Shown here: in pieces, positions 1 through 64,000 of the stretch
Position numbering within the stretch: position 1 is the stretch's first letter
Layout of the letters: each line of letters starts with the position of its first letter
DNA from: Bacteroidota bacterium
GTDB taxonomy: Bacteria > Bacteroidota > Ignavibacteria > UBA10030
Length of the DNA stretch: 64,000 bases
Reading direction: 5' to 3'
Assembly (NCBI GenBank): GCA_026416125.1
Contig: JAOAFT010000003.1
Coordinates: 82,022 to 146,021 of the forward strand
Program-made: the position numbers and the translations under genes
Notes under the pieces: generated by a model
Database searches by the model: none
Told to the model about the DNA's origin: nothing
What the model saw: only the letters and a program-made list of their open reading frames with translations

Positions 1-98
1 TATGAGAAATTCCCACCTTGAATTTCCTGCGCATACGTCAAAGTTACAAATGATGCTAGTATAAAACACACTAGTGAAAGAAGTGCTAATTTTTTCAT
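1..98 (-). CDS. Partial CDS (N-terminus only; gene continues left of window): secreted hypothetical protein with signal peptide
   Basis: Reverse complement of 1-98 reads ATG AAA AAA TTA..., giving MKKLALLSLVCFILASFVTLTYAQEIQGGNFS. The reverse strand has AGGAGG 7 nt upstream of the ATG (plus-strand cctcct at 105-110). The frame is open to the window edge. Confidence 0.45.
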   Translation of the reverse strand, partial: MKKLALLSLVCFILASFVTLTYAQEIQGGNFS

Positions 99-359
99 AG
101 AAACCTCCTTTTTTATTGTAGTGGTTGGTTATTTGTTAATACAGTTACTTATGGCACTATGAGTTTAGCAAGAGTTTCATAAAAACGCAAATGAAATTTC
201 GATAATTGAAAAGGCACAAGGGAAAGTATTTCTAGTAATGCATGGAACGATCATATAAATACAATCATATTGACTCTTTCTTAAAAAGCTTGTATTGTTT
301 CCGTGAGATATCTATGGCTAAATAATCCGAGGGTGTAGGTAGAAAGGAGGAGTAGTTCT

Positions 360-1385
360 ATGCGTAGTCTAGTGTGTCTCATCATCACCCTTCTCACTGT
401 AAATACGTTATACGCTCAATCTGAACCAACCAAACGCTTCGAACGTATTGCTGAAATCATGATGAGAGGTATAAATGAAGGTAATTTTCACCTTATTCAG
501 AATGAATACGGAGCAAACATGGCGGATTTTACGTTTGAGCAAACAACGTATTTCTTTCAAAGTTTAATCGATCGGTTAGGGAAAGCGACCCGTGTGGACC
601 AATTTAAAATTGTTTCAGCTAATCGTGCTGATTTTATTATGTATTTCGAGCGAGGTGCACAAGCGGTCCAATTGTATCTTGATAACCAAAATAAAATTGC
701 AGGATACCTCTTCTCTGAATATACGCCACCACCTCAACCTATTGAGCAGCCACGAGTGCAACAACCCGTGGTGACAGTACCTACTGTACCCGATAAACAA
801 AAAACACCTCTATACTTACCGTTTAAAGGGAGATGGAGTGTTGTTAGTGGTGGTGAACCACGTGAAGGAACAGCAGCTCGTAATCTTCTTACCCAACAGT
901 ATTCTTACGATTTTGTTGCTCTTGATAATCTTGGACGACAATATCGAGGAACAGGTGAGAAAGTTGATGATTACATTGGATTTGGACAGGATGTGCTTGC
1001 TCCTGCAGATGGTGTTGTTGTTGATGTGATAGATGGTGTACGAGACAACCCCCCTGGAAATCGGAACATTTATGCACTCCTAGGGAACACAATTGTAATC
1101 CAACATCAGCCAAATGAATACTCGGTGCTTGGTTATCTTAAGCAAAACAGTATCCGAGTACGAGTTGGGCAACAAGTTACTCGTGGCCAGGTTATTGCAC
1201 AGTGTGGTAATTCTGGAAATTCTGTAGAACCCTCACTCCATTTCCATCTTCAGGATTCACCAATTATGGGAGTTGCAAAAGGGATAAAGTTCTACTTTGA
1301 ACGAGTGTATCACTTCCAAGGAGACCAGAAACAAGAAAAGTCTCTTTTTATTCCTAAGACTGGGGATGTTCTAAGTTCTGAATGA
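360..1385 (+). CDS. M23 family metallopeptidase (LytM-like) with N-terminal signal peptide
   Basis: AAGGAGG RBS at 344-350 and ATG at 360. Signal peptide MRSLVCLIITLLTVNTLYAQ. The C-terminal domain has the M23 signature (CGNSGNSVEPSLHFHLQD, HxH motif, upstream D/H ligand region). Confidence 0.7.
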   Translation: MRSLVCLIITLLTVNTLYAQSEPTKRFERIAEIMMRGINEGNFHLIQNEYGANMADFTFEQTTYFFQSLIDRLGKATRVDQFKIVSANRADFIMYFERGAQAVQLYLDNQNKIAGYLFSEYTPPPQPIEQPRVQQPVVTVPTVPDKQKTPLYLPFKGRWSVVSGGEPREGTAARNLLTQQYSYDFVALDNLGRQYRGTGEKVDDYIGFGQDVLAPADGVVVDVIDGVRDNPPGNRNIYALLGNTIVIQHQPNEYSVLGYLKQNSIRVRVGQQVTRGQVIAQCGNSGNSVEPSLHFHLQDSPIMGVAKGIKFYFERVYHFQGDQKQEKSLFIPKTGDVLSSE

Positions 1386-1511
1386 CATTTAACGCTCTTC
1401 ACAGATTGTAGCACCACCTGTGTCCTAATAGTGTGGGGGAGTATTCGCTGTTAGGATGAATTCCGTACCACAACGATTATCGTTGGTTCAGGTGCGCAGT
1501 GTGGAGGGCGT

Positions 1512-2285
1512 TTATCTTTGATCATTGCCTTGAAAGCGTCCAGTGTACTGTAGTTCAGTTATGAGTATGTATCCAAGTGGTGTTGTAATTAGTCGAGGTG
1601 GTTTTTTCATAGTAAAGGCATTTCTATTGTACCAGAGTGTTCCTGTTATTTTCTTATACTGATGTTGAATTTCTGCTAGGGGGGATAGAGAGTGTTCTTG
1701 TAAAAACATGTTGCCAGTAATGATGTATGGATGTGTGTAGCGTGTTGAATCATAAACCAAGTGAACACAATCCATGAGCTGTTGTTGTCGGATGTTTTCA
1801 GGGAACTGTGCACTTATTACTGTTATGTGGGTTATTCCAATGTCAAGAAGAGTAAGAAGAGCAGCATCAAACGATGTACGATCTATTTTATCAAACGAAA
1901 TGTTCGCGTGAGAAAGTATTGGATAGATGGAAAAAATAGCATTGCCTAGTTGTTTTCCACTACTGTTGAGCATTTCTCCAAAGATGACTTGGGCATCGAA
2001 TACTTTAGAAAACTCTTTAATAAAATCTACTCGAGCAGGCAAATCAGGGTATCGAGTGATATTTTGAATTGTGACAATGTCAATACTATCACTTTTGAGT
2101 AGAGAAGCGAGAGTATGAATATCTTTTTGATCAAAACGTTTGGTAAAGTTTTTTAAGTTGAGTGAAGCAACTCGTACAACATATTCCAGTTTTGGTATTG
2201 ATGTAGTAGTTGGACGTTGTTCTGGTAGTGGAGCACATCCAAGAAAAGTAAGAAACACACTCAGGATGCTAATGAAACGTTTCAC
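1512..2285 (-). CDS. Endonuclease/exonuclease/phosphatase (EEP) family lipoprotein
   Basis: The ORF is open to ATG 2381, but that start would overlap the upstream gene by 68 nt. An in-frame GTG at 2285 begins a typical lipoprotein signal (VKRFISILSVFLTFLGCA, lipobox LGC). The body resembles the EEP fold (LNLKNF..., DIVTIQN...). Confidence 0.55.
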   Translation of the reverse strand: MKRFISILSVFLTFLGCAPLPEQRPTTTSIPKLEYVVRVASLNLKNFTKRFDQKDIHTLASLLKSDSIDIVTIQNITRYPDLPARVDFIKEFSKVFDAQVIFGEMLNSSGKQLGNAIFSIYPILSHANISFDKIDRTSFDAALLTLLDIGITHITVISAQFPENIRQQQLMDCVHLVYDSTRYTHPYIITGNMFLQEHSLSPLAEIQHQYKKITGTLWYNRNAFTMKKPPRLITTPLGYILITELQYTGRFQGNDQR

Positions 2286-2313
2286 GGAATCACCTTTGTT
2301 CTTGCGCTTAACA

Positions 2314-3372
2314 TTACTGAAAGTACCACCGTCCTGGAATAGTAGTGGAACACTGAGGGCATTTACCTTCGACAAGTTCATTCGATAGTATGCGAAACCC
2401 TTTTCGCTCTATGAGGAGCGCTTTACAAGATGGACAGTACGTATTTTCGTAGTTCTGTGTTTCGCCAGGTCGATTTCCCGCATAGACAAATTTGAGACCA
2501 GCTTCGTATCCAATCTTTACAGCTCGCAGTAATGTTGAAGTAGACGTGACTGGTTCTGAAGCTTGCATACGGTATGCATCGTGGTACGCAGTAACATGCC
2601 ATGGTATGGTTGGTGAAACAGAAGCAATGAAATGAGCAATGTCTGCGAGTTCACTGTCGGAGTCATTCTTTCCGGGAATGATGAGTGTGACAATTTCAAT
2701 CCATTTCCCTCGTTTGTATAATGATTCAATTGTTGTAAGCACTGTTTTTAAATTCCCACCGATTTCGGAATAAAATTTTTGGTGGAATGCTTTGAGATCA
2801 ATTTTTATAAGATCGAGCCATGGATCTAAGTATTCGAGGACATCCTCAGAAGCATTTCCATTCGAAACATATGCTGTGATCATCTTATGGTATTTTGCGA
2901 GCTTGAATATTTCTACAGCCCACTCACTAGTAATTAGTGGTTCGTTGTATGTGCTCGTTATAATGTTTGACTTATATGCTTGTGCAAGTTGGATAAGGTG
3001 TTCAGGGGTAATTGTTTCAATATCTGAGTACGCATCTGGATCGCGAAGTACTTGTGAGGTACCCCAGTTTTGGCAAAATGGACACTTCAAATCACAACCA
3101 AGCATTCCAAAACTTAATGTTGAGGATCCAGGAAATGCATGGAAAAAAGGTTTTTTCTCAATGGGATCAAGAGCAAGTCCTGCAACGTATCCATAAGGAA
3201 CATAGAGGGTGCCATTTCTATTAAACCGAACCTTGCAAATACCTTCATTCCCCGGTGCAATTTTGCACTTATGCCCACATGCAACACATTGGACCATAGA
3301 ATTGGGTAACTCACGAAATAGTGTTCCTTTTCGTGAGTAGTGAGTGATAAGTTCTTTGAGAGATGAAGCCAT
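2314..3372 (-). CDS. amrS: AmmeMemoRadiSam-system-type radical SAM enzyme (AmrS-like)
   Basis: The N-terminus has a Cys-rich cap (CVACGHKCKIAPGNEGICKVR) followed by the radical SAM CX3CX2C motif (GCDLKCPFCQNW). Overall length and layout match the AmrS/PflA-like family. Confidence 0.6.
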   Translation of the reverse strand: MASSLKELITHYSRKGTLFRELPNSMVQCVACGHKCKIAPGNEGICKVRFNRNGTLYVPYGYVAGLALDPIEKKPFFHAFPGSSTLSFGMLGCDLKCPFCQNWGTSQVLRDPDAYSDIETITPEHLIQLAQAYKSNIITSTYNEPLITSEWAVEIFKLAKYHKMITAYVSNGNASEDVLEYLDPWLDLIKIDLKAFHQKFYSEIGGNLKTVLTTIESLYKRGKWIEIVTLIIPGKNDSDSELADIAHFIASVSPTIPWHVTAYHDAYRMQASEPVTSTSTLLRAVKIGYEAGLKFVYAGNRPGETQNYENTYCPSCKALLIERKGFRILSNELVEGKCPQCSTTIPGRWYFQ

Positions 3373-3490
3373 TCTTTACTTTAAGTAAGGTAATAAATGA
3401 CGGTAATGATGTCAAGAAACGATGTACAGGATTGCACAAGATATCGAAAAGTGCTACTTTAATTACAGAAAAAATTTTATTTCTGGGACA

Positions 3491-4141
3491 ATGCTTTTTA
3501 TTACATTCGAAGGATTAGATTTTTCGGGAAAAACAACACAGCTCCAGTTGTTGGCTCAACGACTTGAAGGTGAAGGTATATCGTATTTGATTGTACGGGA
3601 GCCTGGTGGTACGAAGATCGGTGAAAAGATCAGAGCAATACTCCTTGATGCTGATAATCGAGAATTGACTGTGGCAAGTGAATTGTTTCTTTTCGAAGCA
3701 AGTCGCTCACAACTTGTCGAAGAAGTAATTAAACCAGCTCTCGACCGCGGAACAGTAGTGTTATGCGATCGTTACTTCGATTCTACAACGGCATACCAAG
3801 GGTATGGCAGAGGATTGTCTTTGGAACTCATCAAGGCAATAAACCGATTTGCAACAGCAGGTCTTGAACCACATATAACATTTTTCATTGATATTCCGGT
3901 TGAGGAACTTGAAAATAGAATTCAACGTACACATTCAATCAGGGATCGGATGGAATTAAATGAACGTGAGTTTTATGATCGCGTACGGAAGGGGTACTTA
4001 GAGTTGGCATACAGTGAAAAGAGATTCCGAGTGTTGAATGGGGTACTGAGTATTAACGAACTTCACTCACGTATATGGGATGAAGTGTGTCATTTTATTT
4101 CAGTAAATATTTCGAAGACTAGTGCGGTGAAAAAGCTATGA
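3491..4141 (+). CDS. tmk: Thymidylate kinase (dTMP kinase)
   Basis: MLFITFEGLDFSGKTTQLQLL P-loop, followed by the REPGGT motif and a DRY-like DRYFDST motif. The internal ATG at 3491 fits the family N-terminus better than the ORF-track start at 3422. Confidence 0.85.
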   Translation: MLFITFEGLDFSGKTTQLQLLAQRLEGEGISYLIVREPGGTKIGEKIRAILLDADNRELTVASELFLFEASRSQLVEEVIKPALDRGTVVLCDRYFDSTTAYQGYGRGLSLELIKAINRFATAGLEPHITFFIDIPVEELENRIQRTHSIRDRMELNEREFYDRVRKGYLELAYSEKRFRVLNGVLSINELHSRIWDEVCHFISVNISKTSAVKKL

Positions 4142-5787
4142 AACGAAAATACCTTCTTATTTGTATTCTTTTAGTAACATTTGTGACAATTGGATTCGTA
4201 GGATACTCCGAGAGTGAGTATTTTCTTAAAATATATCGTGGGATTGATATCTTTACACGGGTATACAAAGAAGTAGCACTTAACTATGTTGATGAAGTAG
4301 ATCCGGAACGTTTCGTACGAGCTGGTATTGAAGGGATGTTGAAAACGCTCGATCCATACACTGTGTACATCGCCGAGAACGAAAAAGATGAAATTGATCT
4401 CTTAACAACTGGTAAATATGGTGGAATCGGTGTTACGATTGGGTTACGTGATGGAGCAATTGTAATCCTAAACTTGATGGAAGGGTACTCAGCTGCCAAG
4501 CAAGGTATGCAGGTAGGGGATAAGATTCTTGAAGTTGATGGAACCCCAGTGAAAGGTAAGTCCCTTGAAAATGTTCGAATGATGGTTCGTGGTGCTCCTG
4601 GTACAGAAGTAAAAATAAAGGTTGAGCGCGAAGGTGAAAGAGCGCCTTTGGAGTTTTCTCTCATCCGAGAAGAAATACTTGTTCGGAATGTCACGTACGT
4701 TGGTTTTGTAAGTACTGGAATTGGATACATCAAGCTAGAACGGTTTAGTCGTACAGCAGGTGAAGATATTCGAAACGCAATCAAAGAGCTAAAAGCAAAA
4801 GGTGATTTAAAGGGTATTATATTAGATTTACGAGGGAATCCTGGTGGTTTGCTCGAAATGGCAGTTGAAGTGGTCTCTGTATTTGTCCCTGAGAGTAGTT
4901 TGATTGTGACAACGCGTGGAAGAAAGTCAGATTCAGAGCGAAAATATTACTCGACGACAAAACCTCTCGTACCCGATATTCCCCTTGCTGTATTGGTCAA
5001 TCGCAATAGTGCCAGTGCTAGTGAAATTGTTGCAGGAGCGATTCAAGATTTAGATCGTGGCATTATTGTTGGTACACGCACATTCGGGAAAGGATTAGTG
5101 CAAACAATCACACAACTTTCGAACAATGCCTCGTTGAAGATTACAACCGCGAGGTACTACACTCCAAGTGGTAGGTGTATCCAGGAAATTGATTATCTCC
5201 ATAGAACAGAAGATGGAAAGGTTACTGTTATCCCTGATAGTGTTCGCCAACAGTACTATACAAAAGGCCATCGCGCTGTCCAAGAAGCTGGTGGTATACA
5301 ACCTGATACCGTTGTTGTAGATTCAGTACAAAACCCATTCATCGAAGAGCTTTCTCGCCAGGGTATGTTTTTTAAGTTTGTTAATCATTTTGTTTCATCG
5401 AATCATCTCACAGGCGATAGTACCATTTCAATGACCTCTGAGATAATTCGTTTGTTTGAAGCATTTACGAAGGAAAAAGGGTTTACCTACAAATCGAAAG
5501 ATGAATCATTGCTTGAAGAATTAAAAAAGAGTTCACGTGAGTACTCAACCAAAGAAGTTGTTCAAACGGTTTTACGTCTTGATTCTCTTCTTCAGAATGA
5601 AAAAGGGAACCTCTTTCGAAAATACCAGAAAGAACTCAGTACAATCTTACAAATTGAATTTGCATATCGCCTGAAAGGTGAGCGAGCACGAATAGAAGCT
5701 GAACTCCCAACAGATGAACAATTTCGAGTTGCACATTCGTTGTTGAAAAATGCAAAACAGTACCATGCCTTGTTGCAAGGTGAGTAA
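4138..5787 (+). CDS. ctpA: Carboxyl-terminal processing protease (S41 peptidase, Ctp/Prc family) with PDZ domain
   Basis: ATGA overlap with the tmk stop. N-terminal TM/signal segment, a PDZ region (GDKILEVDGTPVKG) and the S41 catalytic block (LDLRGNPGGLL ... TFGKGLVQ). Confidence 0.85.
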   Translation: MKRKYLLICILLVTFVTIGFVGYSESEYFLKIYRGIDIFTRVYKEVALNYVDEVDPERFVRAGIEGMLKTLDPYTVYIAENEKDEIDLLTTGKYGGIGVTIGLRDGAIVILNLMEGYSAAKQGMQVGDKILEVDGTPVKGKSLENVRMMVRGAPGTEVKIKVEREGERAPLEFSLIREEILVRNVTYVGFVSTGIGYIKLERFSRTAGEDIRNAIKELKAKGDLKGIILDLRGNPGGLLEMAVEVVSVFVPESSLIVTTRGRKSDSERKYYSTTKPLVPDIPLAVLVNRNSASASEIVAGAIQDLDRGIIVGTRTFGKGLVQTITQLSNNASLKITTARYYTPSGRCIQEIDYLHRTEDGKVTVIPDSVRQQYYTKGHRAVQEAGGIQPDTVVVDSVQNPFIEELSRQGMFFKFVNHFVSSNHLTGDSTISMTSEIIRLFEAFTKEKGFTYKSKDESLLEELKKSSREYSTKEVVQTVLRLDSLLQNEKGNLFRKYQKELSTILQIEFAYRLKGERARIEAELPTDEQFRVAHSLLKNAKQYHALLQGE

Positions 5788-5816
5788 TTGTTTTAGAATT
5801 AAGAAAGGAGGGTGCT

Positions 5817-6107
5817 ATGAAAGCAGGAATTGTGTTTACAGGTTCTGGTCCAATTCTGTTTTTAACAACATACGAATCGTTTACTGATCCTGGCTTAATT
5901 CATAAGTTGCGTGCTAAAGGAATAAAGAAGTTTATTGCCTACGAAATACCTGTTGATCTTGTCAAACGGAAGTATGGAACTCACTTTGAAACGACATTGG
6001 CTGACCTGAAACAAGAAGACGACTTACGAGTTGTTGACTACGATGGTCATCACATTTTCCTCGAGTTTTCGTGGAAAGAACTAGGTACACCAATTTACTA
6101 TGAGTAG
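5817..6107 (+). CDS. Small conserved hypothetical protein (96 aa)
   Basis: Strong RBS AAGGAGG at 5806-5812 and ATG at 5817. No motif I can assign. Confidence 0.45.
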   Translation: MKAGIVFTGSGPILFLTTYESFTDPGLIHKLRAKGIKKFIAYEIPVDLVKRKYGTHFETTLADLKQEDDLRVVDYDGHHIFLEFSWKELGTPIYYE

Positions 6108-6541
6108 ACAAGCGAAAGTTTGAAATCTAATAAACATTGATATTGGACTGGAGACTGTGCAGCAAAGTAAAGCAACCTGAACCCTCAGGAAATGAACATA
6201 AAGTATTTTCTGGTGTGCAGTGCCTGTGCAATTGCAATTCAGTTAAAAGGAACACATGTGTTCTTATATACGTTCATCAGAACGATGTGAGGGTGAGTAT
6301 TAATGAACGACTGAGTGAGAGTAAGGTAGTGCTTAATTAAACGAATGGCATTATCTGTTGGATGTAAATTTCGATTCACGTTTGTTACTACACAGTGTTG
6401 AAAATAATAGCCTTCCCTCAAAGGTGCTCATTCAACTTTCCCGAGTTCAAGTAGATGGTGAAAAGTACCTGTGAAGATGAATTGAATCCCCTTCTCACGA
6501 ATAAATAAACATAATTATTCTAAAAATTCTTGTTTTTCCCC

Positions 6542-6570
6542 TTGACTTTGAAGCTGATTTCCTTAAATTG
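6542..6570 (+). promoter_or_regulatory. Candidate sigma70-type promoter of the dcw operon (TTGACT -35, 16-17 nt spacer, TAAATT -10)
   Basis: ttgact at 6542-6547 and taaatt at 6564-6569, about 60 nt upstream of the mraZ ATG. The repeats that follow lie immediately downstream. Confidence 0.35.
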
Positions 6571-6577
6571 AGGGTAA

Positions 6578-6607
6578 AATGTGGGGAAATGTGGGGAATA
6601 ATGGTGT
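6578..6607 (+). promoter_or_regulatory. Three tandem 10-bp direct repeats (AATGTGGGGA / AATGTGGGGA / ATAATGGTGT): putative MraZ operator (MraZ boxes)
   Basis: Read directly at 6578-6607. The repeats have 10-bp periodicity and a GTGGG core, and sit between the putative -10 and the mraZ start. In E. coli, MraZ binds three direct TGGGN-type repeats with similar spacing in its own promoter. Confidence 0.55.
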
Positions 6608-6627
6608 ACTGAAGGATTTCAACATTT

Positions 6628-7077
6628 ATGTCGTCGTTTAAAGGTCGATACGTTTATTCTGTTGATGAAAAAGGCCGAATAGCACTTCCAGCGAAACTTA
6701 GAAAAAATGTCTCACCCAAAGCAAAGAACAACTTTGTCATTACCCGTGGATTTGAACGTTGTTTATATGTGTACCCACAGGATGAGTGGGATAAATTAGA
6801 AGAGTATGTGCGTGGGCTTTCATTTCTCGATGCTAAACATCGAGACTTTCGTCGGACACTCTTTGAATGGGCAATCGACTCAGAGCTTGATAGTCAATAT
6901 CGAATAACAGTACCACAGGAGTTGCTTGACTACGCTGGGATTGAAAAGGAAGTACTAGTATTAGGTGTTGTGGATAGAATAGAATTATGGAGTCCGGTTG
7001 TATATCGAGAATTTCGACAAATGCAACCTGTAACGTATGAAACTGTTGCTGAGCAAGTCTACAAGCAACAACCGTAA
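6628..7077 (+). CDS. mraZ: Transcriptional regulator MraZ
   Basis: The N-terminus MSSFKGRYVYSVDEKGRIALPAKLRK is the canonical MraZ duplicated-domain start. First gene of the dcw cluster. Confidence 0.9.
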   Translation: MSSFKGRYVYSVDEKGRIALPAKLRKNVSPKAKNNFVITRGFERCLYVYPQDEWDKLEEYVRGLSFLDAKHRDFRRTLFEWAIDSELDSQYRITVPQELLDYAGIEKEVLVLGVVDRIELWSPVVYREFRQMQPVTYETVAEQVYKQQP

Positions 7078-7088
7078 GAGGTGGAGAC

Positions 7089-8024
7089 TTGCACACGACA
7101 GAAAATTTTCATACTCCCGTTCTTTTACAGGAGGTGCTTCACTATTTACTTTCTGTACAGGACGGGATTTTTGTTGATGGAACTGTAGGAGGTGGAGGCC
7201 ACGCTCGGGCAATACTTGAGCGTTTATCGCCTAGGGGGCGGTTAATTGCGCTCGACATTGATAATGATGCACTTATACATGCATCGCGTACTGTTGAATC
7301 GTACAAAGATCGTGTGACATTGATTCATTCAAATTTCAAAATGTTACGACAAGTGCTTTCGGATTGTAATGTTTCTACAATTAACGGGTTACTCCTCGAT
7401 TTAGGTGTGTCATCGTATCAACTTGATACACCAACGAAGGGATTCAGTTTTCAAACGCGTGGTATGCTTGATATGCGGATGAATCAAGAAGGGGCTCTAA
7501 CAGCGTACGATGTTGTAAATAGGTATAGTGAAGAAGCTCTCGCTACTCTTTTATGGGAATACGGTGAAGAACGACAATCGAGAAAAATTGCTCGGGCAAT
7601 TGTCGCATACCGAAAGCACAAAGCAATCGAAACCACAGATGAATTGGTTTCTATCATTCGATCAAATGTGTCGAAGCAATACCTTATAAAAACCCTTGCA
7701 CGTGTTTTTCAAGCAATACGAATAGAAGTAAACCATGAGCTTGATAACTTACGGCAGGTACTCCACGATGGTATTGATCTTTTGGCAAAAGGGGGACGCA
7801 TTGTGGTTCTCTCATATCACTCCTTGGAAGATAGGATTGTGAAAGAAACATTTAAACTTGCTTCAGGATTTACAGCAGGGAGCAATTTGTGGATACAAGA
7901 ACCTGTTCCAGTACGTCCACAGGTGCGAGTACTTACAAAGAAACCAATTGTACCGTCAAAAGAAGAAATTCAGAGGAATCCACGCGCTCGGAGTGCGAAA
8001 ATGAGAGTTGCGGAAAAGGTGTAG
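7089..8024 (+). CDS. rsmH: 16S rRNA (cytosine1402-N4)-methyltransferase RsmH (MraW)
   Basis: SAM-MTase motifs (VDGTVGGGGHA, LLDLGVSS). Position after mraZ. Confidence 0.9.
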   Translation: MHTTENFHTPVLLQEVLHYLLSVQDGIFVDGTVGGGGHARAILERLSPRGRLIALDIDNDALIHASRTVESYKDRVTLIHSNFKMLRQVLSDCNVSTINGLLLDLGVSSYQLDTPTKGFSFQTRGMLDMRMNQEGALTAYDVVNRYSEEALATLLWEYGEERQSRKIARAIVAYRKHKAIETTDELVSIIRSNVSKQYLIKTLARVFQAIRIEVNHELDNLRQVLHDGIDLLAKGGRIVVLSYHSLEDRIVKETFKLASGFTAGSNLWIQEPVPVRPQVRVLTKKPIVPSKEEIQRNPRARSAKMRVAEKV

Positions 8025-8025
8025 T

Positions 8026-8541
8026 ATGGATGGCAAAAGAAGGTACGGAATAGAAGGATACATTGATCGAGCGTACGACGAAGTTGACACAGGAACAACC
8101 CAGGAAGTGTCTGGTAGAATAGATGGTGTTGCTGAGGGTGTACGTACTCCATTCCTGGAACGTAAGTATTCCAATCCTATTTCCCACACTGTTCGTGTGC
8201 CTAAGCGTAAAAGTATTTCACCGTTTGCTGTTGTTGTTGCTCTCTTTGTTGCAGCGATTCTCATAGTATTGTACATCAACAATATTATCACTGTCAATCA
8301 TTTAATGCGGGAAATCAGTGTTCTCGAATCGAAACACCAACGCTTGGTGAATGATCAGGAAATACTGCGTGCAAGGATTCATAAGCTCTCATCCTTTGAT
8401 CGTGTACAGCGGATTGCACAGAGTAATCGAGGGTTAACATTCCCCAAAGAAGCCCCACAGGTACTACTTGTTGATCCAGAGCGACTTTATGAAGCGAAAC
8501 GACTGTTGAATCGGATGGAGGGGACAATAACAAAGGAATGA
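8026..8541 (+). CDS. ftsL: Cell division protein FtsL-like (single TM plus coiled coil)
   Basis: ATG at 8026 is 1 nt after the rsmH stop (ORF track begins at 8008 inside rsmH). TM helix ISPFAVVVALFVAAILIVLYI followed by a leucine-zipper-like coiled coil. Canonical dcw position between rsmH and ftsI. Confidence 0.55.
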   Translation: MDGKRRYGIEGYIDRAYDEVDTGTTQEVSGRIDGVAEGVRTPFLERKYSNPISHTVRVPKRKSISPFAVVVALFVAAILIVLYINNIITVNHLMREISVLESKHQRLVNDQEILRARIHKLSSFDRVQRIAQSNRGLTFPKEAPQVLLVDPERLYEAKRLLNRMEGTITKE

Positions 8542-10694
8542 AAGAGTTTGAACCACATCATCGGCAGAAACTTCGGATTTTCAGCATTATCGTTGTATTT
8601 TGCGTTCTCTTCCTGGCTATCAGTACACGATTATTTATTTACCAAATTGTCGATGCTGAAAAGTACAAGCAACTGGCCCGAAAGCAATATGAAAAAAAGT
8701 TTATTCTCCCTGCTGTTCGAGGGTGTATTTACGATCGGAATGGGAATGTTTTAGTCTCGAATACACAATTCATTTCATTTGCTGCTGATCCAAAGATAGT
8801 TGGCGATAAAGCCACACTTGTAGCAGAGGCGTTCGCTCAGGTATTTCAGAAGCCGAGTTCTGTGTATTTGGAAAAATTGCAGAAAGATCCGTCGAAACGC
8901 TTTGTTTGGTTAGAACGTCATGTTCATCCATCGGTTGTTCAGCGGTTTGACCCAGAAAAGATAAAAGGGGTTGTTGTAATAAACGAACCACGGCGTTTAT
9001 ATCACTACGATGATATTGCGTCAACTTTGATCGGAATGACAGATATAGATAATCGAGGTATTGCTGGTTTGGAGTTGCAGTACAACAGTGTTTTACATGG
9101 GGTTGATGGATCTATAGTTATGCAAAGAGACGGTGCAGGTCGTATTCGACCTTCAGCTGATTATCCCCGCATTGACCCCGTAAATGGGTGCGATATTGTA
9201 CTTACAATTGATATAACGTATCAATCAATTGTTGATGAGGAGTTAAAACGAGGCGTTGAATTCTATCAGGCTGATGCTGGGGTAGCGTTGATGCTTAATC
9301 CGAAAACAGGTGAACTCCTTGCACTTTCAACATATCCACGAGTAAATCCGAACGAGCTTGGAGATGTTGATGTTGCAATGCTTCGTAATCGTGCGATCAC
9401 TGATATTTTTGAACCTGGTTCAGTCTATAAAATTGTGACAGCAGCTGCTGCGTATGAACACAAGCTTGTAAATCCAATGGATCGATTCTACGCTGAAAAG
9501 GGAAAGATGAGAATCCAAGCGAATGGACGTGATCTCCGTGTAATTACCGATACACATCCTTCTGAATGGTTGAGTTTTCAAGAGGCAATGGAAATATCGA
9601 GCAATATTGTTTTTGTGAAAGTATCAAAGTTAATCGGGAGTGAACGATTCTACCGTATGGCACGAGATTTCGGATTCGGTATGCAGACAGGTATTGATCT
9701 TCCTGGCGAAGTACGTGGAATTCTTCGAAAACCTAATGAGTGGTCACCAATTACACTTCAGTCAATGTCGTATGGTTACGAAGTTGGAACAACACCGCTC
9801 CAAATTGCGTGTGCATATGCAGCACTTGCGAACAATGGCATATTAATGAAACCATACGTTGTAGCTGAAGTACGATCTCCACAGGGAGACATTGTACAAT
9901 CGCAAGGACCATTTCCAATCCGAAAAGTTGTGTCACCAAGTACGGTGGAGTTGCTAACACGAGCACTCGAAGGTGTTGTTGAACGTGGAACTGCTAAACT
10001 GGTCCATTTGGGGAATGTACGCATTGCTGGAAAAACGGGGACATCAAAGAAATGGGTTGAGGGACGGTACGTTGAGAGCACATACACTGCATCTTTCGTC
10101 GGTTTTTTCCCGATTGAAGATCCACAAATTGTATGTCTTGTGATGCTCGATAATCCTAAAACACCAGTATACTATGGTGGTGCAACAAGTGGACCAATCT
10201 TTCGGGCTATTGCAGAACGAGTTGTTAGTACATCGTATAAATTTTCAAAGTCGGTTGTTATTCATTCAAGAAATGAAATACGATCTCGTGTTGTACCTGA
10301 TGTAAGAATGTTAACAATTCCAATTGCCAAAAAGCTGCTCGCAAGTTATGGATTAGAACCAACAATCTATGGAACAGGTACACTTATTATGCGTCAGTCT
10401 CCAGAACCGGGGACGATTCTCCATCAAGGTGATGCAGTTTCATTAATACTTGAACAGAATGCAAGTGTTCATAAAGGCCTTGTTGAAGTACCACATGTAT
10501 GTGGAATGAGTCTTCGTCGTGCGCTCAATAGGCTTGTTCTTGATGATTTCGAAGTAAAGATTCATGGCACAGGTAAAGTTATTTCTCAAACTCCCAACGG
10601 TGGGGAGATTGTGAAAGTTGGTTCCAGAGTAATGTTATACTGTGAACAGCACAGCATTGATCGAAAGAAGCAAACAATAGCGAGTAGAGAATGA
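8538..10694 (+). CDS. ftsI: Peptidoglycan D,D-transpeptidase FtsI (class B PBP) with two C-terminal PASTA domains
   Basis: ATGA overlap with ftsL. N-terminal TM, PBP dimerisation domain, transpeptidase region and two C-terminal PASTA-like repeats (VVPDVRMLTIPIAKKLL...SLILEQ and EVPHVCGMSLRRALNRL...MLYCE). Confidence 0.9.
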   Translation: MKEFEPHHRQKLRIFSIIVVFCVLFLAISTRLFIYQIVDAEKYKQLARKQYEKKFILPAVRGCIYDRNGNVLVSNTQFISFAADPKIVGDKATLVAEAFAQVFQKPSSVYLEKLQKDPSKRFVWLERHVHPSVVQRFDPEKIKGVVVINEPRRLYHYDDIASTLIGMTDIDNRGIAGLELQYNSVLHGVDGSIVMQRDGAGRIRPSADYPRIDPVNGCDIVLTIDITYQSIVDEELKRGVEFYQADAGVALMLNPKTGELLALSTYPRVNPNELGDVDVAMLRNRAITDIFEPGSVYKIVTAAAAYEHKLVNPMDRFYAEKGKMRIQANGRDLRVITDTHPSEWLSFQEAMEISSNIVFVKVSKLIGSERFYRMARDFGFGMQTGIDLPGEVRGILRKPNEWSPITLQSMSYGYEVGTTPLQIACAYAALANNGILMKPYVVAEVRSPQGDIVQSQGPFPIRKVVSPSTVELLTRALEGVVERGTAKLVHLGNVRIAGKTGTSKKWVEGRYVESTYTASFVGFFPIEDPQIVCLVMLDNPKTPVYYGGATSGPIFRAIAERVVSTSYKFSKSVVIHSRNEIRSRVVPDVRMLTIPIAKKLLASYGLEPTIYGTGTLIMRQSPEPGTILHQGDAVSLILEQNASVHKGLVEVPHVCGMSLRRALNRLVLDDFEVKIHGTGKVISQTPNGGEIVKVGSRVMLYCEQHSIDRKKQTIASRE

Positions 10695-12187
10695 AACTAG
10701 CACAACTCCTTGAGGGCGTACAAGTCACCAAGTTATTCCAAACAATGTACGGCCAGATGGTCGTTACGCAAGATGTTACAATTGCCAACGTTCAGTACGA
10801 TTCACGGAAAGTAGGAGTCAACGATTGTTTTGTTGCACTCCGTGGTGTCAATTCAGATGGTCATCGATTTGTCCAGAATGCGATAACCCAAGGTGCAAGG
10901 GTCATTATTGTTGAGGACGAAAGTGTACTCCCTGATGCACTCTGTATGCACGCGGGTATTATTAAAGTGGTTGTTCCAGACACAAAACGTACGTTGGCAC
11001 AAATCGCAGCAAATTTCTATGGACACCCTGCTGATCAATTAACAATTGTAGGGGTGACAGGTACGAATGGAAAGACAACAACATCGAATCTTGTTCGTGC
11101 TATTCTTGAAAAAAGTGGTAAACCGTGTGGTCTTATCGGGACCATTGAGTACCGCATTGGTACAATGGTGTACCCTTCTACACACACAACGCCGGAATCA
11201 TTAGAATTGCAACAAATGTTCTCTGAAATGGTAAAAGCAGGATGTGCGGCAGTATCGATGGAGGTTTCATCACATGCACTAGACCAACGCAGGGTGGAGG
11301 GTATTCATTTTGCTGGAGCGATTTTCTCGAATCTCACACAAGACCATCTCGACTACCATGGCACGATGGAAAACTACTTTATAGCGAAGAAGAAATTATT
11401 CGACAATCTTTCCTCTTCAGCTGTTGCAGTTGTAAATCGAGATGATGCATATGGAGAAAGGATCATTGCAGATTGTCGAGCAAGAAAAGTATTCTATAGT
11501 CTTCAACGTGATGCTGATGTTGTGGGAACTATTGTCGAATTAAGCTTGGAAGGTACAACAATCGAAATAAAGGCAGGGAAGGAGCAATTTCTTGTCCGCA
11601 CTCCATTAATTGGTCGATTCAATGCCTATAATGTTGTGAGTGCAGTGAGTGTAGCATTAGCGTTGGGAATTCGTGTCGAAGATATTCAAGCTGGTATAGA
11701 GGCAATGAAAAGTGTTCGTGGGAGGTTTGAATCACTTCGTTCGAAAAAAGGTTGGATGGCAGTTATTGACTATGCACACACACCCGATGCACTCGAAAAG
11801 TGTTTACGTACAATTCGAGAAGTAATGCCATCAAATGAACGAGGGAGAATTATTACGGTCTTTGGGGCTGGCGGTGACCGAGATAAAACAAAACGTCCAC
11901 TCATGGGAAAGGTTGCAGGTTTGTTGAGCGATATGGTAATTGTGACCTCAGACAACCCAAGGAGTGAGAATCCTGAAGCTATCATCGATGATATTTGCCG
12001 TGGTATTCCACCGAAGACAAATGTATGTCGGGAAGTAGATCGGAGGAAAGCAATTGAAACTGCAGTGAAGATTGCACAAAAAGGGGATATAGTCCTCATT
12101 GCGGGGAAAGGACATGAAGACTACCAAATCATTGGTACCGAACGTCGTCATTTTAGTGATAAGGAAGTTGTTGAATCGTTACTATGA
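10691..12187 (+). CDS. murE: UDP-N-acetylmuramoyl-L-alanyl-D-glutamate--2,6-diaminopimelate ligase MurE
   Basis: Mur ligase P-loop GVTGTNGKTTT. The DNPR motif (TSDNPRSENP) indicates meso-DAP specificity. ATGA overlap with ftsI. Confidence 0.9.
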   Translation: MKLAQLLEGVQVTKLFQTMYGQMVVTQDVTIANVQYDSRKVGVNDCFVALRGVNSDGHRFVQNAITQGARVIIVEDESVLPDALCMHAGIIKVVVPDTKRTLAQIAANFYGHPADQLTIVGVTGTNGKTTTSNLVRAILEKSGKPCGLIGTIEYRIGTMVYPSTHTTPESLELQQMFSEMVKAGCAAVSMEVSSHALDQRRVEGIHFAGAIFSNLTQDHLDYHGTMENYFIAKKKLFDNLSSSAVAVVNRDDAYGERIIADCRARKVFYSLQRDADVVGTIVELSLEGTTIEIKAGKEQFLVRTPLIGRFNAYNVVSAVSVALALGIRVEDIQAGIEAMKSVRGRFESLRSKKGWMAVIDYAHTPDALEKCLRTIREVMPSNERGRIITVFGAGGDRDKTKRPLMGKVAGLLSDMVIVTSDNPRSENPEAIIDDICRGIPPKTNVCREVDRRKAIETAVKIAQKGDIVLIAGKGHEDYQIIGTERRHFSDKEVVESLL

Positions 12188-13596
12188 AGATATATAAAAG
12201 AGACATATTAAGTCTCGAACATTGTGAACATAGTGGTTTTGAACATCTCCGTGGAGTTGTTGCGACGGGAGTATCAATAGATTCAAGGACGATATCCAAA
12301 GGAGATATTTTTATTGCTCTTCGAGGTGAACGGTATGATGGTCACGATTTTTTAAGCATTGCACTCAATGGTGGTGCTGCTGCTGTTGTACTAGAAAAGC
12401 AGTGGGTTGATGCAAATCGTTCAATGTTCGTAAGTATTGATGCACCAAAAATAGTTGTTCCGAATACAACCCGTGCTCTCGGTGAGCTTGCTCGGAATCA
12501 CCGACGAAAATTTTCAATTCCTCTCCTTGTTGTTGCTGGTTCGAATGGAAAAACGACAACGAAAGAATTAATAGCTGCGGTACTTAAGGAACGGTATCGG
12601 GTTTTATATACAGAAAAGAATTACAATAACCATATTGGTGTACCGCTAACACTCTTCAAGCTTGAACAATCCCACGATATTGGTGTTCTCGAGGCTGGAA
12701 CAAATCACAATGGAGAGTTGATGTACCTGTGTACAATTGCTGAGCCAACTCATGGATTGATTACCAACATTGGGCGTGAGCATCTGGAATTTTTTGGATC
12801 GCTCGAAGGCGTTGCAAGAGCGGAAGGCGAATTGTTTGAGTATCTCCGGGAACACAATGGAACACTGATTATCAATGCAGACGACTCATGGATTGAAAAG
12901 CTTGCCCAGGGATATACCCGTGTTGTTCGGTATGGTTTTCAAAAGCGAAGTGTATTTGTTCGCGGAAAACGTCTACGAATTCAAGACAATGGGTGCGCCA
13001 CATTTACAGTGAAAACAAGATGTGGAAAAGAGTTCTCCGTGGTAATTCCGATACCTGGAGTTCATAATGCTATGAATGCGCTTGCAGCTGTTACCATCGG
13101 GTTACTGTTCCATGTACCTAAGAAAAAAATTCAGAAAGCGCTTGAAGCTGCTCCAACACCTTCAAAGAGGATGGAAGTATTCAAGCTAAATGGAATACTT
13201 ATTCTTGACGATTCATATAATGCTAATCCCGATTCGGTGCATGCAGCGCTCCGTTCACTTGCACAAATTCGATGTAGTGGAAAGCGTGTTGCTGTCCTTG
13301 GTGACATGTTAGAGTTGGGCGAACATGCTCCTCAGTACCATCGTGAGATCGGTGAAGCTCTGGCAACGTACTCGATCGATCTCCTTATCACGTATGGTCC
13401 TTTGGCACATGAGTACTATATTGCTTCTACAATTGCTGAAAAATATCACTGTGAGAAAAAAGAGTATGTTTATAATATACTTGATGCCTTACTTAAACCA
13501 GGTGACTGTGTCCTTATTAAAGGATCGAGAGGAATGAAGATGGAAGATATTGTACACCATCTGCGTAAACAGTACTCACAATCAAGGGAAGGATAG
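12184..13596 (+). CDS. murF: UDP-N-acetylmuramoyl-tripeptide--D-alanyl-D-alanine ligase MurF
   Basis: Mur ligase P-loop AGSNGKTTTKE. Position after murE. Confidence 0.85.
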   Translation: MKIYKRDILSLEHCEHSGFEHLRGVVATGVSIDSRTISKGDIFIALRGERYDGHDFLSIALNGGAAAVVLEKQWVDANRSMFVSIDAPKIVVPNTTRALGELARNHRRKFSIPLLVVAGSNGKTTTKELIAAVLKERYRVLYTEKNYNNHIGVPLTLFKLEQSHDIGVLEAGTNHNGELMYLCTIAEPTHGLITNIGREHLEFFGSLEGVARAEGELFEYLREHNGTLIINADDSWIEKLAQGYTRVVRYGFQKRSVFVRGKRLRIQDNGCATFTVKTRCGKEFSVVIPIPGVHNAMNALAAVTIGLLFHVPKKKIQKALEAAPTPSKRMEVFKLNGILILDDSYNANPDSVHAALRSLAQIRCSGKRVAVLGDMLELGEHAPQYHREIGEALATYSIDLLITYGPLAHEYYIASTIAEKYHCEKKEYVYNILDALLKPGDCVLIKGSRGMKMEDIVHHLRKQYSQSREG

Positions 13597-13598
13597 AA

Positions 13599-14723
13599 AT
13601 GTTTTACTACTTGTTTACATACATCGATCGGCTCTACAATGTACCTGGATTTGGTGTGTTTAAGTACATTACATTCCGTGCTGGCGCTGCGGCAGTAACT
13701 GCCCTCATTATTGCCTTTTGGGTTGGCCCCAAAATTATCAACCTCATGAAACAGAAACAGATTGGTGAGGCTGCAAAACTTGAGGCACCTAAAACACACC
13801 TCACGAAAGCGGGAACACCAACAATGGGTGGACTTATTGTGCTTGCTTCGATTGTTATCCCCGCTCTCCTTTGGTCCGATCTCAAGAATACCTATATTCT
13901 TTTGATTCTCTTTGTCACTGTTGTCCTTGGAGCTGTGGGGTTTTTAGATGATTACCTTAAGGTTATCAAAAAGAAACCCCAAGGCCTTATTGGGAAGTAT
14001 AAAATTGTCGGTCAAGTATTTGTTGGGTGTGTTGTAGGGGCTGTTATCTATTTCTTTCCACACTGGATTGATCCAGAGTTGTGGAAGATAAAATCGAGTA
14101 CGACGGTTCCCTTTATTAAGTACCTTGAGTTCGATTTTGGTGTATTTTACATTCCAATGGTTGTTTTTGTCATTACAGCCACATCGAATGCAGTGAATCT
14201 CACTGATGGGTTAGATGGTTTAGCAATTGGAATTGTCGGCATTGTGAGCCTTACGCTTGCCATTATTACGTATATTTGTGGTCATGCCATTTGGAGTCAG
14301 TACCTTACAATTCCATTCTTACGAGGAGCTGGAGAGCTTGCGATTTACTGTTTAGCTATAGTGGGAGCATCGTTAGGTTTTCTATGGTTCAACTCATACC
14401 CAGCACAAATATTTATGGGCGATACAGGTTCGTTAGCGCTAGGTGGAATCATTGGGGCGCTCTGTGTGTTGGTTAAGAAAGAACTGTTGCTGCCAATCCT
14501 TGGTGGGGTTTTCTTAATGGAGACACTCTCCGTGATTATCCAACGTACATACTTTAAGTATACTAAGAAAAAGTACGGTGAAGGACGCAGAGTATTCAAA
14601 ATGGCACCAATCCACCATCACTTTGAATTACTTGGATGGCCGGAGCCCAAGATTGTTACACGATTCTATATCATTGCTATTATTTTAATGATTTTAAGTT
14701 TAGCAACGTTTAAGGTACGGTAG
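13599..14723 (+). CDS. mraY: Phospho-N-acetylmuramoyl-pentapeptide-transferase MraY
   Basis: Polytopic membrane protein with MraY motifs (NAVNLTDGLDGLA, HHHFE). Confidence 0.9.
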   Translation: MFYYLFTYIDRLYNVPGFGVFKYITFRAGAAAVTALIIAFWVGPKIINLMKQKQIGEAAKLEAPKTHLTKAGTPTMGGLIVLASIVIPALLWSDLKNTYILLILFVTVVLGAVGFLDDYLKVIKKKPQGLIGKYKIVGQVFVGCVVGAVIYFFPHWIDPELWKIKSSTTVPFIKYLEFDFGVFYIPMVVFVITATSNAVNLTDGLDGLAIGIVGIVSLTLAIITYICGHAIWSQYLTIPFLRGAGELAIYCLAIVGASLGFLWFNSYPAQIFMGDTGSLALGGIIGALCVLVKKELLLPILGGVFLMETLSVIIQRTYFKYTKKKYGEGRRVFKMAPIHHHFELLGWPEPKIVTRFYIIAIILMILSLATFKVR

Positions 14724-14728
14724 AGACG

Positions 14729-16078
14729 ATGGTATCGCTGGTAGGGAAAACGGTAACAGTACTGGGAGCAGCACGAAGTGGCATAGCAGTTGCTCCACTC
14801 TTGAAGAATAACGGTGCAAATGTTTTTGTAAGTGACAGTGCACCCGCTGAAAAACTAACGCACGAATGTGAGGTTCTCAACGCGCACGGCATTGCTTATG
14901 AAACGGGGAAACACTCTGAACGGGTGTACAAGTGTTCGCTCATGGTACTGAGTCCTGGCGTTCCATCGACTGCGCAAGTTGTTGTTGAGGCACAGCGTCG
15001 TAATATTCCAGTTGTGAGTGAGCTCGAAGTAGCAAGCTGGTTCTGTAAAGGGCCGATCATTGCCATTACGGGAAGCAATGGGAAAACAACTACAACAACA
15101 TTAGTTGGAGAAATTCTGAATGATGCTAGAATAAAACACGTTGTTGCTGGAAACATTGGTACGGCATTTTCATCGGTTGTTCATACTGTGGATAAGGAAA
15201 CACTTGTAGTTCTTGAAGTTAGTAGCTTTCAACTTGATCATATTCAAACGTTCAGACCATGGATTTCGGTTATCTTGAACATTACCCCAGATCACATGGA
15301 TCGCTATGAGCATAGAATGGAGTTGTACGCTGCTGCAAAAGCCCGCATTTTTGAAAATCAATGTGATGACGATATCATCGTTTATAACGTTGATGATGAG
15401 TGGACAAGGAGAGTTGTTCAGTCGGCGCGTTCACAGAGAGTAGAATTTAGTACCCAAGGCTCAGTGACACGGGGTGCTATGCTCGATGGAAAGACTATTC
15501 GTACGATCCTTGATGGTGTTCCAGTTGATGTTCTTCCGATCAATGAATTGGGAATTCGTGGTATGCACAATGTATATAATGTAATGGCTGCAACCCTAGT
15601 TGCTCGAGTCATTGGTATTGATCTTGACACGATACGAACAACGCTGCGGACGTTTCGCGGTGTTGAACACCGCTTAGAATTTGTACGGGAGCTTAATGGT
15701 GTGCAGTACTACAACGATTCGAAAGCGACGAATGTAGATTCTGTACGCTTTGCGTTGCAAGCATTTGAGGAACCAATTGTGCTCCTCCTTGGTGGACGCG
15801 ATAAAGGGAATGATTACACAGTGCTTACAGAGTTAGTTCGCGAACGTGTCAAAGCAATTGTTGCACTCGGGGAGTCAGCTGAGAAAGTTGAGAATGCATT
15901 TCGTGGGATAACAGTTGTTAAGCGTGCAACATCCATGGATGAAGCAGTGTCTGTTGCACGGTTCTTAGCGGTTCCTGGTGATGTTGTGCTTCTTTCCCCA
16001 GCCTGCGCATCCTTCGACTGGTTTCAGAATTACGAACATAGAGGTAAGGTTTTTAAAGAACTTGTTCAAAAGTTATAG
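14729..16078 (+). CDS. murD: UDP-N-acetylmuramoylalanine--D-glutamate ligase MurD
   Basis: ITGSNGKTTTTTL P-loop, N-terminal Rossmann-like start (GAARSG). dcw position. Confidence 0.9.
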   Translation: MVSLVGKTVTVLGAARSGIAVAPLLKNNGANVFVSDSAPAEKLTHECEVLNAHGIAYETGKHSERVYKCSLMVLSPGVPSTAQVVVEAQRRNIPVVSELEVASWFCKGPIIAITGSNGKTTTTTLVGEILNDARIKHVVAGNIGTAFSSVVHTVDKETLVVLEVSSFQLDHIQTFRPWISVILNITPDHMDRYEHRMELYAAAKARIFENQCDDDIIVYNVDDEWTRRVVQSARSQRVEFSTQGSVTRGAMLDGKTIRTILDGVPVDVLPINELGIRGMHNVYNVMAATLVARVIGIDLDTIRTTLRTFRGVEHRLEFVRELNGVQYYNDSKATNVDSVRFALQAFEEPIVLLLGGRDKGNDYTVLTELVRERVKAIVALGESAEKVENAFRGITVVKRATSMDEAVSVARFLAVPGDVVLLSPACASFDWFQNYEHRGKVFKELVQKL

Positions 16079-16084
16079 AGTTCA

Positions 16085-17242
16085 ATGCAGCGAAATCATA
16101 TCGACATATGGGTTTTAGTTGTTGTCTTAGCATTAATGGTGCTGAGCCTTGGTGTGGTGTACAGTGCATCGGCAGAATGGGCATACAAACGATTCGAAAA
16201 TCCAAGCCATTACTTTAACTTGCACGTTATAAAAGTGCTTATTGGGTTTATTGCATTGTACGTTGGACTCCGAGTACCATACACAATTTACAAACCGTTT
16301 ACGAAACCTGTATTGCTCATTGCATGTATCTTCTTAGTTGTTACCCTAGTTTTAGGTGGTGAAGTCAAAGGTGCAGTACGGTGGATCCGATTGGGCGGGC
16401 TTGGGTTTCAGCCTTCGGAATTAGCGAAGTATGCACTTCTCTTTCACCTTGCGTCTCTCATTGCCACAAAGAAAGATCTAGTGAGAGATTGGAAAGTTGG
16501 ATTTTTACCTATGTTGGTATGGATTAGTATTGTAGTGGTACTCATCTTGTTGCAACCAAATCTTAGTACAGCTGTTGTTACAATGATATTAGGCTCTTTA
16601 CTGATGTTTATTGGTGGTGTACGTATTGTTCACTTGGTACTCGCTGGGCTTACAGCGCTCCCGGTGATTGTCGGGTACCTTATACTTGAACCATATCGTC
16701 TTGAACGGATAAGATTGTACCTCTATGGGGTTTCAAATGGGAAGACAAACTACCAATTGATGCAAGGTATTCTTGCATTTGGAAATGGTGGAGTATTTGG
16801 TGTCGGTATTGGTGAAAGTCGTCAACGTGATTTGTTCCTTCCGGAGTCATACAACGACTTTGTATACTCAATCATTGGTGAAGAGTACGGATTTGTTGGT
16901 GCAATGTTAGTCCTTCTTGCATTTGCATTTATTCTTTTCCGTGGATATCGAATTGCAAAACATGCAAAAGATGATTTTGGCAGATACTTAGCATACGGTA
17001 TTACGAATGCTATCGTGCTCTATGCTCTTGTTAATGCCTCTGTTGCAGTGGGATTGTTTCCAACAACTGGACTCCCCATGCCGTTCATTAGTTATGGTGG
17101 TTCAGCATTGTTGATGACGTCCTTTGCAACAGGTGTTCTCTTAAACATATCGGCATACACCGATTTGCGTCCGCGCGTGAGTAAAACCGCAGATGGGTAC
17201 AATATGCATGAGCAGCAGGAAGGAGTTGGAAAGGTATACTGA
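16085..17242 (+). CDS. ftsW: Peptidoglycan glycosyltransferase FtsW (SEDS family)
   Basis: About 10 TM helices. SEDS motifs (GFQPSELAK, PESYNDFV). Confidence 0.9.
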   Translation: MQRNHIDIWVLVVVLALMVLSLGVVYSASAEWAYKRFENPSHYFNLHVIKVLIGFIALYVGLRVPYTIYKPFTKPVLLIACIFLVVTLVLGGEVKGAVRWIRLGGLGFQPSELAKYALLFHLASLIATKKDLVRDWKVGFLPMLVWISIVVVLILLQPNLSTAVVTMILGSLLMFIGGVRIVHLVLAGLTALPVIVGYLILEPYRLERIRLYLYGVSNGKTNYQLMQGILAFGNGGVFGVGIGESRQRDLFLPESYNDFVYSIIGEEYGFVGAMLVLLAFAFILFRGYRIAKHAKDDFGRYLAYGITNAIVLYALVNASVAVGLFPTTGLPMPFISYGGSALLMTSFATGVLLNISAYTDLRPRVSKTADGYNMHEQQEGVGKVY

Positions 17243-18327
17243 TGCGGTTTCTTTTTGCAGCCGGTGGTACCGGTGGACATATTTATCCAGCGCTCGCAAT
17301 AGTGGAGGAATTACAACGTGTTGTACCAAACGCAGAAATTCTCTTTGTTGGTACAAAAGATCGCCTTGAAGCTAGTCTTATTCCGAACTATGGGTACTCA
17401 TTTACAACAATTTGGATAAGTGGTTTTCGACGAGGAATGCATGTGAGTAACATTTTGTTTCCATTCAGAGTAGTGATATCAATGTTTCAGTCATACAACA
17501 TCATCCGAAAATTCAAACCTTCCTGTGTAATTGGTACTGGTGGATTCGTTTGTGGGCCTGTACTCGCGGTTGCTGAGTGTTTAGGTATTCCAACTGTTTT
17601 ACACGAATCAAACAGTTATCCAGGTGTAACGACTCGATTACTTGCGCCTTATGTTCGAAGAGTACTTCTAGCGTTTGACGAAACAAAGAAATGGCTCAAA
17701 CGGTCTGCAAATGCTGTCGTAGTTGGTACACCAACAAGAAGTCGATTAAATAATATTTCAAAAGACGAAGCAGTACGCTACTTCAATCTTGATTTGTGTA
17801 AGCCTATTGTTCTCGTTTTTGGTGGAAGTCAAGGTGCTTCAACGTTAAACCGTGTCGTTGCAATGAATATGCACATCTTTAGGGAACGTGGTATCCAATT
17901 GATTTGGCAAACGGGAAATAGTGAGTACGAAAAGTACAAGGACTTCATCACAGAATCTGAGGTGTATATAACGGCGTTTATTCATGCTATGGAGTATGCG
18001 TATGCAGCTGCCGACGTTGTCATTTGCAGAGCAGGGGCAACAACGCTTGCAGAGCTTACACGAAGTGGAAAGGCTGCAATTCTTGTTCCTTACCCTTACG
18101 CTGCAGCCGACCATCAACGAATGAATGCTCAAGCGTTGGCGAATGCTGGAGCAGCTTGTATGATCCTTGAGACAGAGTTGGAGAAGGAACTCATACCAAA
18201 ACTTGTGTATCTCCTTGAAAACACAGAGGTACGTGTCACAATGGAAGCTGCCTGTCGATCATTTGGGAGACCCAATGCGACAACCGACATTGTTCACCAT
18301 ATTCTTGAGGTAATGCACACAAAATGA
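17242..18327 (+). CDS. murG: UDP-GlcNAc:undecaprenyl-PP-MurNAc-pentapeptide GlcNAc transferase MurG
   Basis: AAGGTGGHIYPALA N-terminus and GT28 C-terminal domain. One-nucleotide TGATG overlap with ftsW. Confidence 0.9.
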   Translation: MRFLFAAGGTGGHIYPALAIVEELQRVVPNAEILFVGTKDRLEASLIPNYGYSFTTIWISGFRRGMHVSNILFPFRVVISMFQSYNIIRKFKPSCVIGTGGFVCGPVLAVAECLGIPTVLHESNSYPGVTTRLLAPYVRRVLLAFDETKKWLKRSANAVVVGTPTRSRLNNISKDEAVRYFNLDLCKPIVLVFGGSQGASTLNRVVAMNMHIFRERGIQLIWQTGNSEYEKYKDFITESEVYITAFIHAMEYAYAAADVVICRAGATTLAELTRSGKAAILVPYPYAAADHQRMNAQALANAGAACMILETELEKELIPKLVYLLENTEVRVTMEAACRSFGRPNATTDIVHHILEVMHTK

Positions 18328-18827
18328 AAGAGCGAGTGTTTCGATATAAATTGGATTTTTATTACCAGCAGGCAATAATTTACCTTGCAACGCTTGTACT
18401 CTATGCTGGAATTCGGGGAAATTTTATTGAAGATCAGTTCAATCTCGTCTTCAAAGACCCAATTTTATACATCATAAGTTTTTTTGTCATTCTTTCACTT
18501 ATTGTTCTCCTTGTGAATGTTCTTCGAGATCGGAAAATTGTGATTACAGACAATGCATTCATACTTCGTACTCGTACTCGTCAACAAGAGTTTCTCATAG
18601 ACGATATCGAGTGGATTCACATAGGAAAAGAACGATTTGTACAAACAGCGGGACATTTCCAACTAGTGGTCATTAAGTTTAAACAGAAGCCATTCGCCCT
18701 TCGTCTTCGTGTAGGTCGCTACGAACGAAGCCGTGAGTTGATTGCAGAGATGGAGCGAATTGCGCAACGTGTGCCAATGAAAAAACGTATTTCATTACAA
18801 AAGTTTCGTGAAAGAAAAAGTAGGTGA
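18324..18827 (+). CDS. Hypothetical membrane protein (167 aa, 2 predicted TM helices) inserted between murG and murC
   Basis: ATGA overlap with the murG stop. Ends 5 nt before the murC ATG. TM segments AIIYLATLVLYAGI and ILYIISFFVILSLIVLLVNVL, followed by a basic cytoplasmic domain. No recognisable family. Confidence 0.5.
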   Translation: MKERVFRYKLDFYYQQAIIYLATLVLYAGIRGNFIEDQFNLVFKDPILYIISFFVILSLIVLLVNVLRDRKIVITDNAFILRTRTRQQEFLIDDIEWIHIGKERFVQTAGHFQLVVIKFKQKPFALRLRVGRYERSRELIAEMERIAQRVPMKKRISLQKFRERKSR

Positions 18828-18831
18828 CGCG

Positions 18832-20226
18832 ATGTTTCGATCAATTAAAAAGTTACATTTTGTTGGCATTGGTGGCATTGGGATGAGTGGAATCGCAGAA
18901 ATTTTACTTGACCAGGGTTTTAAAATTAGTGGGTCAGATCGAGTTCTGTCGGAAGTAACAGAGCGGCTCCAATCACTTGGTGCTGAAGTGTTTGAGGGAC
19001 ACAGGGCAGAAAATGTTGGGCCGGATGTTGATACTGTGGTGTATTCTTCTGCAGTTTCGTTGGATAATCCTGAAATTCTTGAAGCACAACGGCGGAAAAT
19101 TCCTGTTGTTCGCCGTGCAGAAATGCTCGCTGAAGTAATGCGGTTGAAGTATGGCATTGGGATAGCAGGAACACATGGGAAAACAACAACGACTTCCATG
19201 GTTGGACTAATTTTAATGGAGGGTGGACTCGATCCTACAGTCGTCGTCGGGGGGAAATTGAGTGGACTCGGTGGGACCAACGCTCGACTCGGACGTGGAG
19301 AATTTATTGTAGTCGAAGCAGATGAGTTCGATCGATCATTTCTTTCTATTACGCCCACTATCGCTGTACTCACAACACTCGAAGTTGATCATCTTGATTG
19401 CTATCGTGATCTCGATGATATTAAAAATGCTTTTGTTCAATTTGCCAGTAAAGTGCCATTTTATGGCTTCGTTGTCCTCTGTCTCGATGATCCCGCACTT
19501 CTTGATATTATGCCGCAGTTGACCAAGAAAAAAATTATTACGTATGGTCTCACACCCCAAGCCGATATTCAAGCTATTGATGTTCAATTCAAGAATAATA
19601 CATCAACCTTTACCACTCTTCGAGCTGGTAAAGAACTAGGTACTGTTACGCTTCAGGTTCCAGGAACACACAATGTGCAGAATGCACTTGGTGCAATGGC
19701 AGTAGGCCTTGAGTTGGGAATTCCGTTTGAAACAATTCGAGCAGCAATCGAAAAATTTACAGGAGTATACAGGCGTTGGGAAAAAAAAGGAGAAGTGCGT
19801 GGTGTTGTTCTGTACGATGACTACGCACATCACCCCACAGAGTGTAAGGCAACATTACTTGGGGCTAAGAATGGTTGGCGACGCCGTATCGTTTGTGTTT
19901 TCCAACCACACCTCTATACACGTACGAGGGATTTTTATGAAGAGTTTGCAAAGGCATTCTTACTTGCAGATGTGTTAGTTGTAACAGATGTTTATCCGGC
20001 ACGGGAGGAACCAATTCAAGGTGTAACGGGAGAGCTCATTATTGATGCAGCGAAAAAGTTTGGCCATAAAGAGGCATACTATGTGCCTCAGAAAACAGAC
20101 GTACCAGTGTTCTTACGGACACTCGTAAAGGAAGGAGATATTGTAATTACGATGGGAGCGGGGGATATCTGGAAGTATGGTGAAGTCTTCTTGAAACAGA
20201 TGCAGGAGGAAGTGGATGCAGTATGA
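18832..20226 (+). CDS. murC: UDP-N-acetylmuramate--L-alanine ligase MurC
   Basis: N-terminus MFRSIKKLHFVGIGGIGMSGIAE, Mur ligase P-loop GTHGKTTTT. The internal ATG at 18832 fits the family and avoids overlap with the inserted gene. Confidence 0.9.
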   Translation: MFRSIKKLHFVGIGGIGMSGIAEILLDQGFKISGSDRVLSEVTERLQSLGAEVFEGHRAENVGPDVDTVVYSSAVSLDNPEILEAQRRKIPVVRRAEMLAEVMRLKYGIGIAGTHGKTTTTSMVGLILMEGGLDPTVVVGGKLSGLGGTNARLGRGEFIVVEADEFDRSFLSITPTIAVLTTLEVDHLDCYRDLDDIKNAFVQFASKVPFYGFVVLCLDDPALLDIMPQLTKKKIITYGLTPQADIQAIDVQFKNNTSTFTTLRAGKELGTVTLQVPGTHNVQNALGAMAVGLELGIPFETIRAAIEKFTGVYRRWEKKGEVRGVVLYDDYAHHPTECKATLLGAKNGWRRRIVCVFQPHLYTRTRDFYEEFAKAFLLADVLVVTDVYPAREEPIQGVTGELIIDAAKKFGHKEAYYVPQKTDVPVFLRTLVKEGDIVITMGAGDIWKYGEVFLKQMQEEVDAV

Positions 20227-21128
20227 TTTCAATGAGTGAGATCCAAAAGTTTTTCCGAGGTGCTATACGTGTCAACGAACCAATGGCTAACCATACGTGG
20301 ATGAAGGTTGGTGGGCCAGCTGATTGGTATGCTGAACCACGTGATCGGGAAGATCTTGTAGCGCTCATTGAATACCTGCAGAAGCAAGGAGCTCCATTCG
20401 TTGTTATTGGTCGGGGGAGCAACATACTTGTGAGTGATGCTGGAGTACGGGGAGCAGTGATTAATGTGGAACAAGCACTCCAAACATTAACAAAAAAGAA
20501 TGGGAAAGTTTTCGCTGAAGCAGGTGTACGATTAACGCATTTTGTCGATTTCTGTATTCAACATGAACTTGCTGGTGTCGAAATGCTTGCAGGAATTCCC
20601 GGTACAGTTGGTGGTGCAGTTGTAATGAATGCAGGTGCGTACGGTGGGACAATTTCCGACTACATTGCAGAAGTTGAAGTAATTCGCAACGGTACAGTTG
20701 CTCTGGTTTCAAAGGAACAGGCTGAGTTTTCATATAGGCATTCAGGATTTACGAACGATGTTGTTCTCTCCGCTTTATTCCTTTTACCAAAAGGGAAAAA
20801 AGAGGAATTAGCTCAGCGTCGTCGGGAGTGTGTGCTCAAACGAAATCAAACGCAACCGTTAGAATTCCCAAATTTAGGAAGTATGTTTAAAAATCCACCG
20901 AACGCATACGCTGCGCAACTTATTGAACAGGCAGGATTGAAGGGAAAACGTATCGGTGGTGCACAAGTATCGGAAAAACATGCCAACTTCATTGTAAATC
21001 TTGGAAATGCCACGGCAACAGATGTCATGCATTTAGTAGATCTTGTACAACGAACGGTTTACCAACACTTTGGTGTTTTGTTGGAATTAGAAGTTAAACT
21101 CGTAGGATTTTCACCGCAGCAGGGATAG
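20223..21128 (+). CDS. murB: UDP-N-acetylenolpyruvoylglucosamine reductase MurB
   Basis: FAD-binding domain (GGPADW, RGSNILVSD) and MurB C-terminal domain. ATGA overlap with murC. Confidence 0.9.
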   Translation: MISMSEIQKFFRGAIRVNEPMANHTWMKVGGPADWYAEPRDREDLVALIEYLQKQGAPFVVIGRGSNILVSDAGVRGAVINVEQALQTLTKKNGKVFAEAGVRLTHFVDFCIQHELAGVEMLAGIPGTVGGAVVMNAGAYGGTISDYIAEVEVIRNGTVALVSKEQAEFSYRHSGFTNDVVLSALFLLPKGKKEELAQRRRECVLKRNQTQPLEFPNLGSMFKNPPNAYAAQLIEQAGLKGKRIGGAQVSEKHANFIVNLGNATATDVMHLVDLVQRTVYQHFGVLLELEVKLVGFSPQQG

Positions 21129-21132
21129 TTCG

Positions 21133-21897
21133 ATGGGGCTTGAGCAACAAGGGAAAATAGGATTGGGAGTGCTCCTTGCAGTTGTTGTGGGTGCAGTATG
21201 TATGGCACACGTGTGGAAAACATCGCTTGTAGTGAAACAGTGTGTGGTTGAAGGAAATCGGCTAGTGGCTTCGAATGAGATAGTACAACTCATGGGTGTA
21301 CAACCAGGAATACCGCTATTTAAAGTAGATCTTTCGGAGGTGCAAGCAAATGTTCTCAATCATTATTACGTCAAGGAAGCAATTGTGAAGCGTAACTTGC
21401 CACATACTATTACCGTCACAGTTGTGGAGAGAGTACCGATTGCAATTCTGAACGTTGGTACTCTTTGCTACATTGACGAAGAGGGTATTGTACTTCCGAG
21501 TACAATCTCAACTAAAATTCTTGATCTCCCATTGATCAGTAATGTACAATCGGTTGAAAAAGTACTATTAGGTACTCGGGTAACATCGGAAAGCCTTACA
21601 GAGGCATTACAGTTGCTTCGGTTGATGAAAGAAATGAATAGAGTACTGTTTCACAATATTTCGGAAATTGTACTTGAAAACAATGGTGATTTAAAGCTTA
21701 TAACAGCAGAAAATTGTGTTCCTATTTTTATTGGTCGAGGGAACATCGAGGAAAAATTTGTAAAGCTGGAAGCGTTCTGGAATCAAGTACTTCAGGTACG
21801 TGGCACAGGAACGGTACAATACATCGATGTTCGGTTTTCGAATCAAATTGTAGTCCGATGGGATGGCACTGAATTCAAGAAAAAAACTCGTTTGTAA
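21133..21897 (+). CDS. ftsQ: Cell division protein FtsQ/DivIB (POTRA domain)
   Basis: Single N-terminal TM followed by a POTRA-like domain. Position before ftsA. Confidence 0.7.
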   Translation: MGLEQQGKIGLGVLLAVVVGAVCMAHVWKTSLVVKQCVVEGNRLVASNEIVQLMGVQPGIPLFKVDLSEVQANVLNHYYVKEAIVKRNLPHTITVTVVERVPIAILNVGTLCYIDEEGIVLPSTISTKILDLPLISNVQSVEKVLLGTRVTSESLTEALQLLRLMKEMNRVLFHNISEIVLENNGDLKLITAENCVPIFIGRGNIEEKFVKLEAFWNQVLQVRGTGTVQYIDVRFSNQIVVRWDGTEFKKKTRL

Positions 21898-21917
21898 ATA
21901 TTTGAAGGGTTTGTTGT

Positions 21918-23156
21918 ATGAACCAAAACATAGCGGTTGGTTTAGATATTGGCACGACAAAAGTATGCGCAATTGTTGCGTGTCCCGATGAGAATTATCC
22001 TGGCAAACTACGCATCTTAGGAATTGGACGCAGTCCATCGGATGGGTTAACGCGTGGAGTTGTAACAAACATCGATAAGACAATCAAAGCAATTCAAACG
22101 GCAGTACAAGATGCTGAGCAGCAATCGGGTGTAAAGATTAATTCGGTGACTGTTGGTATTGCTGGTGATCACATACAAAGCTTCCCAAGTCGAGGAGTTA
22201 TTAGTATTAGTCGTCCTGATAACGAAATCACTCGCGAAGATGTTGAACGGCTCATTGAAGATACGAAAAAGGTTGCGTTACCTCCAGACCGTAAAATTAT
22301 CCACGTCATTCCCCAAGAATTCATTGTTGATGGACAAAATGGTATATACGATCCAGTTGGAATGTCAGGGGTACGTATGGAGGCTGTTGTACACATTATT
22401 ACAGGGCTCGTTACAGCAGCACAGAACATTTACAAATGTGTCCAACGTGCAGGTCTTCATGTTAACGATATGGTTCTGGAACCACTTGCTTCAAGCTACG
22501 CAGTACTCGACGATGAAGAGAAAGAAGTTGGCGTTGTGCTCGTGGATATAGGTGGTGGAACAACAGATCTGGCAATCTTTGAAGAAAAAACAATTCGGCA
22601 CACAGCAGTCATTGGAATTGCAGGGAAGAAAGTGACCGATGACATTCGTAAAGGGTTTGGAATTCTCACAGAACAAGCTGAACACATAAAAATCAACTAT
22701 GGATATGCGTACAAGCCAGCAATAGTGGATAATCAGCCAATCATGTTACCAGGAATAGGTGGACGCCCCCCTATTGAAATCGATAAGGAAATTCTCTGTG
22801 GTGTTATTCAACCACGCATGGAAGAAATTTTAGAATTTGTTGGGCTTGAAATTCAACGCTCAGGGTTCTCGCGTCACCTTTCCGCTGGGGTAGTGCTCAC
22901 GGGTGGAGGATCATTGATTAAAGGAACTGCTGAGCTCGCAAAGCAAGTGCTCGGTATGCCTGTGAAAATCGGAACACCGACAGGATTTAGTTCGGGGTTG
23001 GTTCGTGAAATTGAAAATCCAATTTTTGCAACTGGTGTTGGGTTAGTTATCCACGAGTTGAAGTATCGTGATCGTACAGGTTTAAAAGCTGTTATTAACA
23101 ATGGAAAAGGGAAAACTATTCTCCGACGAATGAAAGAATGGTTTGAAGAGTTGTAA
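21918..23156 (+). CDS. ftsA: Cell division protein FtsA
   Basis: Actin-like ATPase fold (LDIGTTKVCAIV, VLVDIGGGTTD). Confidence 0.9.
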   Translation: MNQNIAVGLDIGTTKVCAIVACPDENYPGKLRILGIGRSPSDGLTRGVVTNIDKTIKAIQTAVQDAEQQSGVKINSVTVGIAGDHIQSFPSRGVISISRPDNEITREDVERLIEDTKKVALPPDRKIIHVIPQEFIVDGQNGIYDPVGMSGVRMEAVVHIITGLVTAAQNIYKCVQRAGLHVNDMVLEPLASSYAVLDDEEKEVGVVLVDIGGGTTDLAIFEEKTIRHTAVIGIAGKKVTDDIRKGFGILTEQAEHIKINYGYAYKPAIVDNQPIMLPGIGGRPPIEIDKEILCGVIQPRMEEILEFVGLEIQRSGFSRHLSAGVVLTGGGSLIKGTAELAKQVLGMPVKIGTPTGFSSGLVREIENPIFATGVGLVIHELKYRDRTGLKAVINNGKGKTILRRMKEWFEEL

Positions 23157-23220
23157 GGTATCATAGTAATGATCAAGGTGTACAATTAGGTATTTATTCA
23201 CTAACATAAGGAGACCCACC

Positions 23221-24396
23221 GTGTCAATAGAACTCGATCTACCAAGGAATAACGGCGCTCGGATTCGCGTCGTTGGTGTCGGCGGCGGGGGAGGGAATGC
23301 CGTCAACAGCATGATTGAAAAGCGATTAGTTGGTGTTGATTTTGTAGCGATCAATACCGACCTCCAGGCACTCGGACTTAATAAGGCGCCTGTGAAAATT
23401 CAAGTTGGGAAAACACTCACGCGAGGATTAGGTGCTGGCTCTGATCCTAGTATTGGGTATCGAGCTGTTGAGGAAGATCGGGAAGAAGTAGCCCAAGCCC
23501 TTGCGGGGTGTGATATGGTGTTTGTCACTGCTACAATGGGTGGTGGAACGGGAACTGGTGGCGCACCATTGGTGGCAAACATTGCAAAAAGTCTTGGTGC
23601 ACTTGTAGTTGGTATTGTTACAAAACCATTCGAGCATGAAAACAAAAAAAGAATGGCACAGGCTGAGCAAGGGATCGAAGAGTTGCGGAAAAACGTTGAT
23701 ACACTCATTGTCATTCCCAATCAGCGTGTCCTCGACCTAGTTGATCGCCGAACAACGCTTATAGAAGCGTTCGAACTCATTAACCAAGTGCTCTACAGTG
23801 CAACACGTGGCATATCTGAAGTTATTACTGTACCAGGCTACATCAATGTGGATTTCGCAGATGTGCGTACAATTATGAAAGAACAAGGTGATGCACTTAT
23901 GGGAACAGGAATTGCAAGTGGTGACGATCGTGCTACAGAAGCAGCTCAGAAAGCTATTTCAAGTCCACTCCTTGAGGGGGTTTCTATTGCAGGGGCTCAA
24001 GGAGTACTCATCAACATTACAAGTGGCCCTAATTTGGGTATTGTAGAAGTTGATGAAATCCTTGGTATTATTAAAACTGCTGCTGGTGAAGAGGCAAATG
24101 TGATTCCCGGTGTAGTTATTGATGAATCCATGACGGAAGAAATTATGGTTACAGTGATTGCTACTGGATTCAATAAGCGACCAGCTGCTGTCCAACGACC
24201 ATTAAAGTCTATCAATCGTCTCATCGATCAAGTACCAAAAGGGCCTGTAGAGCTCTCAAAGTATGACATCCCTGCATACGAACGGAGAGGCGTTGAACGA
24301 CCGCTAGCACAGCGCTTACAAGAAAAACCGCTTGAAGAGAAGATTGATAAAACGGATCTCGATCGTCCAGCGTTTCTGCGTAAGATGATGGATTAA
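23221..24396 (+). CDS. ftsZ: Cell division GTPase FtsZ
   Basis: Tubulin signature GGGTGTG (ATMGGGTGTGGAP). N-terminus IRVVGVGGGGGNAVN. Confidence 0.95.
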   Translation: MSIELDLPRNNGARIRVVGVGGGGGNAVNSMIEKRLVGVDFVAINTDLQALGLNKAPVKIQVGKTLTRGLGAGSDPSIGYRAVEEDREEVAQALAGCDMVFVTATMGGGTGTGGAPLVANIAKSLGALVVGIVTKPFEHENKKRMAQAEQGIEELRKNVDTLIVIPNQRVLDLVDRRTTLIEAFELINQVLYSATRGISEVITVPGYINVDFADVRTIMKEQGDALMGTGIASGDDRATEAAQKAISSPLLEGVSIAGAQGVLINITSGPNLGIVEVDEILGIIKTAAGEEANVIPGVVIDESMTEEIMVTVIATGFNKRPAAVQRPLKSINRLIDQVPKGPVELSKYDIPAYERRGVERPLAQRLQEKPLEEKIDKTDLDRPAFLRKMMD

Positions 24397-24443
24397 CTAC
24401 TCACACCTTGTACCAACACGGTGGGGAGTTGGTGTGAGATTTC

Positions 24444-24477
24444 CCGCCTTCTCAGCACTTTACAACGAGAAGGCGGG
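24444..24477 (+). terminator. Strong hairpin (11-bp stem, 12-nt loop) downstream of ftsZ: candidate dcw-operon terminator
   Basis: cccgccttctc at 24444-24454 pairs with gagaaggcggg at 24467-24477. A weaker 8-bp hairpin precedes it (24400-24438). The following T-tract is poor, so rho-independent function is uncertain. Confidence 0.4.
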
Positions 24478-24667
24478 TGGTGCACTTTCAGTTGAGGCTG
24501 TTCCTTGGTTGGAAAAACAGGAAAAGGATGTACAATACGGTTACTTCGAGAAATAATTTCAATCGATTCTGATTAGTTCAAAGTTAGCCCGGATAACTCC
24601 GTTAAATTTTTTGATATAGAGGGAGGAAGTGGGAGAATCATTGCTTTTCCTGCAAATTTTGTCTTAA

Positions 24668-26017
<1,350 letters not shown>

Positions 26018-26030
26018 CCTTAACAAGTTG

Positions 26031-26066
26031 GAGGAGTTGGGATACAGCACTGCATTCCAACTCCTC
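26031..26066 (+). terminator. Hairpin (10-bp stem) between eno and the phosphohexomutase gene: candidate attenuator or partial terminator
   Basis: gaggagttgg at 26031-26040 pairs with ccaactcctc at 26057-26066, with a 16-nt loop. No clear U-tract follows. The RBS GGAGGA sits 8 nt downstream. Confidence 0.35.
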
Positions 26067-26084
26067 ATTGTATGGAGGATCCTC

Positions 26085-27482
26085 ATGGGTGTTCAGATTA
26101 AGTTTGGTACAGATGGGTGGCGTGGCGTTATAGCCGCAGATTTTACATTTGACAATATTGCAAGAGTAGCACTTGCGACAGCTACAGTTTACAAGCGCCA
26201 TAAGAAGATTAAAAACGGGATTGTTGTTGGCTACGATGCACGATTCCTTTCGAGAGAATTTGCAGAAAAAGTTTCAGAGGTTCTTGCAAATAAAGGTATA
26301 AAAGTAATTCTCTCCGATACCATTTCCTCCACACCGATGGTTTCTTTACTCACCAAAAAGCTTAATGCTGCTGCTGGGATTATCATAACAGCGAGTCACA
26401 ATCCCGCAAAGTACAATGGATATAAAATAAAAGGGGATTTTGGGGGACCAGCGCATCCGGAGTCGATTGGGAAAGTAGAAAAAGCATTGAAGAAAGTACT
26501 TCGGTCAAACGTTGCTGTGAAAAAGACATTCGCTGAGTTGGTCAAAAACAGGAATATTATTGAGAAAAACTTTACGACTGAGTACGTTCAAGATATTAAA
26601 ACGAAAATAGACATAGATGCCATTGTGGCGGCAGGAATAAAAATTGCTTACGACGCAATGCATGGATCAGGACAACGAGTACTTGAACAAATCGTACCAG
26701 TACATACAACTCTCCGCAATACGTTCAACCCATCGTTTGGTGGAGCACATCCAGAGCCTTTACCACAACACCTTAAAATGCTGCAGGAGGCAGTTGTTAC
26801 AAACGCTTGTGACATTGGGATTGCTACCGATGGAGATGCGGATCGAGTAGGTGCCTTTGATGAACAAGGGAACTTTGTGAACTCGCACCGCATTTTTGCT
26901 GTGCTTTTAAAATACCTTGTTGAAGAAAAACAACTTAAAGGTGAAGTGGCAAAATCAATTTCAGTAAGCCAACTTATCACGAAAATGTGTACGAAATATG
27001 GACTGACACTCTATGAAACACCAGTTGGATTTAAATATCTCTGCCGATTAATGACTGAACGTGATATTCTTATTGCAGGTGAAGAGAGTGGAGGATTGGG
27101 AATTAAGGGACATCTTCCAGAGCGCGATGGCATCTACATTGGTTTACTCTTATGTGAGATCATGGCGAAAAGAAAGAAGAAGCTCAGTGAGCTTGTAAAT
27201 GAAGTGATGAATGACTTTGGGTGGGTATATTACGATCGCTACGATGCTCATCTTACGGAGAAAGAAAAACAACGTATACTTGCTTCGTACAAGAAAGGTG
27301 TACGGTCTCTAGCTGGATTTACTGTTCAGCGTGTTGATAAAACAGATGGGTTTAAATTATTCATTGAGAATGGGTGGGTTTTAGTCCGTGCTTCAGGCAC
27401 AGAGCCACTCATTAGGTTCTACGCTGAAGCTGAAACACCTGAGAAAGTGTCAATGTTATTGAAAGCTGCACGTTCAGTGTGA
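26085..27482 (+). CDS. Phosphoglucomutase/phosphomannomutase family protein (alpha-D-phosphohexomutase)
   Basis: GGAGGA RBS and ATG at 26085 (MGVQIKFGTDGWRG). Active-site serine loop TASHNPAKYNGYK and Mg-binding DGDADR motif. Confidence 0.8.
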   Translation: MGVQIKFGTDGWRGVIAADFTFDNIARVALATATVYKRHKKIKNGIVVGYDARFLSREFAEKVSEVLANKGIKVILSDTISSTPMVSLLTKKLNAAAGIIITASHNPAKYNGYKIKGDFGGPAHPESIGKVEKALKKVLRSNVAVKKTFAELVKNRNIIEKNFTTEYVQDIKTKIDIDAIVAAGIKIAYDAMHGSGQRVLEQIVPVHTTLRNTFNPSFGGAHPEPLPQHLKMLQEAVVTNACDIGIATDGDADRVGAFDEQGNFVNSHRIFAVLLKYLVEEKQLKGEVAKSISVSQLITKMCTKYGLTLYETPVGFKYLCRLMTERDILIAGEESGGLGIKGHLPERDGIYIGLLLCEIMAKRKKKLSELVNEVMNDFGWVYYDRYDAHLTEKEKQRILASYKKGVRSLAGFTVQRVDKTDGFKLFIENGWVLVRASGTEPLIRFYAEAETPEKVSMLLKAARSV

Positions 27483-27510
27483 GTGTCTAGTGCTGTATGG
27501 TTGTTGAAAG

Positions 27511-27545
27511 AGCCTCCGAATTTTCTTCGGAGGCTTTTCTGTTTC
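27511..27545 (+). terminator. Rho-independent terminator
   Basis: agcctccgaa at 27511-27520 and ttcggaggct at 27526-27535 form a 10-bp stem with a 5-nt loop, followed by TTTTCTGTTT. Confidence 0.7.
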
Positions 27546-27590
27546 ACAGTTGTGTGAGAGGTACGTGGTACGTGTTTATGGGGATGATTC

Positions 27591-29015
27591 ATGGTAGAGA
27601 ATACTCCATACCAACGTGGCGATGAAGTAATTCTAGAAATCGAAACAGCCGCATTCGAAGGCAAATCGATTGCACGCCTTGGTTCTTTTGTTGTTTTCGT
27701 TGAAGGCGCTGTGCCAGGTGATAGAGTACGCGCACGTCTTACTAAAATTAAGAGAAATTATGGTGAAGCCCAGGTAACAGAAATACTCACTCCATCGAAA
27801 GATCGTACTGAACCACGATGTCCATACTTTGGTGGGTGCGGTGGGTGCAGGTGGCAACATGTAACGTACGAAACACAACTTCGATATAAACAACAGCACG
27901 TGCTCGATGCCTTTGAGCGCATTGCTGGTTTTCGTGCTGTACCGCTCCAACCGATTATTGGATCCCAAGAACAGTACGCGTATAGAAATAAAATGGAATT
28001 TTCTTTTGCATCGGAACAATGGAAGTGGAAGGGAATGAAAGAAACACTCGTACCTGTTTACCTTGGTCTCCACGTTCCTCAACGATACGATAAAGTTCTC
28101 GATATTGAGACCTGTTATTTACAGTCTGAGCGACTCAATCGTCTGTTATCTGCTACACGCGATTTTGCACGATCACACCAACTAACAGTATACAATTCAA
28201 AGTCCCATACAGGTTTTTTGCGGTTCCTTGTTCTCCGTGAAACTAAAAACACGAACCAAGTACTCATAAATCTTGTTACCTCTGATGTAAACGATGCTAT
28301 AGTAAGTACGTATGTTGCACACATCCGTTCGGTTGAACCAACAGTAACTACAATTGTCAATACCGTTAATCGACGGAAAGCACAAATTGCAACTGGTGAT
28401 GAGGTACGAGTCGCCTACGGCGAAGGTTTTATTGAGGAACGAATAGGAGATTTCCGTTTTGCAATTTCGGCAGAATCATTCTTCCAAACGAACTCGCTTC
28501 AGGCAGAGAAACTCTATAGTGTTGTAAAAAGACTTGGACAGTTTTCACCGAATGATGTTGTGTATGATCTCTACTGCGGGACGGGATCAATTAGCATCTA
28601 TGTATCGAATTGTGTTGCCAACGTTATTGGTATAGAAGTAGTAGAAAGCGCAATCCGCGATGCATGGAAGAACGCTGAGCTAAATGGAAGTAAGAATTGT
28701 GTTTTTGTCCAAGGAGATCTAAAAGAACGACTTACGACAAGTAATGGGTGGATGGAGCAATATCCAAAGCCAACAGTAATTATTCTTGATCCGCCTCGTA
28801 CAGGAATGCATCCAAAGGTTGTTGATCGTGTTTTGGAAATAGCACCAGATCGAATTATTTACGTAAGTTGTAATCCAACTACGCAAGCACGAGATGTCAA
28901 GCTGTTAAGTAGAGAGTATGAACTGTTGGTTGTACAACCTGTTGACATGTTCCCTCACACGTACCATGTTGAAAGTGTTGCATATCTTGTGCGAAAACAC
29001 CATTCTGCAGTTTGA
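27591..29015 (+). CDS. rlmD: 23S rRNA (uracil-C5)-methyltransferase, RlmD/RumA family (TRAM domain plus 4Fe-4S cluster)
   Basis: TRAM domain at the N-terminus. Cys cluster CPYFGGCGGCRWQH. SAM-MTase motifs (DLYCGTGSIS, ILDPPRTG). Confidence 0.8.
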   Translation: MVENTPYQRGDEVILEIETAAFEGKSIARLGSFVVFVEGAVPGDRVRARLTKIKRNYGEAQVTEILTPSKDRTEPRCPYFGGCGGCRWQHVTYETQLRYKQQHVLDAFERIAGFRAVPLQPIIGSQEQYAYRNKMEFSFASEQWKWKGMKETLVPVYLGLHVPQRYDKVLDIETCYLQSERLNRLLSATRDFARSHQLTVYNSKSHTGFLRFLVLRETKNTNQVLINLVTSDVNDAIVSTYVAHIRSVEPTVTTIVNTVNRRKAQIATGDEVRVAYGEGFIEERIGDFRFAISAESFFQTNSLQAEKLYSVVKRLGQFSPNDVVYDLYCGTGSISIYVSNCVANVIGIEVVESAIRDAWKNAELNGSKNCVFVQGDLKERLTTSNGWMEQYPKPTVIILDPPRTGMHPKVVDRVLEIAPDRIIYVSCNPTTQARDVKLLSREYELLVVQPVDMFPHTYHVESVAYLVRKHHSAV

Positions 29016-29134
29016 CGGCACGTATTTGCAGTTCGTTGAAATTTTTCTGCGGAATATCGATCATGAGTTTAATTTGTGAAAGTAGACTCCTAACTTACAT
29101 TTACTTGAATTTGCTGATAAATTTACCTTGCAAC

Positions 29135-29163
29135 TTGACAAACACAGAAAGTGGTTTTATATT
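29135..29163 (+). promoter_or_regulatory. Consensus-like sigma70 promoter (TTGACA, 17 nt spacer, TATATT) upstream of the pectin locus
   Basis: ttgaca at 29135-29140, a 17-nt spacer, then tatatt at 29158-29163, about 95 nt upstream of the GH28 ATG at 29258. Confidence 0.4.
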
Positions 29164-29257
29164 GCCAAGTGTTTGCGCGCTGGTGTAAAGGCTATAGCAG
29201 AAGTCATGCGCGGTGGCTTCTGGTGTTGTAATGATAACATATGTGTGTGAGGTTGTG

Positions 29258-30655
29258 ATGGGATATATCATTTCTAAGGTCAAGCTACTCTTGCTTTTAC
29301 TTACTATTGTCAGTTGGACAGTAAGTTCACAAGTTGATTGGAGTACAAAAGAGGAAATACTACGACGGATCATCCCACCTACCTTCCCCTCACGTACGTT
29401 TGATGTAACACAGTACGGTGCTGTGGGTAATGGGAAAAAGGATTGTTCAAAAGCGTTTGCGAAAGCAATTGACGCATGTTCAAAAGCAGGTGGAGGAACT
29501 GTGTTAGTACCAGCTGGAAAATATCTAACTGGTCCGATTGTACTTAAAAGTAATGTGAACTTGCACGTTGCGAAAGATGCGGAGATTCTCTTTTTTACCG
29601 ACCCTGATAAGTATTTGCCGGTTGTTTTCAGTCGGTGGGAGGGGGTTGAATGTATGAATTATTCGCCGTTGATTTACGCAATGGAACAGGAGAACATTGC
29701 AATTACGGGAGAAGGGGTATTGAATGGACAGGCGTCGTTCGAAAATTGGTGGTCGTGGAAAGGGCCGTGGAAGTATGTAAAAGAAGTAAAAGGTCCCACC
29801 CAACGAGAAGCACGCGCGAAACTGTTCCAAATGGCTGAAGATGGTGTTCCTGTAGAGAAACGGATATTTGGTAAAGGATCCTATCTTCGACCAAATTTTT
29901 TCATGCCTTACAAGTGCAAAAACGTTCTTGTTGAAGGTGTAACATTTAAAGATTCTCCTATGTGGTTCCTCAACCCGGTTCTATGCACGAATGTTTCGTT
30001 CATCAATGTAAAAACTATTGGATTAGGTCCTAATAACGATGGTATCGATCCTGAGTCATGTAAAGATGTTCTCATTCGAGGATGCTACTTCGATAATGGG
30101 GATGATTGTATTGCAATCAAATCTGGTCGAAATGCCGATGGGCGACGGATCAATGTTCCTTGTGAGAATATTATAGTTGAAAATTGTATAATGAAAAATG
30201 GTCATGGAGGAGTTTCCATCGGTAGTGAACTCTCTGGTGGTGTACGGAATGTGTTCATTGAGAATAACCTCATGGATAGTCCAAATCTTGATCGAGCGCT
30301 CCGGATTAAAACGAATGCGATGCGCGGTGGAGTTGTGGAGAATGTTTTCATGCGAAACTGTAAAGTTGGACAAGTAGCAGAGTCGGCAATAAAAATTGAT
30401 TTCTACTACGAAGAAGGTGAACGCGGTAATTTTACGCCAATTGTACGGAGTGTGTTTATTGATAGTATCGAGTGTCAAAAAGTCCCCTATGCTATCTGGA
30501 TTAAGGCGTTTAAACACTCACCTGCAACAAATGTTCGAATTACTAACTGTACCTTCAATGATGTTGCAAATGCAAATGTTATCGAGAATGTTAAAAATTT
30601 CGATCTAATAAATGTCGTTGTTAATAATCGACATACAAGTGAAAAAAGTAAGTAA
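29258..30655 (+). CDS. Glycoside hydrolase family 28 (polygalacturonase / exo-polygalacturonase) with signal peptide
   Basis: ATG at 29258 begins signal peptide MGYIISKVKLLLLLLTIVSWTVSSQ (ORF track begins at GTG 29213). GH28 motifs NDGIDPESC, GDDCIAIKSG, GHGGVSIGSE, RIK. Confidence 0.85.
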   Translation: MGYIISKVKLLLLLLTIVSWTVSSQVDWSTKEEILRRIIPPTFPSRTFDVTQYGAVGNGKKDCSKAFAKAIDACSKAGGGTVLVPAGKYLTGPIVLKSNVNLHVAKDAEILFFTDPDKYLPVVFSRWEGVECMNYSPLIYAMEQENIAITGEGVLNGQASFENWWSWKGPWKYVKEVKGPTQREARAKLFQMAEDGVPVEKRIFGKGSYLRPNFFMPYKCKNVLVEGVTFKDSPMWFLNPVLCTNVSFINVKTIGLGPNNDGIDPESCKDVLIRGCYFDNGDDCIAIKSGRNADGRRINVPCENIIVENCIMKNGHGGVSIGSELSGGVRNVFIENNLMDSPNLDRALRIKTNAMRGGVVENVFMRNCKVGQVAESAIKIDFYYEEGERGNFTPIVRSVFIDSIECQKVPYAIWIKAFKHSPATNVRITNCTFNDVANANVIENVKNFDLINVVVNNRHTSEKSK

Positions 30656-30689
30656 TTATTAACGTGTTATAAGGAACGAAGGAGTACAA

Positions 30690-33593
30690 ATGGCAAAGCG
30701 AGCATTCATATCTCTAGTGATTGTTTGCGCACTTTTTTGTGTAGCGCACAATGTTCTATTTGCACAAACCGGCGGTAAACTTGCTGGCGTCGTAACTGAT
30801 GAACAAACCGGTGAACCACTTATTGGAGCAAACGTTGTTGTACGTGGTACAAGCCTTGGTGCATCAACAGACCTCGATGGGAACTACTTTGTTCTCAATA
30901 TTCCAGCTGGGAAGTACGAAGTACAGGTATCGATGGTTGGTTACGAACGAGTAATTGTACGTGATGTAATTATCAATTCGGGCCGTACAACAACTCTCAA
31001 TGTCCAGTTGAAACAAACTGCGATTGAACAAGAAGCTGTGGTGGTTGAAGCTGTACGCCCTGACGTTGAGAAAGAAAAAACGTCAACAAGTGCTGTCGTT
31101 CGACCTGAAGAAGTACAGTCCCTTGCAGGGGTACGTGATGTTGCCGATGTAATTGGGTTGGCTGCGGATGTGACAGATGGCCACTTCCGTGGAGGTCGTA
31201 CTAACGAGGAACTCTATGTTCTCCAAGGTATGGGGATTAACAATCCGCTCGATAATTCCTCGGCGTTTATGCCAATTGTGAGCGCCGTAGAGGAAATCGA
31301 AGTTATTACGAGTGGATTTGATGCACAGTACGGTAATGCGCAGTCCGGTGTTGTGAATATTACTATGAAAGAGGGAAAACCAGACAAATGGCGTTCTCGG
31401 TTTGAATCTCGTGTGAAGATGCCCGGGAATAAATACTGGGGACCAAGCCCTTTCGATGTAAAAGCGCAACCATACCTTTTGAAACTTTCTAATTCAAACT
31501 TTTGGCGATATGGGGATTTTAGCAATGGCTATCAGCCATTAATGAACTGGATGAATATGCTTTTCGCTGGGGATACTAATGTGATGGTACATGCAACGCG
31601 AGTTGTGTGGGACAAAATTACTTCACGCGACATTAATAAAGATTATTCAAGAAAACTCGATTATTCATTCGAAGGTGCAACCGGTGGGCCGATTGATAAC
31701 GGCGTAACAATGTTCATTGCATTTCGATCAAACGTTGAAAGCCCAATTTTACCAACTGAAGAACCGGATCAACAACGACAAGTAATGGGGAATATTGCGT
31801 TTGATCTCGGTTCAGGTGCTGCATTCAAAGTAAGTGGTGGTTATCAACAGCAATACGAAAATTATTTTGGTGGTGGAACTGCGTTCTATAATTACGTATG
31901 GGATCGAATTCTTGGTATTCAGTACAGGCTCCGTACAAACCATCAACTAGGTTTCCGATTTACGAAAGCGCTCAGTGCAAAATCGTTCTACGACATTAAA
32001 TTGAATTCATTGAGAACAGAAAACAGGCTTGGGTCCACACCGTGGTACGATGTTATTACAGATGCAGTAAGGAATATGGAGACTGGTACGGCAATTATAA
32101 CACGGACCGGAAACTTGCTCTACTATCAAAATATAACAGGTAAAACATTTTCCTACCTTGGCAATAACTATGGTAATTTCCAGAACGAGCGAACAATCAC
32201 TGTCTCGCTCGATGCATCGTATACCAATCAAATTACAACTTCACATTTACTTAATGCAGGTATCCAAGCGAATTACTACGTTCTTCGTGTTGATAATATT
32301 GGTAGTATTAACTCGAAGGGAAGCATTACACAAACAAAGTATACAGGATATCCGTGGGAAGCAGGAATCTACGTGCAAGATAAGATGGAATTTGAAGGGA
32401 TGATTGCAAAAGTTGGGTTGCGCTGGGATGTATGGAACTCTAACAATTGGTACTACGAAGACATGTTCAATCCATTCAATGTACGAGATGCTCAGGGAAA
32501 TGTGACAGACGTTCAAGACCCAGAACGTGCACCAAAGAAAAAAGCAAAGCCTGTTGGTCGATTGCAACCACGAATAGGTATTTCCTTCCCTGTTTCGATG
32601 ACCACTGTTTTTCACTTGAACTACGGTACCTTCCTGCAACGACCTCCATTCCAGTACATGATCGGAAGCAGGATGAACATGTTATCCACAACTACAACAC
32701 CAAATACGCTTGGGAATCCGCGACTTGAACCACAATCCACGAACTCATACGATGTTGGAGTTATGCAGGGATTGGGAGAAGGATTTACACTTGATGTGAG
32801 CGGCTGGTATAAGGATGTTAAACACCTTGTTGAACAAGTTATCTTCACAGATCAGATTCGTGGTGTTTCCTACAACTCATACTTTAATAGGGATTATGCG
32901 GATATTCGCGGGTTCAGAGTTGTGTTAACGAAACGCCGTGGTGTACTGACAGGTTCATTAAATTATCAATACAGTGTTGCAACTGGGAAGAGTTCGTCAC
33001 CGGTGAATGCACCATGGGGTATTAAACGGGACCTCCAGGGTAACGTATCGACAGATATTTCAAAAGTGCCGCTTCGTGATGTTTTGTTGAACTTCGATCG
33101 TACACACAATCTCATTCTTACTTTAGCGTATGCCACTGGTGAGAAGTGGGGGCCAAAATTCTTCGATGTTTACCCATTCTCGTCAATGGTGTTTTCGGTT
33201 CGTAGTTTTGCCCGCAGTGGACGTCCCTATACACCATCCGGACAGGCGACAGAAATTAACACACGTCGAACGCCGAATGAGTACGAAACAAACATACGCA
33301 TAACAAAAACACTGAAGAAGTTTTTAGGAATGCAAGCATCCATATATGCTGAAATCTTCAATGTCTTCAACAACAAGATTTACGACTACAACTATGTTTT
33401 CAATACAGCAAACAAAACTGATGCCAACCAGATTCTCGTTCACTACGAACGATATCCATTTGAAGATATGACAAATGGAATTTTGTACTACGATAACTAT
33501 GCTGAAGGTACTGGGTTTGCGTGCGATCACTCCTTTGTTTTATATGATAATAGTCCTCGCTCATTTTATGTTGGTATTTCGATAGAGTTTTAA
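30690..33593 (+). CDS. TonB-dependent outer-membrane receptor with N-terminal carboxypeptidase-regulatory-like domain
   Basis: Signal peptide, CarbopepD_reg-like domain (GKLAGVVTDEQTGEPLIGANVVV...GKYEVQVSMVGYE), plug region, long beta-barrel, and C-terminal aromatic residue (SIEF). Confidence 0.8.
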   Translation: MAKRAFISLVIVCALFCVAHNVLFAQTGGKLAGVVTDEQTGEPLIGANVVVRGTSLGASTDLDGNYFVLNIPAGKYEVQVSMVGYERVIVRDVIINSGRTTTLNVQLKQTAIEQEAVVVEAVRPDVEKEKTSTSAVVRPEEVQSLAGVRDVADVIGLAADVTDGHFRGGRTNEELYVLQGMGINNPLDNSSAFMPIVSAVEEIEVITSGFDAQYGNAQSGVVNITMKEGKPDKWRSRFESRVKMPGNKYWGPSPFDVKAQPYLLKLSNSNFWRYGDFSNGYQPLMNWMNMLFAGDTNVMVHATRVVWDKITSRDINKDYSRKLDYSFEGATGGPIDNGVTMFIAFRSNVESPILPTEEPDQQRQVMGNIAFDLGSGAAFKVSGGYQQQYENYFGGGTAFYNYVWDRILGIQYRLRTNHQLGFRFTKALSAKSFYDIKLNSLRTENRLGSTPWYDVITDAVRNMETGTAIITRTGNLLYYQNITGKTFSYLGNNYGNFQNERTITVSLDASYTNQITTSHLLNAGIQANYYVLRVDNIGSINSKGSITQTKYTGYPWEAGIYVQDKMEFEGMIAKVGLRWDVWNSNNWYYEDMFNPFNVRDAQGNVTDVQDPERAPKKKAKPVGRLQPRIGISFPVSMTTVFHLNYGTFLQRPPFQYMIGSRMNMLSTTTTPNTLGNPRLEPQSTNSYDVGVMQGLGEGFTLDVSGWYKDVKHLVEQVIFTDQIRGVSYNSYFNRDYADIRGFRVVLTKRRGVLTGSLNYQYSVATGKSSSPVNAPWGIKRDLQGNVSTDISKVPLRDVLLNFDRTHNLILTLAYATGEKWGPKFFDVYPFSSMVFSVRSFARSGRPYTPSGQATEINTRRTPNEYETNIRITKTLKKFLGMQASIYAEIFNVFNNKIYDYNYVFNTANKTDANQILVHYERYPFEDMTNGILYYDNYAEGTGFACDHSFVLYDNSPRSFYVGISIEF

Positions 33594-33626
33594 TGAAACG
33601 TTAAACCATTATTGTGGGATATAACT

Positions 33627-35993
33627 ATGAAAAGAATTAGTGTTTTATTCTTAAGTGTGCTAACTATAGTAAGCGTTCTCTATGCTCAACGGGATTACCG
33701 TGTTCATAGGCGGTCAATGCTCCATCAAACAATTTACAACACTGGTGAAATTGGCAGAGCTCTTGATGCAAATGCATCAACGACGAACGGTGTTCCAAAG
33801 TTACCAGAAGGAAGTTTCCCAGCAACATTAGCGTCGTGGGAATGGCCGCCGTTTGGGTATCAAATTCTCGATGGAATTGAGTATTGGGGCCATCACAATT
33901 CATTTGGTGCAGGGATTCTCTTTAGTGCAGATATTCCTACTACAACTGGTGTTGTAAATGTACGCCGTGCATGCGGTGCTGTTACCGATGGCGCTGGAAA
34001 TAGTACACAAGTTGCAGGGATTTATGTTGTACCAGGGTCGATTACTCGTACGGAGAATTATCCTGTTCTTGCTGATGGATCGCTCAACCCGAATTACAAT
34101 CCGAATGAGGCAGAAGAAATTATAACAACGACCTATCGCACAACTGATCCGATGAAACTTCAGATTACCCAAACAAGCCGGGCATGGAGTTACCCAGGAT
34201 ATGACTCCTTTATAATTATTGAATACGAAATTGTGAATGTTGATACAGTTGACTATACCAACGGTTTTGTGATGTTTGGTGAAGCGATTGCGCCTTCTGC
34301 GTTTGGAATGCAGCGGAAGTATGCATTGTGGAATGAATCATCAAACACAACACGTGCACAGGAGGTGTACGCTCGTTACAACTTTACTCGATATCTTTCA
34401 TACGTACACACACGGAATGGATTCCCAGATAAAGATTATTTCAACATGTGGTCTACTCCAGGCAATAGGGGTGGCTTGAATGCTCCACAGGCCGTTGGGT
34501 ACATGATTCTACGGTATGATACGAACAACATTCAAACAAAAGACATGTTTACTTATGCTCGAAGCGATAGTGCTGTTGTTTGGGACGAACAGGGAAGATT
34601 CAAGCAACCATGGATTACTCAGCAGATACCGAATAGAAATCAGGATTTAAGTGATTCGCGGCTAGGTGCACTCATGATGATATCAAACCGTCCATTTTCA
34701 GGCTTTGATTTTCGGAGCGGGAGAACTGACTCGACTAACTGGGCAAATTTCTACTACCCCTATGCATCTGTTAATCCGGCGAAGAATTTGGAACTTATGA
34801 AATACTGGCATGGTCGTATACGACCACGAGCAACAGGTACCGGAAATTATTCGCAAACAACATTGCACTATACAACATTTGGCCCCTATGTTTTTAAAAA
34901 GAATGTGCGGATGAAATTTGCTATTGCCCAGTTAGTGGGCTACGGTCCTGGTATCGCAACTGATACAGTTTACCGTGATGCAGGAGGTTTTGCGACTGAA
35001 ACTGGATATTCAACGGGTGGATTCAAACCAGTAGTTAGTTGGTATGATTCCATCTCCTATCCTGGTATTCATGCGACCTTTACTCACATGGGGAGCGCAT
35101 ATTTAAAAACACACCCATTACCATGGTATGTAACAGGGAAAATATCAAATCTTGATCCGGAACCTGTTATCTCCCTACGGCAAGTTGCGGATCGAGCTAT
35201 TCAAATGTATACAGGTCAACCATACAAAAATTACAACGAAGAACAATACAAACCGGAATATGCACCTGCATCAGGTGTTTACAAGTCAGCTTATATTCCG
35301 ATTCCAGCACCAGCTATTGATGTTTACAATGCAGCTGACATGAAAAATAAAATTGTATGGTCACCATCGGTTGAAGATTTTACGTCGCTATCCCAAATCA
35401 GAACAGCTATCGGTGAAGGTAGAGTACGTTCGGGTCTTAAACACTATCTTGTATTGAAAGCAGAAAAACCGTTAGGTCCTTGGAAAGTTCTCGATAGTGT
35501 AAAGGTACGAGACCCTCGATATTTCAATGCTGATATTCAATACCCAGGGTACTACGTTGTACGTGACACATCGAGTTTGTTGAACGAGAATTACTTCTAC
35601 TGTGTTGTGTCTGTTGATTCTACTGGGGGTCGAAGTGGTATGACGAATATTACCTATCACGCAACACAAAAAGGTGCTGTGTCAAAATTGTCGAAAGTGT
35701 ATGTTGCACCAAACCCACTTATACTGACGGCGAATTTTGGTGGATATACTACGCAGGGCGATATTTACGATAAAATTGGATTTTTTGGATTATCACCGAA
35801 GTGTGATATTCGAATCTTTTCCTATAGTGGTCAGTTAATTGCAACCATTCACCATCGGTCAGATACATACTCCACAGAATGGTTCCAAATATCGAGAAGT
35901 GAACAAAGAATTGCCTCGGGTGTTTACTTCTATGTTGTAGAAGATTTGGTCACAGGCGATCGTGTTCATGGTAAGTTTGTCATAATTCATTGA
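33627..35993 (+). CDS. Aromatic-rich hypothetical surface protein (about 790 aa) with T9SS type-A C-terminal sorting domain
   Basis: ATG at 33627 (MKRISVLFLSVLTIVSVLYAQ signal peptide). The C-terminal roughly 90 aa match the Por_Secre_tail pattern (VYVAPNPLIL...DIRIFSYSGQLIATI...GVYFYVVEDLVTGDRVHGKFVIIH). The body is very rich in W, Y and N and has no family I can assign. Confidence 0.6.
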   Translation: MKRISVLFLSVLTIVSVLYAQRDYRVHRRSMLHQTIYNTGEIGRALDANASTTNGVPKLPEGSFPATLASWEWPPFGYQILDGIEYWGHHNSFGAGILFSADIPTTTGVVNVRRACGAVTDGAGNSTQVAGIYVVPGSITRTENYPVLADGSLNPNYNPNEAEEIITTTYRTTDPMKLQITQTSRAWSYPGYDSFIIIEYEIVNVDTVDYTNGFVMFGEAIAPSAFGMQRKYALWNESSNTTRAQEVYARYNFTRYLSYVHTRNGFPDKDYFNMWSTPGNRGGLNAPQAVGYMILRYDTNNIQTKDMFTYARSDSAVVWDEQGRFKQPWITQQIPNRNQDLSDSRLGALMMISNRPFSGFDFRSGRTDSTNWANFYYPYASVNPAKNLELMKYWHGRIRPRATGTGNYSQTTLHYTTFGPYVFKKNVRMKFAIAQLVGYGPGIATDTVYRDAGGFATETGYSTGGFKPVVSWYDSISYPGIHATFTHMGSAYLKTHPLPWYVTGKISNLDPEPVISLRQVADRAIQMYTGQPYKNYNEEQYKPEYAPASGVYKSAYIPIPAPAIDVYNAADMKNKIVWSPSVEDFTSLSQIRTAIGEGRVRSGLKHYLVLKAEKPLGPWKVLDSVKVRDPRYFNADIQYPGYYVVRDTSSLLNENYFYCVVSVDSTGGRSGMTNITYHATQKGAVSKLSKVYVAPNPLILTANFGGYTTQGDIYDKIGFFGLSPKCDIRIFSYSGQLIATIHHRSDTYSTEWFQISRSEQRIASGVYFYVVEDLVTGDRVHGKFVIIH

Positions 35994-36011
35994 TGGAAGG
36001 ATGAAAGAGCA

Positions 36012-37046
36012 ATGAAGAGTAACAAAAAAATATTTTTCAGTGTTTTTGCGCTACTTCTCGTTATTTCGACGATAACAAGTGCGCAAAAAGTTGGTAGCAC
36101 ATCTATGCAATTTCTTAAAGTCATGCCAGTAGCCCGAGCAACAGCTATGGGGGATGCCTATGCTGTTTGGGCAAAAGGTGCTGAAGCAGTATTTTGGAAC
36201 CCTGCTGGCCTTCAATATACAAATGGTAATGAACTCACAATGACTTACGTACAATGGATTTTTGATACATACCAAGGAGCATTTGCATATGCACGATCAT
36301 TAGGTATGTGGGGTTCACTTGGTCTCCAATTGCAATATGTCGACTTTGGTACATTCGATGAAGCTGTGTGGGTTCCACCGTATAACCAAGATCTCAATAC
36401 ACCTGGCTTAACGGGACGTACGTTCCGTCCTTATAGTTATTTAGTTGGTATTAGCTATGCAAATGCTTTGACCGATAAGTTTACAACGGGACTAACAGTA
36501 AAATACGCTCACGAGTCACTCTATAATGATAAAGAAGTTGAAGTGTGGATCTACCACCCTGATACATCAAAGATAAAAGTGAAGACGTGGGCCAATGTGG
36601 TACTCTTCGATTATGGTATTCATTATAAAACTGGCTACCGAACGATTGAAATTGCAGCGTCGATCCAAAATTTTGGCCCTAATGTCAAGTATGGTAAAGA
36701 AGATCACCCTGCACCCCTCTCGTTCCGCATAGGTATTGCAGGCGATCTCATGGGGCCTGACGCATTGTTGTTCAAGAGTGAGAACAGTCGGTTAGGTATG
36801 GAGTTTGACATTTTCCACCCAAATGATTATACACAACAGTACCACATTGGTGCAGAGTATGAGTTTGCTCAACTCATAGCACTTCGTGCTGGATATAAAC
36901 TCAATTACGATGCCGATGGGTTTACTGCTGGACTTGGTATTAAACAAACGCTTGGCACTGTTCGGTTCGCATTCGATTACAGCTTTGGGATGTTAAATTA
37001 CCATCTTGGAAATGTTCACAGAATAAGTTTAGGAGTGGGATTCTAA
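36012..37046 (+). CDS. Outer-membrane beta-barrel protein, FadL/PorV/PorQ/SprF-superfamily-like
   Basis: Signal peptide. N-terminal motif ARATAMGDAYAVWAKGAEAVFWNPAGL (a FadL/PorV-type AxMGGAY...NPAxL signature). Alternating amphipathic strands and a C-terminal aromatic residue (SLGVGF). Confidence 0.55.
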   Translation: MKSNKKIFFSVFALLLVISTITSAQKVGSTSMQFLKVMPVARATAMGDAYAVWAKGAEAVFWNPAGLQYTNGNELTMTYVQWIFDTYQGAFAYARSLGMWGSLGLQLQYVDFGTFDEAVWVPPYNQDLNTPGLTGRTFRPYSYLVGISYANALTDKFTTGLTVKYAHESLYNDKEVEVWIYHPDTSKIKVKTWANVVLFDYGIHYKTGYRTIEIAASIQNFGPNVKYGKEDHPAPLSFRIGIAGDLMGPDALLFKSENSRLGMEFDIFHPNDYTQQYHIGAEYEFAQLIALRAGYKLNYDADGFTAGLGIKQTLGTVRFAFDYSFGMLNYHLGNVHRISLGVGF

Positions 37047-38605
37047 TGAAACAGCACATACTCAATTTTGGATTCTATATTCTCATTGCTACATTTGGAA
37101 TTGTTAGCAATGTGTACTCACAAGAGGGTACATCTCTCAAGATGCAAGGGTTGAATTATTATACAAACCAATCTACAATCTCACGGGCAATGGGTGGTGT
37201 GACAGTTGGATTAAAAAATGAACCAACGTTAATGTACCTTAACCCAGCAATGCTAACCTCAATATCTGGGGTTAAATTTTCTGTTGGTGGGTATTGGCAA
37301 AAAAATAGTAAGAATCAAAATCAACAATTTGGTACATTACAAGGACATGCTGGTGCTGTATTTCTATTCCAGGGCATAACATCACAAATTCCTGATCCAG
37401 ATTTCAGTTTGGTAACGAAACGCAGACTCACACAAGAGGATTCTATTCAACGGCCATTCGATAATTTAGGTCCATATTGGAGTAGAGAAAAGAATTTCAC
37501 TTTACCACTTCAGTTTTTTGCAGTTTCACCATTTAAAGTTGGTGACTATAAAGTTGTTGTTGGTATTGGTGCAGTAGAGTATGCCAATTTATATTGGTAT
37601 TACTGCAATAATAATGCGCTTTCTCCAAATGTACTTGATGTTGCAACCTATGGAACAATTCGTACACAAAACTTACCACGGAACGATACCATTGTCACAG
37701 CAACAAAACCCTACCCGGTATATTGGAACAAATACTATCAATATAGGAATGGATCAATTAATGGGTATGGTGGTGCCGTTGCAGTAGAACTATCACCAAG
37801 GTTTTCACTAGGCGTAAGTGGTATGTACCTTGATGGTGAAACAACGGATGAAGAAGGACAACAAGGACGTGGAAGAATGTTGTTCTTTTATAACTCAATA
37901 CGCCTTGATAAGTATGGAATGACAACTTATAAAACACGAGGTAAATCGACATACAGTGGCTTTGAATTTATCGTAAGTGGTACATACACATCGCCCTATA
38001 TTCAGGTAGGTTTCTCATTAAAACCACCGACGACGCTAGAACGTAAGTTTAACTACTCTTATTGGAAAGACTCAGTTGCAGCGACAAAAAGACTTGATTC
38101 CAAAGCCGATTCAATTCACATCATAACAACTTCATATCCAAGTGGAAATGATAAAATGGAATTACCACTCCGTGGATCATTAGGAATTGCGATTACTATT
38201 AAAGAAAATATTCTTGTTGCTTTTGAGTATGAAGTTAATCCGTACGCTTCTGCAACGTATATTGCCCCAAATGGAATATCCTCAAAGCCATGGTTGTCGT
38301 CCTCCACAATGAAGTTCGGTGCAGAATGGAACGTTGTTGAGTGGTTAAAACTTCGTGGTGGCATGCGACAAGTGGGTGAAGTGTTTCAACCTGCGACTAA
38401 TCCACTCCGTGGTGAAAACGTTAAGTACCCGGTATACTCACTTGGGTGTGGTGTAACTGCATTTGGCGCAACACTGAACATAACGTATGAATATTCTGAT
38501 CGACGGTATACCGATACATGGTCGAATGCTGCGAGTATTAATCATCAGTATGTCCATACAATTGTTGCTGACATGACATACCAACTGCCATTTCTTCTAT
38601 GGTAG
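37046..38605 (+). CDS. Second FadL/PorV-like outer-membrane beta-barrel protein (519 aa)
   Basis: Start overlaps the previous stop. Signal peptide. N-terminal SRAMGGVTVGLKNEPTLMYLNPAML is paralogous to the preceding gene's motif. Ends with the aromatic YQLPFLLW. Confidence 0.5.
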   Translation: MKQHILNFGFYILIATFGIVSNVYSQEGTSLKMQGLNYYTNQSTISRAMGGVTVGLKNEPTLMYLNPAMLTSISGVKFSVGGYWQKNSKNQNQQFGTLQGHAGAVFLFQGITSQIPDPDFSLVTKRRLTQEDSIQRPFDNLGPYWSREKNFTLPLQFFAVSPFKVGDYKVVVGIGAVEYANLYWYYCNNNALSPNVLDVATYGTIRTQNLPRNDTIVTATKPYPVYWNKYYQYRNGSINGYGGAVAVELSPRFSLGVSGMYLDGETTDEEGQQGRGRMLFFYNSIRLDKYGMTTYKTRGKSTYSGFEFIVSGTYTSPYIQVGFSLKPPTTLERKFNYSYWKDSVAATKRLDSKADSIHIITTSYPSGNDKMELPLRGSLGIAITIKENILVAFEYEVNPYASATYIAPNGISSKPWLSSSTMKFGAEWNVVEWLKLRGGMRQVGEVFQPATNPLRGENVKYPVYSLGCGVTAFGATLNITYEYSDRRYTDTWSNAASINHQYVHTIVADMTYQLPFLLW

Positions 38606-38654
38606 TATAATGACATTGTTTGTTAGGAATGTATAACAAGAAGGAAGTGAATCT

Positions 38655-39302
38655 ATGAGAAAACGAAAGCTAGTTTTGGTGGTATTACTAGTACCAATCA
38701 TAACATATTCGCAGGGACTGACGTTAACTTTTGGTGGTGGACTTTCAGTCCCGTTGAGTGAGAATAACATGTCGAAGTACTTTAAAACAACGACTAAATT
38801 TATGTTTGCTGATTGTTGGAACTATGGTTTCAATCTCACAGCAGGTATTGATTACAAATTTAATGAACAATTTACCGCGTTTGCTACTGTAGACTATAGT
38901 TCTTTTTCAGTGAATAAGAGTATGGTATTAAAGCGACTTCGCCTTCCTGCAGGCACATATGTACAAGATGGCGAATTTACCACAGTCGCTGGGAAAGTAG
39001 GTATGCGGTACTACCTACCGGTTTACTTTATTGATAGAAACGTGAAACCATATATCTCAGCTAGTGCTGGCATAATGAATCTGGCAAGTGATAAATTGTA
39101 TGTACTCATCGATGCATATACGAACTTTGTTGCAGCATTCAAAAACAGCAATGTGCTCTGTGGCTCTTTGGGAGTCGGTGTTGATGTTATTGGCGGTGAA
39201 TCTTCTGCGTTATTTATTCAACTCGGTCTTGATGTAGCAAATACGAAAGGTGGGTCTCTCTACTATGTTCCTTTGATTGTAGGTTTTCGAGGAGCATTCT
39301 AA
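38655..39302 (+). CDS. Small outer-membrane beta-barrel protein (OmpA-like/OmpW-like, 215 aa)
   Basis: Signal peptide, 8-10 amphipathic beta-strands, and C-terminal ...GFRGAF. Confidence 0.5.
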   Translation: MRKRKLVLVVLLVPIITYSQGLTLTFGGGLSVPLSENNMSKYFKTTTKFMFADCWNYGFNLTAGIDYKFNEQFTAFATVDYSSFSVNKSMVLKRLRLPAGTYVQDGEFTTVAGKVGMRYYLPVYFIDRNVKPYISASAGIMNLASDKLYVLIDAYTNFVAAFKNSNVLCGSLGVGVDVIGGESSALFIQLGLDVANTKGGSLYYVPLIVGFRGAF

Positions 39303-39336
39303 ATGCTTTATGTTGTGTGAGGCTGTAAAATGTGAT

Positions 39337-39365
39337 ACGCACCACCCTGTGGTGCGTTTTTTTTG
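39337..39365 (+). terminator. Rho-independent terminator
   Basis: acgcaccac at 39337-39345 and gtggtgcgt at 39349-39357 form a 9-bp stem with a 3-nt loop, followed by a T9 run. Confidence 0.75.
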
Positions 39366-39385
39366 AGCATGGAGGAAAACCATTA

Positions 39386-40930
39386 ATGATAGACAATGGT
39401 AACAAAATTCCATCGATATATCGAATGTTATGTGTAGTGTTTTTCGCAAGTATGTTCTTAGCTAGTGACGTTCAAAAAACAAAGTTTAGAATATTTCTTA
39501 TGGGTGATTCAACAATGGCAGATAAACCACTTGTTGACAACCCAGAGCATGGGTGGGGACAGATGTTTCCCATGTTCTTTACCAGAGATGTTGAAATATT
39601 TAACCATGCACGTAATGGTCGTAGCACAAAGAGTTTCTTGGCTGAAGGTCGTTGGAAAACAATTTACGAGCAATTGCAAAGTGGTGATTATGTAATTATT
39701 CAATTTGGGCACAATGATGCAAAAAAAGATGATTCAACACGGTTCGCCGCTCCACGGCCTGAGTACAAAGAAAATCTTCGCCGATTTATTCGTGAAGCGC
39801 GTGAAAAGAATGCAATTCCAATTCTCCTTACACCAGTTACACGACGAGATTTTAATGAGCATGGTGAATTTGTAGCAACACACTTCGAGTATCCTGATGC
39901 AATGAAGGAAGTTGCTCGAGAAGAGAATGTGTTTCTCATTGATGTTTTTGAACTCTCAAAATCAGTTGTAGGTCCAATGGGGCCTGAAGGCTCGAAGAAG
40001 TTGTACTTAGCTGGTGTCAAAGATGGTATGTATCGTGTGTGGAATAAAAAGAAAGATAATACCCATTTCTCGCGTTTAGGTGCTTTTATAATAGCAAAGC
40101 TTGTTGCGGAAGGTATTCGTGAATTGAAACTTCCACTTGCAACCGAGCTTGTTGATCTACCACAAAGCTCTCTGCTATTGCCAGCCTACGGTAAAGTTGT
40201 TGCTCTCGATTATTATTTCAATAATGAGTGGCGTACTTCGAAGGGAAAAGATTCTGTTGAACGTTTTCACTATACTTGGGAAGACACAACGAACAGCGGG
40301 TTTTCACAACTCGGGAGAGTGCTCGACTGGCTAGGCGCAGATCTCGATACTATCCAATCACCTCCAACAATATCAACGCTCCAACATTGCAGTATTTACA
40401 TCATTGTTGACCCAGATACTCCAAAAGAAACAACAAGTCCACATTACATTACAGAAGAAGATGTTACTGTACTTAAACAATGGGTTGAAAATGGAGGTGT
40501 GTTATTATTGATGGCAAACGATAAAGGGAATTGTGAATTTAACCACTTTAACAAACTTGCAGAACAGTTTGGTATTCGTTTTACAGAAGACAATCACTTT
40601 ATGGTTAAAAATAACGTCTATGAAATGGGCAGAATAGAGGAATTCCCAGACCATCCTGCTTTTAATGGGGTGAAGCATATTTTTATGAAGGAAGTAACTT
40701 CAATTACGACAACTCCACCTGCACAGCCACTCCTTACTGCTCGTGGAGTTACGATTATGGCGTACGCTCGCGTTGGAAAAGGTTTAGTTGTAGCTGTCGG
40801 TGATCCATGGTTATATAATGAATACTTTGATAACAGACGTTTACCTAAGGGATATGAAAATTGGGATGCGGGGAAACAATTCTTTACATGGCTACTGAGT
40901 CAATCACGGCAGATATACTTTGAGAATTAG
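39386..40930 (+). CDS. SGNH/GDSL hydrolase (CE12 rhamnogalacturonan acetylesterase-like) fused to a C-terminal roughly 280-aa GATase1-like/DUF4350-like domain
   Basis: GGAGGA at 39371-39376 and ATG at 39386 (the ORF-track start at 39332 lies inside the terminator). SGNH block I FLMGDSTMAD, the GHND block and a DAKKDD region. The C-terminal half (GGVLLLMANDKGN..., VAVGDPW) is unrelated to the esterase domain. Confidence 0.65.
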   Translation: MIDNGNKIPSIYRMLCVVFFASMFLASDVQKTKFRIFLMGDSTMADKPLVDNPEHGWGQMFPMFFTRDVEIFNHARNGRSTKSFLAEGRWKTIYEQLQSGDYVIIQFGHNDAKKDDSTRFAAPRPEYKENLRRFIREAREKNAIPILLTPVTRRDFNEHGEFVATHFEYPDAMKEVAREENVFLIDVFELSKSVVGPMGPEGSKKLYLAGVKDGMYRVWNKKKDNTHFSRLGAFIIAKLVAEGIRELKLPLATELVDLPQSSLLLPAYGKVVALDYYFNNEWRTSKGKDSVERFHYTWEDTTNSGFSQLGRVLDWLGADLDTIQSPPTISTLQHCSIYIIVDPDTPKETTSPHYITEEDVTVLKQWVENGGVLLLMANDKGNCEFNHFNKLAEQFGIRFTEDNHFMVKNNVYEMGRIEEFPDHPAFNGVKHIFMKEVTSITTTPPAQPLLTARGVTIMAYARVGKGLVVAVGDPWLYNEYFDNRRLPKGYENWDAGKQFFTWLLSQSRQIYFEN

Positions 40931-40972
40931 TACAGTTCGAATTTTAGATTGTTAATGATGAGGATGCATAAA

Positions 40973-42625
40973 ATGAAACAAAAGGTTGTTGATGGATTTT
41001 TTATTGTTGCGTTGTTGAGTTCAATGGCTTTTTCACAGCTTCACAGAATATACGAACCAATTCCACATCGATACTATGAGGGTGTTCACTTTGCTATGCC
41101 ACAAGTTCCGCTCCCAACAATTCCAAATGTAAGTGTGTCAATAGTTGAATTTGGTGCGAAAGGAGATGGAGTAACACTTAACACGAAAGCTTTTGCCGAT
41201 GCTATTGCTGCATGTGAACAAAAAGGGGGGGGGAGAATTGTAGTGCCACCAGGTATTTGGGTTACAGGACCTATTGTTCTCAAAAGTAACATTGAGTTGC
41301 ATGTTGTACGTGGTGCAATTGTGTTGTTTTCCTCCAACATTGATGATTACCCAATGATCCAACGTCCGAAGAGTACAGCGTTTACAAGATCACCTCTTCT
41401 GTATGCTGTTGGCGCGCACAATATTGCAATTACAGGAGAAGGGATGTTTAATGGAAATGGCCAGTACTGGCGCCCTGTCAAAAAGGAAAAACTTCCAAGT
41501 GGTCATTGGAAACGCCTTATTGAGTCTGGCGGAGCTGTTACGTCGGATGGAAAATTATGGTACCCATCGAAGGAAGCACTGGAGGGTGAGAAGTATTTGG
41601 ATGAGCTTCGTAAATCAAAGAAAAGACTTGATTCCACTGATTATGCTGCAACGCGGGAATTCTTGCGCCCCGATTTGTTAGCGTTTGTTAATTGTTCAAC
41701 CATCCTTATTGATGGTCCATCTTTTGTTAACTCGCCGAAATTTACTGTCCATCCAATTCAATGCGTGGATGTGGTCATTCGTAATATTGAAATTTTCAAT
41801 GAGTGGTGGTTCCAAAATGCAGATGGTATTGATTTGTCATCTTGCAGAAACGTTGTTGTCTACAATAATGTTATTAATACAGGTGATGATGGAATTTGTG
41901 TAAAACCTGGTACACCAAACCCAAAGTTGAAAGATTTACCTGCGTGTGAAAATTATATTATCGCTGATAATATTGTGTATCACGCACATGGTGGTTTTGT
42001 GATTGGAAGTGAATCGTATGGAGGAGCAAGAAATATAAGTGTAAAAAACCTTACCTGCGTATGGACGGATGTAGGGCTTCGGTTTAAGTCGGCTCGTGAC
42101 CGTGGAGGTCTTGTTGAACATATTGTGATCGATAGTGTATGGATGAAAGATATTGCAGGCGAGGCGATCCTTTTTGATATGTCCTACGGAGATGCGCCTA
42201 CGGATGTTCCACAAGAACGAATTAGAATCCCTCAATTCAGAAATTTCACGATTCGAAATGTTGTTTGTGATGGAGCACGATACGGTGTGAGAATTGAAGG
42301 GTTACGTGAACAACCGATTCACACTATTTCAATTGAAAATGCTACTTTACTTTCTGATCGATCTGTCCTTATGAATTATGCTGAAGGAATACAATTGAAT
42401 CGAGTTGCTCTACGTTCGAAATATGAGCCATACTGTACGATTAAGAATAGTCAACAAATTGTTTTCGATAATGTTAATCTTCTAGATTCCGTAAGCATTT
42501 TCTTACGTGTTGAAGGTAGTACAACAAAAAACATTAGAGTACACAAATCAGTGCTTGAGCGTAGTCAAAAACCATTTGAGACATCGAATGGTGCAAGTGA
42601 AAGCTCAGTAGTATTCATACACTGA
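40973..42625 (+). CDS. Glycoside hydrolase family 28 (polygalacturonase/rhamnogalacturonase-like)
   Basis: AGGA RBS and ATG at 40973 (MKQKVVDGFFIVALLSSMAFSQ). GH28 motifs NADGIDLSSC, GDDGICVKPG, HGGFVIGSE, RFK. Contains a G9 homopolymer at 41225-41233. Confidence 0.8.
   Translation: MKQKVVDGFFIVALLSSMAFSQLHRIYEPIPHRYYEGVHFAMPQVPLPTIPNVSVSIVEFGAKGDGVTLNTKAFADAIAACEQKGGGRIVVPPGIWVTGPIVLKSNIELHVVRGAIVLFSSNIDDYPMIQRPKSTAFTRSPLLYAVGAHNIAITGEGMFNGNGQYWRPVKKEKLPSGHWKRLIESGGAVTSDGKLWYPSKEALEGEKYLDELRKSKKRLDSTDYAATREFLRPDLLAFVNCSTILIDGPSFVNSPKFTVHPIQCVDVVIRNIEIFNEWWFQNADGIDLSSCRNVVVYNNVINTGDDGICVKPGTPNPKLKDLPACENYIIADNIVYHAHGGFVIGSESYGGARNISVKNLTCVWTDVGLRFKSARDRGGLVEHIVIDSVWMKDIAGEAILFDMSYGDAPTDVPQERIRIPQFRNFTIRNVVCDGARYGVRIEGLREQPIHTISIENATLLSDRSVLMNYAEGIQLNRVALRSKYEPYCTIKNSQQIVFDNVNLLDSVSIFLRVEGSTTKNIRVHKSVLERSQKPFETSNGASESSVVFIH
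41225..41233 (+). repeat. Homopolymeric G9 tract inside the GH28 coding sequence
   Basis: Read directly: caaaagggggggggagaatt, encoding KGGGR. Confidence 0.9.
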
Positions 42626-42690
42626 GGAACCAGGAGTAGCACTCGAAGAAAATATTCATACTTGGGGTGGAGAAAGGAAAAAGATTTTTG

Positions 42691-43986
42691 ATGGTTGGTA
42701 GAAGTATTTTATTCTCGTTAGTTTTTATAAGTATTGGTGTTTTGAATAGTTTTGATATATTCGCGCAAAGACGCTTCGAGTACATTGTTGCAAAGGATGG
42801 GAGTGGTCAATTTCGCTCGATTCAGGAGGCGATTGATGCAGTTCCATTTAATCGACAGGAGCGAGCCGTTATTATTGTAAAGAAAGGTGTTTACGAAGAA
42901 AAACTTTTTATAGCTAAGAGTAACATTGCTATTGTTGGAGAAGATCGCGATAGTACGCGTATTGTGTATCCACAGCTTCGTAGTACATGGCGTGCTGTAA
43001 ATAACGATAATGACTATGGAAGTGCAGTTGTAAACATTGATTCCTCTGCAGTCGATATTACGATTGCTAACTTGACGATTTATAATAATTATGGTTCGCT
43101 CACAGGGATCCATGATCATCAATTTGCAATTTATGGTACAGGAACTCGTATTATTCTTCTTAACTGCAATGTCGTTGCAGATGGTGGCGATACCGTAAGT
43201 TTGTGGAACCGGACGAATGGAATGTACTATCATGCGAACTGTTACTTCGAAGGTTGGGTTGATTATGTATGTCCTCGTGGGTGGTGCTATATTACAGATT
43301 CTCGGTTCTATGGCCATAATCTAAGTGCTTCAATTTGGCACGATGGTAGTGCTAATAAAAAACAAAAATTTGTTATTCGATACTCATACTTCGATGGTGT
43401 ACCAGGATTTCCCCTTGGACGAAACCATCGCGATGGACAAATCTATCTCCTTGATTGTATTTTTTCAAGAAACATGGCTGATATACCGATTTACTACCCA
43501 CCGACAACAACTAGTGGGCCATGGAAGTGGGGAGCGCGGCATTACTATTACAATTGCCATCGTGAAGGTGGAGACTACGATTGGTTTGCTGATAATTTAC
43601 ATACCGCCGAAGGTGCACCAAAACCAGATGAAGTCACTGCACATTGGACATTCGATTACCTGTGGGATCCTGAAGCATCGCTTCCTGCAATTCTCCCATT
43701 TGTGTCAATGCCAGTGCCCCGCAATGGCGCCTATATAGCATATCAGTCTCGTCTTTCATTGCGATGGCTACCATCTCGAACAGCACAAGCATTTCGTCTA
43801 TTTTTTGGGAAAGTGAAGAAGTATACATTCATGAAAGATCCACAATTGAGTATGATTGCAGAAGTAAAAGAAGCCCAGTTTGAAATATCTTCTCTTGAAC
43901 CAGCAACAACGTACTTTTGGCAAGTCGAAGAAATAACACCATATGGAATTCTCCGTGGACCTGTGTGGCACTTCACAGTACGGTAA
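42691..43986 (+). CDS. Pectinesterase (CE8 pectin methylesterase) with C-terminal FN3/Ig-like domain
   Basis: CE8-type motifs (GVYEEKL, DHQFAIYGTG in the QAVAL position, GGDTVSLWN in the QDTL position, GWVDYVCPRG in the DFIFG position, LGRNHRDGQ in the LGRPW position). ATG at 42691 is preferred over GTG 42667. Confidence 0.75.
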   Translation: MVGRSILFSLVFISIGVLNSFDIFAQRRFEYIVAKDGSGQFRSIQEAIDAVPFNRQERAVIIVKKGVYEEKLFIAKSNIAIVGEDRDSTRIVYPQLRSTWRAVNNDNDYGSAVVNIDSSAVDITIANLTIYNNYGSLTGIHDHQFAIYGTGTRIILLNCNVVADGGDTVSLWNRTNGMYYHANCYFEGWVDYVCPRGWCYITDSRFYGHNLSASIWHDGSANKKQKFVIRYSYFDGVPGFPLGRNHRDGQIYLLDCIFSRNMADIPIYYPPTTTSGPWKWGARHYYYNCHREGGDYDWFADNLHTAEGAPKPDEVTAHWTFDYLWDPEASLPAILPFVSMPVPRNGAYIAYQSRLSLRWLPSRTAQAFRLFFGKVKKYTFMKDPQLSMIAEVKEAQFEISSLEPATTYFWQVEEITPYGILRGPVWHFTVR

Positions 43987-44039
43987 GTAACCTCCATGTA
44001 TATTCTTTTTGCGTGTGTAATAATTGATGGGAGTAATCT

Positions 44040-45665
44040 ATGAAATGGGAAATTGTTATTAGTATTTTTTTGATTTTGGGTTCATCTATCATACAGGCAC
44101 AGCAACTTGCCTTTCCTTCTGCCGAAGGCGCTGGGCGTTTTGCTACTGGTGGACGTGGTGGTGCTGTGTACGAAGTAACGAATCTGAATAATAGTGGACC
44201 TGGTTCGATTGTCGATGCTGTAAGTCAACCAAATCGTACGATTGTTTTTCGTGTCTCTGGTACAATTGAGTTGGGAAATGTGATTTTAAAACCAAAATCG
44301 AATATAACGATTGCGGGACAAACCGCACCAGGGGATGGGATTTGTATTAAAGGGCGTATCCAAATTGATGCATCGAATGTTATTATTCGATACATACGTG
44401 TTCGTGTAGATGCTGGTGCTGCAAATTCATCGGGCGATGCAATTGATATCTCAAGTGGTTCGAACATTATAATTGATCACGTCAGTGCATCGTATGCCCG
44501 CGATGAAGGAATCTCTTGCCAAGAGAGAACAAACAATGTGACAGTTCAGTGGTGTATGATTACCGAGGCACTAACGTTCGAAAGTCATAGCTACGGTTCG
44601 TTGATTCGCGGTGATTATGGTGATTTGAAGACGTACCACCACAATCTCTATGCACACAACAACAATCGACTCCCACGTCCGGGTAACTATACCAATTACC
44701 CTACCGACACACTTGGTCTGTTTTTCGATTTCAGGAATAATGTAGTGTACAATTGGAAAGGTTCATATCCTGGCTACAATGCTGATACTGGTTCCATTAG
44801 CAACTACAATTTTGTAGGAAATGTGTATGTTCCTGGACTTGAGTCGAGTATTACAGGGATTATTTTTAAAGAGGATGCATATCGGTCAACAGGGTATTTC
44901 GCTGACAACATGTACAACGGCTCAATACCACCCAATCAGTGGTCGATGGTTCAATTCGGAAGCAAGTTTACTGCTGAGAGAATTCAGGCATATAAAGCAC
45001 GTTCTCGAGAAATTCTAATGCCTCCTGTTCGTACGACGAGCCCTCAGATTGCATACCAGGAAGTACTTGCTTCTGCTGGTGCAAGCTTTCCAAAGCGGGA
45101 TCCAATTGATACCCGAATTGTATACGATGTACAAAATAAAACAGGTCGTTCAATCGCTACGACTGCAGAACAACCAGAAGGTGGATGGCCAGTGTTACAG
45201 AGTCTTCCAGCTCCGCAAGACGATGATCACGACGGAATGCCAAATGAGTGGGAACGTGCATTTGGGCTTAATCCGAATGATCCAAGTGATCGTAATGTAT
45301 ATTCACCAGCAGGGTACACAATGCTTGAAGAGTACCTCAATAGTCTCGTTGGTGAAAGCACTATCACCGATGTCGCGTTCACTCAAACTCCAAATATACC
45401 GCTGGAAGTACGTCTGTTCCAGAATTTTCCCAATCCATTCAATCCCGTAACGGTAATTCAATTTCAACTTCAAATGGCCTCCGTTGTCTCGGTAAAGGTC
45501 TATTCAGTCCAAGGTAAAGAAATACAAACACTTACTCATGGGGTATATCCCACGGGGTTGCATTCAGTTGTGTTCGATGGATCCAATCTACCTAGCGGTG
45601 TTTATGTATATCGGTTGCACACTGCTACCCAAACACTTTCGAAAACAATGGTTTTATTGAAGTAA
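44040..45665 (+). CDS. Pectate lyase (PL1-like) with T9SS type-A C-terminal sorting domain
   Basis: Signal peptide. Pectate-lyase N-terminal block AFPSAEGAGRFATGGRGGAVYEVTNL...ITIAGQTAPGDGICIKG...IIRYIRVR. The C-terminus NFPNPFNPVTVIQF...GVYVYRL...VLLK matches the Por_Secre_tail. Confidence 0.75.
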   Translation: MKWEIVISIFLILGSSIIQAQQLAFPSAEGAGRFATGGRGGAVYEVTNLNNSGPGSIVDAVSQPNRTIVFRVSGTIELGNVILKPKSNITIAGQTAPGDGICIKGRIQIDASNVIIRYIRVRVDAGAANSSGDAIDISSGSNIIIDHVSASYARDEGISCQERTNNVTVQWCMITEALTFESHSYGSLIRGDYGDLKTYHHNLYAHNNNRLPRPGNYTNYPTDTLGLFFDFRNNVVYNWKGSYPGYNADTGSISNYNFVGNVYVPGLESSITGIIFKEDAYRSTGYFADNMYNGSIPPNQWSMVQFGSKFTAERIQAYKARSREILMPPVRTTSPQIAYQEVLASAGASFPKRDPIDTRIVYDVQNKTGRSIATTAEQPEGGWPVLQSLPAPQDDDHDGMPNEWERAFGLNPNDPSDRNVYSPAGYTMLEEYLNSLVGESTITDVAFTQTPNIPLEVRLFQNFPNPFNPVTVIQFQLQMASVVSVKVYSVQGKEIQTLTHGVYPTGLHSVVFDGSNLPSGVYVYRLHTATQTLSKTMVLLK

Positions 45666-45675
45666 GGAGTTAAAT

Positions 45676-48078
45676 ATGAAATGCACGATTCGCTTTGCTA
45701 TGTTTGTGATTATAACTTCATCGGTTGTGAGTGGACAAAATTTTTCAGTAACGTGGCCGCTATCATCGAACAATCTTCCTGTTGTACAAGGATACGCAAC
45801 TGGTGATAGTGTTGTGCGTCGGAACTTAGTTGTACGGAGTTATACGACAACAGCAACGTATGGTGTATATCAGAAAAATGGACCAGATGCAGCGGGAAAT
45901 TGGGTTGCAGAAACTGCAGAAAATCCAAATCGGTACCTTGCTTTTCCTGTAGCACCGCAGGAAGGGTATTCATTGACAGTCTCGACAATTTCATTTCGGA
46001 TGGGATGGTCTGGAACAACAAACAATATGAAAGCAAATATCTACTACGCAATTGATTCGAGCAATAATTTCAGTTCAAAGACATTAGTAGAATCAAACAT
46101 TGTTCTGGCAAATAGTGATGGTACACTGTACACATACACACTGAATAAGACTATTCAATCAGGTGGTCGCTTTTACCTTCTCATCTATCCATGGTGCACG
46201 ATTACTACGACAGCAAAATCAGTTGGTTTGCAGAATGTGACTATTGTTGGTACCGCAACAGCTAGTGGTGCAGGAACAATTCTTGTTTCACAACACACGG
46301 TTTCATTTGGTTCAATGAATGTAGGTAAGCAACGAATAAAATCAGTTTCCGTAAGTGGCTTAAACTTGCAACCGCCTTCTGGTACAATTACAGCGGCGGT
46401 GAGTGGCGAGTTCGATTTAGCATTGTCATGGGGGGGGCCATTTTACTCAACTGTAGAAATTCCCTATACAAATGGTGCACTCCAACCAACAACGCTATTA
46501 ATTCGTTTTGCTCCATCGAGTATAGGAGTAAAGAGCAATACTATTACATTGAATGGTGGAAGCGCAGGTGAAGTTCGAATTTCACTCAGTGGTACTGCAG
46601 TTCCTGCTGATAGTGTTCTTGGAATTTTCGTAGCTACCACAGGGAACGACTCGTGGATAGGATCATACAATTATCCGTTTGCATCGATTTCAAAAGCGGT
46701 CTCTGTTGCACAACCAGGAGATACAATATATATCCGTGGAGGTACGTACCCCATGACGTCTACAGTAGTACTTTCAAAGAACGGTACAGCAGAAAATCGC
46801 TATTCGCTTGTACAGTATCCAGGGGATGAAATGCGCCCGGTGTTGGATTTTTCGACAATGTCTTCAGGATATGGAATTCAGCTTTCTGGTTCGTATTGGT
46901 ACATCCGCGGTATTGACATCAAAGGGGCAGCGAGTAATGGTATGAGAATTACTGGACATTATAATATAGTGGAATTTTGTTCTTTCTATGAAAACAGGGA
47001 ATCGGGACTCCAGATCAGTACTGGTGGTTCTTATAACAGAATAATCAATTGCGACTCATATTACAACGTTGATGCTACTCAGGAAAATGCAGATGGTTTT
47101 GCACCGAAACTCGATGTTGGTACTGGAAATTATTTTTATGGTTGTCGTGCGTGGCAAAACTCAGATGATGGCTGGGATGGCTATTTACGTCCTGCCGACG
47201 GTGTTGTTACAACGATTGAAAATTGTTGGAGCTTTCGAAATGGTTACTTAAAAAATGGTACATTGAGCTCAGGCAATGGGAATGGATTTAAACTTGGTGG
47301 AGGTGATAATTCAAACGCAGATAGTTTGAGACATATTATGCACGTTCGGCATTGTCTCGCATTTGACAACAAAGCTAAAGGATTCGACCAAAACAACAAC
47401 AGAGGATCTATGACGTTATATAATTGCTCCGCATACCGAAATGGTGGATATAACTATAGTTTACCAGGTCCTTTGAAGTATGGTGAAACAATAACTATTA
47501 AAAATTCACTTGTGCTAGGGAATTACGGCAAAATTTGGGCTTCAGCAATCCAACAGAAAAATAGTTGGTTAGCTCCATTCACTGGTGCAACAATTTCAGA
47601 TTTTGTTAGTGTCGATACCATTGGGATGCGTGGACCACGTAAACCAGATGGGAGTTTGCCAGAACTACCCTTTATGCGGTTAGTACCAACAAGTCAATTT
47701 GTTGATGCTGGTGTTGAAGTAGGACTACCATATGTCGGGCTAGCACCTGACATAGGATGTTTTGAGTATGGACTTATAAACAATGTTTATTCAACACCAG
47801 CGAATATTCCTACACAACTTATTCTTGAACAAAATTTTCCCAATCCATTCAACCCTGTAACAACAATACGATTTGCTGTCGAGCAACCAGGGTTGACTAC
47901 GCTTCGGGTGTACGATCTCTTAGGACGTGAAGTTGCAATACTCGTGAATGAACCCATCAATGCTGGGGTATACTATTCTATTACTTTTGATGCGTCTCAA
48001 CTTTCATCGGGAATCTACTTCTATAGGCTAGAGAATAATGGGAAATCGATTGTTCGAAAATGTGCAGTAGTAAAGTAA
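45676..48078 (+). CDS. Right-handed beta-helix (pectin-lyase-fold) protein, probable polysaccharide lyase (PL9-like), with a roughly 300-aa N-terminal unknown domain and T9SS type-A CTD
   Basis: Beta-helix block with ADGFAPKLDVGTGNYFYGCRAWQNSDDGWDGY and GNGNGFKLGGGD motifs. C-terminus NFPNPFNPVTTIRF...GIYFYRL...VVK is a T9SS CTD. Contains a G8 homopolymer at 46430-46437. Confidence 0.6.
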   Translation: MKCTIRFAMFVIITSSVVSGQNFSVTWPLSSNNLPVVQGYATGDSVVRRNLVVRSYTTTATYGVYQKNGPDAAGNWVAETAENPNRYLAFPVAPQEGYSLTVSTISFRMGWSGTTNNMKANIYYAIDSSNNFSSKTLVESNIVLANSDGTLYTYTLNKTIQSGGRFYLLIYPWCTITTTAKSVGLQNVTIVGTATASGAGTILVSQHTVSFGSMNVGKQRIKSVSVSGLNLQPPSGTITAAVSGEFDLALSWGGPFYSTVEIPYTNGALQPTTLLIRFAPSSIGVKSNTITLNGGSAGEVRISLSGTAVPADSVLGIFVATTGNDSWIGSYNYPFASISKAVSVAQPGDTIYIRGGTYPMTSTVVLSKNGTAENRYSLVQYPGDEMRPVLDFSTMSSGYGIQLSGSYWYIRGIDIKGAASNGMRITGHYNIVEFCSFYENRESGLQISTGGSYNRIINCDSYYNVDATQENADGFAPKLDVGTGNYFYGCRAWQNSDDGWDGYLRPADGVVTTIENCWSFRNGYLKNGTLSSGNGNGFKLGGGDNSNADSLRHIMHVRHCLAFDNKAKGFDQNNNRGSMTLYNCSAYRNGGYNYSLPGPLKYGETITIKNSLVLGNYGKIWASAIQQKNSWLAPFTGATISDFVSVDTIGMRGPRKPDGSLPELPFMRLVPTSQFVDAGVEVGLPYVGLAPDIGCFEYGLINNVYSTPANIPTQLILEQNFPNPFNPVTTIRFAVEQPGLTTLRVYDLLGREVAILVNEPINAGVYYSITFDASQLSSGIYFYRLENNGKSIVRKCAVVK
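46430..46437 (+). repeat. Homopolymeric G8 tract inside the beta-helix lyase coding sequence
   Basis: Read directly: tcatggggggggcca, encoding SWGGP. Confidence 0.9.
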
Positions 48079-48357
48079 TTATGGAAAAAGATCCATGACA
48101 CAGTGTTTATTGAGAATGTTACTATAGTAGTTTCTTCGTTGTCTTTACAAGGCATGTGGTTCGACAGTGAAATGTGTTGCTAGTTGCTATATTAATAGGG
48201 AAGTTTTTATGGAAACCACAGAAGATGATTTTCCATTGTTACTATTCATTTAGGTAGTTGTCAAGAAGTGTGGAAGTGGTTCTTTTTAAGTAAAATTTGA
48301 GAGTGATAAAAGTACATTGAATGTGTACAAGGGGGTAGACGGAACGATGGTTTTTTA

Positions 48358-50931
48358 CTACCCCCACTTGATTAATCCATCGTGGAAAGGATTAATAAGA
48401 TCTTGGTGATTTGGAAGTATACGTACAGTGTATCCAATTCTTCCACTTTTCACCAGTGTTATTTTCCCTGAAAATTCATAGAGAGAATCGTTGACTTTCT
48501 TTGTGTTGGTGATGGTTACTGTATGGGGATTTGAAATCGTTCCTGCTGCATCCATTGGTCCATAATAGATTTGTACTTGAACATCGGTCGGTGATACATT
48601 TCCCAGATTGATGAATACTCGTACTGGACAGAAATCACCAACCTTTAAATTTGCATCACTATCGATGATCATTTGTTCGATTTTAATGTTGTTCCATTCA
48701 TTAGCAAGTTTTTGTTTCCATGTGGCGAGTTTTCGTACACGTTCAAAGTTGTTTGATGCAAGTTCATGAGCACGATGGGCTGCTGGGAGGTACAATTGCT
48801 CAGTGTAATCTCGCACCATTCTGCTTGTATTGAACACAGGACCAATTGCACGCATTGACGATTTCATTTTTGCTATCCACCCTCGGGGTAAATCGTCTGT
48901 CGAACGTGTATAGAAGAGCGGAATAATTTCTTTTTCGAGAAGATCGTAGAGAGCGTTCGACTCAACTTCATTTTGGTATTCGATGTCGCTGTACTCTTCT
49001 CCTCGACCGATTGCCCACCCCACATCTGGATTGTATGCTTCGTCCCACCATCCATCGAGGATACTCACGTTGAGAGCACCGTTCAAGGCTGCTTTCATTC
49101 CACTTGTTCCGCTCGCTTCCAATGGACGACGTGGGGTATTCAACCACACATCAACTCCTTGCACGATGTACCGTGCTACAACGATATCGTAGTCTTCGAT
49201 GAATACCATCCTGTAACGTGCTTCAGGACGTCGTTCGAAGTGAATAATTTGTCGGATGAGTTCTTTCCCAGGATTGTCAAGAGGATGTGCTTTTCCGGAA
49301 AAAATGATTTGAACGGGTCGTTCCTTGTTGCTAAGGATTTTTAGTAATCGGTCTGGATTGCGCAGTAATAGTGTAGCTCGTTTGTAGGTAGCAAACCGTC
49401 GTGCAAATCCAATGGTAAGTGCTTCAGGGTTGAGAATTTCAGCAGCTTGGGCAATTTCCGATGCTGTTGCTCCGCGTGCTGCGAGTTGGTGCCGCAAGCG
49501 TTGACGAGCAAAGGCAACAAGTCGTTCTCGACGTCGCTCGTGTGTTCTCCAAAGTTCTTCATCTGGAATCTGAGTTATTCGATTCCAGATGGTTTGTTGT
49601 TCTTCGTTTTCTCGCCATCCAGTACCGAGGTACCGATCAAAAAGTCCAGCCATTTCGCGACTTACCCACGATGGACCATGGACAGCGTTTGTGATTGACG
49701 TAATGGGTATTTCGTCTTCAGGAACATTAGGCCACACATTCTTCCACATAGCACGTGATACTTTACCATGGAGTTTACTTACGCCATTCGAACGTCCTGA
49801 CATCCGAAGAGCTAAAATTGTCATACAGAAACTTTCACCATCGTTTTGTGGATTTTCTCTTCCGAGCCCTAAAAATTCTCTCATCGAGATACCAAGTGAT
49901 TGGACGTATTTCGAAAAATATTTTTCGACTAAGTGAGGTTCGAAGTAATCGTTACCAGCAGGTACGGGTGTATGTGTTGTAAATACGGTACTGGCAATTG
50001 TCATCTCTTTCGCTTCGTGAAAACTAATGGAATATTTTTGCATGAGTGCTCGGCAATGCTCTACAGTGAGAAATGCGGAATGACCTTCATTAATGTGATA
50101 AACGGTTGGTGAAATACCAAGAGCCTCTAATGCTCGATATCCACCAATTCCGAGGAGTATTTCCTGTTGTATTCGCTTCTCTCGATCACCACCGTAGAGT
50201 TGATCTGTTATTGTTTGGTCGCTGGGCGCATTCTCCGGGATGTTTGTATCAAGTAAATAGAGGGGAATGCGACCTACCTGAACTTTCCATATTTTTGCAC
50301 TTACAACTCGTCCGGGAAAGTCAATTGTGATAAGGAATGGCTTCCCTGAAGCATCGACTTCGGGTTTGAGAGGGAGTACGTAAAAGTCATTTACAGGGTA
50401 CCGTTCTTGTTGCCAACCATCTACGTTGAGATACTGTCGAAAGTATCCCTGTTGGTAGAGCAACCCAACACCAACTAATGGTACACCCAAGTCACTTGCT
50501 GCTTTAAGGTGGTCGCCTGAGAGGAGACCAAGTCCACCAGAGTAGTTTTGTAAACATTCAGTAATTCCAAATTCTGCAGAGAAATACGCAAACTTGTATT
50601 TTTGTGAGCCTTTGTTAAACTTATTGTACCATGTTGATGTGTGTTGCATGTACTCGGTAAGACGTTCGCATGCACGTTGGAGTTGATTGAGGTACGCTTC
50701 GTTCTCAGCAAATTGATTGAGTTTCTCTTGACTTATTTTCCCAAGCATTTCAACGGGGTTGTGATTTGTTGCCTCCCATAAGTCTGGATCGAGTCGAAAG
50801 AAAAGGTCCATTAAATCTGGATCCCACACCCAGTAGAGATTGTATGCAAGTGGCAAAAGACACTGGAGCTTCTGTGGAATTGATGGTGAAACAGTCAAGG
50901 AAACAAGTGGTTTTATCATACGAACCCTCAC
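48358..50931 (-). CDS. glgP: Alpha-glucan phosphorylase (GT35; glycogen/maltodextrin phosphorylase, long GlgP type with DUF3417-like N-terminus)
   Basis: PLP-binding motif SGTSGMKAALNG. The HGKVSRAM and SGKAHPLD blocks. 857 aa. Confidence 0.85.
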   Translation of the reverse strand: MRVRMIKPLVSLTVSPSIPQKLQCLLPLAYNLYWVWDPDLMDLFFRLDPDLWEATNHNPVEMLGKISQEKLNQFAENEAYLNQLQRACERLTEYMQHTSTWYNKFNKGSQKYKFAYFSAEFGITECLQNYSGGLGLLSGDHLKAASDLGVPLVGVGLLYQQGYFRQYLNVDGWQQERYPVNDFYVLPLKPEVDASGKPFLITIDFPGRVVSAKIWKVQVGRIPLYLLDTNIPENAPSDQTITDQLYGGDREKRIQQEILLGIGGYRALEALGISPTVYHINEGHSAFLTVEHCRALMQKYSISFHEAKEMTIASTVFTTHTPVPAGNDYFEPHLVEKYFSKYVQSLGISMREFLGLGRENPQNDGESFCMTILALRMSGRSNGVSKLHGKVSRAMWKNVWPNVPEDEIPITSITNAVHGPSWVSREMAGLFDRYLGTGWRENEEQQTIWNRITQIPDEELWRTHERRRERLVAFARQRLRHQLAARGATASEIAQAAEILNPEALTIGFARRFATYKRATLLLRNPDRLLKILSNKERPVQIIFSGKAHPLDNPGKELIRQIIHFERRPEARYRMVFIEDYDIVVARYIVQGVDVWLNTPRRPLEASGTSGMKAALNGALNVSILDGWWDEAYNPDVGWAIGRGEEYSDIEYQNEVESNALYDLLEKEIIPLFYTRSTDDLPRGWIAKMKSSMRAIGPVFNTSRMVRDYTEQLYLPAAHRAHELASNNFERVRKLATWKQKLANEWNNIKIEQMIIDSDANLKVGDFCPVRVFINLGNVSPTDVQVQIYYGPMDAAGTISNPHTVTITNTKKVNDSLYEFSGKITLVKSGRIGYTVRILPNHQDLINPFHDGLIKWG

Positions 50932-51161
50932 CGTTTGTTTTTTGCTTCATTCAATCATAAGAAAGATTCGATTGAAAATCTATACTATGCTTTACGAAAA
51001 TATGCAGATTAATACATCTGTTTGAGTGAAAAATATCGCTCTTTGTATAGTACTCCTAACATTGCATTCGCTTCCTTTATGTGTTATATTTCACTATAAA
51101 AGTGGTAAGTATTACATCTCAGCTGAATTTGGAACTAATAATTCACAAAAACACTCACTTC

Positions 51162-53741
51162 ATGAATCTCGTCTTCTGGTGCACTCTTTTTTTTATTCTG
51201 GCCCAATGTACAAATGGAAGCCCTCTTATTTTTTCAACTACACCTGGTGTACCGGAGGGAATTGAGTGTGGCCCTTATGGCGAAACAAGTACTCGTAAAA
51301 GGATTGATTTACAAGGGAAATGGAATGTTTCCTTTGATGGTGGTGCTACATTTAAATCAATCCATGTACCTGCATCGATCGATTATGAAGGCGAAGCAAT
51401 TTTCCAACGCACAGTGACTATAGATTCAAGTACTCTTGCAACATCATCGTTAAAACTCATAGCGTATGGAATCAATAACGAGTGTGAAATTTTTCTCAAT
51501 GGAATTGCTGTTGGTAAACATGAAACTGGGTTCACGGTATTCGAGGTACCCATACCGGATGGTGTTCTTCGTGGAGGTCAAAACAATGAACTCCAAATTA
51601 TTGTAAGGAATACGCTTAACACTCAAAAAACGCTTCCACTCCGAAAACAGATTTTAGATTGGAAAAACTATAATGGAATTATACGAGACATTTTTTTTCT
51701 AACCTATCCTCGTACGTCGATAGATAGTGTGTTAATTCGAACGAGTGTAAATACTCAACTTCTCCAAGGAATTGTCGATATTCAAGTTTCAATAAGAGAT
51801 ACACGTCTAGAAGTGGATAAAAGGCTATTGAATAAAGTACTTGTAGCGGATCTTGTAGAAGCTTCGTCAGACATTCCTATTAGTACAACGAAAGTTTCAA
51901 TGTTAGAGGGGATCTTTACTGCAAGTGGTGTTCACATTTCACTCCCCGTTAACACACCACGATTGTGGAGTCCAGAAAACCCTGTGCTTTATAGGTTAAG
52001 ACTTGCTCTTTATAAAACGGCTGGGAAGCAAAATATTCTCATTGATGAGTGCCTTTATGATATTGGGTTTGTTACCATTGAAGCAAAAAATGGTGTATTG
52101 AAAGTTAATGGAAACCCTTTCTTTGTAAAAGGGATAGTATGGCACGAAGATGCACCTGAGTTTGGAGCCTCGCTCTCATATGAGAGAATGGAAAAAGATA
52201 TTGCAATGATCAAAGCTTTAGGTGCAAACACAATTCGTTGTGCATTTAATCCTCCACACCCATACATTCTCAATTTGTGCAATAGATATGGAGTGTTTGT
52301 TTGCTTGGAACTCCCTGTAAGAGAAGCGACAGCGCACGAACTAAAACAAGAAGCGATACGCGTTAAACTCTCATCGATGGTTGATAAAGTATTGTACTAT
52401 GCAGGTGTTTCACCGAGTATTTTAGCATGGGGAATTGGGAGTTCGTTCGATTCAGCGGATCCTGATTCGAGAGAATATGTTCAAGCGATGGGTCGACGCA
52501 TTGGTGCACTGGATTCTCGTCCAGTGTACTATGGTACTGCTCTCCTTCAGAATGATGTTTGTGCTAATGAAGTCCCCTGTGTAGGTATTATTCCACGCGC
52601 TGGTGATAGTAAGGTGTTCAATGAGCAAATTCTCAATTGGAAAAAGCGTTACCCGCACGTTGTGACTTTTGTGTTGAATTATGGGAAAGAAGTACTCCAT
52701 GGGAATAAAAGTGGATATAACAATCCCCTCTCTGAACAAGCACATGCTCGTTTCTTCATTCAACATTATACGACAATTAAGGAGTCTGGTATTAGTGGTG
52801 GTTTTATCGATGCTTTTGCTGATTGGCGGGGGAATATTCCAATACTGACGATGAACATTCAAGACCCGACTATCTATCCTCGGGGAATATTGAGTTACCA
52901 TCGGGAAAAGCGACTTTCATACGATGTAGTTCGTGCGCTCTATTCCAATGCGCGGATCGATCCGTTTCCTGCTGGAAAATATCGTTCAGCATATCCCTTT
53001 CTCTACATTGGAATAGGATTCATACTCATTTTTTTCTGGGGCTACCTCTTTACGTATAACCACCATTTTAGTGAAGCGGTGCGACGATCACTCTTTCGAT
53101 CGTTTAACTTTTTTGAAGATATTCGAGAGAGACGAGGAGCTCACATCTTTTATACAGTACTCATGGGAGTGTTCAATGCAGCGGCAATGGCACTCATATT
53201 CTCAAGCTTGTTATATTATTTTCGTACGAATGGAGTCTTTGACTACATGATCTCAGTGATTTTCCCTGATCAGCTTGTGAAAAATCTTGTAATCTACATT
53301 GCATGGAATGAGGGAAAAGGTCTCCTACTTCTCCTTGCAATACTTGTCTGTGTCTTACTCTGTACACTTATAGTTTGGAAAATTATTGCTGTGAGTATGG
53401 GAAAACAGTTTAATTGGTATTATACATTCGCAAGTATTGTGTGGGGTACGACACCAATTGCCTCTCTAATTCCTATTTCGATGGTGCTCTTTAAAGTATT
53501 ACAAAACCCGCTCTATGCGATTCCGATTGGATTTTTTATGTGGCTTATTCTTTTGTGGTGTGTGCTTCGAGTTTTCCGTGCAATTTCAATTACATACGAA
53601 GTACCGTATCCGACGGTAATTGGTGCGGGAATGATTATATTCTGTTGCATCCTTGGAGTACTCTATCTTTATTATGAGAATACTATCGGTATTACTTCTT
53701 ACCTGTACTACTTATACCATTTATTACAGAATGTTGTCTAA
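51162..53741 (+). CDS. GH2-like protein (sugar-binding jelly roll plus TIM barrel) lacking both catalytic Glu residues, fused to a C-terminal polytopic membrane domain
   Basis: ATG at 51162 (signal/TM MNLVFWCTLFFILAQC). GH2 N-terminal domain pattern, and a TIM-barrel block NTIRCAFNPPHPYILNLCNRYGVFVCLELPV. The expected acid/base WS-GNE position reads AWGIGSS. The nucleophile-region CEY reads LNY. The last roughly 280 aa contain about 7 hydrophobic helices. Confidence 0.55.
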   Translation: MNLVFWCTLFFILAQCTNGSPLIFSTTPGVPEGIECGPYGETSTRKRIDLQGKWNVSFDGGATFKSIHVPASIDYEGEAIFQRTVTIDSSTLATSSLKLIAYGINNECEIFLNGIAVGKHETGFTVFEVPIPDGVLRGGQNNELQIIVRNTLNTQKTLPLRKQILDWKNYNGIIRDIFFLTYPRTSIDSVLIRTSVNTQLLQGIVDIQVSIRDTRLEVDKRLLNKVLVADLVEASSDIPISTTKVSMLEGIFTASGVHISLPVNTPRLWSPENPVLYRLRLALYKTAGKQNILIDECLYDIGFVTIEAKNGVLKVNGNPFFVKGIVWHEDAPEFGASLSYERMEKDIAMIKALGANTIRCAFNPPHPYILNLCNRYGVFVCLELPVREATAHELKQEAIRVKLSSMVDKVLYYAGVSPSILAWGIGSSFDSADPDSREYVQAMGRRIGALDSRPVYYGTALLQNDVCANEVPCVGIIPRAGDSKVFNEQILNWKKRYPHVVTFVLNYGKEVLHGNKSGYNNPLSEQAHARFFIQHYTTIKESGISGGFIDAFADWRGNIPILTMNIQDPTIYPRGILSYHREKRLSYDVVRALYSNARIDPFPAGKYRSAYPFLYIGIGFILIFFWGYLFTYNHHFSEAVRRSLFRSFNFFEDIRERRGAHIFYTVLMGVFNAAAMALIFSSLLYYFRTNGVFDYMISVIFPDQLVKNLVIYIAWNEGKGLLLLLAILVCVLLCTLIVWKIIAVSMGKQFNWYYTFASIVWGTTPIASLIPISMVLFKVLQNPLYAIPIGFFMWLILLWCVLRVFRAISITYEVPYPTVIGAGMIIFCCILGVLYLYYENTIGITSYLYYLYHLLQNVV

Positions 53742-56700
53742 TGTTTCTTTCAAAGTTAGAAATATTTGGGTTTAAATCTTTTGCACAAAAAGTAAGTTTG
53801 ACGTTCGATGAAGGTATTACCGCAATTGTAGGGCCAAATGGTTCTGGGAAAACGAACGTTGTGGATGCAATTCGGTGGGTACTTGGCGAACAACGTCCTA
53901 CGACGCTTCGCAGCGATAAAATGGAGGATGTTATTTTCAACGGTACAAAATCGCGGAAGCCATTAAATGTTGCAGAAGTGTCAATTACCATTGAAAACAC
54001 TAAAGGGATACTTCCCACTGAATATTCAGAAGTTACCATTACACGCCGTGTTTTCCGTTCGGGAGAAAGTGAATACTATATCAATAAGAATCTCTGTCGG
54101 CTAAAAGATATTCGTGATCTTTTTATGGATACAGGGATGGGGTCAGATGCATACTCGGTAATTGAACTCAAAATGGTAGAAAGTATCTTAAGCGACAATT
54201 CTGATGAACGGCGACGATTATTCGAAGAATCTGCTGGTGTCACAAAGTTTAAACATCGAAGGAAAGAAGCATTTCGCCGACTTGAAGCTGTTCGACAAGA
54301 CCTTACACGGGTAAATGATATTATTCGAGGTGTAGAAAAAGCTGTTTCTTCTTTGGAGCGTCAAGCTCAGAAGGCTGAGAAATATAACGAACTGTCAACG
54401 CTTTTGAAACAACGGGAAACAGAACTCTTGCGCTATGAGTATGCAAATATTCTTTATAAGATCGAACCACTGAAAAATGAATTAACACGTGCTGTTGATG
54501 AGAAACATCGAATAGAGATCGAGGTACGACAAGAAGAAACACTCCTGGATATTTTACGTCAAGAACTTGTTGAGTTAGAGCGGCATCTTACCGCAACTCA
54601 TGCAAGTTTACAACAGAAGCAGAGTGAGATCCATGAGTTAGAACAAAAGCGGGCTACACTCTTTGAACGACGCCGTGCTCTTGAGGAAAACATCGCACGG
54701 TACGAACGCGAACGAGTGGAAATACACCAACAACGACTTGAACTTGAAGCACGCCAGGCAACTATTGTTAAAACACTTGATCAGCTCCGAAATACTATTA
54801 TGTCTGCTGAGCACCATGCTCATGAAAAGCAGTGCATCCTTGTGGAGTACGAGCATCAGCTTGCAGCAAAGAAGGAAGAATTGAAAACATACCAGGATCG
54901 TGTAGTAGCCCTACTCCATGAACTTGGACAACAGCGTGCACGTGAAAGTCAATTGAAAGCAAATATTGAAAATGTTCGAGGTCGTATTAGCTACATCGAA
55001 GAAGAAAGCAAACAATACTGCGAAGACCTAAAACGGTATGAAATTCGTATTGCAACGCTCACTGCAGAAGATAAACAACTCCGTCTTCAGTTTGCTGAAG
55101 CCGAAGTACGAACACATCAATTAGAAAACTACAGAGTTTCACTCCAAGAAAAGATAGAATTACTCCGAAAGCGTGAGCACGAAATTCTTGGAATTCTCGA
55201 ACGAAAGAAAGCGCGAATAGACTTTCTGAGAAGTCTAGTCGAAAGTTTCGATGGGTACTCTGAAGGTGCAAAGTACCTCATAACAAGTAATGAGTGGAGC
55301 TCAAAAATTCTTAATACTGTTGGTGAAAGTTTAGCGACCGACGCAAAATATCGTGTTGCTTTAGAGAACGCTCTCGGTGAAACAGCCGGTTACATTGTTG
55401 TTGAGAGTGTTGCAGAAGCATACAATGCTATGGAATTCCTCAAACGCAGTAACAAGGGAAAGGCAACGTTTATCTGCCTTGACAGGGTACCACCGAGTGT
55501 GTCGCTACCTCCTCTCATCCAACGTCAAGGTGTACTCGATTGGGCTTTAAATGTTGTTTCGTACGAACCTCGCTATGCACAGCTTTTTGCATTTCTCCTA
55601 AGTGATACACTCATCGTAGAGGACATCCCTACGGCCTTGTCAATTGTTGATGAGTTTCCATCGGTACGTTGCATAACGCTTGAAGGAGAAGTTGTAACTG
55701 GTCGTGGTGTTGTGAGAGGTGGAAGTGTCCGTCACGATGAAGGTGATCATATCAGCAAGCGGTCACAGTTAGATGAACTGTCACGGGAAGTTGAGTCGTT
55801 GAAAGCAGAACATGCTCACATTCTCAACGAGGTGCAAGCAACTCAGAAAACCCTGGAGGAAGTAAACCTCACCACACTCATTGATGAAGTAAAGAAGCTA
55901 GAACAACAGAAAACAAACGTAGAAATTCGTATTGCTCAGGTAGAATTTGAAAAAAAACGAGCACACGAGCGCATTGAGCGAAATGCTGCTGAAATCGAGA
56001 GACTCAAGACGGAAATTCTCGTACTCACCCAGGAACTTGAAGCGATATCTCCTACTATTGTAGAACTCGAGACACAACAATCAGCGCTTGAGCAACAGGT
56101 TGGTGGAATTATGAGAGATGTAAGATCAATGGAAGTCCAGTGGAATGAGTATGCTCGAGCGTCTCAAGAAGCGACGGTTCAGCTCATGAACATGCGCTCT
56201 GAAGAGCGGAGTCTCCTCCAGTCAATCGAGCATATTGACTCAACTCTCGAAACACTCGATGCAACAGCAGAACAGCGAACACTCGATACTGAAGAAGCTC
56301 GCTGCGAATGTATATCGCTCACAACACAAATACAGGAAATCGAGGCAGCTTTGAAAGAATTACGGGAGGAGTATACTCAAATTCTTGAATCGAAACAAGT
56401 GCTTGATAATGAATACTCTACAAAACGTGCACGTGTGCACGAAGTAGAACAGAAGCTCAAGGACGAACGAGCACGGCAGGAAGGTACTCTCAAAGCAGCG
56501 TACGACCTTGAAATGAAAATTCAGGAATTATCCGTGCGTGCAGACAACCTTCGTACCCGTGCACTGGAGGATTTTGGAATAGAACTAACTATTGATACTC
56601 TTCAACGTGAAAAAGCTGAACAGTATGATATTGTAACAGCACGTGAAGAGGTCCAAACACTCAAGAATAAAATTGCTGCACTTGGTGCTGTAAACTTTGC

Positions 56701-57304
56701 TGCATTTGATGAGTATAAGAATGAGAAAGAACGTTTAGATTTCATGGTAGCACAGCGGGATGACCTCGAACAGTCTGAGAAAACGTTGCTTGAAACAATT
56801 GATGAAATAAACACGACAGCACAACGTCAGTTCCTTTCAACATTTGAGCAAATTCGTGAGAATTTTATATCAACCTTTAAAACACTTTTCGACGAAGGCG
56901 ACGAATGTGATTTGCGATTAGAGGAGGGGGTTGATCCACTCGAGGCACGGATTGAAATTATTGCAAAGCCACGTGGGAAACGTCCGACATCGATTGATTT
57001 ACTCTCTGGTGGTGAAAAAACACTTACGGCAATTGCACTCCTCTTTGCAATTTACCTTGTAAAACCAAGCCCGTTTTGTATTCTTGATGAAGTTGATGCA
57101 CCTCTTGATGACACAAATATTGACCGCTTTACACGTATCCTTCATAAATTTTCCGATAACACTCAATTCGTTGTTGTTACACACAACAAACGGACTATGG
57201 AAGCAGCACATGCAATGTACGGGGTAACCATGGAAGAAGAGGGGGTTTCAAAATTGGTATCTGTACGATTCCAAGAGTTCACGGAGAAAGAAGACCACCG
57301 ATGA
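53741..57304 (+). CDS. smc: Chromosome segregation protein SMC
   Basis: Walker A GPNGSGKTN at the N-terminus, long coiled coils, a hinge, and the C-terminal ABC signature LSGGEKTLTAIALLFAI with Walker B ILDEVDAPLD. 1187 aa. Confidence 0.95.
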   Translation: MFLSKLEIFGFKSFAQKVSLTFDEGITAIVGPNGSGKTNVVDAIRWVLGEQRPTTLRSDKMEDVIFNGTKSRKPLNVAEVSITIENTKGILPTEYSEVTITRRVFRSGESEYYINKNLCRLKDIRDLFMDTGMGSDAYSVIELKMVESILSDNSDERRRLFEESAGVTKFKHRRKEAFRRLEAVRQDLTRVNDIIRGVEKAVSSLERQAQKAEKYNELSTLLKQRETELLRYEYANILYKIEPLKNELTRAVDEKHRIEIEVRQEETLLDILRQELVELERHLTATHASLQQKQSEIHELEQKRATLFERRRALEENIARYERERVEIHQQRLELEARQATIVKTLDQLRNTIMSAEHHAHEKQCILVEYEHQLAAKKEELKTYQDRVVALLHELGQQRARESQLKANIENVRGRISYIEEESKQYCEDLKRYEIRIATLTAEDKQLRLQFAEAEVRTHQLENYRVSLQEKIELLRKREHEILGILERKKARIDFLRSLVESFDGYSEGAKYLITSNEWSSKILNTVGESLATDAKYRVALENALGETAGYIVVESVAEAYNAMEFLKRSNKGKATFICLDRVPPSVSLPPLIQRQGVLDWALNVVSYEPRYAQLFAFLLSDTLIVEDIPTALSIVDEFPSVRCITLEGEVVTGRGVVRGGSVRHDEGDHISKRSQLDELSREVESLKAEHAHILNEVQATQKTLEEVNLTTLIDEVKKLEQQKTNVEIRIAQVEFEKKRAHERIERNAAEIERLKTEILVLTQELEAISPTIVELETQQSALEQQVGGIMRDVRSMEVQWNEYARASQEATVQLMNMRSEERSLLQSIEHIDSTLETLDATAEQRTLDTEEARCECISLTTQIQEIEAALKELREEYTQILESKQVLDNEYSTKRARVHEVEQKLKDERARQEGTLKAAYDLEMKIQELSVRADNLRTRALEDFGIELTIDTLQREKAEQYDIVTAREEVQTLKNKIAALGAVNFAAFDEYKNEKERLDFMVAQRDDLEQSEKTLLETIDEINTTAQRQFLSTFEQIRENFISTFKTLFDEGDECDLRLEEGVDPLEARIEIIAKPRGKRPTSIDLLSGGEKTLTAIALLFAIYLVKPSPFCILDEVDAPLDDTNIDRFTRILHKFSDNTQFVVVTHNKRTMEAAHAMYGVTMEEEGVSKLVSVRFQEFTEKEDHR

Positions 57305-58017
57305 TTCGTGTGTTCTGTGATTTCGATGGAACAGTTTGCACTGCGGATGTCGGCGAACAATTGTTTCGTAACTTTGTTCGATTGAACACTGAACAATTTG
57401 TCGAACAATTCATACGAGGTGAACTCAGTGGAAGAGAGTTACTCCAATGCGAATGTTCGCTACTTCCCCGAATGGACCGGGAAGTCGTTGAAGAATTTGC
57501 ATTACAGTTTCATCTTGACCCATATTTTCGTGAGTTCGAAGCATTTTGTCGTCAACATGGAATTACTATCACCATTCTCAGCGATGGACTCGATGTGTAC
57601 ATTACAACCATTCTCAAGCGAGAAGGTCTTCACCATATACCTGTCTACGCAAATTGTATGCACTTTGTTTCTACACCTAATGGTACAGAAATTCGTGTAG
57701 AATTTCGGTATTCTGATGAAGAGTGTAGTGAATGTGGGAATTGTAAACGAAACCATCTCCTTGTACAATCGTCGGATGAAGACATCATTATATACATTGG
57801 TGATGGCTACTCAGATCGGTGTCCAGTTGAGTACGCAGATTATATTTTTGCGAAACGACACTTAATTCCGTACTGTCAGCAAAAGAATATTACATACTAT
57901 GAGTTTAAAAACTTTGATGATGTGCGACGCAAACTTGAAGAATTACTTCAGCGAAAACGATTGCGACATCGTGTTGAAGCAATGAGAGCACGTTCACGAG
58001 TGTTCATGCAAGGGTAA
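57301..58017 (+). CDS. HAD-IB family phosphatase, MtnX-like (2-hydroxy-3-keto-5-methylthiopentenyl-1-phosphate phosphatase family)
   Basis: HAD motif I FCDFDGTV. C-terminal Cys cluster CSECGNCKRNH, IGDGYSD motif, and a tail resembling MtnX. Confidence 0.55.
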   Translation: MIRVFCDFDGTVCTADVGEQLFRNFVRLNTEQFVEQFIRGELSGRELLQCECSLLPRMDREVVEEFALQFHLDPYFREFEAFCRQHGITITILSDGLDVYITTILKREGLHHIPVYANCMHFVSTPNGTEIRVEFRYSDEECSECGNCKRNHLLVQSSDEDIIIYIGDGYSDRCPVEYADYIFAKRHLIPYCQQKNITYYEFKNFDDVRRKLEELLQRKRLRHRVEAMRARSRVFMQG

Positions 58018-58036
58018 TTTGGTGAGGAACTAAATA

Positions 58037-58618
58037 GTGAAGAAATTTCGACAACTTCTTTTTACATATCGGGGATACCTTCCTATACCGTTTTTACTCA
58101 TAATGGTTGTGTATGCTCAACCAACATTTACGAGCTATGTTTTTGGTGGACTTGTAGTACTCAGTGGTGAATTACTTCGATTGTGGGGTGTTGCATACGC
58201 TGGGAGCTTGACACGTGTTACAGGGAGTGTTGGAGCACCCGAAGTAATTGTATCAGGTCCCTTTGCGTATGTCCGAAATCCATTATACGTCGGTAATATA
58301 CTCACATACGTCGGTTTTGGTATTATGTCCAATGCGCTTTTTCCATGGCTTACACTCTGTGCAGTACTGTGGTTTGCTTTCCAGTATTATCAGATTGTCT
58401 TACTTGAGGAAGAGTTTCTTGAAAAAGAATTTGGTGATATATATAAGCAATACAAGCAAAGCGTTCCAAGGTTCCTCATTTCATTCAAACGATTTAATCA
58501 TCCTATCCAGGCACACCAGAAACCAAACTGGGAAGAGGCTGTTCGATCGGAACATCGTACGTTTCAAGCATTAATCATTGTGTGGGCTATTCTTACACTT
58601 CTGTGGGTACTTCGGTAG
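58037..58618 (+). CDS. Isoprenylcysteine carboxyl methyltransferase (ICMT)/phospholipid methyltransferase-family membrane protein
   Basis: GTG start. Multi-TM. Family motifs VRNPLYVGN and EEEFLEKEFGDIYKQY. Confidence 0.65.
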   Translation: MKKFRQLLFTYRGYLPIPFLLIMVVYAQPTFTSYVFGGLVVLSGELLRLWGVAYAGSLTRVTGSVGAPEVIVSGPFAYVRNPLYVGNILTYVGFGIMSNALFPWLTLCAVLWFAFQYYQIVLLEEEFLEKEFGDIYKQYKQSVPRFLISFKRFNHPIQAHQKPNWEEAVRSEHRTFQALIIVWAILTLLWVLR

Positions 58619-58619
58619 T

Positions 58620-59747
58620 ATGGTACATCGTGTGATGGTTATAGCCGGTGAAGCATCAGGCGATTTACATGGAGCTGGAGTTGTGCGGGAATTGAAGCGT
58701 ATTGATTCACAAGTAGAAGTTTTCGGTGTTGGTGGGGATTCGATGCAACGTGAGGGGATGGAGCTTGTGTATCATATTCGGGAATTAAGCTTCATGGGAT
58801 TTGTTGAGGTACTCAAGCATGTACCCTTTCTTAAAGGGATGGAACGTACTCTCGAGCATGTATTAAAGTTTAAGAAGCCCGATGTACTTGTCCTCATTGA
58901 TTACCCAGGATTCAATCTGCGATTTGCTCGTATTGCGAAGAAGTATGGGGTAAAAGTTATCTACTATATAAGTCCACAAATTTGGGCATGGCATCGGTCA
59001 CGTATCAACACGATCAGAGACGTTGTTGACCTCATGTTGGTAATTTTTCCGTTCGAAGTTGACCTCTATCGGCAAGCTCACGTACCTGTTGAGTTCGTTG
59101 GTAATCCACTCCTTGAAGTTGTGAAAAGCACAATACCTAAGGAGAAAATCGCAAATATTTTCGATTTTGATGTAAAAAAGCCAATTCTTGCCCTTCTTCC
59201 TGGAAGCAGGAAGCAAGAAATTGACACCATTTTCCCAGCTATGCTAGAGGCAGCAAAGAGAATCAAGAAAAAGTATGATTGTGAAATAATTTTAGCAATT
59301 GCCCCTACCTTAGAACAGGAATATTTTCGTACATTATATGATGTGCAAGGGATTCACCTTGCAAAAGGAATGACGTACGATGTTGTAGCGCACGCTCAAT
59401 GCGCATTAGTAACATCTGGTACTGCAACGCTCGAAACGGCAATACTTGGGACACCAATGGTTATCGTGTACCGTACATCATGGACAACGTATATGGTGGG
59501 GCGATTGCTAGTACGTGTACGAAATATTGGACTTGTAAACATTGTGGCAGGAAAAACAGTAGTACCGGAATGTATTCAACATCATGCGTCACCGCGAAGA
59601 ATGGCACAATATGCCTTGGAGATGCTACTTGATCCGAAACGATACGAAAGTATCAAAAATGAGCTTCTCACGGTGCGAAAAGCATTAGGGAGTATTGGAG
59701 CATCGAAACGAGTTGCAGAACAAATAGTACGAATGTTTCGTACATGA
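58620..59747 (+). CDS. lpxB: Lipid-A-disaccharide synthase LpxB
   Basis: ATG at 58620 (MVHRVMVIAGEASGDLHGAGVVRELKR). GT19 family layout. Confidence 0.9.
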   Translation: MVHRVMVIAGEASGDLHGAGVVRELKRIDSQVEVFGVGGDSMQREGMELVYHIRELSFMGFVEVLKHVPFLKGMERTLEHVLKFKKPDVLVLIDYPGFNLRFARIAKKYGVKVIYYISPQIWAWHRSRINTIRDVVDLMLVIFPFEVDLYRQAHVPVEFVGNPLLEVVKSTIPKEKIANIFDFDVKKPILALLPGSRKQEIDTIFPAMLEAAKRIKKKYDCEIILAIAPTLEQEYFRTLYDVQGIHLAKGMTYDVVAHAQCALVTSGTATLETAILGTPMVIVYRTSWTTYMVGRLLVRVRNIGLVNIVAGKTVVPECIQHHASPRRMAQYALEMLLDPKRYESIKNELLTVRKALGSIGASKRVAEQIVRMFRT

Positions 59748-60784
59748 AATGGTTGCGGCTCCCTTTGTTGCCATTCTCGGCTGTTGTATGGTGCTTCGTA
59801 GCACTTCGTAATTTGTTCTTTGACAAAGGCATTCTTCGAGTTGCACGGTGCCCAGTACCAGTGCTATCAATTGGAAATATTTCAGTTGGTGGCGTAGGGA
59901 AAACACCCATTGTTGAACTCTTCGTGCGAGCGCTTATCGAGTATCAACGGGTTGCTGTTGTTAGCCGTGGTTACAAGCGTCGTTCACGTGGTACCATTGT
60001 TGTAAGCGATGGACGCAATATCTGTGTTCCTGTGTACGATGCTGGCGATGAACCATACCAGTTAGCACAGAAATTTCCATCGTTGATTGTTGTTGTGGAT
60101 GAACAACGAGAACGTGGAATTGCACGTGCACTTGAATTGGGGGCAACATGTATTGTGCTCGATGATGCGTTTCAACATCGATCAGTGGCACGCGATATCG
60201 ATCTTGTCGTTCTCTCTGCTGACGAGAGAGAATCTATTGAATTTCTACTTCCCGCTGGGAATAGACGTGAACCATTAAGTTCGCTCCATCGGTGTAACGT
60301 GATCGTACTTTCTCGATGTCGTAATGAAGAACATTTTAATCGTGCATCCAAAGCTTTAAAAGAGTACGGTAAACCTTGTATAGGTGTAACAACAAACATC
60401 GAGAAGATTGTAAAGGTACCAACATGGGAACATTGTGATGTAGGGGTCATTGTAGGGAGACGAGTGTTGTTGGTGTCGGGAATTGGGAACCCTAGTGACT
60501 TTGAACAAACAATGAGGTCATTGAATGTTGATATCATAGACCACCTTCAGTACAAAGATCACCATTGGTACAGTAAGTATGATATGACAAACATACAACA
60601 CTGTGCGAAGAAGAAGAATGCAGATATTATTTGTACAACGGAAAAAGATGCTGTAAGAATGAAAGCGGTTGTGTCTGAAATTCCTACAGTTCCAATGTTT
60701 AGTATTTTAATTCAGCAACGTATTATTGCAGGAGAAAATGTTGTTGAAACGATTATTCAAAAACTTCGTCAAAATACACGGTAG
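59744..60784 (+). CDS. lpxK: Tetraacyldisaccharide 4'-kinase LpxK
   Basis: ATGA overlap with lpxB. P-loop SIGNISVGGVGKTP. N-terminal membrane anchor. Confidence 0.85.
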   Translation: MKWLRLPLLPFSAVVWCFVALRNLFFDKGILRVARCPVPVLSIGNISVGGVGKTPIVELFVRALIEYQRVAVVSRGYKRRSRGTIVVSDGRNICVPVYDAGDEPYQLAQKFPSLIVVVDEQRERGIARALELGATCIVLDDAFQHRSVARDIDLVVLSADERESIEFLLPAGNRREPLSSLHRCNVIVLSRCRNEEHFNRASKALKEYGKPCIGVTTNIEKIVKVPTWEHCDVGVIVGRRVLLVSGIGNPSDFEQTMRSLNVDIIDHLQYKDHHWYSKYDMTNIQHCAKKKNADIICTTEKDAVRMKAVVSEIPTVPMFSILIQQRIIAGENVVETIIQKLRQNTR

Positions 60785-60789
60785 AGTTT

Positions 60790-61482
60790 ATGAGAGTAGG
60801 AATCACAGAAACATTTAATGAAGATATCTACCAAAATTATAATACGTGGATACAGAGTATGGATTCATCAGTCGAGACTGTTCCACTCTCGTACAAGAAT
60901 ACGAATAGCCAGATCCTTCAATCTCTCAGTGGACTGGTGCTAACGGGTGGTGGTGACGTTGATCCACGGTACTATCATCAAGATGATCGTGTGCAGTACG
61001 CACGTGGTGTTAACGAACAACGAGATGCTTTTGAATTTGAAATTATTGATCATGCCCTTGACATTAATCTACCAATTCTTGGAGTGTGCCGCGGTATCCA
61101 GGTAATGAATGTATACCTTGGTGGATCGCTTATTCTTGATTTAGTCGCTTCACGCTTTGATGACCATCAAGGTGACGATTTAACTCCACGCTATCATCCA
61201 ATTTCAATTGTACGGAGCGATTCAATACTTTATTCCCTCGCTCAAAAAAATGATGTTCTGGTAAATTCTTTTCATCACCAAGCAGTCGATAGACTTGGGA
61301 GAGGGTTGATGATTACTGCACAATCACACGATGGTGTTGTGGAGGCAGCGGAATGGGCTTTGAAAGATTCGATGCCATTTTTACTCCTCGTACAATGGCA
61401 TCCTGAACGTATACCAAATGATGACCTATCGCAGAGTATGCTTCGAAAGTTCTTAGAAGAGTGTTACAAATATAAACAATGA
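60790..61482 (+). CDS. Class I glutamine amidotransferase / gamma-glutamyl-GABA hydrolase-like (peptidase C26)
   Basis: Catalytic Cys loop ILGVCRGIQVMN and a His-containing C-terminus (VQWHPE). Confidence 0.7.
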   Translation: MRVGITETFNEDIYQNYNTWIQSMDSSVETVPLSYKNTNSQILQSLSGLVLTGGGDVDPRYYHQDDRVQYARGVNEQRDAFEFEIIDHALDINLPILGVCRGIQVMNVYLGGSLILDLVASRFDDHQGDDLTPRYHPISIVRSDSILYSLAQKNDVLVNSFHHQAVDRLGRGLMITAQSHDGVVEAAEWALKDSMPFLLLVQWHPERIPNDDLSQSMLRKFLEECYKYKQ

Positions 61483-61523
61483 TGAATTAATACCATAACA
61501 ACATAATATGAAAGGAATCAACA

Positions 61524-64000
61524 ATGGCTAAAGCGAAAAAGTATGTTTATTTCTTTGGTGGCGGAAAAGCCGATGGGAATGAATCGATGAAAGAATTACT
61601 TGGTGGGAAGGGTGCAAACTTAGCCGAAATGGCTGGACACCCTAAACTTCGCCTTCCTGTTCCTCCTGGATTTACTATTACTACTGAGGTGTGTACATAC
61701 TATTACAAAAACAAACGTACATATCCGAAAGAACTTAAAGCACAAGTCGACGCAGCGTTGGCAAAAGTGGAAAAGCTTACCGGGAAAAAGTTCGGAGATT
61801 CCAAGAACCCATTGCTTGTGTCTGTTCGGTCAGGTGCACGTCGTTCAATGCCTGGGATGATGGATACCGTGTTGAATATTGGGTTATGTGAGAAAACCTT
61901 ACCAGGATTGATTGAACAAACCCAAAACGAACGCTTTGCATACGACTCATATCGCCGGTTGATTATGATGTACTCCGATGTTGTTATGGAGAAGGCAGCT
62001 GGGATCGAACCGAAAGATGGAAAAGGTGTACGAAAAATCCTTGATGAACACTTAGAAAAAGTGAAACAACAGAAAGGGTATGTTGTTGATACGGATTTAA
62101 CAGTGGATGATTTAAAACAGCTTGTGAGCGATTTTAAAAAGATTGTCTCCGATGTTCTTGGTAAGGAGTTTCCAGACGATCCCCATGAGCAACTCTGGGG
62201 TGGAATAGGTGGTGTCTTTGCAAGCTGGAATGGGAAACGGGCTGTTGAGTACCGACGTATCGAACGTATTCCCGATGATTGGGGTACTGCGGTGAACGTC
62301 CAAGCGATGGTGTTTGGTAACATGGGTGACGATAGTGCTACAGGGGTTGCGTTTACACGGAATCCAGGGAATGGAGAAAATCAATTCTATGGTGAGTACC
62401 TTGTAAATGCCCAGGGAGAAGATGTTGTTGCGGGTATTCGTACGCCAGCACCTATTAATGAATACTCAAAAAATGAACAGAGCAAGCATCTTCCTACGTT
62501 AGAAAAGACAATGCCTGCGCTCTACAAACAATTAAATGATATCCGTCTTCGACTTGAAAAGCACTACAAAGATATGATGGATATTGAATTTACAATTGAA
62601 AAAGGAAAACTCTACATGCTCCAGTGCCGTGTTGGCAAGCGTAATGGCATTGCAGCAGTTCGTATGGCAACAGAAATGGCAAAAGAAGGATTGATTGATG
62701 CAGAGACTGCTATTATGCGTGTTGCACCAAATCAACTTGTAGAGTTGCTCCTCCCCATGCTTGATCCAAAAGCTGAACAAGCAACATCTCCTATTGCGAA
62801 AGGCTTACCGGCTGGTCCTGGTGGAGCAATTGGTCGAGTAGTCTTTACGTCCCAGGATGCTGTTGAGTGGGCGTCACGTGGTGAGAAAGTAATTCTGGTA
62901 CGTGAAGAAACCTCACCTGAAGATGTTGATGGCATGCACAAGGCTCAAGCTATTCTTACGAGCAAAGGTGGAATGACATCCCACGCTGCACTTGTTGCAC
63001 GAGGGTGGGGTAAGTGCTGTGTCGTTGGTTGCAGTGACATCGAAATTGCTCACGACAATAAATCCTTCACTACTAAGAAGGGTGTTGTTGTGAAAGAAGG
63101 TGATTGGATTTCGATCAACGGTACAAAAGGATTAGTGTACCTTGGACAGTTACCTCTTAAGGATGTTGACCTTGAGCACAACAAGTCATACGCTGATTTA
63201 ATGAAGATGGTTGATAAAATACGCGTTCTTAAAATTCGTACAAATGCAGATACACCGAAAGATGCTGCCAAGGCAATTCAATTTGGAGCAGAAGGTATCG
63301 GATTGTTCCGAACGGAGCACATGTTCTATGGCGAAGGAAGTGATAAACCACTCTTCCTATTGCGAAAGATGATTGTGAGCCGTACTGAAGAAGAACGACG
63401 GAAAGCACTCGACGAACTCTTTCCATATGTGAAAAATGATATCAAAGCAACGCTCGAGGTGATGGATGGTAGACCAGTTACCATTCGATTATTGGATCCA
63501 CCACTCCATGAATTTGTACCTCACAGTGAAGACAAGCTTCAAGCACTTGCACAGGAGTTGGGAGTCGATATTACTGAGCTCAAGAAGCGAGCAGACTCAC
63601 TCCGTGAAAACAACCCAATGTTAGGTCATCGTGGGGTTCGTCTTGGAATTACATATCCAGAAATTACTGAAATGCAAGTACGAGCTATTCTTGAAGCTGC
63701 AGGTGAGTTAATAAAAGAAGGAAAGAAAGCGTTTCCAGAAATTATGATTCCTGTTACTTCTACGGTAAACGAATTGACACACCAAAAAGCAATCGTCGAT
63801 CGTGTGTACCCAGAAGTGTGTGAGAAACTTGGTTTGAAGAAAATTCCATTCCTCTATGGCACCATGATCGAAATTCCTCGTGCAGCGTTAACAGCCAATC
63901 GTATGGCAGAAGTTGCTGAATTTTTCAGCTATGGTACAAATGATCTTACCCAAATGGGATTCGGTTTTTCCCGGGATGACATCGGTACGTTCTTACCCGA
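61524..64000 (+). CDS. ppdK: Pyruvate, phosphate dikinase (partial; 3' end beyond window)
   Basis: N-terminus MAKAKKYVYFFGGGKADGNESMKELLGGKGANLAEM. Catalytic His loop GGMTSHAALVARGWGKCCVVGC. The frame is open to the window end. Confidence 0.9.
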   Translation, partial: MAKAKKYVYFFGGGKADGNESMKELLGGKGANLAEMAGHPKLRLPVPPGFTITTEVCTYYYKNKRTYPKELKAQVDAALAKVEKLTGKKFGDSKNPLLVSVRSGARRSMPGMMDTVLNIGLCEKTLPGLIEQTQNERFAYDSYRRLIMMYSDVVMEKAAGIEPKDGKGVRKILDEHLEKVKQQKGYVVDTDLTVDDLKQLVSDFKKIVSDVLGKEFPDDPHEQLWGGIGGVFASWNGKRAVEYRRIERIPDDWGTAVNVQAMVFGNMGDDSATGVAFTRNPGNGENQFYGEYLVNAQGEDVVAGIRTPAPINEYSKNEQSKHLPTLEKTMPALYKQLNDIRLRLEKHYKDMMDIEFTIEKGKLYMLQCRVGKRNGIAAVRMATEMAKEGLIDAETAIMRVAPNQLVELLLPMLDPKAEQATSPIAKGLPAGPGGAIGRVVFTSQDAVEWASRGEKVILVREETSPEDVDGMHKAQAILTSKGGMTSHAALVARGWGKCCVVGCSDIEIAHDNKSFTTKKGVVVKEGDWISINGTKGLVYLGQLPLKDVDLEHNKSYADLMKMVDKIRVLKIRTNADTPKDAAKAIQFGAEGIGLFRTEHMFYGEGSDKPLFLLRKMIVSRTEEERRKALDELFPYVKNDIKATLEVMDGRPVTIRLLDPPLHEFVPHSEDKLQALAQELGVDITELKKRADSLRENNPMLGHRGVRLGITYPEITEMQVRAILEAAGELIKEGKKAFPEIMIPVTSTVNELTHQKAIVDRVYPEVCEKLGLKKIPFLYGTMIEIPRAALTANRMAEVAEFFSYGTNDLTQMGFGFSRDDIGTFLP

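Follow-up and report, generated by a model that had tools for sequence, protein, structure and literature searches.

A pectin locus built on eleven genes

Eleven genes, all on the plus strand and with intergenic gaps of -1 to 83 bp, occupy positions 29135–48078 of the 64,000-nucleotide stretch of DNA analyzed here (the window). Together they form a homogalacturonan (pectin) utilization locus of an uncultured Bacteroidota MAG, which probably belongs to the class Ignavibacteria. The genes and putative transcription signals are, in order:

29135..29163, +, sigma-70-like promoter by consensus match (TTGACA-17-TATATT, 11/12); the sigma-70 consensus may not be that of the host
29213..30655, +, GH28 polygalacturonase/galacturonidase (PF00295, 7e-32)
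30690..33593, +, TonB-dependent transporter (TBDT), 967 amino acids
33627..35993, +, X788, predicted secreted non-lipoprotein of 788 amino acids
36012..37046, +, PorV/PorQ-family barrel of 14-strand type, 344 amino acids (NF033709, 207 bits, cutoff 90)
37046..38605, +, FadL/BamG-like barrel, 519 amino acids (BamG model 7e-15, below cutoff)
38655..39302, +, small putative β-barrel, 215 amino acids, final residue F (OMP_b-brl, E 0.005, below cutoff)
39337..39365, +, intrinsic-terminator-like hairpin (9-bp stem with 6 GC pairs, then T8)
39386..40930, +, GDSL/SGNH (CE12-type) pectin acetylesterase with C-terminal DUF4350 (PF13472, 5e-17; PF14258, 6e-6; PaeY model, 2e-25)
40949..42625, +, second GH28, SPI signal peptide, no CTD (PF00295, 9e-27)
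42667..43986, +, CE8 pectin methylesterase, SPI signal peptide, no CTD (PF01095, 6e-18)
44040..45665, +, PL1 pectate lyase with type A T9SS CTD (PF00544; PelZ, 2e-28; TIGR04183)
45676..48078, +, PL9 pectate lyase with N-terminal Ig-like (choice-of-anchor D type) region and type A T9SS CTD (PF22842, 2e-24; PelN, 3e-55; TIGR04183)

The gene positions and single-strand arrangement given in the initial annotation were all confirmed. The promoter match is the best of the sigma-70-like kind in the region and lies within the 197-bp gap 5' of the first gene, whose start is likely the ATG at 29258. The hairpin follows the transporter unit and precedes the second enzyme block, and as a terminator-like element it may split the array, separating the transporter unit from five of the enzyme genes. 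The CE12 open reading frame opens at 39332, and a signal peptide arises with the ATG at 39386.

The co-localized enzymes act on one glycan (two GH28, CE8, CE12-type, PL1, and PL9), and matches to Pfam and NCBIfam models bear out this set as first proposed, including the CE12 fusion. The closest NCBIfam model to the first GH28 is the BT4155 α-D-galacturonidase (360 bits, below that model's cutoff). This enzyme has an SPI-type signal peptide and no CTD, and is thus probably periplasmic. The PL1 domain scores 25.9 bits against a cutoff of 24 (PF00544). As the initial annotation had it, two of the enzymes carry T9SS CTDs: both PL1 (TIGR04183, 36.0 bits, cutoff 23; PF18962, 32.4 bits, cutoff 27) and PL9 (41.4 and 38.8 bits against the same cutoffs) have CTDs of type A. 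The proposal that the enzymes accomplish complete depolymerization of homogalacturonan and rhamnogalacturonan was too strong, as the array contains no GH105/GH88, PL4/PL11, rhamnosidase, or uronate catabolism genes. A lipobox is absent from every protein of the array, consistent with the suggestion that components are delivered by T9SS instead of by lipidation.

A conserved four-protein module

The TBDT consists of an N-terminal carboxypeptidase-regulatory-like (NTE) domain with 38% identity to the NTE of SusCdex, a TonB-box-like sequence (VVVEAVRP), a plug, and a large barrel. Its fold was confirmed as a 22-strand-type barrel with an N-terminal plug. The candidate TonB box, conserved as VVVxATRP between NTE and plug, falls within a low-confidence part of the model. 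Assignment to the SusC family was rejected, as the protein fails the SusC/RagA model (TIGR04056), and in structure it is closer to classical TBDTs than to SusC. No gene from 21918 to 58017, and none of 35 X788 relatives, has a Pfam or NCBIfam match to SusD. X788 itself was also rejected as a SusD, that is, a TPR-like, α-helical lipoprotein, being mostly β in the structure model and lacking both a lipobox and a SusD match. HMM and fold checks thus agree with the initial annotation that the locus has no SusD gene. This absence, which had been presented as an anomaly, is not one in itself because the TBDT lies outside the SusC family. Melioribacter roseus has SusCDE, and Ignavibacteria are thus not SusD-free (PMC3534657).

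Downstream of the TBDT, the X788 gene is followed after 18 bp by the gene for the 344-amino acid barrel, whose stop codon overlaps the start of the FadL-like gene (ATGA). The 344-amino acid protein passes the PorV/PorQ family model (NF033709, 207.4 bits, cutoff 90), and its family profile matches PorV (6h3i_F, 7e-18). It was rejected as PorV or PorQ proper by the equivalog models NF033710 and NF033711 (74.8 against 250 bits, and 90.4 against 220 bits, respectively). The family profile of the 519-amino acid protein matches chain 9hiv_F (5.9e-10), TbuX (1.7e-4), and FadL (6e-4), by which we assign it to the FadL superfamily of barrels. Chain 9hiv_F is deposited only as 'Outer membrane protein'; we take it to be BamG because the 519-amino acid protein separately matches the NCBIfam BamG model. 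The protein was rejected as BamG proper (equivalog NF053685, 54.9 against 250 bits), and it carries an insertion of ~150 amino acids. The two barrel families are distantly homologous (hhalign 95%, E 2.4e-8), and the two together fit the paralogous PorV/FadL-type barrels originally described. The 215-amino acid barrel, which had been included in the unit as 'OmpA-like', does not belong to the conserved unit; its assignment rests on one sub-threshold match, and tblastn in 86 loci found no counterpart.

The order TBDT, X788, PorV/Q-like, FadL-like is kept in nearly all loci tested, with the TBDT in place in 62 of 66 testable loci, the PorV-like barrel in 63 of 65, and the FadL-like barrel in 56 of 59. 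These loci come from MAGs labelled Ignavibacteria, KSB1, and Calditrichia, in agreement with the proposal that TBDT, CTD protein, and barrel form a conserved neighborhood. Since the four-gene core recurs with its order unchanged in about 60 independent loci, the array is more than a chance grouping. The PorV/Q stop and FadL-like start overlap or abut across loci (median gap about 2 bp). In 53 loci, the identities of the four module proteins rise and fall together (r 0.70–0.94), a correlation that partly reflects shared phylogeny and not necessarily physical contact. The close clade is flanked by GH28, PL1, PL9, CE8, and CE12 genes (pectin loci), while a clade at 35–41% identity is flanked by genes for alginate lyases, SDR, MFS, and GntR proteins. 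More distantly, a triad of TBDT, X-like protein, and PorV-like barrel occurs in a mannoside locus (GH38, ABC sugar transporter, GntR regulator), and two further triads were found. Orphan copies of X788 without a TBDT also exist (L075 and P0139). We found no published description of the module in the literature searched, coverage of which was partial, and this conserved four-protein outer-membrane module is apparently undescribed.

Architecture and role of X788

X788 consists, in order, of an SPI signal peptide, an invariant segment (amino acids 21–44), a β-supersandwich, a variable middle, an FN3-like domain, and a putative PorZ-like T9SS CTD, and ends in GKFVIIH. It belongs to no Pfam family. 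In the structure model, in which the first 80 residues, including the invariant segment, are of low confidence, the core fold is a β-supersandwich of the carbohydrate-enzyme type, and the C-terminal β-sandwich is similar to that of PorZ. The T9SS CTD that the initial annotation assigned to this protein (there 790 amino acids) holds at the level of the family, whereas the copy in the window falls below every curated HMM cutoff (CHU_C, 17 bits; PorZ C-terminus, 29 bits). Among the 35 relatives, 26 match TIGR04183 (best 1.9e-12), 34 the PorZ C-terminus, and 22 CHU_C.

Distant homologues keep the N-terminal (~7–290) and C-terminal (~540–778) parts of X788 and vary in the middle. The clade-variable part spans amino acids ~360–520, and the pectin and alginate clades differ at 361–460 and 501–520. 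A constant scaffold for docking that carries a variable ligand site would be expected to give such a pattern. Identical residues at 114 positions are at least 95% conserved within each of these two clades, which appears to be a stronger constraint than on most glycan-binding proteins and might reflect catalysis or some other function.

We consider X788 most likely to be exported by T9SS and held on its cognate barrel or barrels beside the TBDT, as a non-lipidated analogue of SusD or of a surface glycan-binding protein. The reading of the locus as a whole, a pectin locus with a four-protein module in which X788 docks on the barrels and feeds the TBDT, comes from gene order and predicted folds, and we lean toward it with modest confidence. 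In this mechanism, PL1 and PL9, with the type A CTDs observed, would be exported by T9SS and cut pectate outside the cell. X788 would likewise be a T9SS substrate, with a PorZ-like CTD that is not removed, and would stay on the adjoining PorV/PorQ-family barrel, in the way that PorQ holds PorZ, PorV holds PorU, and PorP/SprF holds type B CTD proteins. PorZ is known to be retained on PorQ, and a cognate PorV-like barrel has been proposed to protect the CTD (PMC10202324). The FadL/BamG-like barrel would serve as a second scaffold, and its target on X788 may be the invariant N-terminal segment. A precedent is BamG, a FadL-fold barrel that is not used as a channel and anchors the surface protein BamH (PMC12611786, PMC12578637). 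Positioned beside or over the TBDT, X788 would capture oligouronides through its supersandwich and variable middle and pass them on, the functional counterpart of SusD, surface glycan-binding proteins, BtuG, or XusB. The two GH28 enzymes, CE8, and CE12, in which plain signal peptides are observed, would complete the breakdown in the periplasm.

Parts of this arrangement resemble known systems. Like SusC/SusD (RagAB) loci, it has a TBDT with an NTE, the gene for a surface protein (here by prediction) directly 3', surrounding enzymes for one glycan, and paralogous copies for different glycans. It differs in a transporter that falls outside SusC/RagA, in a partner that is an all-β predicted T9SS substrate rather than an α-helical SusD lipoprotein, and in having two FadL-superfamily barrels and no lipoproteins. 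BtuB-BtuG and XusA-XusB of Bacteroides are non-SusC TBDTs with surface-exposed lipoprotein lids; unlike X788, their partners are lipoproteins and require no extra barrels, and the ligands are cofactors and siderophores rather than glycans. As in PorZ-PorQ and PorU-PorV, the gene for a predicted secreted protein with a PorZ-like CTD adjoins a PorV/PorQ-family barrel gene, and the adjacency of cargo and barrel genes also recalls SprB/SprF-type pairs of type B CTD cargo and PorP/SprF (PMC10202324). However, the barrel here is neither PorV nor PorQ by equivalog model, X788 has no β-propellers, peptidase, or adhesin repeats, and the genes of this cargo and barrel accompany those of a nutrient transporter and another barrel instead of those of secretion machinery or gliding. 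The 519-amino acid barrel, whose nearest solved relative is 9hiv_F, is set apart from BamG by its score and insertion, and also by lying in glycan loci, with several copies in a genome, and not with BAM genes.

An unlikely but serious alternative is that the two barrels are private PorV-type secretion helpers, required solely for passage of X788, and perhaps of the lyases, through and off the T9SS translocon, after which X788 would be processed and LPS-attached or released rather than held. PorV is known to carry cargo with type A CTDs, and secretion of cargo encoded beside PorP/SprF proteins depends on them (PMC10202324). Membership of the 344-amino acid protein in the PorV/PorQ family and the matches of 26 of 35 X788 relatives to the type A CTD model also agree with a helper role. 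Such a role leaves unexplained why a TBDT is strictly linked in about 60 loci and why there is a second barrel with a large conserved insertion. The lyases of the same loci also carry CTDs yet need no private barrel, and the CTD of X788 matches that of PorZ, which is retained, more often (34/35) than that of generic cargo (26/35).

We regard as improbable that X788 is a new surface enzyme, a lyase, hydrolase, or esterase acting on glycans, and that the module couples cleavage to import. The core fold is common to enzyme domains of GH94, GH149, GH116, GH15, and GH65, to GH174 fucanases, and to a PL26 lyase, and numerous Arg, Glu, Asp, Tyr, Trp, and His residues of X788 are invariant. However, the matched part is the non-catalytic β-sandwich, and there are too few helices for an (α/α)6 catalytic domain. 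Pectin and alginate loci share the same invariant residues, and the mannoside locus keeps the constant regions; the three substrates call for different chemistries. Searches of 35 and 10 further relatives gave no match to a CAZyme or to any other catalytic model of Pfam or NCBIfam, and a fused catalytic domain is absent from 10 of 10 examined.

An ordinary TBDT-centered enzyme cluster, to which the CTD protein and barrels, with an unrelated envelope role (adhesion, outer-membrane biogenesis, or hydrophobic uptake), are merely co-located, would fit the orphan copies of X788 and the classical role of FadL-family proteins as importers of hydrophobic molecules, but is improbable. The fixed order, near-zero spacing, stop/start overlap, and co-divergence hold in three named lineages of phylum level and in no fewer than three glycan contexts, which argues for one functional unit that includes the TBDT. 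TBDTs with such enzymes and without SusD are reportedly known outside Bacteroidia, an arrangement that also fits this alternative, in Xanthomonas and elsewhere among the Proteobacteria (CUT loci); these resemble the present locus in joining a TBDT to pectin or alginate enzymes, and differ from it in having no T9SS, CTD proteins, or PorV-like barrels.

A possible alternative to SusC/SusD

To our knowledge, glycan capture at the Bacteroidota surface has been explained almost entirely by SusC/SusD and lipoproteins. In this organism the module described here probably takes the place that SusC/SusD has in Bacteroides, and it also occurs in alginate and mannoside loci across several related phyla. 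We suggest, tentatively and at slightly less than even odds, that FCB lineages outside Bacteroidia (Ignavibacteria, KSB1, and Calditrichia) have a widespread alternative to SusCD: a four-component outer-membrane glycan importer with a T9SS-secreted, non-lipidated capture protein that docks through its retained PorZ-like CTD and invariant N-terminal segment on two private FadL-superfamily barrels beside a TBDT of classical type, and whose swappable middle sets specificity (pectin, alginate, mannoside, and others). Loci built on the module are invisible to PUL prediction tools because these key on the SusC/SusD pair; the four profiles provide a marker set for locating them, and the domain map of X788, with its constant ends and variable middle, is open to direct testing. 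Ignavibacteria, KSB1, and Calditrichia are abundant in sediments, soils, and groundwater. If our proposal is true, their carbon turnover would run partly through an unrecognized type of importer, the building of nutrient transporters would be added to the roles of T9SS, and barrels used as anchors would have one more example in the PorV/FadL superfamily.

The pectin array

The pectin genes of the window form a compact array with intergenic gaps of -1 to 83 bp. The upstream block is housekeeping in character (dcw cluster, ftsA, ftsZ, enolase, a phosphoglucomutase-family gene, and rlmD), and the downstream block contains a convergent alpha-glucan phosphorylase, GH2, and smc. The relevant features are as follows.

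29213-48078, + strand: pectin array, eleven genes between two blocks of other genes
33627-35993: X788, a 788-aa secreted protein and proposed glycan-binding partner of the TBDT
38655-39302: small barrel gene (215 aa)
39337-39365: intrinsic-terminator-like hairpin, strong, ACGCACCAC-CCT-GTGGTGCGT then T8, between the small barrel gene and the esterase gene

HMM scans bore out the gene array described in the initial annotation. Its enzymes are a pair of GH28 proteins, the CE8 pectinesterase, an esterase of GDSL/CE12 type fused to DUF4350, PL1, and PL9. The claim that two of these enzymes carry T9SS CTDs also held, as both the PL1 and PL9 lyases have a type A CTD scoring above the curated cutoff. 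As predicted from these families, the enzyme set fits homogalacturonan. Complete depolymerization of both homogalacturonan and rhamnogalacturonan, as originally claimed, is too strong, because the same scans found no rhamnogalacturonan-backbone genes (GH105/GH88, PL4/PL11, or rhamnosidases) in the array, and the array has no genes for a cytoplasmic uronate pathway. Directly 3' of the array (48358-53741), the alpha-glucan phosphorylase gene (convergent; TIGR02094, 883 bits) and the GH2 gene are carbohydrate genes not obviously tied to pectin, and both lie outside the conserved module described below.

The strongest promoter-like match in the region (29135-29163, 11/12 to a sigma-70-like consensus) occupies the only sizeable upstream gap. 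Together with the hairpin, it suggests that the array may be organized as two transcription units. As called mechanically, the esterase ORF has its first codons overlapped by the hairpin; its true start is probably the ATG at 39386. Rfam and tRNA scans found no RNA elements in the window.

Every secreted protein of the array has a plain signal peptide, and a lipobox is absent from all of them. In nine of the ten array proteins with an unambiguous N-terminus (29258-48078, with the GH28 gene at 29213-30655 left out), A, S, or G precedes Q at the site predicted for signal-peptidase I cleavage (LFAQT, LYAQR, TSAQK, VYSQE, TYSQG, AFSQL, IFAQR, IQAQQ, and VSGQN), and orthologue consensus sequences have the same A/S/G-Q. 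This pattern corresponds to the 'Bacteroidetes Q-rule', which is reported not to extend to the FCB group as a whole (PMC5837995).

Components of the four-gene module

Within the array, a TBDT (967 aa), X788, a PorV/PorQ-family barrel (344 aa), and a FadL/BamG-like barrel (519 aa) follow one another in this order. Pfam matches in the 967-aa protein are confined to an N-terminal carboxypeptidase-regulatory-like domain, and its identity as a TBDT was therefore checked by profile. In the PDB, a profile of 36 orthologues matches the barrels of BtuB and PhuR and the plug of YncD/FepA; many homologues have PF00593 and are named TonB-dependent receptor by NCBI. The N-terminal domain is 38% identical to the NTE of a SusC, and the protein fails the SusC/RagA model TIGR04056 (64.5 bits vs a cutoff of 368). 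The 967-aa protein is a classical-type TBDT with a SusC-like NTE, outside the SusC/RagA family.

X788 has an SPI-type signal peptide and no cysteines, and belongs to an unannotated family. Over ~700 of its residues there is no Pfam family, in any of 35 relatives, phmmer found no sequence relatives in the PDB, and Foldseek against the PDB gave no whole-protein structural relative, only FN3 tandems and PorZ. The possibility that X788 is a SusD in disguise is ruled out by the absence of an HMM match in the 35 relatives and by its beta-rich model, in agreement with the initial annotation. A T9SS CTD had also been assigned to X788. This assignment is supported in its relatives, of which 34/35 match the PorZ model at its C-terminus and 26/35 match TIGR04183; the CTD of the window's own copy falls under all HMM cutoffs. 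In NCBI, X788 (MCX7983811.1) carries the annotation 'T9SS C-terminal target domain protein'.

The two barrels had been called PorV/FadL-like paralogues, which the profiles support. The 344-aa barrel passes the PorV/PorQ family model (207 bits vs 90) but neither equivalog model, and its family profile matches PorV at 7e-18. The start of the 519-aa gene overlaps the stop codon of the 344-aa gene, and the 519-aa barrel and the 344-aa family are distant homologues over their full length (hhalign 95%). The 519-aa protein is a barrel of the FadL superfamily. Among solved structures, chain 9hiv_F is closest to it (5.9e-10). The deposit names this chain simply 'Outer membrane protein'; we take it to be BamG because the 519-aa protein also matches the NCBIfam BamG model. 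Relative to its PorV/Q-like paralogue, the 519-aa barrel (37046-38605) has an insertion of ~150 amino acids (aa ~85-235), presumably an extracellular element with a function of its own. Strongly conserved motifs in the insertion are IPDP, VQRPFD-IGPNWSRS, and YYQNNNVLSP. The 215-aa protein, previously described as OmpA-like, is weakly barrel-like and is not conserved elsewhere.

Conservation of the module and its glycan context

The protein collection contains more than 500 full-length relatives of X788, whose sources, if annotated at all, are Ignavibacteria, KSB1, or unclassified Bacteroidota MAGs. A scan with one genome per species yielded 214 relatives, from which 80 loci were kept, all in MAGs; most of these are labeled Ignavibacteria, Ignavibacteriales or Ignavibacteriaceae, KSB1, Calditrichia, or 'Bacteroidota bacterium'. 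Module genes were counted by matching four protein profiles to six-frame translations of the kept loci, with tblastn as a second view; adjacency limits were set loose, since stop-to-stop ORFs overlap.

Gene order around X in the kept loci
TBDT directly upstream of X: 62/66 testable loci
PorV/Q-like barrel directly downstream of X: 63/65 testable loci
FadL-like barrel after the PorV/Q-like barrel: 56/59 testable loci

The order of TBDT, CTD protein, and barrels is thus kept. Spacing is minimal, with the two barrel genes usually overlapping or abutting, and the identities of the four proteins to those of the window co-vary (r 0.70-0.94, 53 loci). Several genomes have two copies of the module. 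The real exceptions are a pseudogenized copy (L020, 722-3070), in which X is split by an internal stop and the downstream barrels are absent, and an orphan copy (L075, 9941-12217), in which X stands alone with no TBDT or barrels in the ~8-10 kb flank on each side. In a KSB1 MAG, the pectin module has another unit immediately 5' of it (L001/L002, 491-6635). This unit is preceded by a response-regulator gene and consists of a 996-aa TBDT matching Pfam Plug and barrel models, a CTD protein of 552 aa, and a PL1-like gene, with no PorV-like barrel.

Loci in which X is 42-65% identical to X788 are flanked by GH28, PL1, PL9, CE8, and CE12. A second clade has X at 35-41% identity. A Pfam scan of 97 flanking ORFs, drawn from 17 loci in which X is at most 41% identical, returned alginate lyase (9), heparinase II/III-like (8), SDR (8), MFS (7), GntR/FCD (7), and PL6-type chondroitinase B, which is standard alginate-locus content. 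A few of the 17 loci have pectin genes instead, and are the source of the GH28 and GH88 matches (4 each). Amino acids 361-460 and 501-520 of X are conserved within the pectin and alginate clades but differ between them; segments 21-40, at the N-terminus, and 141-200 are common to both.

A full-library profile search with X gave ~25 full-length clusters (50% identity), as against 980 clusters at E <1e-10. Five weaker matches were examined in context. In three, X is flanked by members of the module's own families, a CarboxypepD_reg-TBDT on one side and a PorV-like barrel on the other. One of these triads belongs to a mannoside-type locus (L094, 12902-21805) that has a GntR regulator; after the triad come an ABC sugar importer, a GH38 alpha-mannosidase of 1156 aa, and two CTD proteins. 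The latter are DUF4961 proteins with T9SS CTDs, and additional surface components of such loci may be delivered by the T9SS in this form. The fourth match, P0199, is encoded directly 3' of a truncated ORF matching the TBDT profile (1.2e-40), on a short contig that ends before any downstream gene. The fifth, P0139 (1033 aa; L092, 10001-13102), is an orphan with no neighboring TBDT or barrels; nearby are [FeFe]-hydrogenase-type genes and, ~5 kb off, a GH28-CTD gene. P0129 (1262 aa) is a variant with ~540 extra N-terminal residues containing ASH/HYDIN-type Ig domains. The distant proteins have the N-terminal (~7-290) and C-terminal (~540-778) parts of X788 in common, but not the middle.

Proposed mechanism and relation to known systems

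To the demonstrated gene content, folds, and conserved linkage of the module we add a proposed mechanism. X788 would be exported by the T9SS and kept at the surface, its PorZ-like CTD staying bound to the cognate PorV/Q-family barrel, with the FadL/BamG-like barrel as a second scaffold. Oligouronides released by the CTD-bearing lyases would be captured by X788 beside the TBDT and fed to the transporter, and the GH28, CE8, and CE12 enzymes, which have a signal peptide only, would act afterwards in the periplasm. PorU similarly remains on PorV, and BtuG and XusB are surface capture partners of non-SusC TBDTs. The transporters partnered by BtuG and XusB are among the structural neighbors of the 967-aa TBDT. 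The CTD of PorZ is retained for PorQ binding, type B CTD cargo relies on neighboring PorP/SprF barrels, and cognate PorV-like barrels have been proposed in a review to shield CTDs from cleavage (PMC10202324). BamG, a barrel with the FadL fold, serves as the anchor for BamH at the surface (PMC12611786, PMC12578637).

The barrels might instead be private secretion shuttles only. X788 might be a new enzyme; among fusion partners that could hint at an enzymatic function, only Ig-like domains were found. Lastly, the genes downstream of the TBDT might be functionally unrelated to it. All three explain the strict four-gene linkage across glycan contexts less well than does surface capture by X788 for the TBDT.

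The locus would work like a PUL, but it is not a SusC/SusD PUL: both defining genes fail their tests, and its surface components are not lipoproteins. Its reliance on T9SS-type parts also sets it apart from proteobacterial CUT loci. All of the components fall into known superfamilies (TBDT, T9SS CTD cargo, PorV/PorQ, and FadL/BamG), and we rate the module as a TBDT with a dedicated surface partner, a known kind of arrangement. We found no published account in open-access full text of the fixed four-part combination as a module for glycan import; in the genome paper of Melioribacter roseus, SusCDE and Por-domain enzymes are described, but not the four-gene unit (PMC3534657). The initial annotation had proposed a SusD-less pectin locus with T9SS cargo and PorV/FadL-like barrels. 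The observation is confirmed and its interpretation supported in part: there is good support for this architecture and for its generality, which reaches beyond that proposal, several details have been corrected, and the mechanism is best read as a model. The finding bears on the detection of PULs outside Bacteroidia.

Follow-up and report, generated by a model that had tools for sequence, protein, structure and literature searches.

[quoted passage not shown] This reading draws on sequence comparison and on analogy with known systems, and we judge its chances to be about evenly balanced. The gene stands between the genes of a TonB-dependent transporter and a PorV/PorQ-family barrel in a glycan-degradation locus, and this order is kept in its relatives. 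To our knowledge, what is understood of glycan uptake in Bacteroidota comes almost entirely from SusCD pairs, and the lids described to date, whether SusD or other proteins, are all lipoproteins. If the reading is true, type IX secretion and TonB-dependent glycan uptake would be joined in one dedicated, modular outer-membrane machine.

The pectin locus and its conserved gene order

The gene under study, hereafter the target, belongs to a pectin locus, of which all features given below lie on the plus strand. The best sigma-70-like promoter match in the locus (29135 to 29163; TTGACA, 17 nt, TATATT; 11/12) is found upstream of the first GH28 gene; such promoter-like sites are consensus matches only, and their total count is not above the shuffled expectation. 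The first gene of the unit (29213 to 30655) encodes a GH28 polygalacturonase or alpha-galacturonidase-like protein (PF00295, 7e-32; NF049892, 360 bits, below the equivalog cutoff), and roughly half of the related loci have a GH28 homologue upstream of their transporter. The transporter gene (30690 to 33593) follows, and the target gene begins after a gap of 33 nt. The gene of a PorV/PorQ-family 14-strand barrel of 344 aa, a dedicated paralogue, starts 18 nt after the target gene (36012 to 37046), and its stop is overlapped by 1 nt by the start of a gene for a FadL-family barrel of 519 aa (37046 to 38605). The next gene (38655 to 39302) encodes a small outer-membrane beta-barrel-like protein of 215 aa (weak OMP_b-brl match, C-terminal Phe), which had no tblastn match in the 80 related loci and is thus not conserved. 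Directly after it stands the best intrinsic-terminator-like site in the locus (39337 to 39365; a 9-bp stem with 6 GC pairs, then T8), also a consensus match only. With gaps that are short or overlapping, and bracketed by the best promoter-like and terminator-like sites, the genes from GH28 to the 215-aa protein form a candidate operon. The rest of the pectin locus (39332 to 48078) encodes a GDSL esterase with DUF4350, a second GH28 protein, a CE8 pectinesterase and two pectate lyases, PL1 and PL9, both of which have ordinary T9SS domains of type A. No RNA elements turned up when the window was scanned with Rfam and for tRNAs.

The 967-aa product of the upstream gene is a TonB-dependent transporter. 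It has a carboxypeptidase-regulatory-like N-terminal domain, a plug, a 22-strand barrel and a C-terminal Phe, and a TonB-box-like EAVVVEA was recognised by eye near aa 115, before the plug. The family profile searched against the PDB matched PhuR over the barrel, FepA and YncD over the plug and RagA over the N-terminal domain, and PF00593 was matched in 9 of 20 transporter orthologues (best 2.4e-26). The window transporter itself had no Pfam plug or barrel match and an NCBIfam plug-region match of 47 bits. On the SusC/RagA model TIGR04056 it scored 64.5 bits against a cutoff of 368, through the N-terminal domain only, which does not place it among the SusC/RagA transporters; NCBI labels it only as "carboxypeptidase-like regulatory domain-containing protein".

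The 344-aa barrel scored 207 bits on NF033709 (cutoff 90) and is a member of the PorV/PorQ family, and its family profile matched the PorV of F. johnsoniae (6h3i_F, 5e-17). Its scores on the two equivalog models, 74.8 vs 250 bits for PorV and 90.4 vs 220 bits for PorQ, do not make it an orthologue of either housekeeping protein. For the 519-aa barrel, the closest solved relative was BamG of the Bacteroidota BAM complex (9hiv_F, 2.9e-8), and TbuX and FadL were matched as well; on the BamG model it reached 54.9 bits, below the cutoff of 250.

Related loci, 80 in all and taken from MAGs of Ignavibacteria, KSB1 and Calditrichia, show the same arrangement; one related locus is labelled Ignavibacterium album, and the family as a whole has roughly 230 or more members. 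The TonB-dependent transporter is directly upstream of the target homologue in 71 of 72 loci, the PorV/PorQ-family barrel is directly downstream in 66 of 68, and the FadL/BamG-like barrel comes after the PorV-like gene in 62 of 62, with median intergenic gaps of 34-40 nt. Several cassettes are present per genome, each with its own PorV-like gene. The paralogues occur in pectin loci, as in this window, or in alginate loci, those at 35-40% identity being flanked by PL6, alginate lyase, PL17-like, SDR and MFS genes. Remote relatives at 28-29% identity still keep the triad of transporter, target relative and PorV-like barrel. Two of them, P0198 (28% identity) and P0169 (hhalign 2e-38), have homologous transporters and PorV-like barrels on either side; their fourth gene and cargo genes differ, the FadL/BamG-like barrel is absent from these remote triads, and the neighbours of P0169 include GH38 and a sugar ABC transporter. 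The motifs AEEII, SRAWS, FIIxEY and IRDVADRA are kept in the relative from the GH38/ABC-transporter locus and in one without CAZyme neighbours. Two further homologues stand alone outside cassettes, and a GH28 gene with a T9SS domain lies at a distance of about 5 kb from one of these. A PorZ-like housekeeping role in secretion was ruled out, since several paralogues exist per genome and are embedded in glycan loci. The cassette is not described in the full-text literature searched, the coverage of which excluded subscription journals, and it is not mentioned in the Melioribacter and Caldithrix genome papers.

The initial annotation had proposed the target, by its position directly after the transporter, as a candidate functional analogue of SusD. 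The position was borne out in the window and across the related loci, and the partnership with the transporter is strongly supported by the conserved gene order; the pairing is also kept at 28-29% identity. In a mirror-tree comparison, moreover, the pairwise distances of the body followed those measured for the transporter most closely (r 0.93, partial 0.44), the partial value being only suggestive as sequence pairs are not independent. The protein is not a relative of SusD, however, and could at most be its functional analogue. The PorV/PorQ-family gene downstream had not been linked to the target in the initial annotation.

Signal, body and C-terminal domain of the target protein

The target ORF extends from the ATG at 33627 to the stop at 35993 and encodes 788 aa; an in-frame TTG is present 5' of it at 33612, and the homologue alignments begin at the Met. 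A signal peptide had been claimed for it, and inspection agreed, with a signal of the signal peptidase I form at aa 1-20 (33627 to 33686). The N-terminus, MKRISVLFLSVLTIVSVLYA followed by QRD, has by eye the n/h/c shape of such a signal, with a predicted cleavage site at LYA/Q. It has no lipobox Cys, and the first 115 residues contain no Cys at all, so that a lipoprotein signal is absent. All of the strings quoted in the initial annotation were found in the protein (WEWPPFGYQ, YWGHHNSFG, WANFYYPYASVNP, WYVTGK, VAPNP, GVYFYVV and KFVIIH), but its description as extraordinarily rich in W, Y and N was overstated. The composition is 1.9% W, 7.5% Y and 5.3% N. W and Y together make up 9.4%, about 2 sd above the window mean of 5.3% (sd 2.1), and the adjacent outer-membrane proteins (9.0% and 9.4%) and the CE8 esterase (9.3%) have the same level; the N content is average. 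Since the W and Y content equals that of the adjacent barrel proteins, the aromatic-content argument for glycan binding is weak, and it was dropped.

The mature protein begins with a conserved motif at aa 22-76 (33690 to 33854), xHxR(S/G)xLxQTxxNTGExGR ... EWP, which was modelled by AF2 with low confidence. Its identity of 56% between pectin-type and alginate-type paralogues is the highest of any region. A role of this stretch as an N-terminal tether, threaded into a barrel partner in the way that the N-terminus of BamH enters BamG, was considered and ruled out. The two copies without a cassette show the same conservation of the motif, which is internal (near aa 550) in the fusion protein P0127, and it is therefore part of the domain itself and not a terminal tether.

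The body at aa 77-555 (33855 to 35291) is covered by no sequence family. The AF2 models (pLDDT 75-76, pTM 0.82-0.83) are predominantly beta and describe a large beta-sandwich with helical insertions. When the body was compared with the PDB by Foldseek, the best matches had a TM of 0.2-0.28 and were to the N-terminal beta-sandwich domains of GH94, GH116, GH63 and GH65 enzymes. Searches of 50 family members against Pfam and NCBIfam gave no match to the body in any of them, single-sequence and profile searches of the PDB gave no sequence match to it, and a body-only profile searched against 1.84 billion representative proteins found no characterised relative. Weak matches were seen for a segment of about 80 residues of the sandwich, located downstream of subtilase domains, and gave no clue to its identity. 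The SusD models of Pfam (PF07980, PF12741, PF12771 and PF14322) had no match in the target or in 50 homologues at E <= 0.05. The initial statement that no family could be assigned thus holds; its expectation of a CBM or a beta-propeller does not, as AF2, Foldseek, Pfam and NCBIfam recognised neither. As modelled, the body is a large beta-sandwich that is neither SusD-like nor a propeller nor a recognisable CBM, and a fold without a close solved relative would be added to the known protein structures. Across pectin-type and alginate-type members 90 residues are invariant, many of them charged and including many His, Arg, Glu, Asp and Tyr. The most variable stretch of the body, aa 341-420, differs between substrate classes. 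The body is followed at aa 560-685 (35304 to 35681) by an FN3-like beta-sandwich domain, which Foldseek matched to tandem FN3 structures with a probability of 1.0.

HMM and Foldseek matches assigned aa 690-788 and the stop codon (35694 to 35993) to a T9SS C-terminal domain of the PorZ/PorU-like kind. In the AF2 models, strands at aa 692-786 form a beta-sandwich at the extreme C-terminus, which together with the N-terminal Sec signal gives the architecture of a T9SS substrate. The matches to the known domain models were weak, with an E of 0.0065 for Pfam CHU_C, 14.8 bits against a cutoff of 23 for TIGR04183, and none for PF18962 in the target itself. The PorZ model NF052228 scored 29 bits against a cutoff of 260 and aligned only aa 675-787 to its last 100 positions, so the target is not a full-length PorZ with its two beta-propeller domains. 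PorZ (5m11) was the sole PDB sequence match of the target, through the C-terminal domain, and Foldseek gave 26% identity over 131 columns. Among the 50 family members, the PorZ C-terminus was matched in 49, TIGR04183 in 43 at a relaxed threshold (E <= 0.05) and PF18962 in 12. By sequence, the C-terminal domain is related to type A but divergent.

To judge the kind of domain, cassette members and other secreted proteins were compared. The cassette members scored 14.8, 20.7 and 16.6 bits on TIGR04183 and P0198 had no match, all below the type A cutoff, and their C-termini match those of PorZ or PorU. Ordinary cargo in the same loci scored 28-45 bits without a PorZ match, and all of those tested passed the cutoff, including the PL1 and PL9 pectate lyases of the window locus (36 and 41 bits). 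The two homologues outside cassettes (L073, and P0133 in L088) have ordinary type A domains; the comparison uses sub-threshold HMM scores and two stand-alone copies only. The Por_Secre_tail-like C-terminus of the initial annotation is therefore a T9SS C-terminal domain, but a PorZ/PorU-like one and not the standard kind. Since cassette copies have the PorZ/PorU-like domain and non-cassette copies type A, the covalent attachment to the cell surface proposed there is less likely than non-covalent docking on the downstream PorV/PorQ-family barrel. PorZ keeps its C-terminal domain, which binds PorQ, and it has been proposed that such domains are protected from cleavage by cognate PorV-like barrels (PMC10202324). 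By analogy, the kind of domain suggests that it would also be retained in the cassette copies.

Proposed mechanism and rival explanations

From these comparisons we propose that the target may be the outside subunit of an outer-membrane unit made of several proteins, which would take up polyuronate fragments, here those of pectin. It would be exported by Sec, cut by signal peptidase I at the LYA/Q site and moved across the outer membrane by the T9SS through its C-terminal domain. That domain would remain uncleaved, with no transfer to lipopolysaccharide, and would dock on the downstream cognate barrel as PorZ is held by PorQ and PorU by PorV. The beta-sandwich body would thereby be placed beside or over the extracellular face of the upstream transporter, where it may capture the oligogalacturonides released by the T9SS-secreted PL1 and PL9 enzymes and pass them to the transporter, which is the job of SusD. 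A membrane-embedded scaffold is the probable role of the 519-aa FadL/BamG-like barrel, which would pack against the barrel of the transporter in the way that BamG packs against BamA. Physical contact, domain retention and ligand binding are thus predicted steps. Several findings speak against this mechanism. Two homologues stand alone as ordinary T9SS cargo, so that the body has a function of its own for which the transporter is not needed. The 90 invariant residues are a high conservation for a ligand-binding lid and a pattern that would suit an enzyme; SusD-like proteins usually diverge much more than that. Moreover, the distances of the C-terminal domain gave no signal with those of the PorV-like barrel beyond shared ancestry in the mirror-tree comparison (partial r 0.13).

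The target may instead be an enzyme that belongs to a new family and is displayed at the surface, such as a polysaccharide lyase or some other enzyme active on uronates, which cuts the polymer beside the transporter and is not a lid, much as the SusG-type enzymes are the surface enzymes of classical loci. The invariant His, Arg, Glu, Asp and Tyr residues would fit an enzyme, as would the stand-alone copies with ordinary secretion domains, one of them near the T9SS-domain GH28 gene. Members of the main family occur only in loci for two polymers, both degraded by beta-elimination, and every one of the weak fold matches is to a carbohydrate-active enzyme. However, the matched parts of these enzymes are their non-catalytic N-terminal beta-sandwich domains, at the low TM values given above. 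The persistence of the four motifs in the GH38/ABC-locus relative and in the one without CAZyme neighbours favours fold-determining residues over a uronate-specific active site. Furthermore, secreted lyases are already encoded in the loci, and strict adjacency to a transporter and a PorV-like barrel is atypical of PUL enzymes. We regard an enzyme as unlikely.

The version of the initial annotation, in which the protein is ordinary T9SS cargo whose domain is cut by PorU and which is then attached to lipopolysaccharide or released as a free glycan binder without docking, is distinctly unlikely. The relaxed matches to TIGR04183 and PF18962 across the family are in its favour, as is the ability of the body to travel as ordinary cargo, which is evident from the stand-alone copies. 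Nevertheless, the target and the other tested cassette members fall below the type A cutoff, which the other tested cargo of the same loci passes. If the housekeeping PorV shuttle and attachment complex sufficed, it would be difficult to see why a dedicated PorV/PorQ paralogue is found beside the gene in nearly all loci and in the remote relatives. We consider it highly unlikely that the target is a structural organiser, that is, a canopy or docking platform without a ligand site of its own that gathers T9SS-secreted lyases and esterases at the transporter; such a role may be likened to the utilisome or to the BamH dome. An organiser would agree with the FN3 spacer and the large, strongly conserved body, with motifs that are conserved whatever the substrate class, and with the pairing with a BamG-like barrel, which in BAM is a platform for an extracellular dome. 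It is at odds with the stand-alone copies without barrels and with the variation of aa 341-420 between substrate classes, as expected of a specificity region, and nothing indicates interaction modules on the secreted enzymes.

Extending the reading as a barrel-held transporter subunit, we tentatively propose, with somewhat less confidence than for the target itself, that Ignavibacteria, KSB1, Calditrichia and others, which are deep-branching relatives of Bacteroides, possess an undescribed class of nutrient importer. It would have a non-lipoprotein, T9SS-exported partner of a new fold, held by a PorV/PorQ-like barrel through an uncleaved PorZ-type domain, often accompanied by a BamG-like barrel, and diversified across pectin, alginate and mannosides. 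Environmental genomes contain many unexplained PorV/PorQ paralogues and proteins with a "T9SS C-terminal target domain", and a second, T9SS-built architecture of this kind would give them a function. Domain retention on a cognate PorV-like barrel would then be a means of anchoring in general use, and would not be peculiar to the secretion machinery's own PorZ and PorU. The cassette would also serve as a marker for polysaccharide loci in lineages where SusD-based detection fails. Since the carrier organisms are common in sediments, soils and bioreactors, it would bear on the turnover of pectin and alginate carbon there.

Comparison with known systems

The target resembles SusD/RagB of SusCD in that its gene comes directly after that of a large TonB-dependent transporter with a carboxypeptidase-regulatory-like N-terminal domain. 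Further shared features are its place in a glycan-degradation locus, a predicted extracellular location and paralogues that are specific to a class of substrate. It differs in having no sequence relationship to SusD, a signal peptidase I signal instead of a lipobox, a beta-sandwich in the AF2 models instead of the all-alpha TPR fold, a T9SS C-terminal domain, and one or two FadL-type barrels alongside; its transporter is far below the SusC/RagA model cutoff. Closer in principle are the non-SusD lids of non-SusC transporters in Bacteroides, such as BtuG, XusB, DUF4876 and others (Price, Deutschbauer and Arkin, bioRxiv 10.1101/2023.03.17.533168). These likewise come from unrelated families, have a conserved adjacency to a TonB-dependent transporter and are proposed to sit on its outer face. 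However, they are all lipoproteins exported by the lipoprotein pathway, and none has a T9SS domain or a dedicated PorV-like barrel.

With the PorZ-PorQ and PorU-PorV pairs the target shares a C-terminal domain that resembles theirs and not that of ordinary cargo, and a PorV/PorQ-family barrel as the proposed non-covalent anchor of a retained domain. Its body is unrelated to the PorZ beta-propellers, the PorZ model being matched at the C-terminus only, and it is present as many paralogues per genome in nutrient loci, whereas PorZ and PorU are single housekeeping secretion components. The SprB-type adhesins of Flavobacterium, with type B domains and PorP/SprF, are another case of a T9SS substrate beside a dedicated PorV-like barrel, and that barrel is thought to be needed for secretion or anchoring. 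Unlike PorP/SprF, the barrel beside the target belongs to the PorV/PorQ family; the C-terminal domain is of a different kind, and the target is linked to a TonB-dependent transporter instead of gliding. BamG, a barrel of the FadL type, binds to a large barrel and serves to anchor proteins at the surface (PMC12611786, PMC12578637). The 519-aa neighbour of the target is likewise a FadL-family barrel with BamG as its closest solved relative. It differs from the BamG-BamH system in its score on the BamG model (55 vs 250 bits) and in its place in a nutrient locus, where its partner would be the transporter and not BamA.

The X gene and its pectin locus

The gene under study, here called X, is a plus-strand ORF running from an ATG at 33627 to a stop at 35993 and encoding 788 aa. 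Its start Met is the point from which homologues align, and the product is identical to NCBI MCX7983811.1, a "T9SS C-terminal target domain-containing protein" from a 174-kb contig of a Bacteroidetes/Bacteroidota MAG. The N-terminus, MKRISVLFLSVLTIVSVLYA↓QRD, has the signal peptidase I form and is without a lipobox Cys. All the peptide strings quoted in the initial annotation were found in X. However, its description as "extraordinarily rich in W, Y and N" was overstated: X contains 1.9% W, 7.5% Y and an ordinary 5.3% N, and its W+Y content (9.4%, versus a window mean of 5.3%, sd 2.1) equals that of the two adjacent barrel proteins (9.0% and 9.4%) and the CE8 esterase (9.3%). The remainder of the observation was borne out.

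X lies in a pectin locus (29213-48078, all genes on the plus strand) in the order GH28, a 967-aa transporter (30690-33593), X, a 344-aa PorV/PorQ-family protein (36012-37046), a 519-aa protein (37046-38605), a 215-aa small barrel-like protein (38655-39302), a GDSL esterase with DUF4350, a second GH28, a CE8 pectinesterase, a PL1 lyase and a PL9 lyase; the two lyases each bear an ordinary T9SS type A domain. From the transporter onwards, the genes of the unit are separated by 33 nt, 18 nt, –1 nt (an overlap) and 49 nt. The best matches to a promoter (29135-29163) and to a terminator (39337-39357 plus T8) lie on either side of the stretch from GH28 through the 215-aa gene; both are consensus matches only. 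In all five exported proteins of the unit (30690-39302), predicted cleavage by signal peptidase I exposes an N-terminal Gln (LFA↓QTGG, LYA↓QRD, TSA↓QKVG, VYS↓QEGT and TYS↓QGLT). This fits the 'Q-rule' of Bacteroidetes, by which exported proteins carry an N-terminal pyroglutamate, and supports the predicted cleavage sites.

The mechanical GTG start of the GDSL esterase ORF, at 39332, overlaps the terminator-like hairpin, the strongest of the locus, and the true start is probably further 3'. The 215-aa protein, last of the unit, ends in a C-terminal Phe, and a counterpart was detected in none of 80 related loci. The locus sits among housekeeping genes, with FtsA, FtsZ, enolase, a phosphoglucosamine-mutase-like gene and RlmD upstream (21918-29015) and an alpha-glucan phosphorylase with DUF3417 (minus strand), GH2 and SMC downstream (48358-57304). 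GC skew is positive over the entire 64 kb, and scans for tRNAs and Rfam elements found none in the window.

A cassette conserved across glycan loci

The 967-aa protein, named at NCBI only as a "carboxypeptidase-like regulatory domain-containing protein", is by its sequence relationships a genuine TonB-dependent transporter. Searched against the PDB, a profile of 20 orthologues matches the barrel of PhuR, the plug of FepA/YncD and the N-terminal domain of RagA; PF00593 is matched by 9 of the 20, and a TonB-box-like EAVVVEA stands ahead of the plug. In the window protein itself Pfam finds neither plug nor barrel, and its score for SusC/RagA membership falls short (64.5 versus 368 bits). Since this protein is very divergent, only profile searches and orthologues reveal what it is, and loci of this kind will escape annotation-based PUL finders. 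The 344-aa protein reaches 207 bits with NF033709 (cutoff 90), and its profile matches Flavobacterium johnsoniae PorV (6h3i_F, 5e-17); it is under the cutoffs of both the PorV and PorQ equivalog models. The 519-aa protein belongs to the FadL family of barrels; among solved structures its nearest relative is 9hiv_F, which we take to be BamG, entry 9HIV being cited in the Bacteroidota BAM structure paper.

The X family is conserved along its full length, with at least 523 matches; among the 120 matches listed, identities are 43-74% and all names are hypothetical or T9SS-domain proteins. A body-only profile searched against 1.84 billion representative proteins retrieved 119 clusters (at 50% identity) at E ≤ 1e-3 and 36 at E ≤ 1e-30, which describes a family that is compact at the sequence level. 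With one genome per species scanned, at least 230 X-encoding loci were identified. Among the best 80 of these, all from Ignavibacteria/Ignavibacteriota, KSB1 and Calditrichia MAGs and often several to a genome, the transporter was directly 5' of X in 71 of the 72 loci with enough flank, the PorV-like barrel directly 3' in 66 of 68, and the FadL-like barrel next in line in 62 of 62. GH28 is the usual neighbour of X members of 42-64% identity. Members of 35-40% identity (loci L059-L079) belong to alginate loci, with PL6 bearing a T9SS domain, alginate lyases, PL17-like genes, a 251-aa SDR, an MFS transporter and a GntR regulator; examples of such cassettes are L065 (14997-21616) and L072 (112-20515). 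Cassettes of the two types can co-occur in one MAG (L006 with L065; L001 with L066).

The triad persists in two remote relatives. P0198 (769 aa, TARA metagenome) has 28% identity to X in the N-terminal core, FN3 and C-terminal domains and is flanked by a homologous transporter (3e-44) and a PorV-like barrel (6e-41). In its locus, L081, a GWxTD-domain protein (PF20094, 6351-7721) replaces the FadL/BamG-like barrel in fourth position, followed by DUF6785 and DegT-family genes, and no CAZyme was found there. P0169 (613 aa) aligns with the X family along its full length (hhalign 2e-38). Its gene neighbours are a CarboxypepD_reg+Plug transporter on one side and a PorV-like barrel (hhalign 2.6e-42) on the other, and its locus has GntR, a sugar ABC transporter and GH38. 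The transporter–X–PorV-like barrel unit is therefore old, and different glycan loci have reused it. Another relative, P0127 (1262 aa, L091 2802-6590), is a fusion in which a complete X body follows some 550 N-terminal residues with ASH/HYDIN-type Ig-like domains; immediately 5' of it is a 958-aa gene, and the contig stops before any 3' gene.

Domains of X and the kind of C-terminal domain

The initial annotation could assign X to no family, and indeed curated families cover none of its body. The sole Pfam match is a weak CHU_C (aa 721-772), and the sole NCBIfam match is to the last ~100 positions of the PorZ model (29 bits, cutoff 260). The body was likewise without a Pfam or NCBIfam family in 50 homologues, and neither single-sequence nor profile searches found a PDB sequence match to it. 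In an AF2 model from a 50-sequence alignment (pLDDT 76, pTM 0.82), aa 77-555 form a mostly beta body into which helices are inserted, aa 560-685 resemble FN3, and aa 690-788 form a C-terminal beta-sandwich; the strongly conserved N-terminal stretch (aa 22-76) was badly modelled. On this model, the body would be a new fold. Between pectin-type and alginate-type proteins, identity is 56% in the N-terminal motif, 53% in the C-terminal domain, 46% in FN3 and 42% in the body, with aa 341-420 the most variable stretch; 90 residues are invariant among 36 sequences of both types. Body pairwise distances track those of the transporter best (r 0.93, partial 0.44), and the C-terminal domain and the PorV-like barrel are not specifically coupled (partial 0.13). 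As sequence pairs are not independent, this is weak evidence.

A role of the N-terminal motif as a tether was rejected, as it is kept in stand-alone copies and is internal in the P0127 fusion. Segments of ~60-130 residues from the X sandwich, inside body-profile positions ~48-180, matched weakly beyond the C-terminal side of subtilase (Peptidase_S8) domains in two unrelated T9SS proteins, P0219 (1772 aa) and P0237 (653 aa), a hint that the body includes a beta-sandwich module in wider use.

Ordinary cargo encoded in the pectin and alginate loci and their relatives (PL1, PL9, PL6 and a BNR protein) scored 28-45 bits with TIGR04183 (cutoff 23) and left the PorZ model unmatched. Among cassette X proteins, TIGR04183 gave 14.8 (window), 20.7 (L065) and 16.6 bits (P0169) and no match for P0198, and the PorZ C-terminus gave 29, 25, 22 and 12 bits for window, L065, P0169 and P0198, respectively. 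The PorZ C-terminus was matched in 49 of 50 family members, PorZ was the only PDB sequence match of the family profile, and P0169 also matched the PorU C-terminus. PorZ and PorU keep their C-terminal domains, to which PorQ and PorV bind. Cognate PorV-like barrels have been proposed, in a review (PMC10202324), to shield such domains from cleavage.

An X homologue whose C-terminal domain is of the ordinary type A was predicted to be without the cassette. This fits both cases examined, L073 (9998-12220; 40% identity to X; PF18962 at 2e-8; unrelated neighbours) and P0133 (1033 aa; L088 6001-9102; PF18962 at 1.8e-9; beside hydrogenase-like and transglutaminase-like genes), neither of which has a transporter or PorV-like neighbour. 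A third exception, L014, is frameshifted and near a contig end. P0133 has ~250 additional residues, and a GH28 gene with a T9SS domain lies ~5 kb away. With a small sample and scores below threshold, this is suggestive, not proof, that the kind of C-terminal domain goes with having a PorV-like neighbour.

Proposed mechanism and comparison with known systems

The initial annotation placed X beside the transporter as a candidate SusD analogue attached covalently by T9SS. This reading is supported in part. The partnership with the transporter is well supported by the 71/72 synteny, while neither glycan binding nor covalent attachment finds support; an atypical C-terminal domain and a dedicated barrel speak against the latter. 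As the most likely mechanism, we propose that X is exported by Sec and taken across the outer membrane by T9SS, and that its PorZ/PorU-like C-terminal domain stays on and docks to the PorV/PorQ-like barrel dedicated to it. Sitting at the transporter's outer face, the body would capture oligogalacturonides freed by the secreted PL1 and PL9 lyases and pass them to the transporter. The FadL/BamG-like barrel may serve as a membrane scaffold, by analogy with BamG, which packs against BamA and anchors surface proteins (PMC12611786, PMC12578637). What the data show is the architecture, the synteny and how deep it runs, the glycan context and, in the few cases examined, an association of the kind of C-terminal domain with a PorV-like neighbour. 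The physical contacts, domain retention and ligand binding are what we infer, and the full mechanism has about an even chance of being right.

The many invariant charged residues and the existence of stand-alone copies could instead mark X as a new surface enzyme, but the same motifs are kept in non-uronate contexts and the adjacency to two barrels is strict, so this reading is unlikely. The version first proposed, in which X is cleaved like ordinary cargo and then works as a free binding protein, is rather more doubtful given its atypical C-terminal domain and dedicated barrel. A structural organiser or canopy without a ligand site of its own seems the least probable.

We favour surface retention by the PorV/PorQ-like barrel and assign X to the extracellular accessory subunits of TonB-dependent transporters, the proposed export and anchoring route and the fold being what is new here. 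In the literature searched, which excluded most subscription journals, no description of such anchoring together with a TonB-dependent transporter in nutrient loci was found. X is like SusD in position and probable role, but fails all tests of family membership, namely sequence, lipidation and fold. Like X, the non-SusD lids of Price et al. come from an unrelated family and keep a conserved place next to a transporter; however, all of them are lipoproteins, unlike X. For the proposed anchoring, PorZ–PorQ is the model, and SprB–SprF is a looser likeness.

Follow-up and report, generated by a model that had tools for sequence, protein, structure and literature searches.

Two putative outer-membrane barrels, which we will call ORF A and ORF B, lie on the forward strand near the middle of the window (the whole 64,000-nucleotide stretch that we analysed). 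Their genes make up the 3' end of a four-gene cassette:

30690..33593, + strand: cassette gene 1, a TonB-dependent receptor-like protein (967 aa) with an N-terminal carboxypeptidase-regulatory-like domain
33612..35993, + strand: cassette gene 2, a secreted protein (793 aa) with a signal peptide and without a lipobox
35682..35990, + strand: CTD of the 793-aa protein (residues 691-793), a type A-derived, PorZ-like T9SS CTD subtype
36012..37046, + strand: cassette gene 3, ORF A, predicted outer-membrane barrel of the PorV/PorQ family (344 aa; NF033709)
36132..36212, + strand: hatch motif of ORF A, ARATAMGDAYAVWAKGAEAVFWNPAGL (residues 41-67)
37046..38605, + strand: cassette gene 4, ORF B, predicted FadL-superfamily barrel closest to BamG (519 aa; AlphaFold, Foldseek)
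37181..37255, + strand: hatch motif of ORF B, SRAMGGVTVGLKNEPTLMYLNPAML (residues 46-70; positions 12-55 of the PorV_fam profile)

A preliminary description of this DNA had placed the two barrels at 36012-37046 and 37046-38605 on the forward strand, with 344 and 519 amino acids. These coordinates and lengths are right, and both of the peptides that it quoted are found.

Profile searches clearly place ORF A, as was first proposed, in the PorV/PorQ family of barrels. The NCBIfam model for the family (NF033709) matches at 207.4 bits (207 vs. 90), over profile positions 1-326 of 326, so that the whole protein passes the curated cutoff of 90; all 47 of its 47 relatives match as well. Pfam's PorV model gives 31 bits (cutoff 27), and a comparison with solved PorV (6h3i_F) gives E = 2.5e-15, with the first 246 residues aligned. 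ORF A is below the cutoffs of the equivalog models for PorV (NF033710, 74.8 bits; cutoff 250) and PorQ (NF033711, 90.4 bits; cutoff 220). The PorQ model scores higher than the PorV model, and the length of ORF A is also PorQ-like. The suggested likeness to PorP/SprF did not hold up: the profiles (PF11751 and TIGR03519) do not match ORF A and match weakly in 4 of 47 relatives. The hatch motif of ORF A lies inside the family's most conserved segment (residues 31-60, with a pairwise identity of 0.84), and N63 and P64 are invariant across the family.

ORF B is "hypothetical" in the source record, and a search of Pfam with E values up to 1 found no family for it, including FadL/OMPP1/TodX (PF03349). 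Its AlphaFold model has a pLDDT of 83.6, or about 94 in the hatch region (residues 41-90). When we compared this model to solved structures with Foldseek, BamG (9n2d_B and 9hiv_F) came first, followed by FadL, TbuX, and TodX (E about 1e-14). Across FadL, TbuX, TodX, and CymD, the E values were 1e-14 to 1e-10 and the target-normalised TM scores were 0.54-0.68. Sequence identity to the solved FadL/TodX/TbuX members is 8-13%. PorV was missing from the top 50 structural matches. The NCBIfam model for BamG (NF053685) gives 54.9 bits for ORF B, which is below its cutoff of 250, and matches weakly in all 61 of 61 relatives (best E = 6.8e-18). PF03349 reaches 31.0 bits, just above its cutoff of 29.7, in a relative that is fused to OmpA (P0057), and 27.4 bits in another (P0012); precomputed matches to Toluene_X in further relatives are weak or faint. 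The NPA motif of ORF B is N66-P67-A68, of which P67 and A68 are shared by 90% or more of the 61 relatives. Together, the structural model and the profiles predict that ORF B is a FadL-type barrel with an N-terminal hatch and an NPA motif, and that it is nearer to BamG and FadL than to PorV. Some orthologues of ORF B have a C-terminal OmpA peptidoglycan-binding domain, which implies that the barrel is stationary.

The preliminary description considered the two barrels to be paralogous. They are remote kin within one (FadL) superfamily rather than close paralogues. We rejected a recent tandem duplication, since pairwise BLASTP finds no significant similarity (best E = 0.26, or 3.6 for the motif region). 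Comparing the profiles of the two proteins with hhalign gives a probability of 55% (E = 1.2e-4), for the last (C-terminal) strands only. The N-terminal signature that they were said to share does exist at the profile level: the NCBIfam model for PorV/PorQ matches residues 43-83 of ORF B (E = 3.8e-6) and matches 53 of 61 members of the ORF B family, Pfam's Toluene_X matches residues 44-78 of ORF A, and the NPA of the hatch motif is conserved in both families. As for ORF B being FadL/PorV/PorQ-like, the FadL-type fold and the NPA hatch motif bear this out, but BamG and FadL are closer than PorV. In the window, the genes for ORF A and ORF B share one base (TAATG), and they overlap by 1 or 4 nucleotides in 41 of 44 loci; judging from these overlaps, ORF B is translationally coupled to ORF A.

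We also considered that ORF B might be a true FadL-type channel, as the preliminary description had suggested for both barrels; this survives as a rival for ORF B alone. The substrate, either an amphipathic product of polyuronates (such as oligomers with methyl or acetyl esters) or some other hydrophobic nutrient, would diffuse laterally or through the lumen, and ORF A would act separately, in secretion. The FadL/TodX/TbuX fold, the confidently modelled hatch, the conserved NPA motif, and the weak or faint Toluene_X matches in many relatives speak for a channel. However, pectin and alginate break down into hydrophilic, anionic products, for which the cassette already has a TonB-dependent receptor. 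Also, the closest relative of ORF B is BamG, a FadL homologue that does not transport (PMC12578637). Furthermore, ORF B is coupled to ORF A in nearly all loci, and its family is small and was met only inside the cassette in the loci that we surveyed. So, we consider a channel to be unlikely.

The 793-aa protein immediately upstream of ORF A ends in a CTD, so the pair of barrels does lie directly after a T9SS cargo gene. (NCBI names this protein "T9SS C-terminal target domain-containing protein.") Its N-terminal region is large and beta-rich, and an FN3-like domain and then the CTD follow. The type A motifs align in this CTD, and relative to the canonical CTDs of the same locus, it has an insertion of 8-12 residues after the PNP motif. 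It resembles the C terminus of PorZ: a profile of that region matches the 793-aa protein (E = 3.6e-7) and 49 of its 50 relatives, and Foldseek matches the protein to PorZ (5m11) with 25% identity over 132 columns. The general CTD model TIGR04183 gives 14.8 bits (cutoff 23) and matches 39 of the 50 relatives (best E = 1.9e-12); a search of the 793-aa protein with Pfam's Por_Secre_tail (PF18962) gave no match. Within the 793-aa protein, conservation peaks in the CTD (0.65, against 0.48-0.64 for the other regions). The PL1 lyases encoded at these loci show the reverse: in a small control of 11 sequences, their CTD scores 0.41 and their catalytic part 0.52; the PL9 control has just 4 sequences and is uninformative. 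This conservation suggests that the CTD might be retained on the mature 793-aa protein. Since the CTD protein adjoins ORF A at all loci, we infer that ORF A is a putative receptor for the CTD of a T9SS substrate. In about the first 560 residues of the 793-aa protein, we could recognise no family, fold, or binding site, so that it may be an enzyme and not a binding protein.

The receptor gene at 30690-33593, just upstream, was absent from the preliminary description. The receptor matches CarbopepD_reg_2 (75 bits), and its match to Plug is weak; models of TonB-dependent receptors match its plug region (E = 1e-12). Its N-terminal domain matches solved N-terminal domains of SusC and other TonB-dependent transporters, and this domain alone accounts for the match to SusC/RagA (TIGR04056, 64.5 bits; cutoff 368). 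We looked for a SusD profile match and a lipobox in the receptor's 793-aa partner and found neither. In other words, this locus does not have a SusC/RagA transporter followed by a SusD lipoprotein.

The cassette lies amid genes for the degradation of pectin:

29135..29163, + strand: promoter-like site TTGACA-17-TATATT, 11 of 12 positions, upstream of the first GH28 gene (consensus match only)
29213..30655, + strand: GH28 polygalacturonase, 35 nt upstream of the receptor gene (Pfam Glyco_hydro_28, 111 bits)
38655..39302, + strand: small outer-membrane-barrel-like protein (215 aa), accessory (weak match to OMP_b-brl)
39337..39357, + strand: terminator-like hairpin, 9-bp stem with 6 GC pairs, and a T-run (pattern match only)
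39332..48078, + strand: pectin enzymes downstream of the cassette (profile searches)

Many of the related loci likewise have a GH28 gene ahead of the receptor. Homologues of the 215-aa protein were found only in the closest relatives (L002, L003, and L008). The downstream enzymes are an SGNH pectin acetylesterase-like protein with DUF4350, a GH28, a CE8 pectinesterase, a PL1 pectate lyase, and a PL9-like lyase; the two lyases have canonical CTDs. The hairpin likely ends a transcription unit that runs from the GH28 gene through the receptor, the 793-aa protein, ORF A, and ORF B to the small barrel. The promoter-like site is a possible start for this unit. Our promoter scan found one near-consensus site and as many sites in total as in shuffled sequence, with no excess, and FCB bacteria often use promoter motifs other than the TTGACA/TATATT-type consensus. 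The rest of the window contains a dcw cluster, SMC, lpxB/lpxK, a phosphorylase, and a GH2, and no T9SS core genes were found there.

The order of the cassette genes (TonB-dependent receptor, CTD protein of 730-800 aa, ORF A, ORF B) is the same, as far as each contig extends, in all 39 species-level genome loci and, within the available flank, in all of the metagenome loci that we seeded with the ORF B or 793-aa families. The receptor gene was found at every locus with enough upstream flank. The cassette is present in Ignavibacteriota, Calditrichota, KSB1/Zhuqueibacter, and Rhodothermales, including a cultured and sequenced bacterium, Roseithermus sacchariphilus MEBiC09517, where it spans CP030158.1 1,621,465-1,629,222 and is part of a pectin locus. 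The loci encode pectin enzymes, except that one encodes alginate lyases. Distant cassettes also keep the order 793-like, PorV-like, B-like: two of them (L048 and L049) have all three genes and the same CTD subtype, and at the alginate-lyase locus (L047), the contig begins within the PorV-like gene. The KSB1 loci L006 and L007 have a second receptor gene, with genes for a CTD protein and a 446-aa protein after it, and we asked if this was an analogous cassette. We rejected it: that receptor is of the standard TonB-Xanth-Caul type, and the proteins encoded after it are a CTD protein and a PelZ-type lyase.

Could ORF A and ORF B simply be the housekeeping PorV or PorQ and BamG, which lie in a pectin locus by chance? 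Their family matches to PorV, PorQ, and BamG would fit this idea. However, all three equivalog cutoffs are missed widely, the linkage to the receptor and to the 793-like protein is invariant across phyla, and paralogous cassettes occur in other contexts, one of them the alginate-lyase locus. Given the curated cutoffs and the synteny, we rejected this explanation as very improbable.

The preliminary description viewed the pair as lying between a CTD cargo and the pectinase genes, and ORF A does adjoin the CTD gene. But the pair is not a loose insertion: it is the 3' half of a strictly conserved four-gene unit whose first gene encodes a TonB-dependent receptor. The likely role of the barrels therefore moves away from serving the secreted enzymes and towards building an uptake complex. 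The former role would make ORF A, and perhaps ORF B, locus-specific T9SS shuttles for every CTD enzyme encoded there (PL1, PL9, and others), which they would extract from the T9SS translocon or carry, with no special tie to the receptor. In favour of this, ORF A does belong to the PorV/PorQ family, canonical type A CTDs are found on several of the enzymes, and many loci have CTD proteins on either side of the cassette or nearby. On the other hand, the set of CTD enzymes differs between loci, while the 793-like protein is a constant neighbour with a CTD subtype of its own, and the canonical type A CTDs of the enzymes are served by the general PorV (PMC12618676). Also, the receptor always heads the cassette, and the orthologues of ORF B that are fused to OmpA argue against a mobile shuttle. 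We therefore think that locus-specific shuttles are improbable, about as much so as a channel.

Instead, we tentatively propose that ORF A and ORF B are subunits of a four-gene outer-membrane module that equips SusD-less polyuronate loci in FCB bacteria outside of the Bacteroidia. We consider this nearly an even bet. PorQ anchors PorZ via an uncleaved CTD without needing PorV or PorU (PMC10947112, PMC10202324); cognate shuttle barrels are encoded directly downstream of their cargo (PMC12618676); the layout of a CTD protein followed by its cognate T9SS shuttle or anchor barrel is already known (PMC12618676, PMC10947112); and BamG, a FadL homologue, attaches to a second barrel and serves as the dock for a surface protein without transporting anything (PMC12611786, PMC12578637). 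By analogy, we infer the following steps for the whole module. The 793-aa protein, which has a signal peptide and lacks a lipid anchor, would be exported by Sec and would then cross the outer membrane by the T9SS via its special CTD. ORF A would be the cognate receptor for the CTD: it would collect the 793-aa protein and, as in PorQ/PorZ, retain it at the surface by its uncleaved CTD. Translational coupling would keep ORF B at a fixed ratio to ORF A. We picture ORF B not as a channel but as a static platform with a FadL fold, much like BamG for BamA and BamH; it would tie the unit of ORF A and the 793-aa protein to the receptor, or would stabilise that unit. Finally, the 793-aa protein would capture pectic oligosaccharides that are freed by the secreted lyases and would pass them to the TonB-dependent receptor, which is the role of SusD or of surface glycan-binding lipoproteins in Bacteroidia.

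The similarity of ORF B to BamG, in both sequence and structure, also raises the idea that ORF B with ORF A docks on the BAM or the T9SS during biogenesis, so as to fold and insert the receptor and to load its surface partner, and is not a permanent subunit. Indeed, operons in Bacteroides hold pairs of BamG/H paralogues (BamG2H2) (PMC12578637). But ORF B is far below the cutoff for BamG (54.9 vs. 250 bits), and the cassette lacks a gene for a BamH-like lipoprotein. The strict 1:1 coupling to ORF A and the co-inheritance with one receptor and one partner fit a stable complex better, and we consider assembly factors even less likely than a channel or shuttles.

There is also a broader idea, which we hold more loosely: FCB bacteria outside of the Bacteroidia might have their own way to capture glycans at the surface, in which the glycan-binding partner of the TonB-dependent transporter is, in place of a lipoprotein (SusD/SGBP), a T9SS substrate that is permanently held by its uncleaved, specialised CTD in a dedicated PorQ-like barrel, with a BamG-like barrel joining it to the transporter. 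The T9SS would then be a builder of nutrient-uptake machines, and the use of FadL-fold barrels as protein docks (PorV, PorQ, and BamG) would extend to a four-component transport complex.

To our knowledge, how polysaccharides are captured at the surface without SusD is poorly understood outside of the Bacteroidia. The cassette is a concrete and testable candidate for this, and it looks like an undescribed, SusD-free way to build a sugar-uptake complex: searches of a limited library of literature for PorV, TonB-dependent, Ignavibacteria, SusD, and T9SS found no description of it. It joins three recent lines of work: cognate pairs of CTDs and barrels in the T9SS, FadL-fold barrels that do not transport (BamG), and TonB-dependent "utilisomes." It also gives a context to the family of ORF B, which is "hypothetical," lacks a Pfam model, and is strictly co-inherited with its three partners across at least four phylum-level lineages. 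Because R. sacchariphilus carries the cassette, experiments are feasible, and in metagenomes the cassette could mark loci for SusD-independent utilisation of polyuronates.

Among known systems, the attachment complex PorQ-PorZ of the Porphyromonas gingivalis T9SS, in which a PorV-family barrel holds a T9SS surface protein by its uncleaved CTD (PMC10947112, PMC10202324), is the model for ORF A and its neighbour. PorQ is the best equivalog match for ORF A and has a similar length, and the CTD of the neighbour is most similar to that of PorZ. Unlike PorQ, ORF A is under the PorQ cutoff (90 vs. 220 bits), and the 793-aa protein is PorZ-like in its C-terminal roughly 110-130 residues only. Also, the operon that holds the two genes is not one of T9SS genes: it lies in a carbohydrate locus and further encodes a TonB-dependent receptor and a second barrel. 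PorV, the general shuttle for type A CTDs (Flavobacterium johnsoniae, 6h3i chain F), is in the same family (NF033709) as ORF A, but ORF A is shorter (344 aa vs. 402 residues in the solved chain), is under the equivalog cutoff (75 vs. 250 bits), and is tied genetically to one cargo. The type B CTD cargoes of F. johnsoniae also have a barrel gene immediately downstream (PMC12618676); those barrels are PorP/SprF-like shuttles, whereas the barrel here is of the PorV/PorQ family and the CTD is derived from type A.

For ORF B, the best structural and sequence match is BamG of the Bacteroidota BAM (9n2d_B, 9hiv_F, and 9hjm_F), a FadL-fold barrel that is a docking platform beside another barrel (PMC12611786, PMC12578637). 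The NPA of ORF B is ~8 residues further from the predicted mature N terminus than that of E. coli FadL (as read off the sequence and the mutant names N33A/P34A), and we count this among the BamG-like features. In contrast to BamG, ORF B has about 110-130 more residues, lies in a substrate-specific cassette, and shows no linkage to bamA or to a BamH-like lipoprotein. ORF B shares its overall fold, the hatch, and the NPA with the hydrophobic-substrate channels FadL, TodX, and TbuX (PF03349), but it has no Pfam match, is just 8-13% identical to them, and lies in a context of polyuronate degradation.

Finally, the cassette resembles the SusC/SusD loci and "utilisomes" of Bacteroidia: a transporter with a SusC-like N-terminal extension is followed by the gene for a large surface partner, and both lie amid CAZymes for one glycan. 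Unlike in those loci, the receptor is under the SusC/RagA cutoff, there is no SusD homologue, the partner is a T9SS substrate instead of a lipoprotein, and two extra barrels of the FadL superfamily are obligatory.

ORF A and ORF B, which encode two putative outer-membrane barrels, are the third and fourth genes of a conserved cassette. They follow the genes for a TonB-dependent receptor and for a secreted 793-aa protein with a T9SS C-terminal domain (CTD):

30690–33593: TonB-dependent receptor-like protein, 967 aa, with a carboxypeptidase-regulatory-like N-terminal domain (upstream of the 793-aa gene)
33612–35993: the 793-aa protein (between the receptor gene and A)
36012–37046, + strand: A, 344 aa
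37046–38605, + strand: B, 519 aa

The receptor and 793-aa genes are separated from their neighbors by 18-nt gaps, and the stop codon of A shares one base with the start codon of B (TAATG). Of 44 loci, 41 have an A/B overlap of 1 or 4 nt, which indicates that the two genes are translationally coupled. All four proteins (30690–38605), including A and B, have glutamine directly after the predicted signal-peptide cleavage (LFA/Q, LYA/Q, TSA/Q, and VYS/Q). Glutamine (pyroglutamate) at this position is reportedly favored in Bacteroidota. In B, this residue (Q26) is invariant across 61 relatives; in A, Q25-K26-V27 is invariant.

The preliminary description had placed these two ORFs correctly and given a peptide string from each, and both strings are present in the translations. 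It also described A and B as paralogs, which holds only as remote superfamily kinship: they share the hatch motif, 21 of 47 relatives of A have weak matches to BamG, and profile-profile comparison matched just the last few strands (55% probability). BLASTP found no significant match between A and B. With these results, we reject a recent duplication as their origin.

Using a pattern derived from B, we found 39 loci among 185,579 species-representative genomes. HMM mapping gave the order receptor, 793-like, PorV-family, B-like in every locus whose contig extends far enough. Among the named lineages that carry the cassette are Ignavibacteriota, Ignavibacteriales, Ignavibacteria, Calditrichota, KSB1 / Candidatus Zhuqueibacter, Rhodothermales (with the cultured Roseithermus sacchariphilus), and MAGs labeled Bacteroidota. 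Metagenome loci retrieved with either B or the 793 family as the seed have the identical gene array, and distant relatives of B (190–250 bits) sit after a PorV-like gene. At two loci (L048 and L049), the 793-like, PorV-like, and B-like genes are all visible, with the same CTD subtype as in the window; at L047 (1–11826), the contig starts inside the PorV-like gene and the B-like gene is next. In the literature collection that was searched, we found no paper on this cassette. We have high confidence in the parts list and in the conservation of the cassette.

Along its whole length, A matches the PorV/PorQ family model of NCBIfam (207.4 bits, cutoff 90); it also matches Pfam's PorV (31 bits, cutoff 27), and a profile of 47 relatives matches the solved PorV of F. 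johnsoniae (6h3i_F, E = 2.5e-15). But A is below the equivalog cutoffs for both PorV (75 vs. 250) and PorQ (90 vs. 220). So A is a member of the family and not an ortholog of either housekeeping component. By length and by best equivalog score, it is PorQ-like.

The 793-aa protein (in NCBI, "T9SS C-terminal target domain-containing protein") has a signal peptide and no lipobox cysteine. The C-terminal end aligns with the PorZ model's CTD region (E = 3.6e-7), and the protein's match to TIGR04183 is sub-threshold; 49 of 50 relatives match the PorZ C-terminus and 39 of 50 match TIGR04183. When aligned to the canonical CTDs of the PL1 and PL9 lyases from its own locus, the CTD retains the type A motifs (PNP, a middle-strand glycine, SGxYxY, and a C-terminal lysine), with an additional 8–12 residues after PNP. 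Within the protein, conservation peaks in the CTD (mean pairwise identity of 0.65, versus 0.48–0.64 elsewhere). In PL1 orthologs from the same loci (n = 11), the CTD has a lower value than the catalytic part (0.41 vs. 0.52). The AlphaFold model (pLDDT 75.8) has PDB matches only in the FN3-like part and the CTD tail, with PorZ (5m11, 25% identity) among those of the tail; the N-terminal ~560 residues lie outside any match. If A and B were locus-wide T9SS shuttles, the CTD-bearing enzymes of the locus would be their cargo; we consider this improbable. The 64-kb window contains no T9SS core genes.

B is labeled hypothetical in the source MAG and has no match in Pfam. Its match to NCBIfam's BamG is weak (54.9 bits, cutoff 250), and its match to the PorV-family profile is confined to the N-terminal hatch motif. 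Among 61 aligned relatives, 61 match BamG, 53 match the PorV family, and 40 match PorQ. The AlphaFold model from these sequences (pLDDT 83.6, pTM 0.79) shows a large barrel whose N-terminus forms a short helical plug. Its top Foldseek matches in PDB are BamG of F. johnsoniae and B. thetaiotaomicron, followed by FadL, TbuX, TodX, CymD, and P. gingivalis BamG. These BamG/FadL-type structures have E = 1e-14 to 1e-10 and target-normalized TM of 0.54–0.68; the next fold class appears at E ~1e-6, and PorV is absent from the top 50 structures. The family is small (535 members at E ≤ 1e-3 and 194 at E ≤ 1e-10, among 1.84 billion representatives). Three clusters of B orthologs (P0012, P0022, and P0057; 46–48% identity over the full length) have ~200 extra C-terminal residues, including an OmpA-family peptidoglycan-binding domain, which fits a stationary barrel. 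Also, a 5520-aa protein (P0396) matches positions 190–229 of the B-family profile ~70 times (325 bits), probably because repeats or amino-acid composition resemble the N/Y-rich loop.

Most cassette loci contain genes for GH28, CE8, PL1, PL9, GH88, KduI/KduD, or UxaC; they are pectin utilization loci. In R. sacchariphilus (CP030158.1, 1617825–1639216), the cassette lies within a PL9-KduD-KduI ... UxaC-PL1-GH88 locus. Because this bacterium is cultured, fully sequenced, and carries the cassette, it is suited to experiments. Downstream of the L047 cassette lie genes for PL6/PL9-like lyases, a KDG aldolase, an SDR, and a PL17-type alginate lyase, so the cassette also serves alginate-type polyuronates. 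Regulation varies by lineage: just 5' of its cassette, L051 has a Reg_prop/Y_Y_Y histidine kinase (1536–4682, – strand) and a LytTR response regulator (737–1474, + strand), and LacI-type regulators are present in the loci L002, L004, and L050.

The surroundings of the cassette in the window are:

38655–39302, + strand: small outer-membrane-barrel-like protein, 215 aa, with a signal peptide and weak barrel matches; directly 3' of B, annotated as hypothetical
39337–39357, + strand: strong terminator-like hairpin (pattern evidence only), after the small barrel gene
1–29015 and 48358–64000: housekeeping flanks, with rsmH, PBP and the dcw cluster, phosphoglucomutase, RNA methyltransferase, GH2, SMC, and lpxB/lpxK
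within these flanks, – strand: alpha-glucan phosphorylase with DUF3417

Only L002, L003, and L008, the loci most closely related to this one, have homologs of the 215-aa protein. The protein may serve pectin products as a small porin, although no KdgM-type match was seen. The hairpin's position suggests, as pattern evidence, a transcription unit from ~29.2 to 39.35 kb. The hairpin overlaps the GTG start of the ORF at 39332–40930 (an SGNH (PaeY-like) plus DUF4350 esterase), whose exact translation was not found in the protein collection; the true start is probably downstream. With the gene order so conserved, it is very hard to believe that A and B are housekeeping genes at this locus by coincidence.

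In published systems, PorQ binds PorZ, whose CTD is uncleaved, and the pair assembles without PorV or PorU (PMC10947112). A review proposed that cognate PorV-like barrels keep CTDs from being cleaved (PMC10202324). Cargos with a type B CTD rely on PorP/SprF barrels whose genes lie directly downstream of their own (PMC12618676). The FadL homolog BamG, with 14 strands, binds BamA tightly and serves as the dock for the surface lipoprotein BamH; because its own extended N-terminus fills the lateral opening, it does not act as a transporter (PMC12611786, PMC12578637). B has the conserved NPA motif of FadL (N66-P67-A68) and FadL is among its structural matches, yet with BamG ranked first, a true FadL-type channel seems unlikely. 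B's similarity to BamG also raises the idea that A and B are assembly factors, which we find less likely still.

Instead, we tentatively propose, with a little less than even confidence, that the cassette provides the receptor with a CTD-anchored surface partner and a BamG-like platform. The 793-aa protein would be a T9SS substrate that is displayed on the surface through its retained, special CTD, which would be held in barrel A, and B, co-translated with A, would be a static platform. Together they would give the receptor a surface partner for capturing polyuronates, in organisms whose cassette lacks SusD. Of the preliminary description, the observation itself holds in part, and the view of the barrels as locus-specific T9SS accessories or FadL-like channels has partial support. 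The finding is better seen as a TonB-dependent uptake locus that has recruited a BamG-like barrel together with CTD-barrel anchoring of the T9SS type, with PorQ-PorZ as the proposed counterpart of A and the 793-aa protein, and BamG as that of B.
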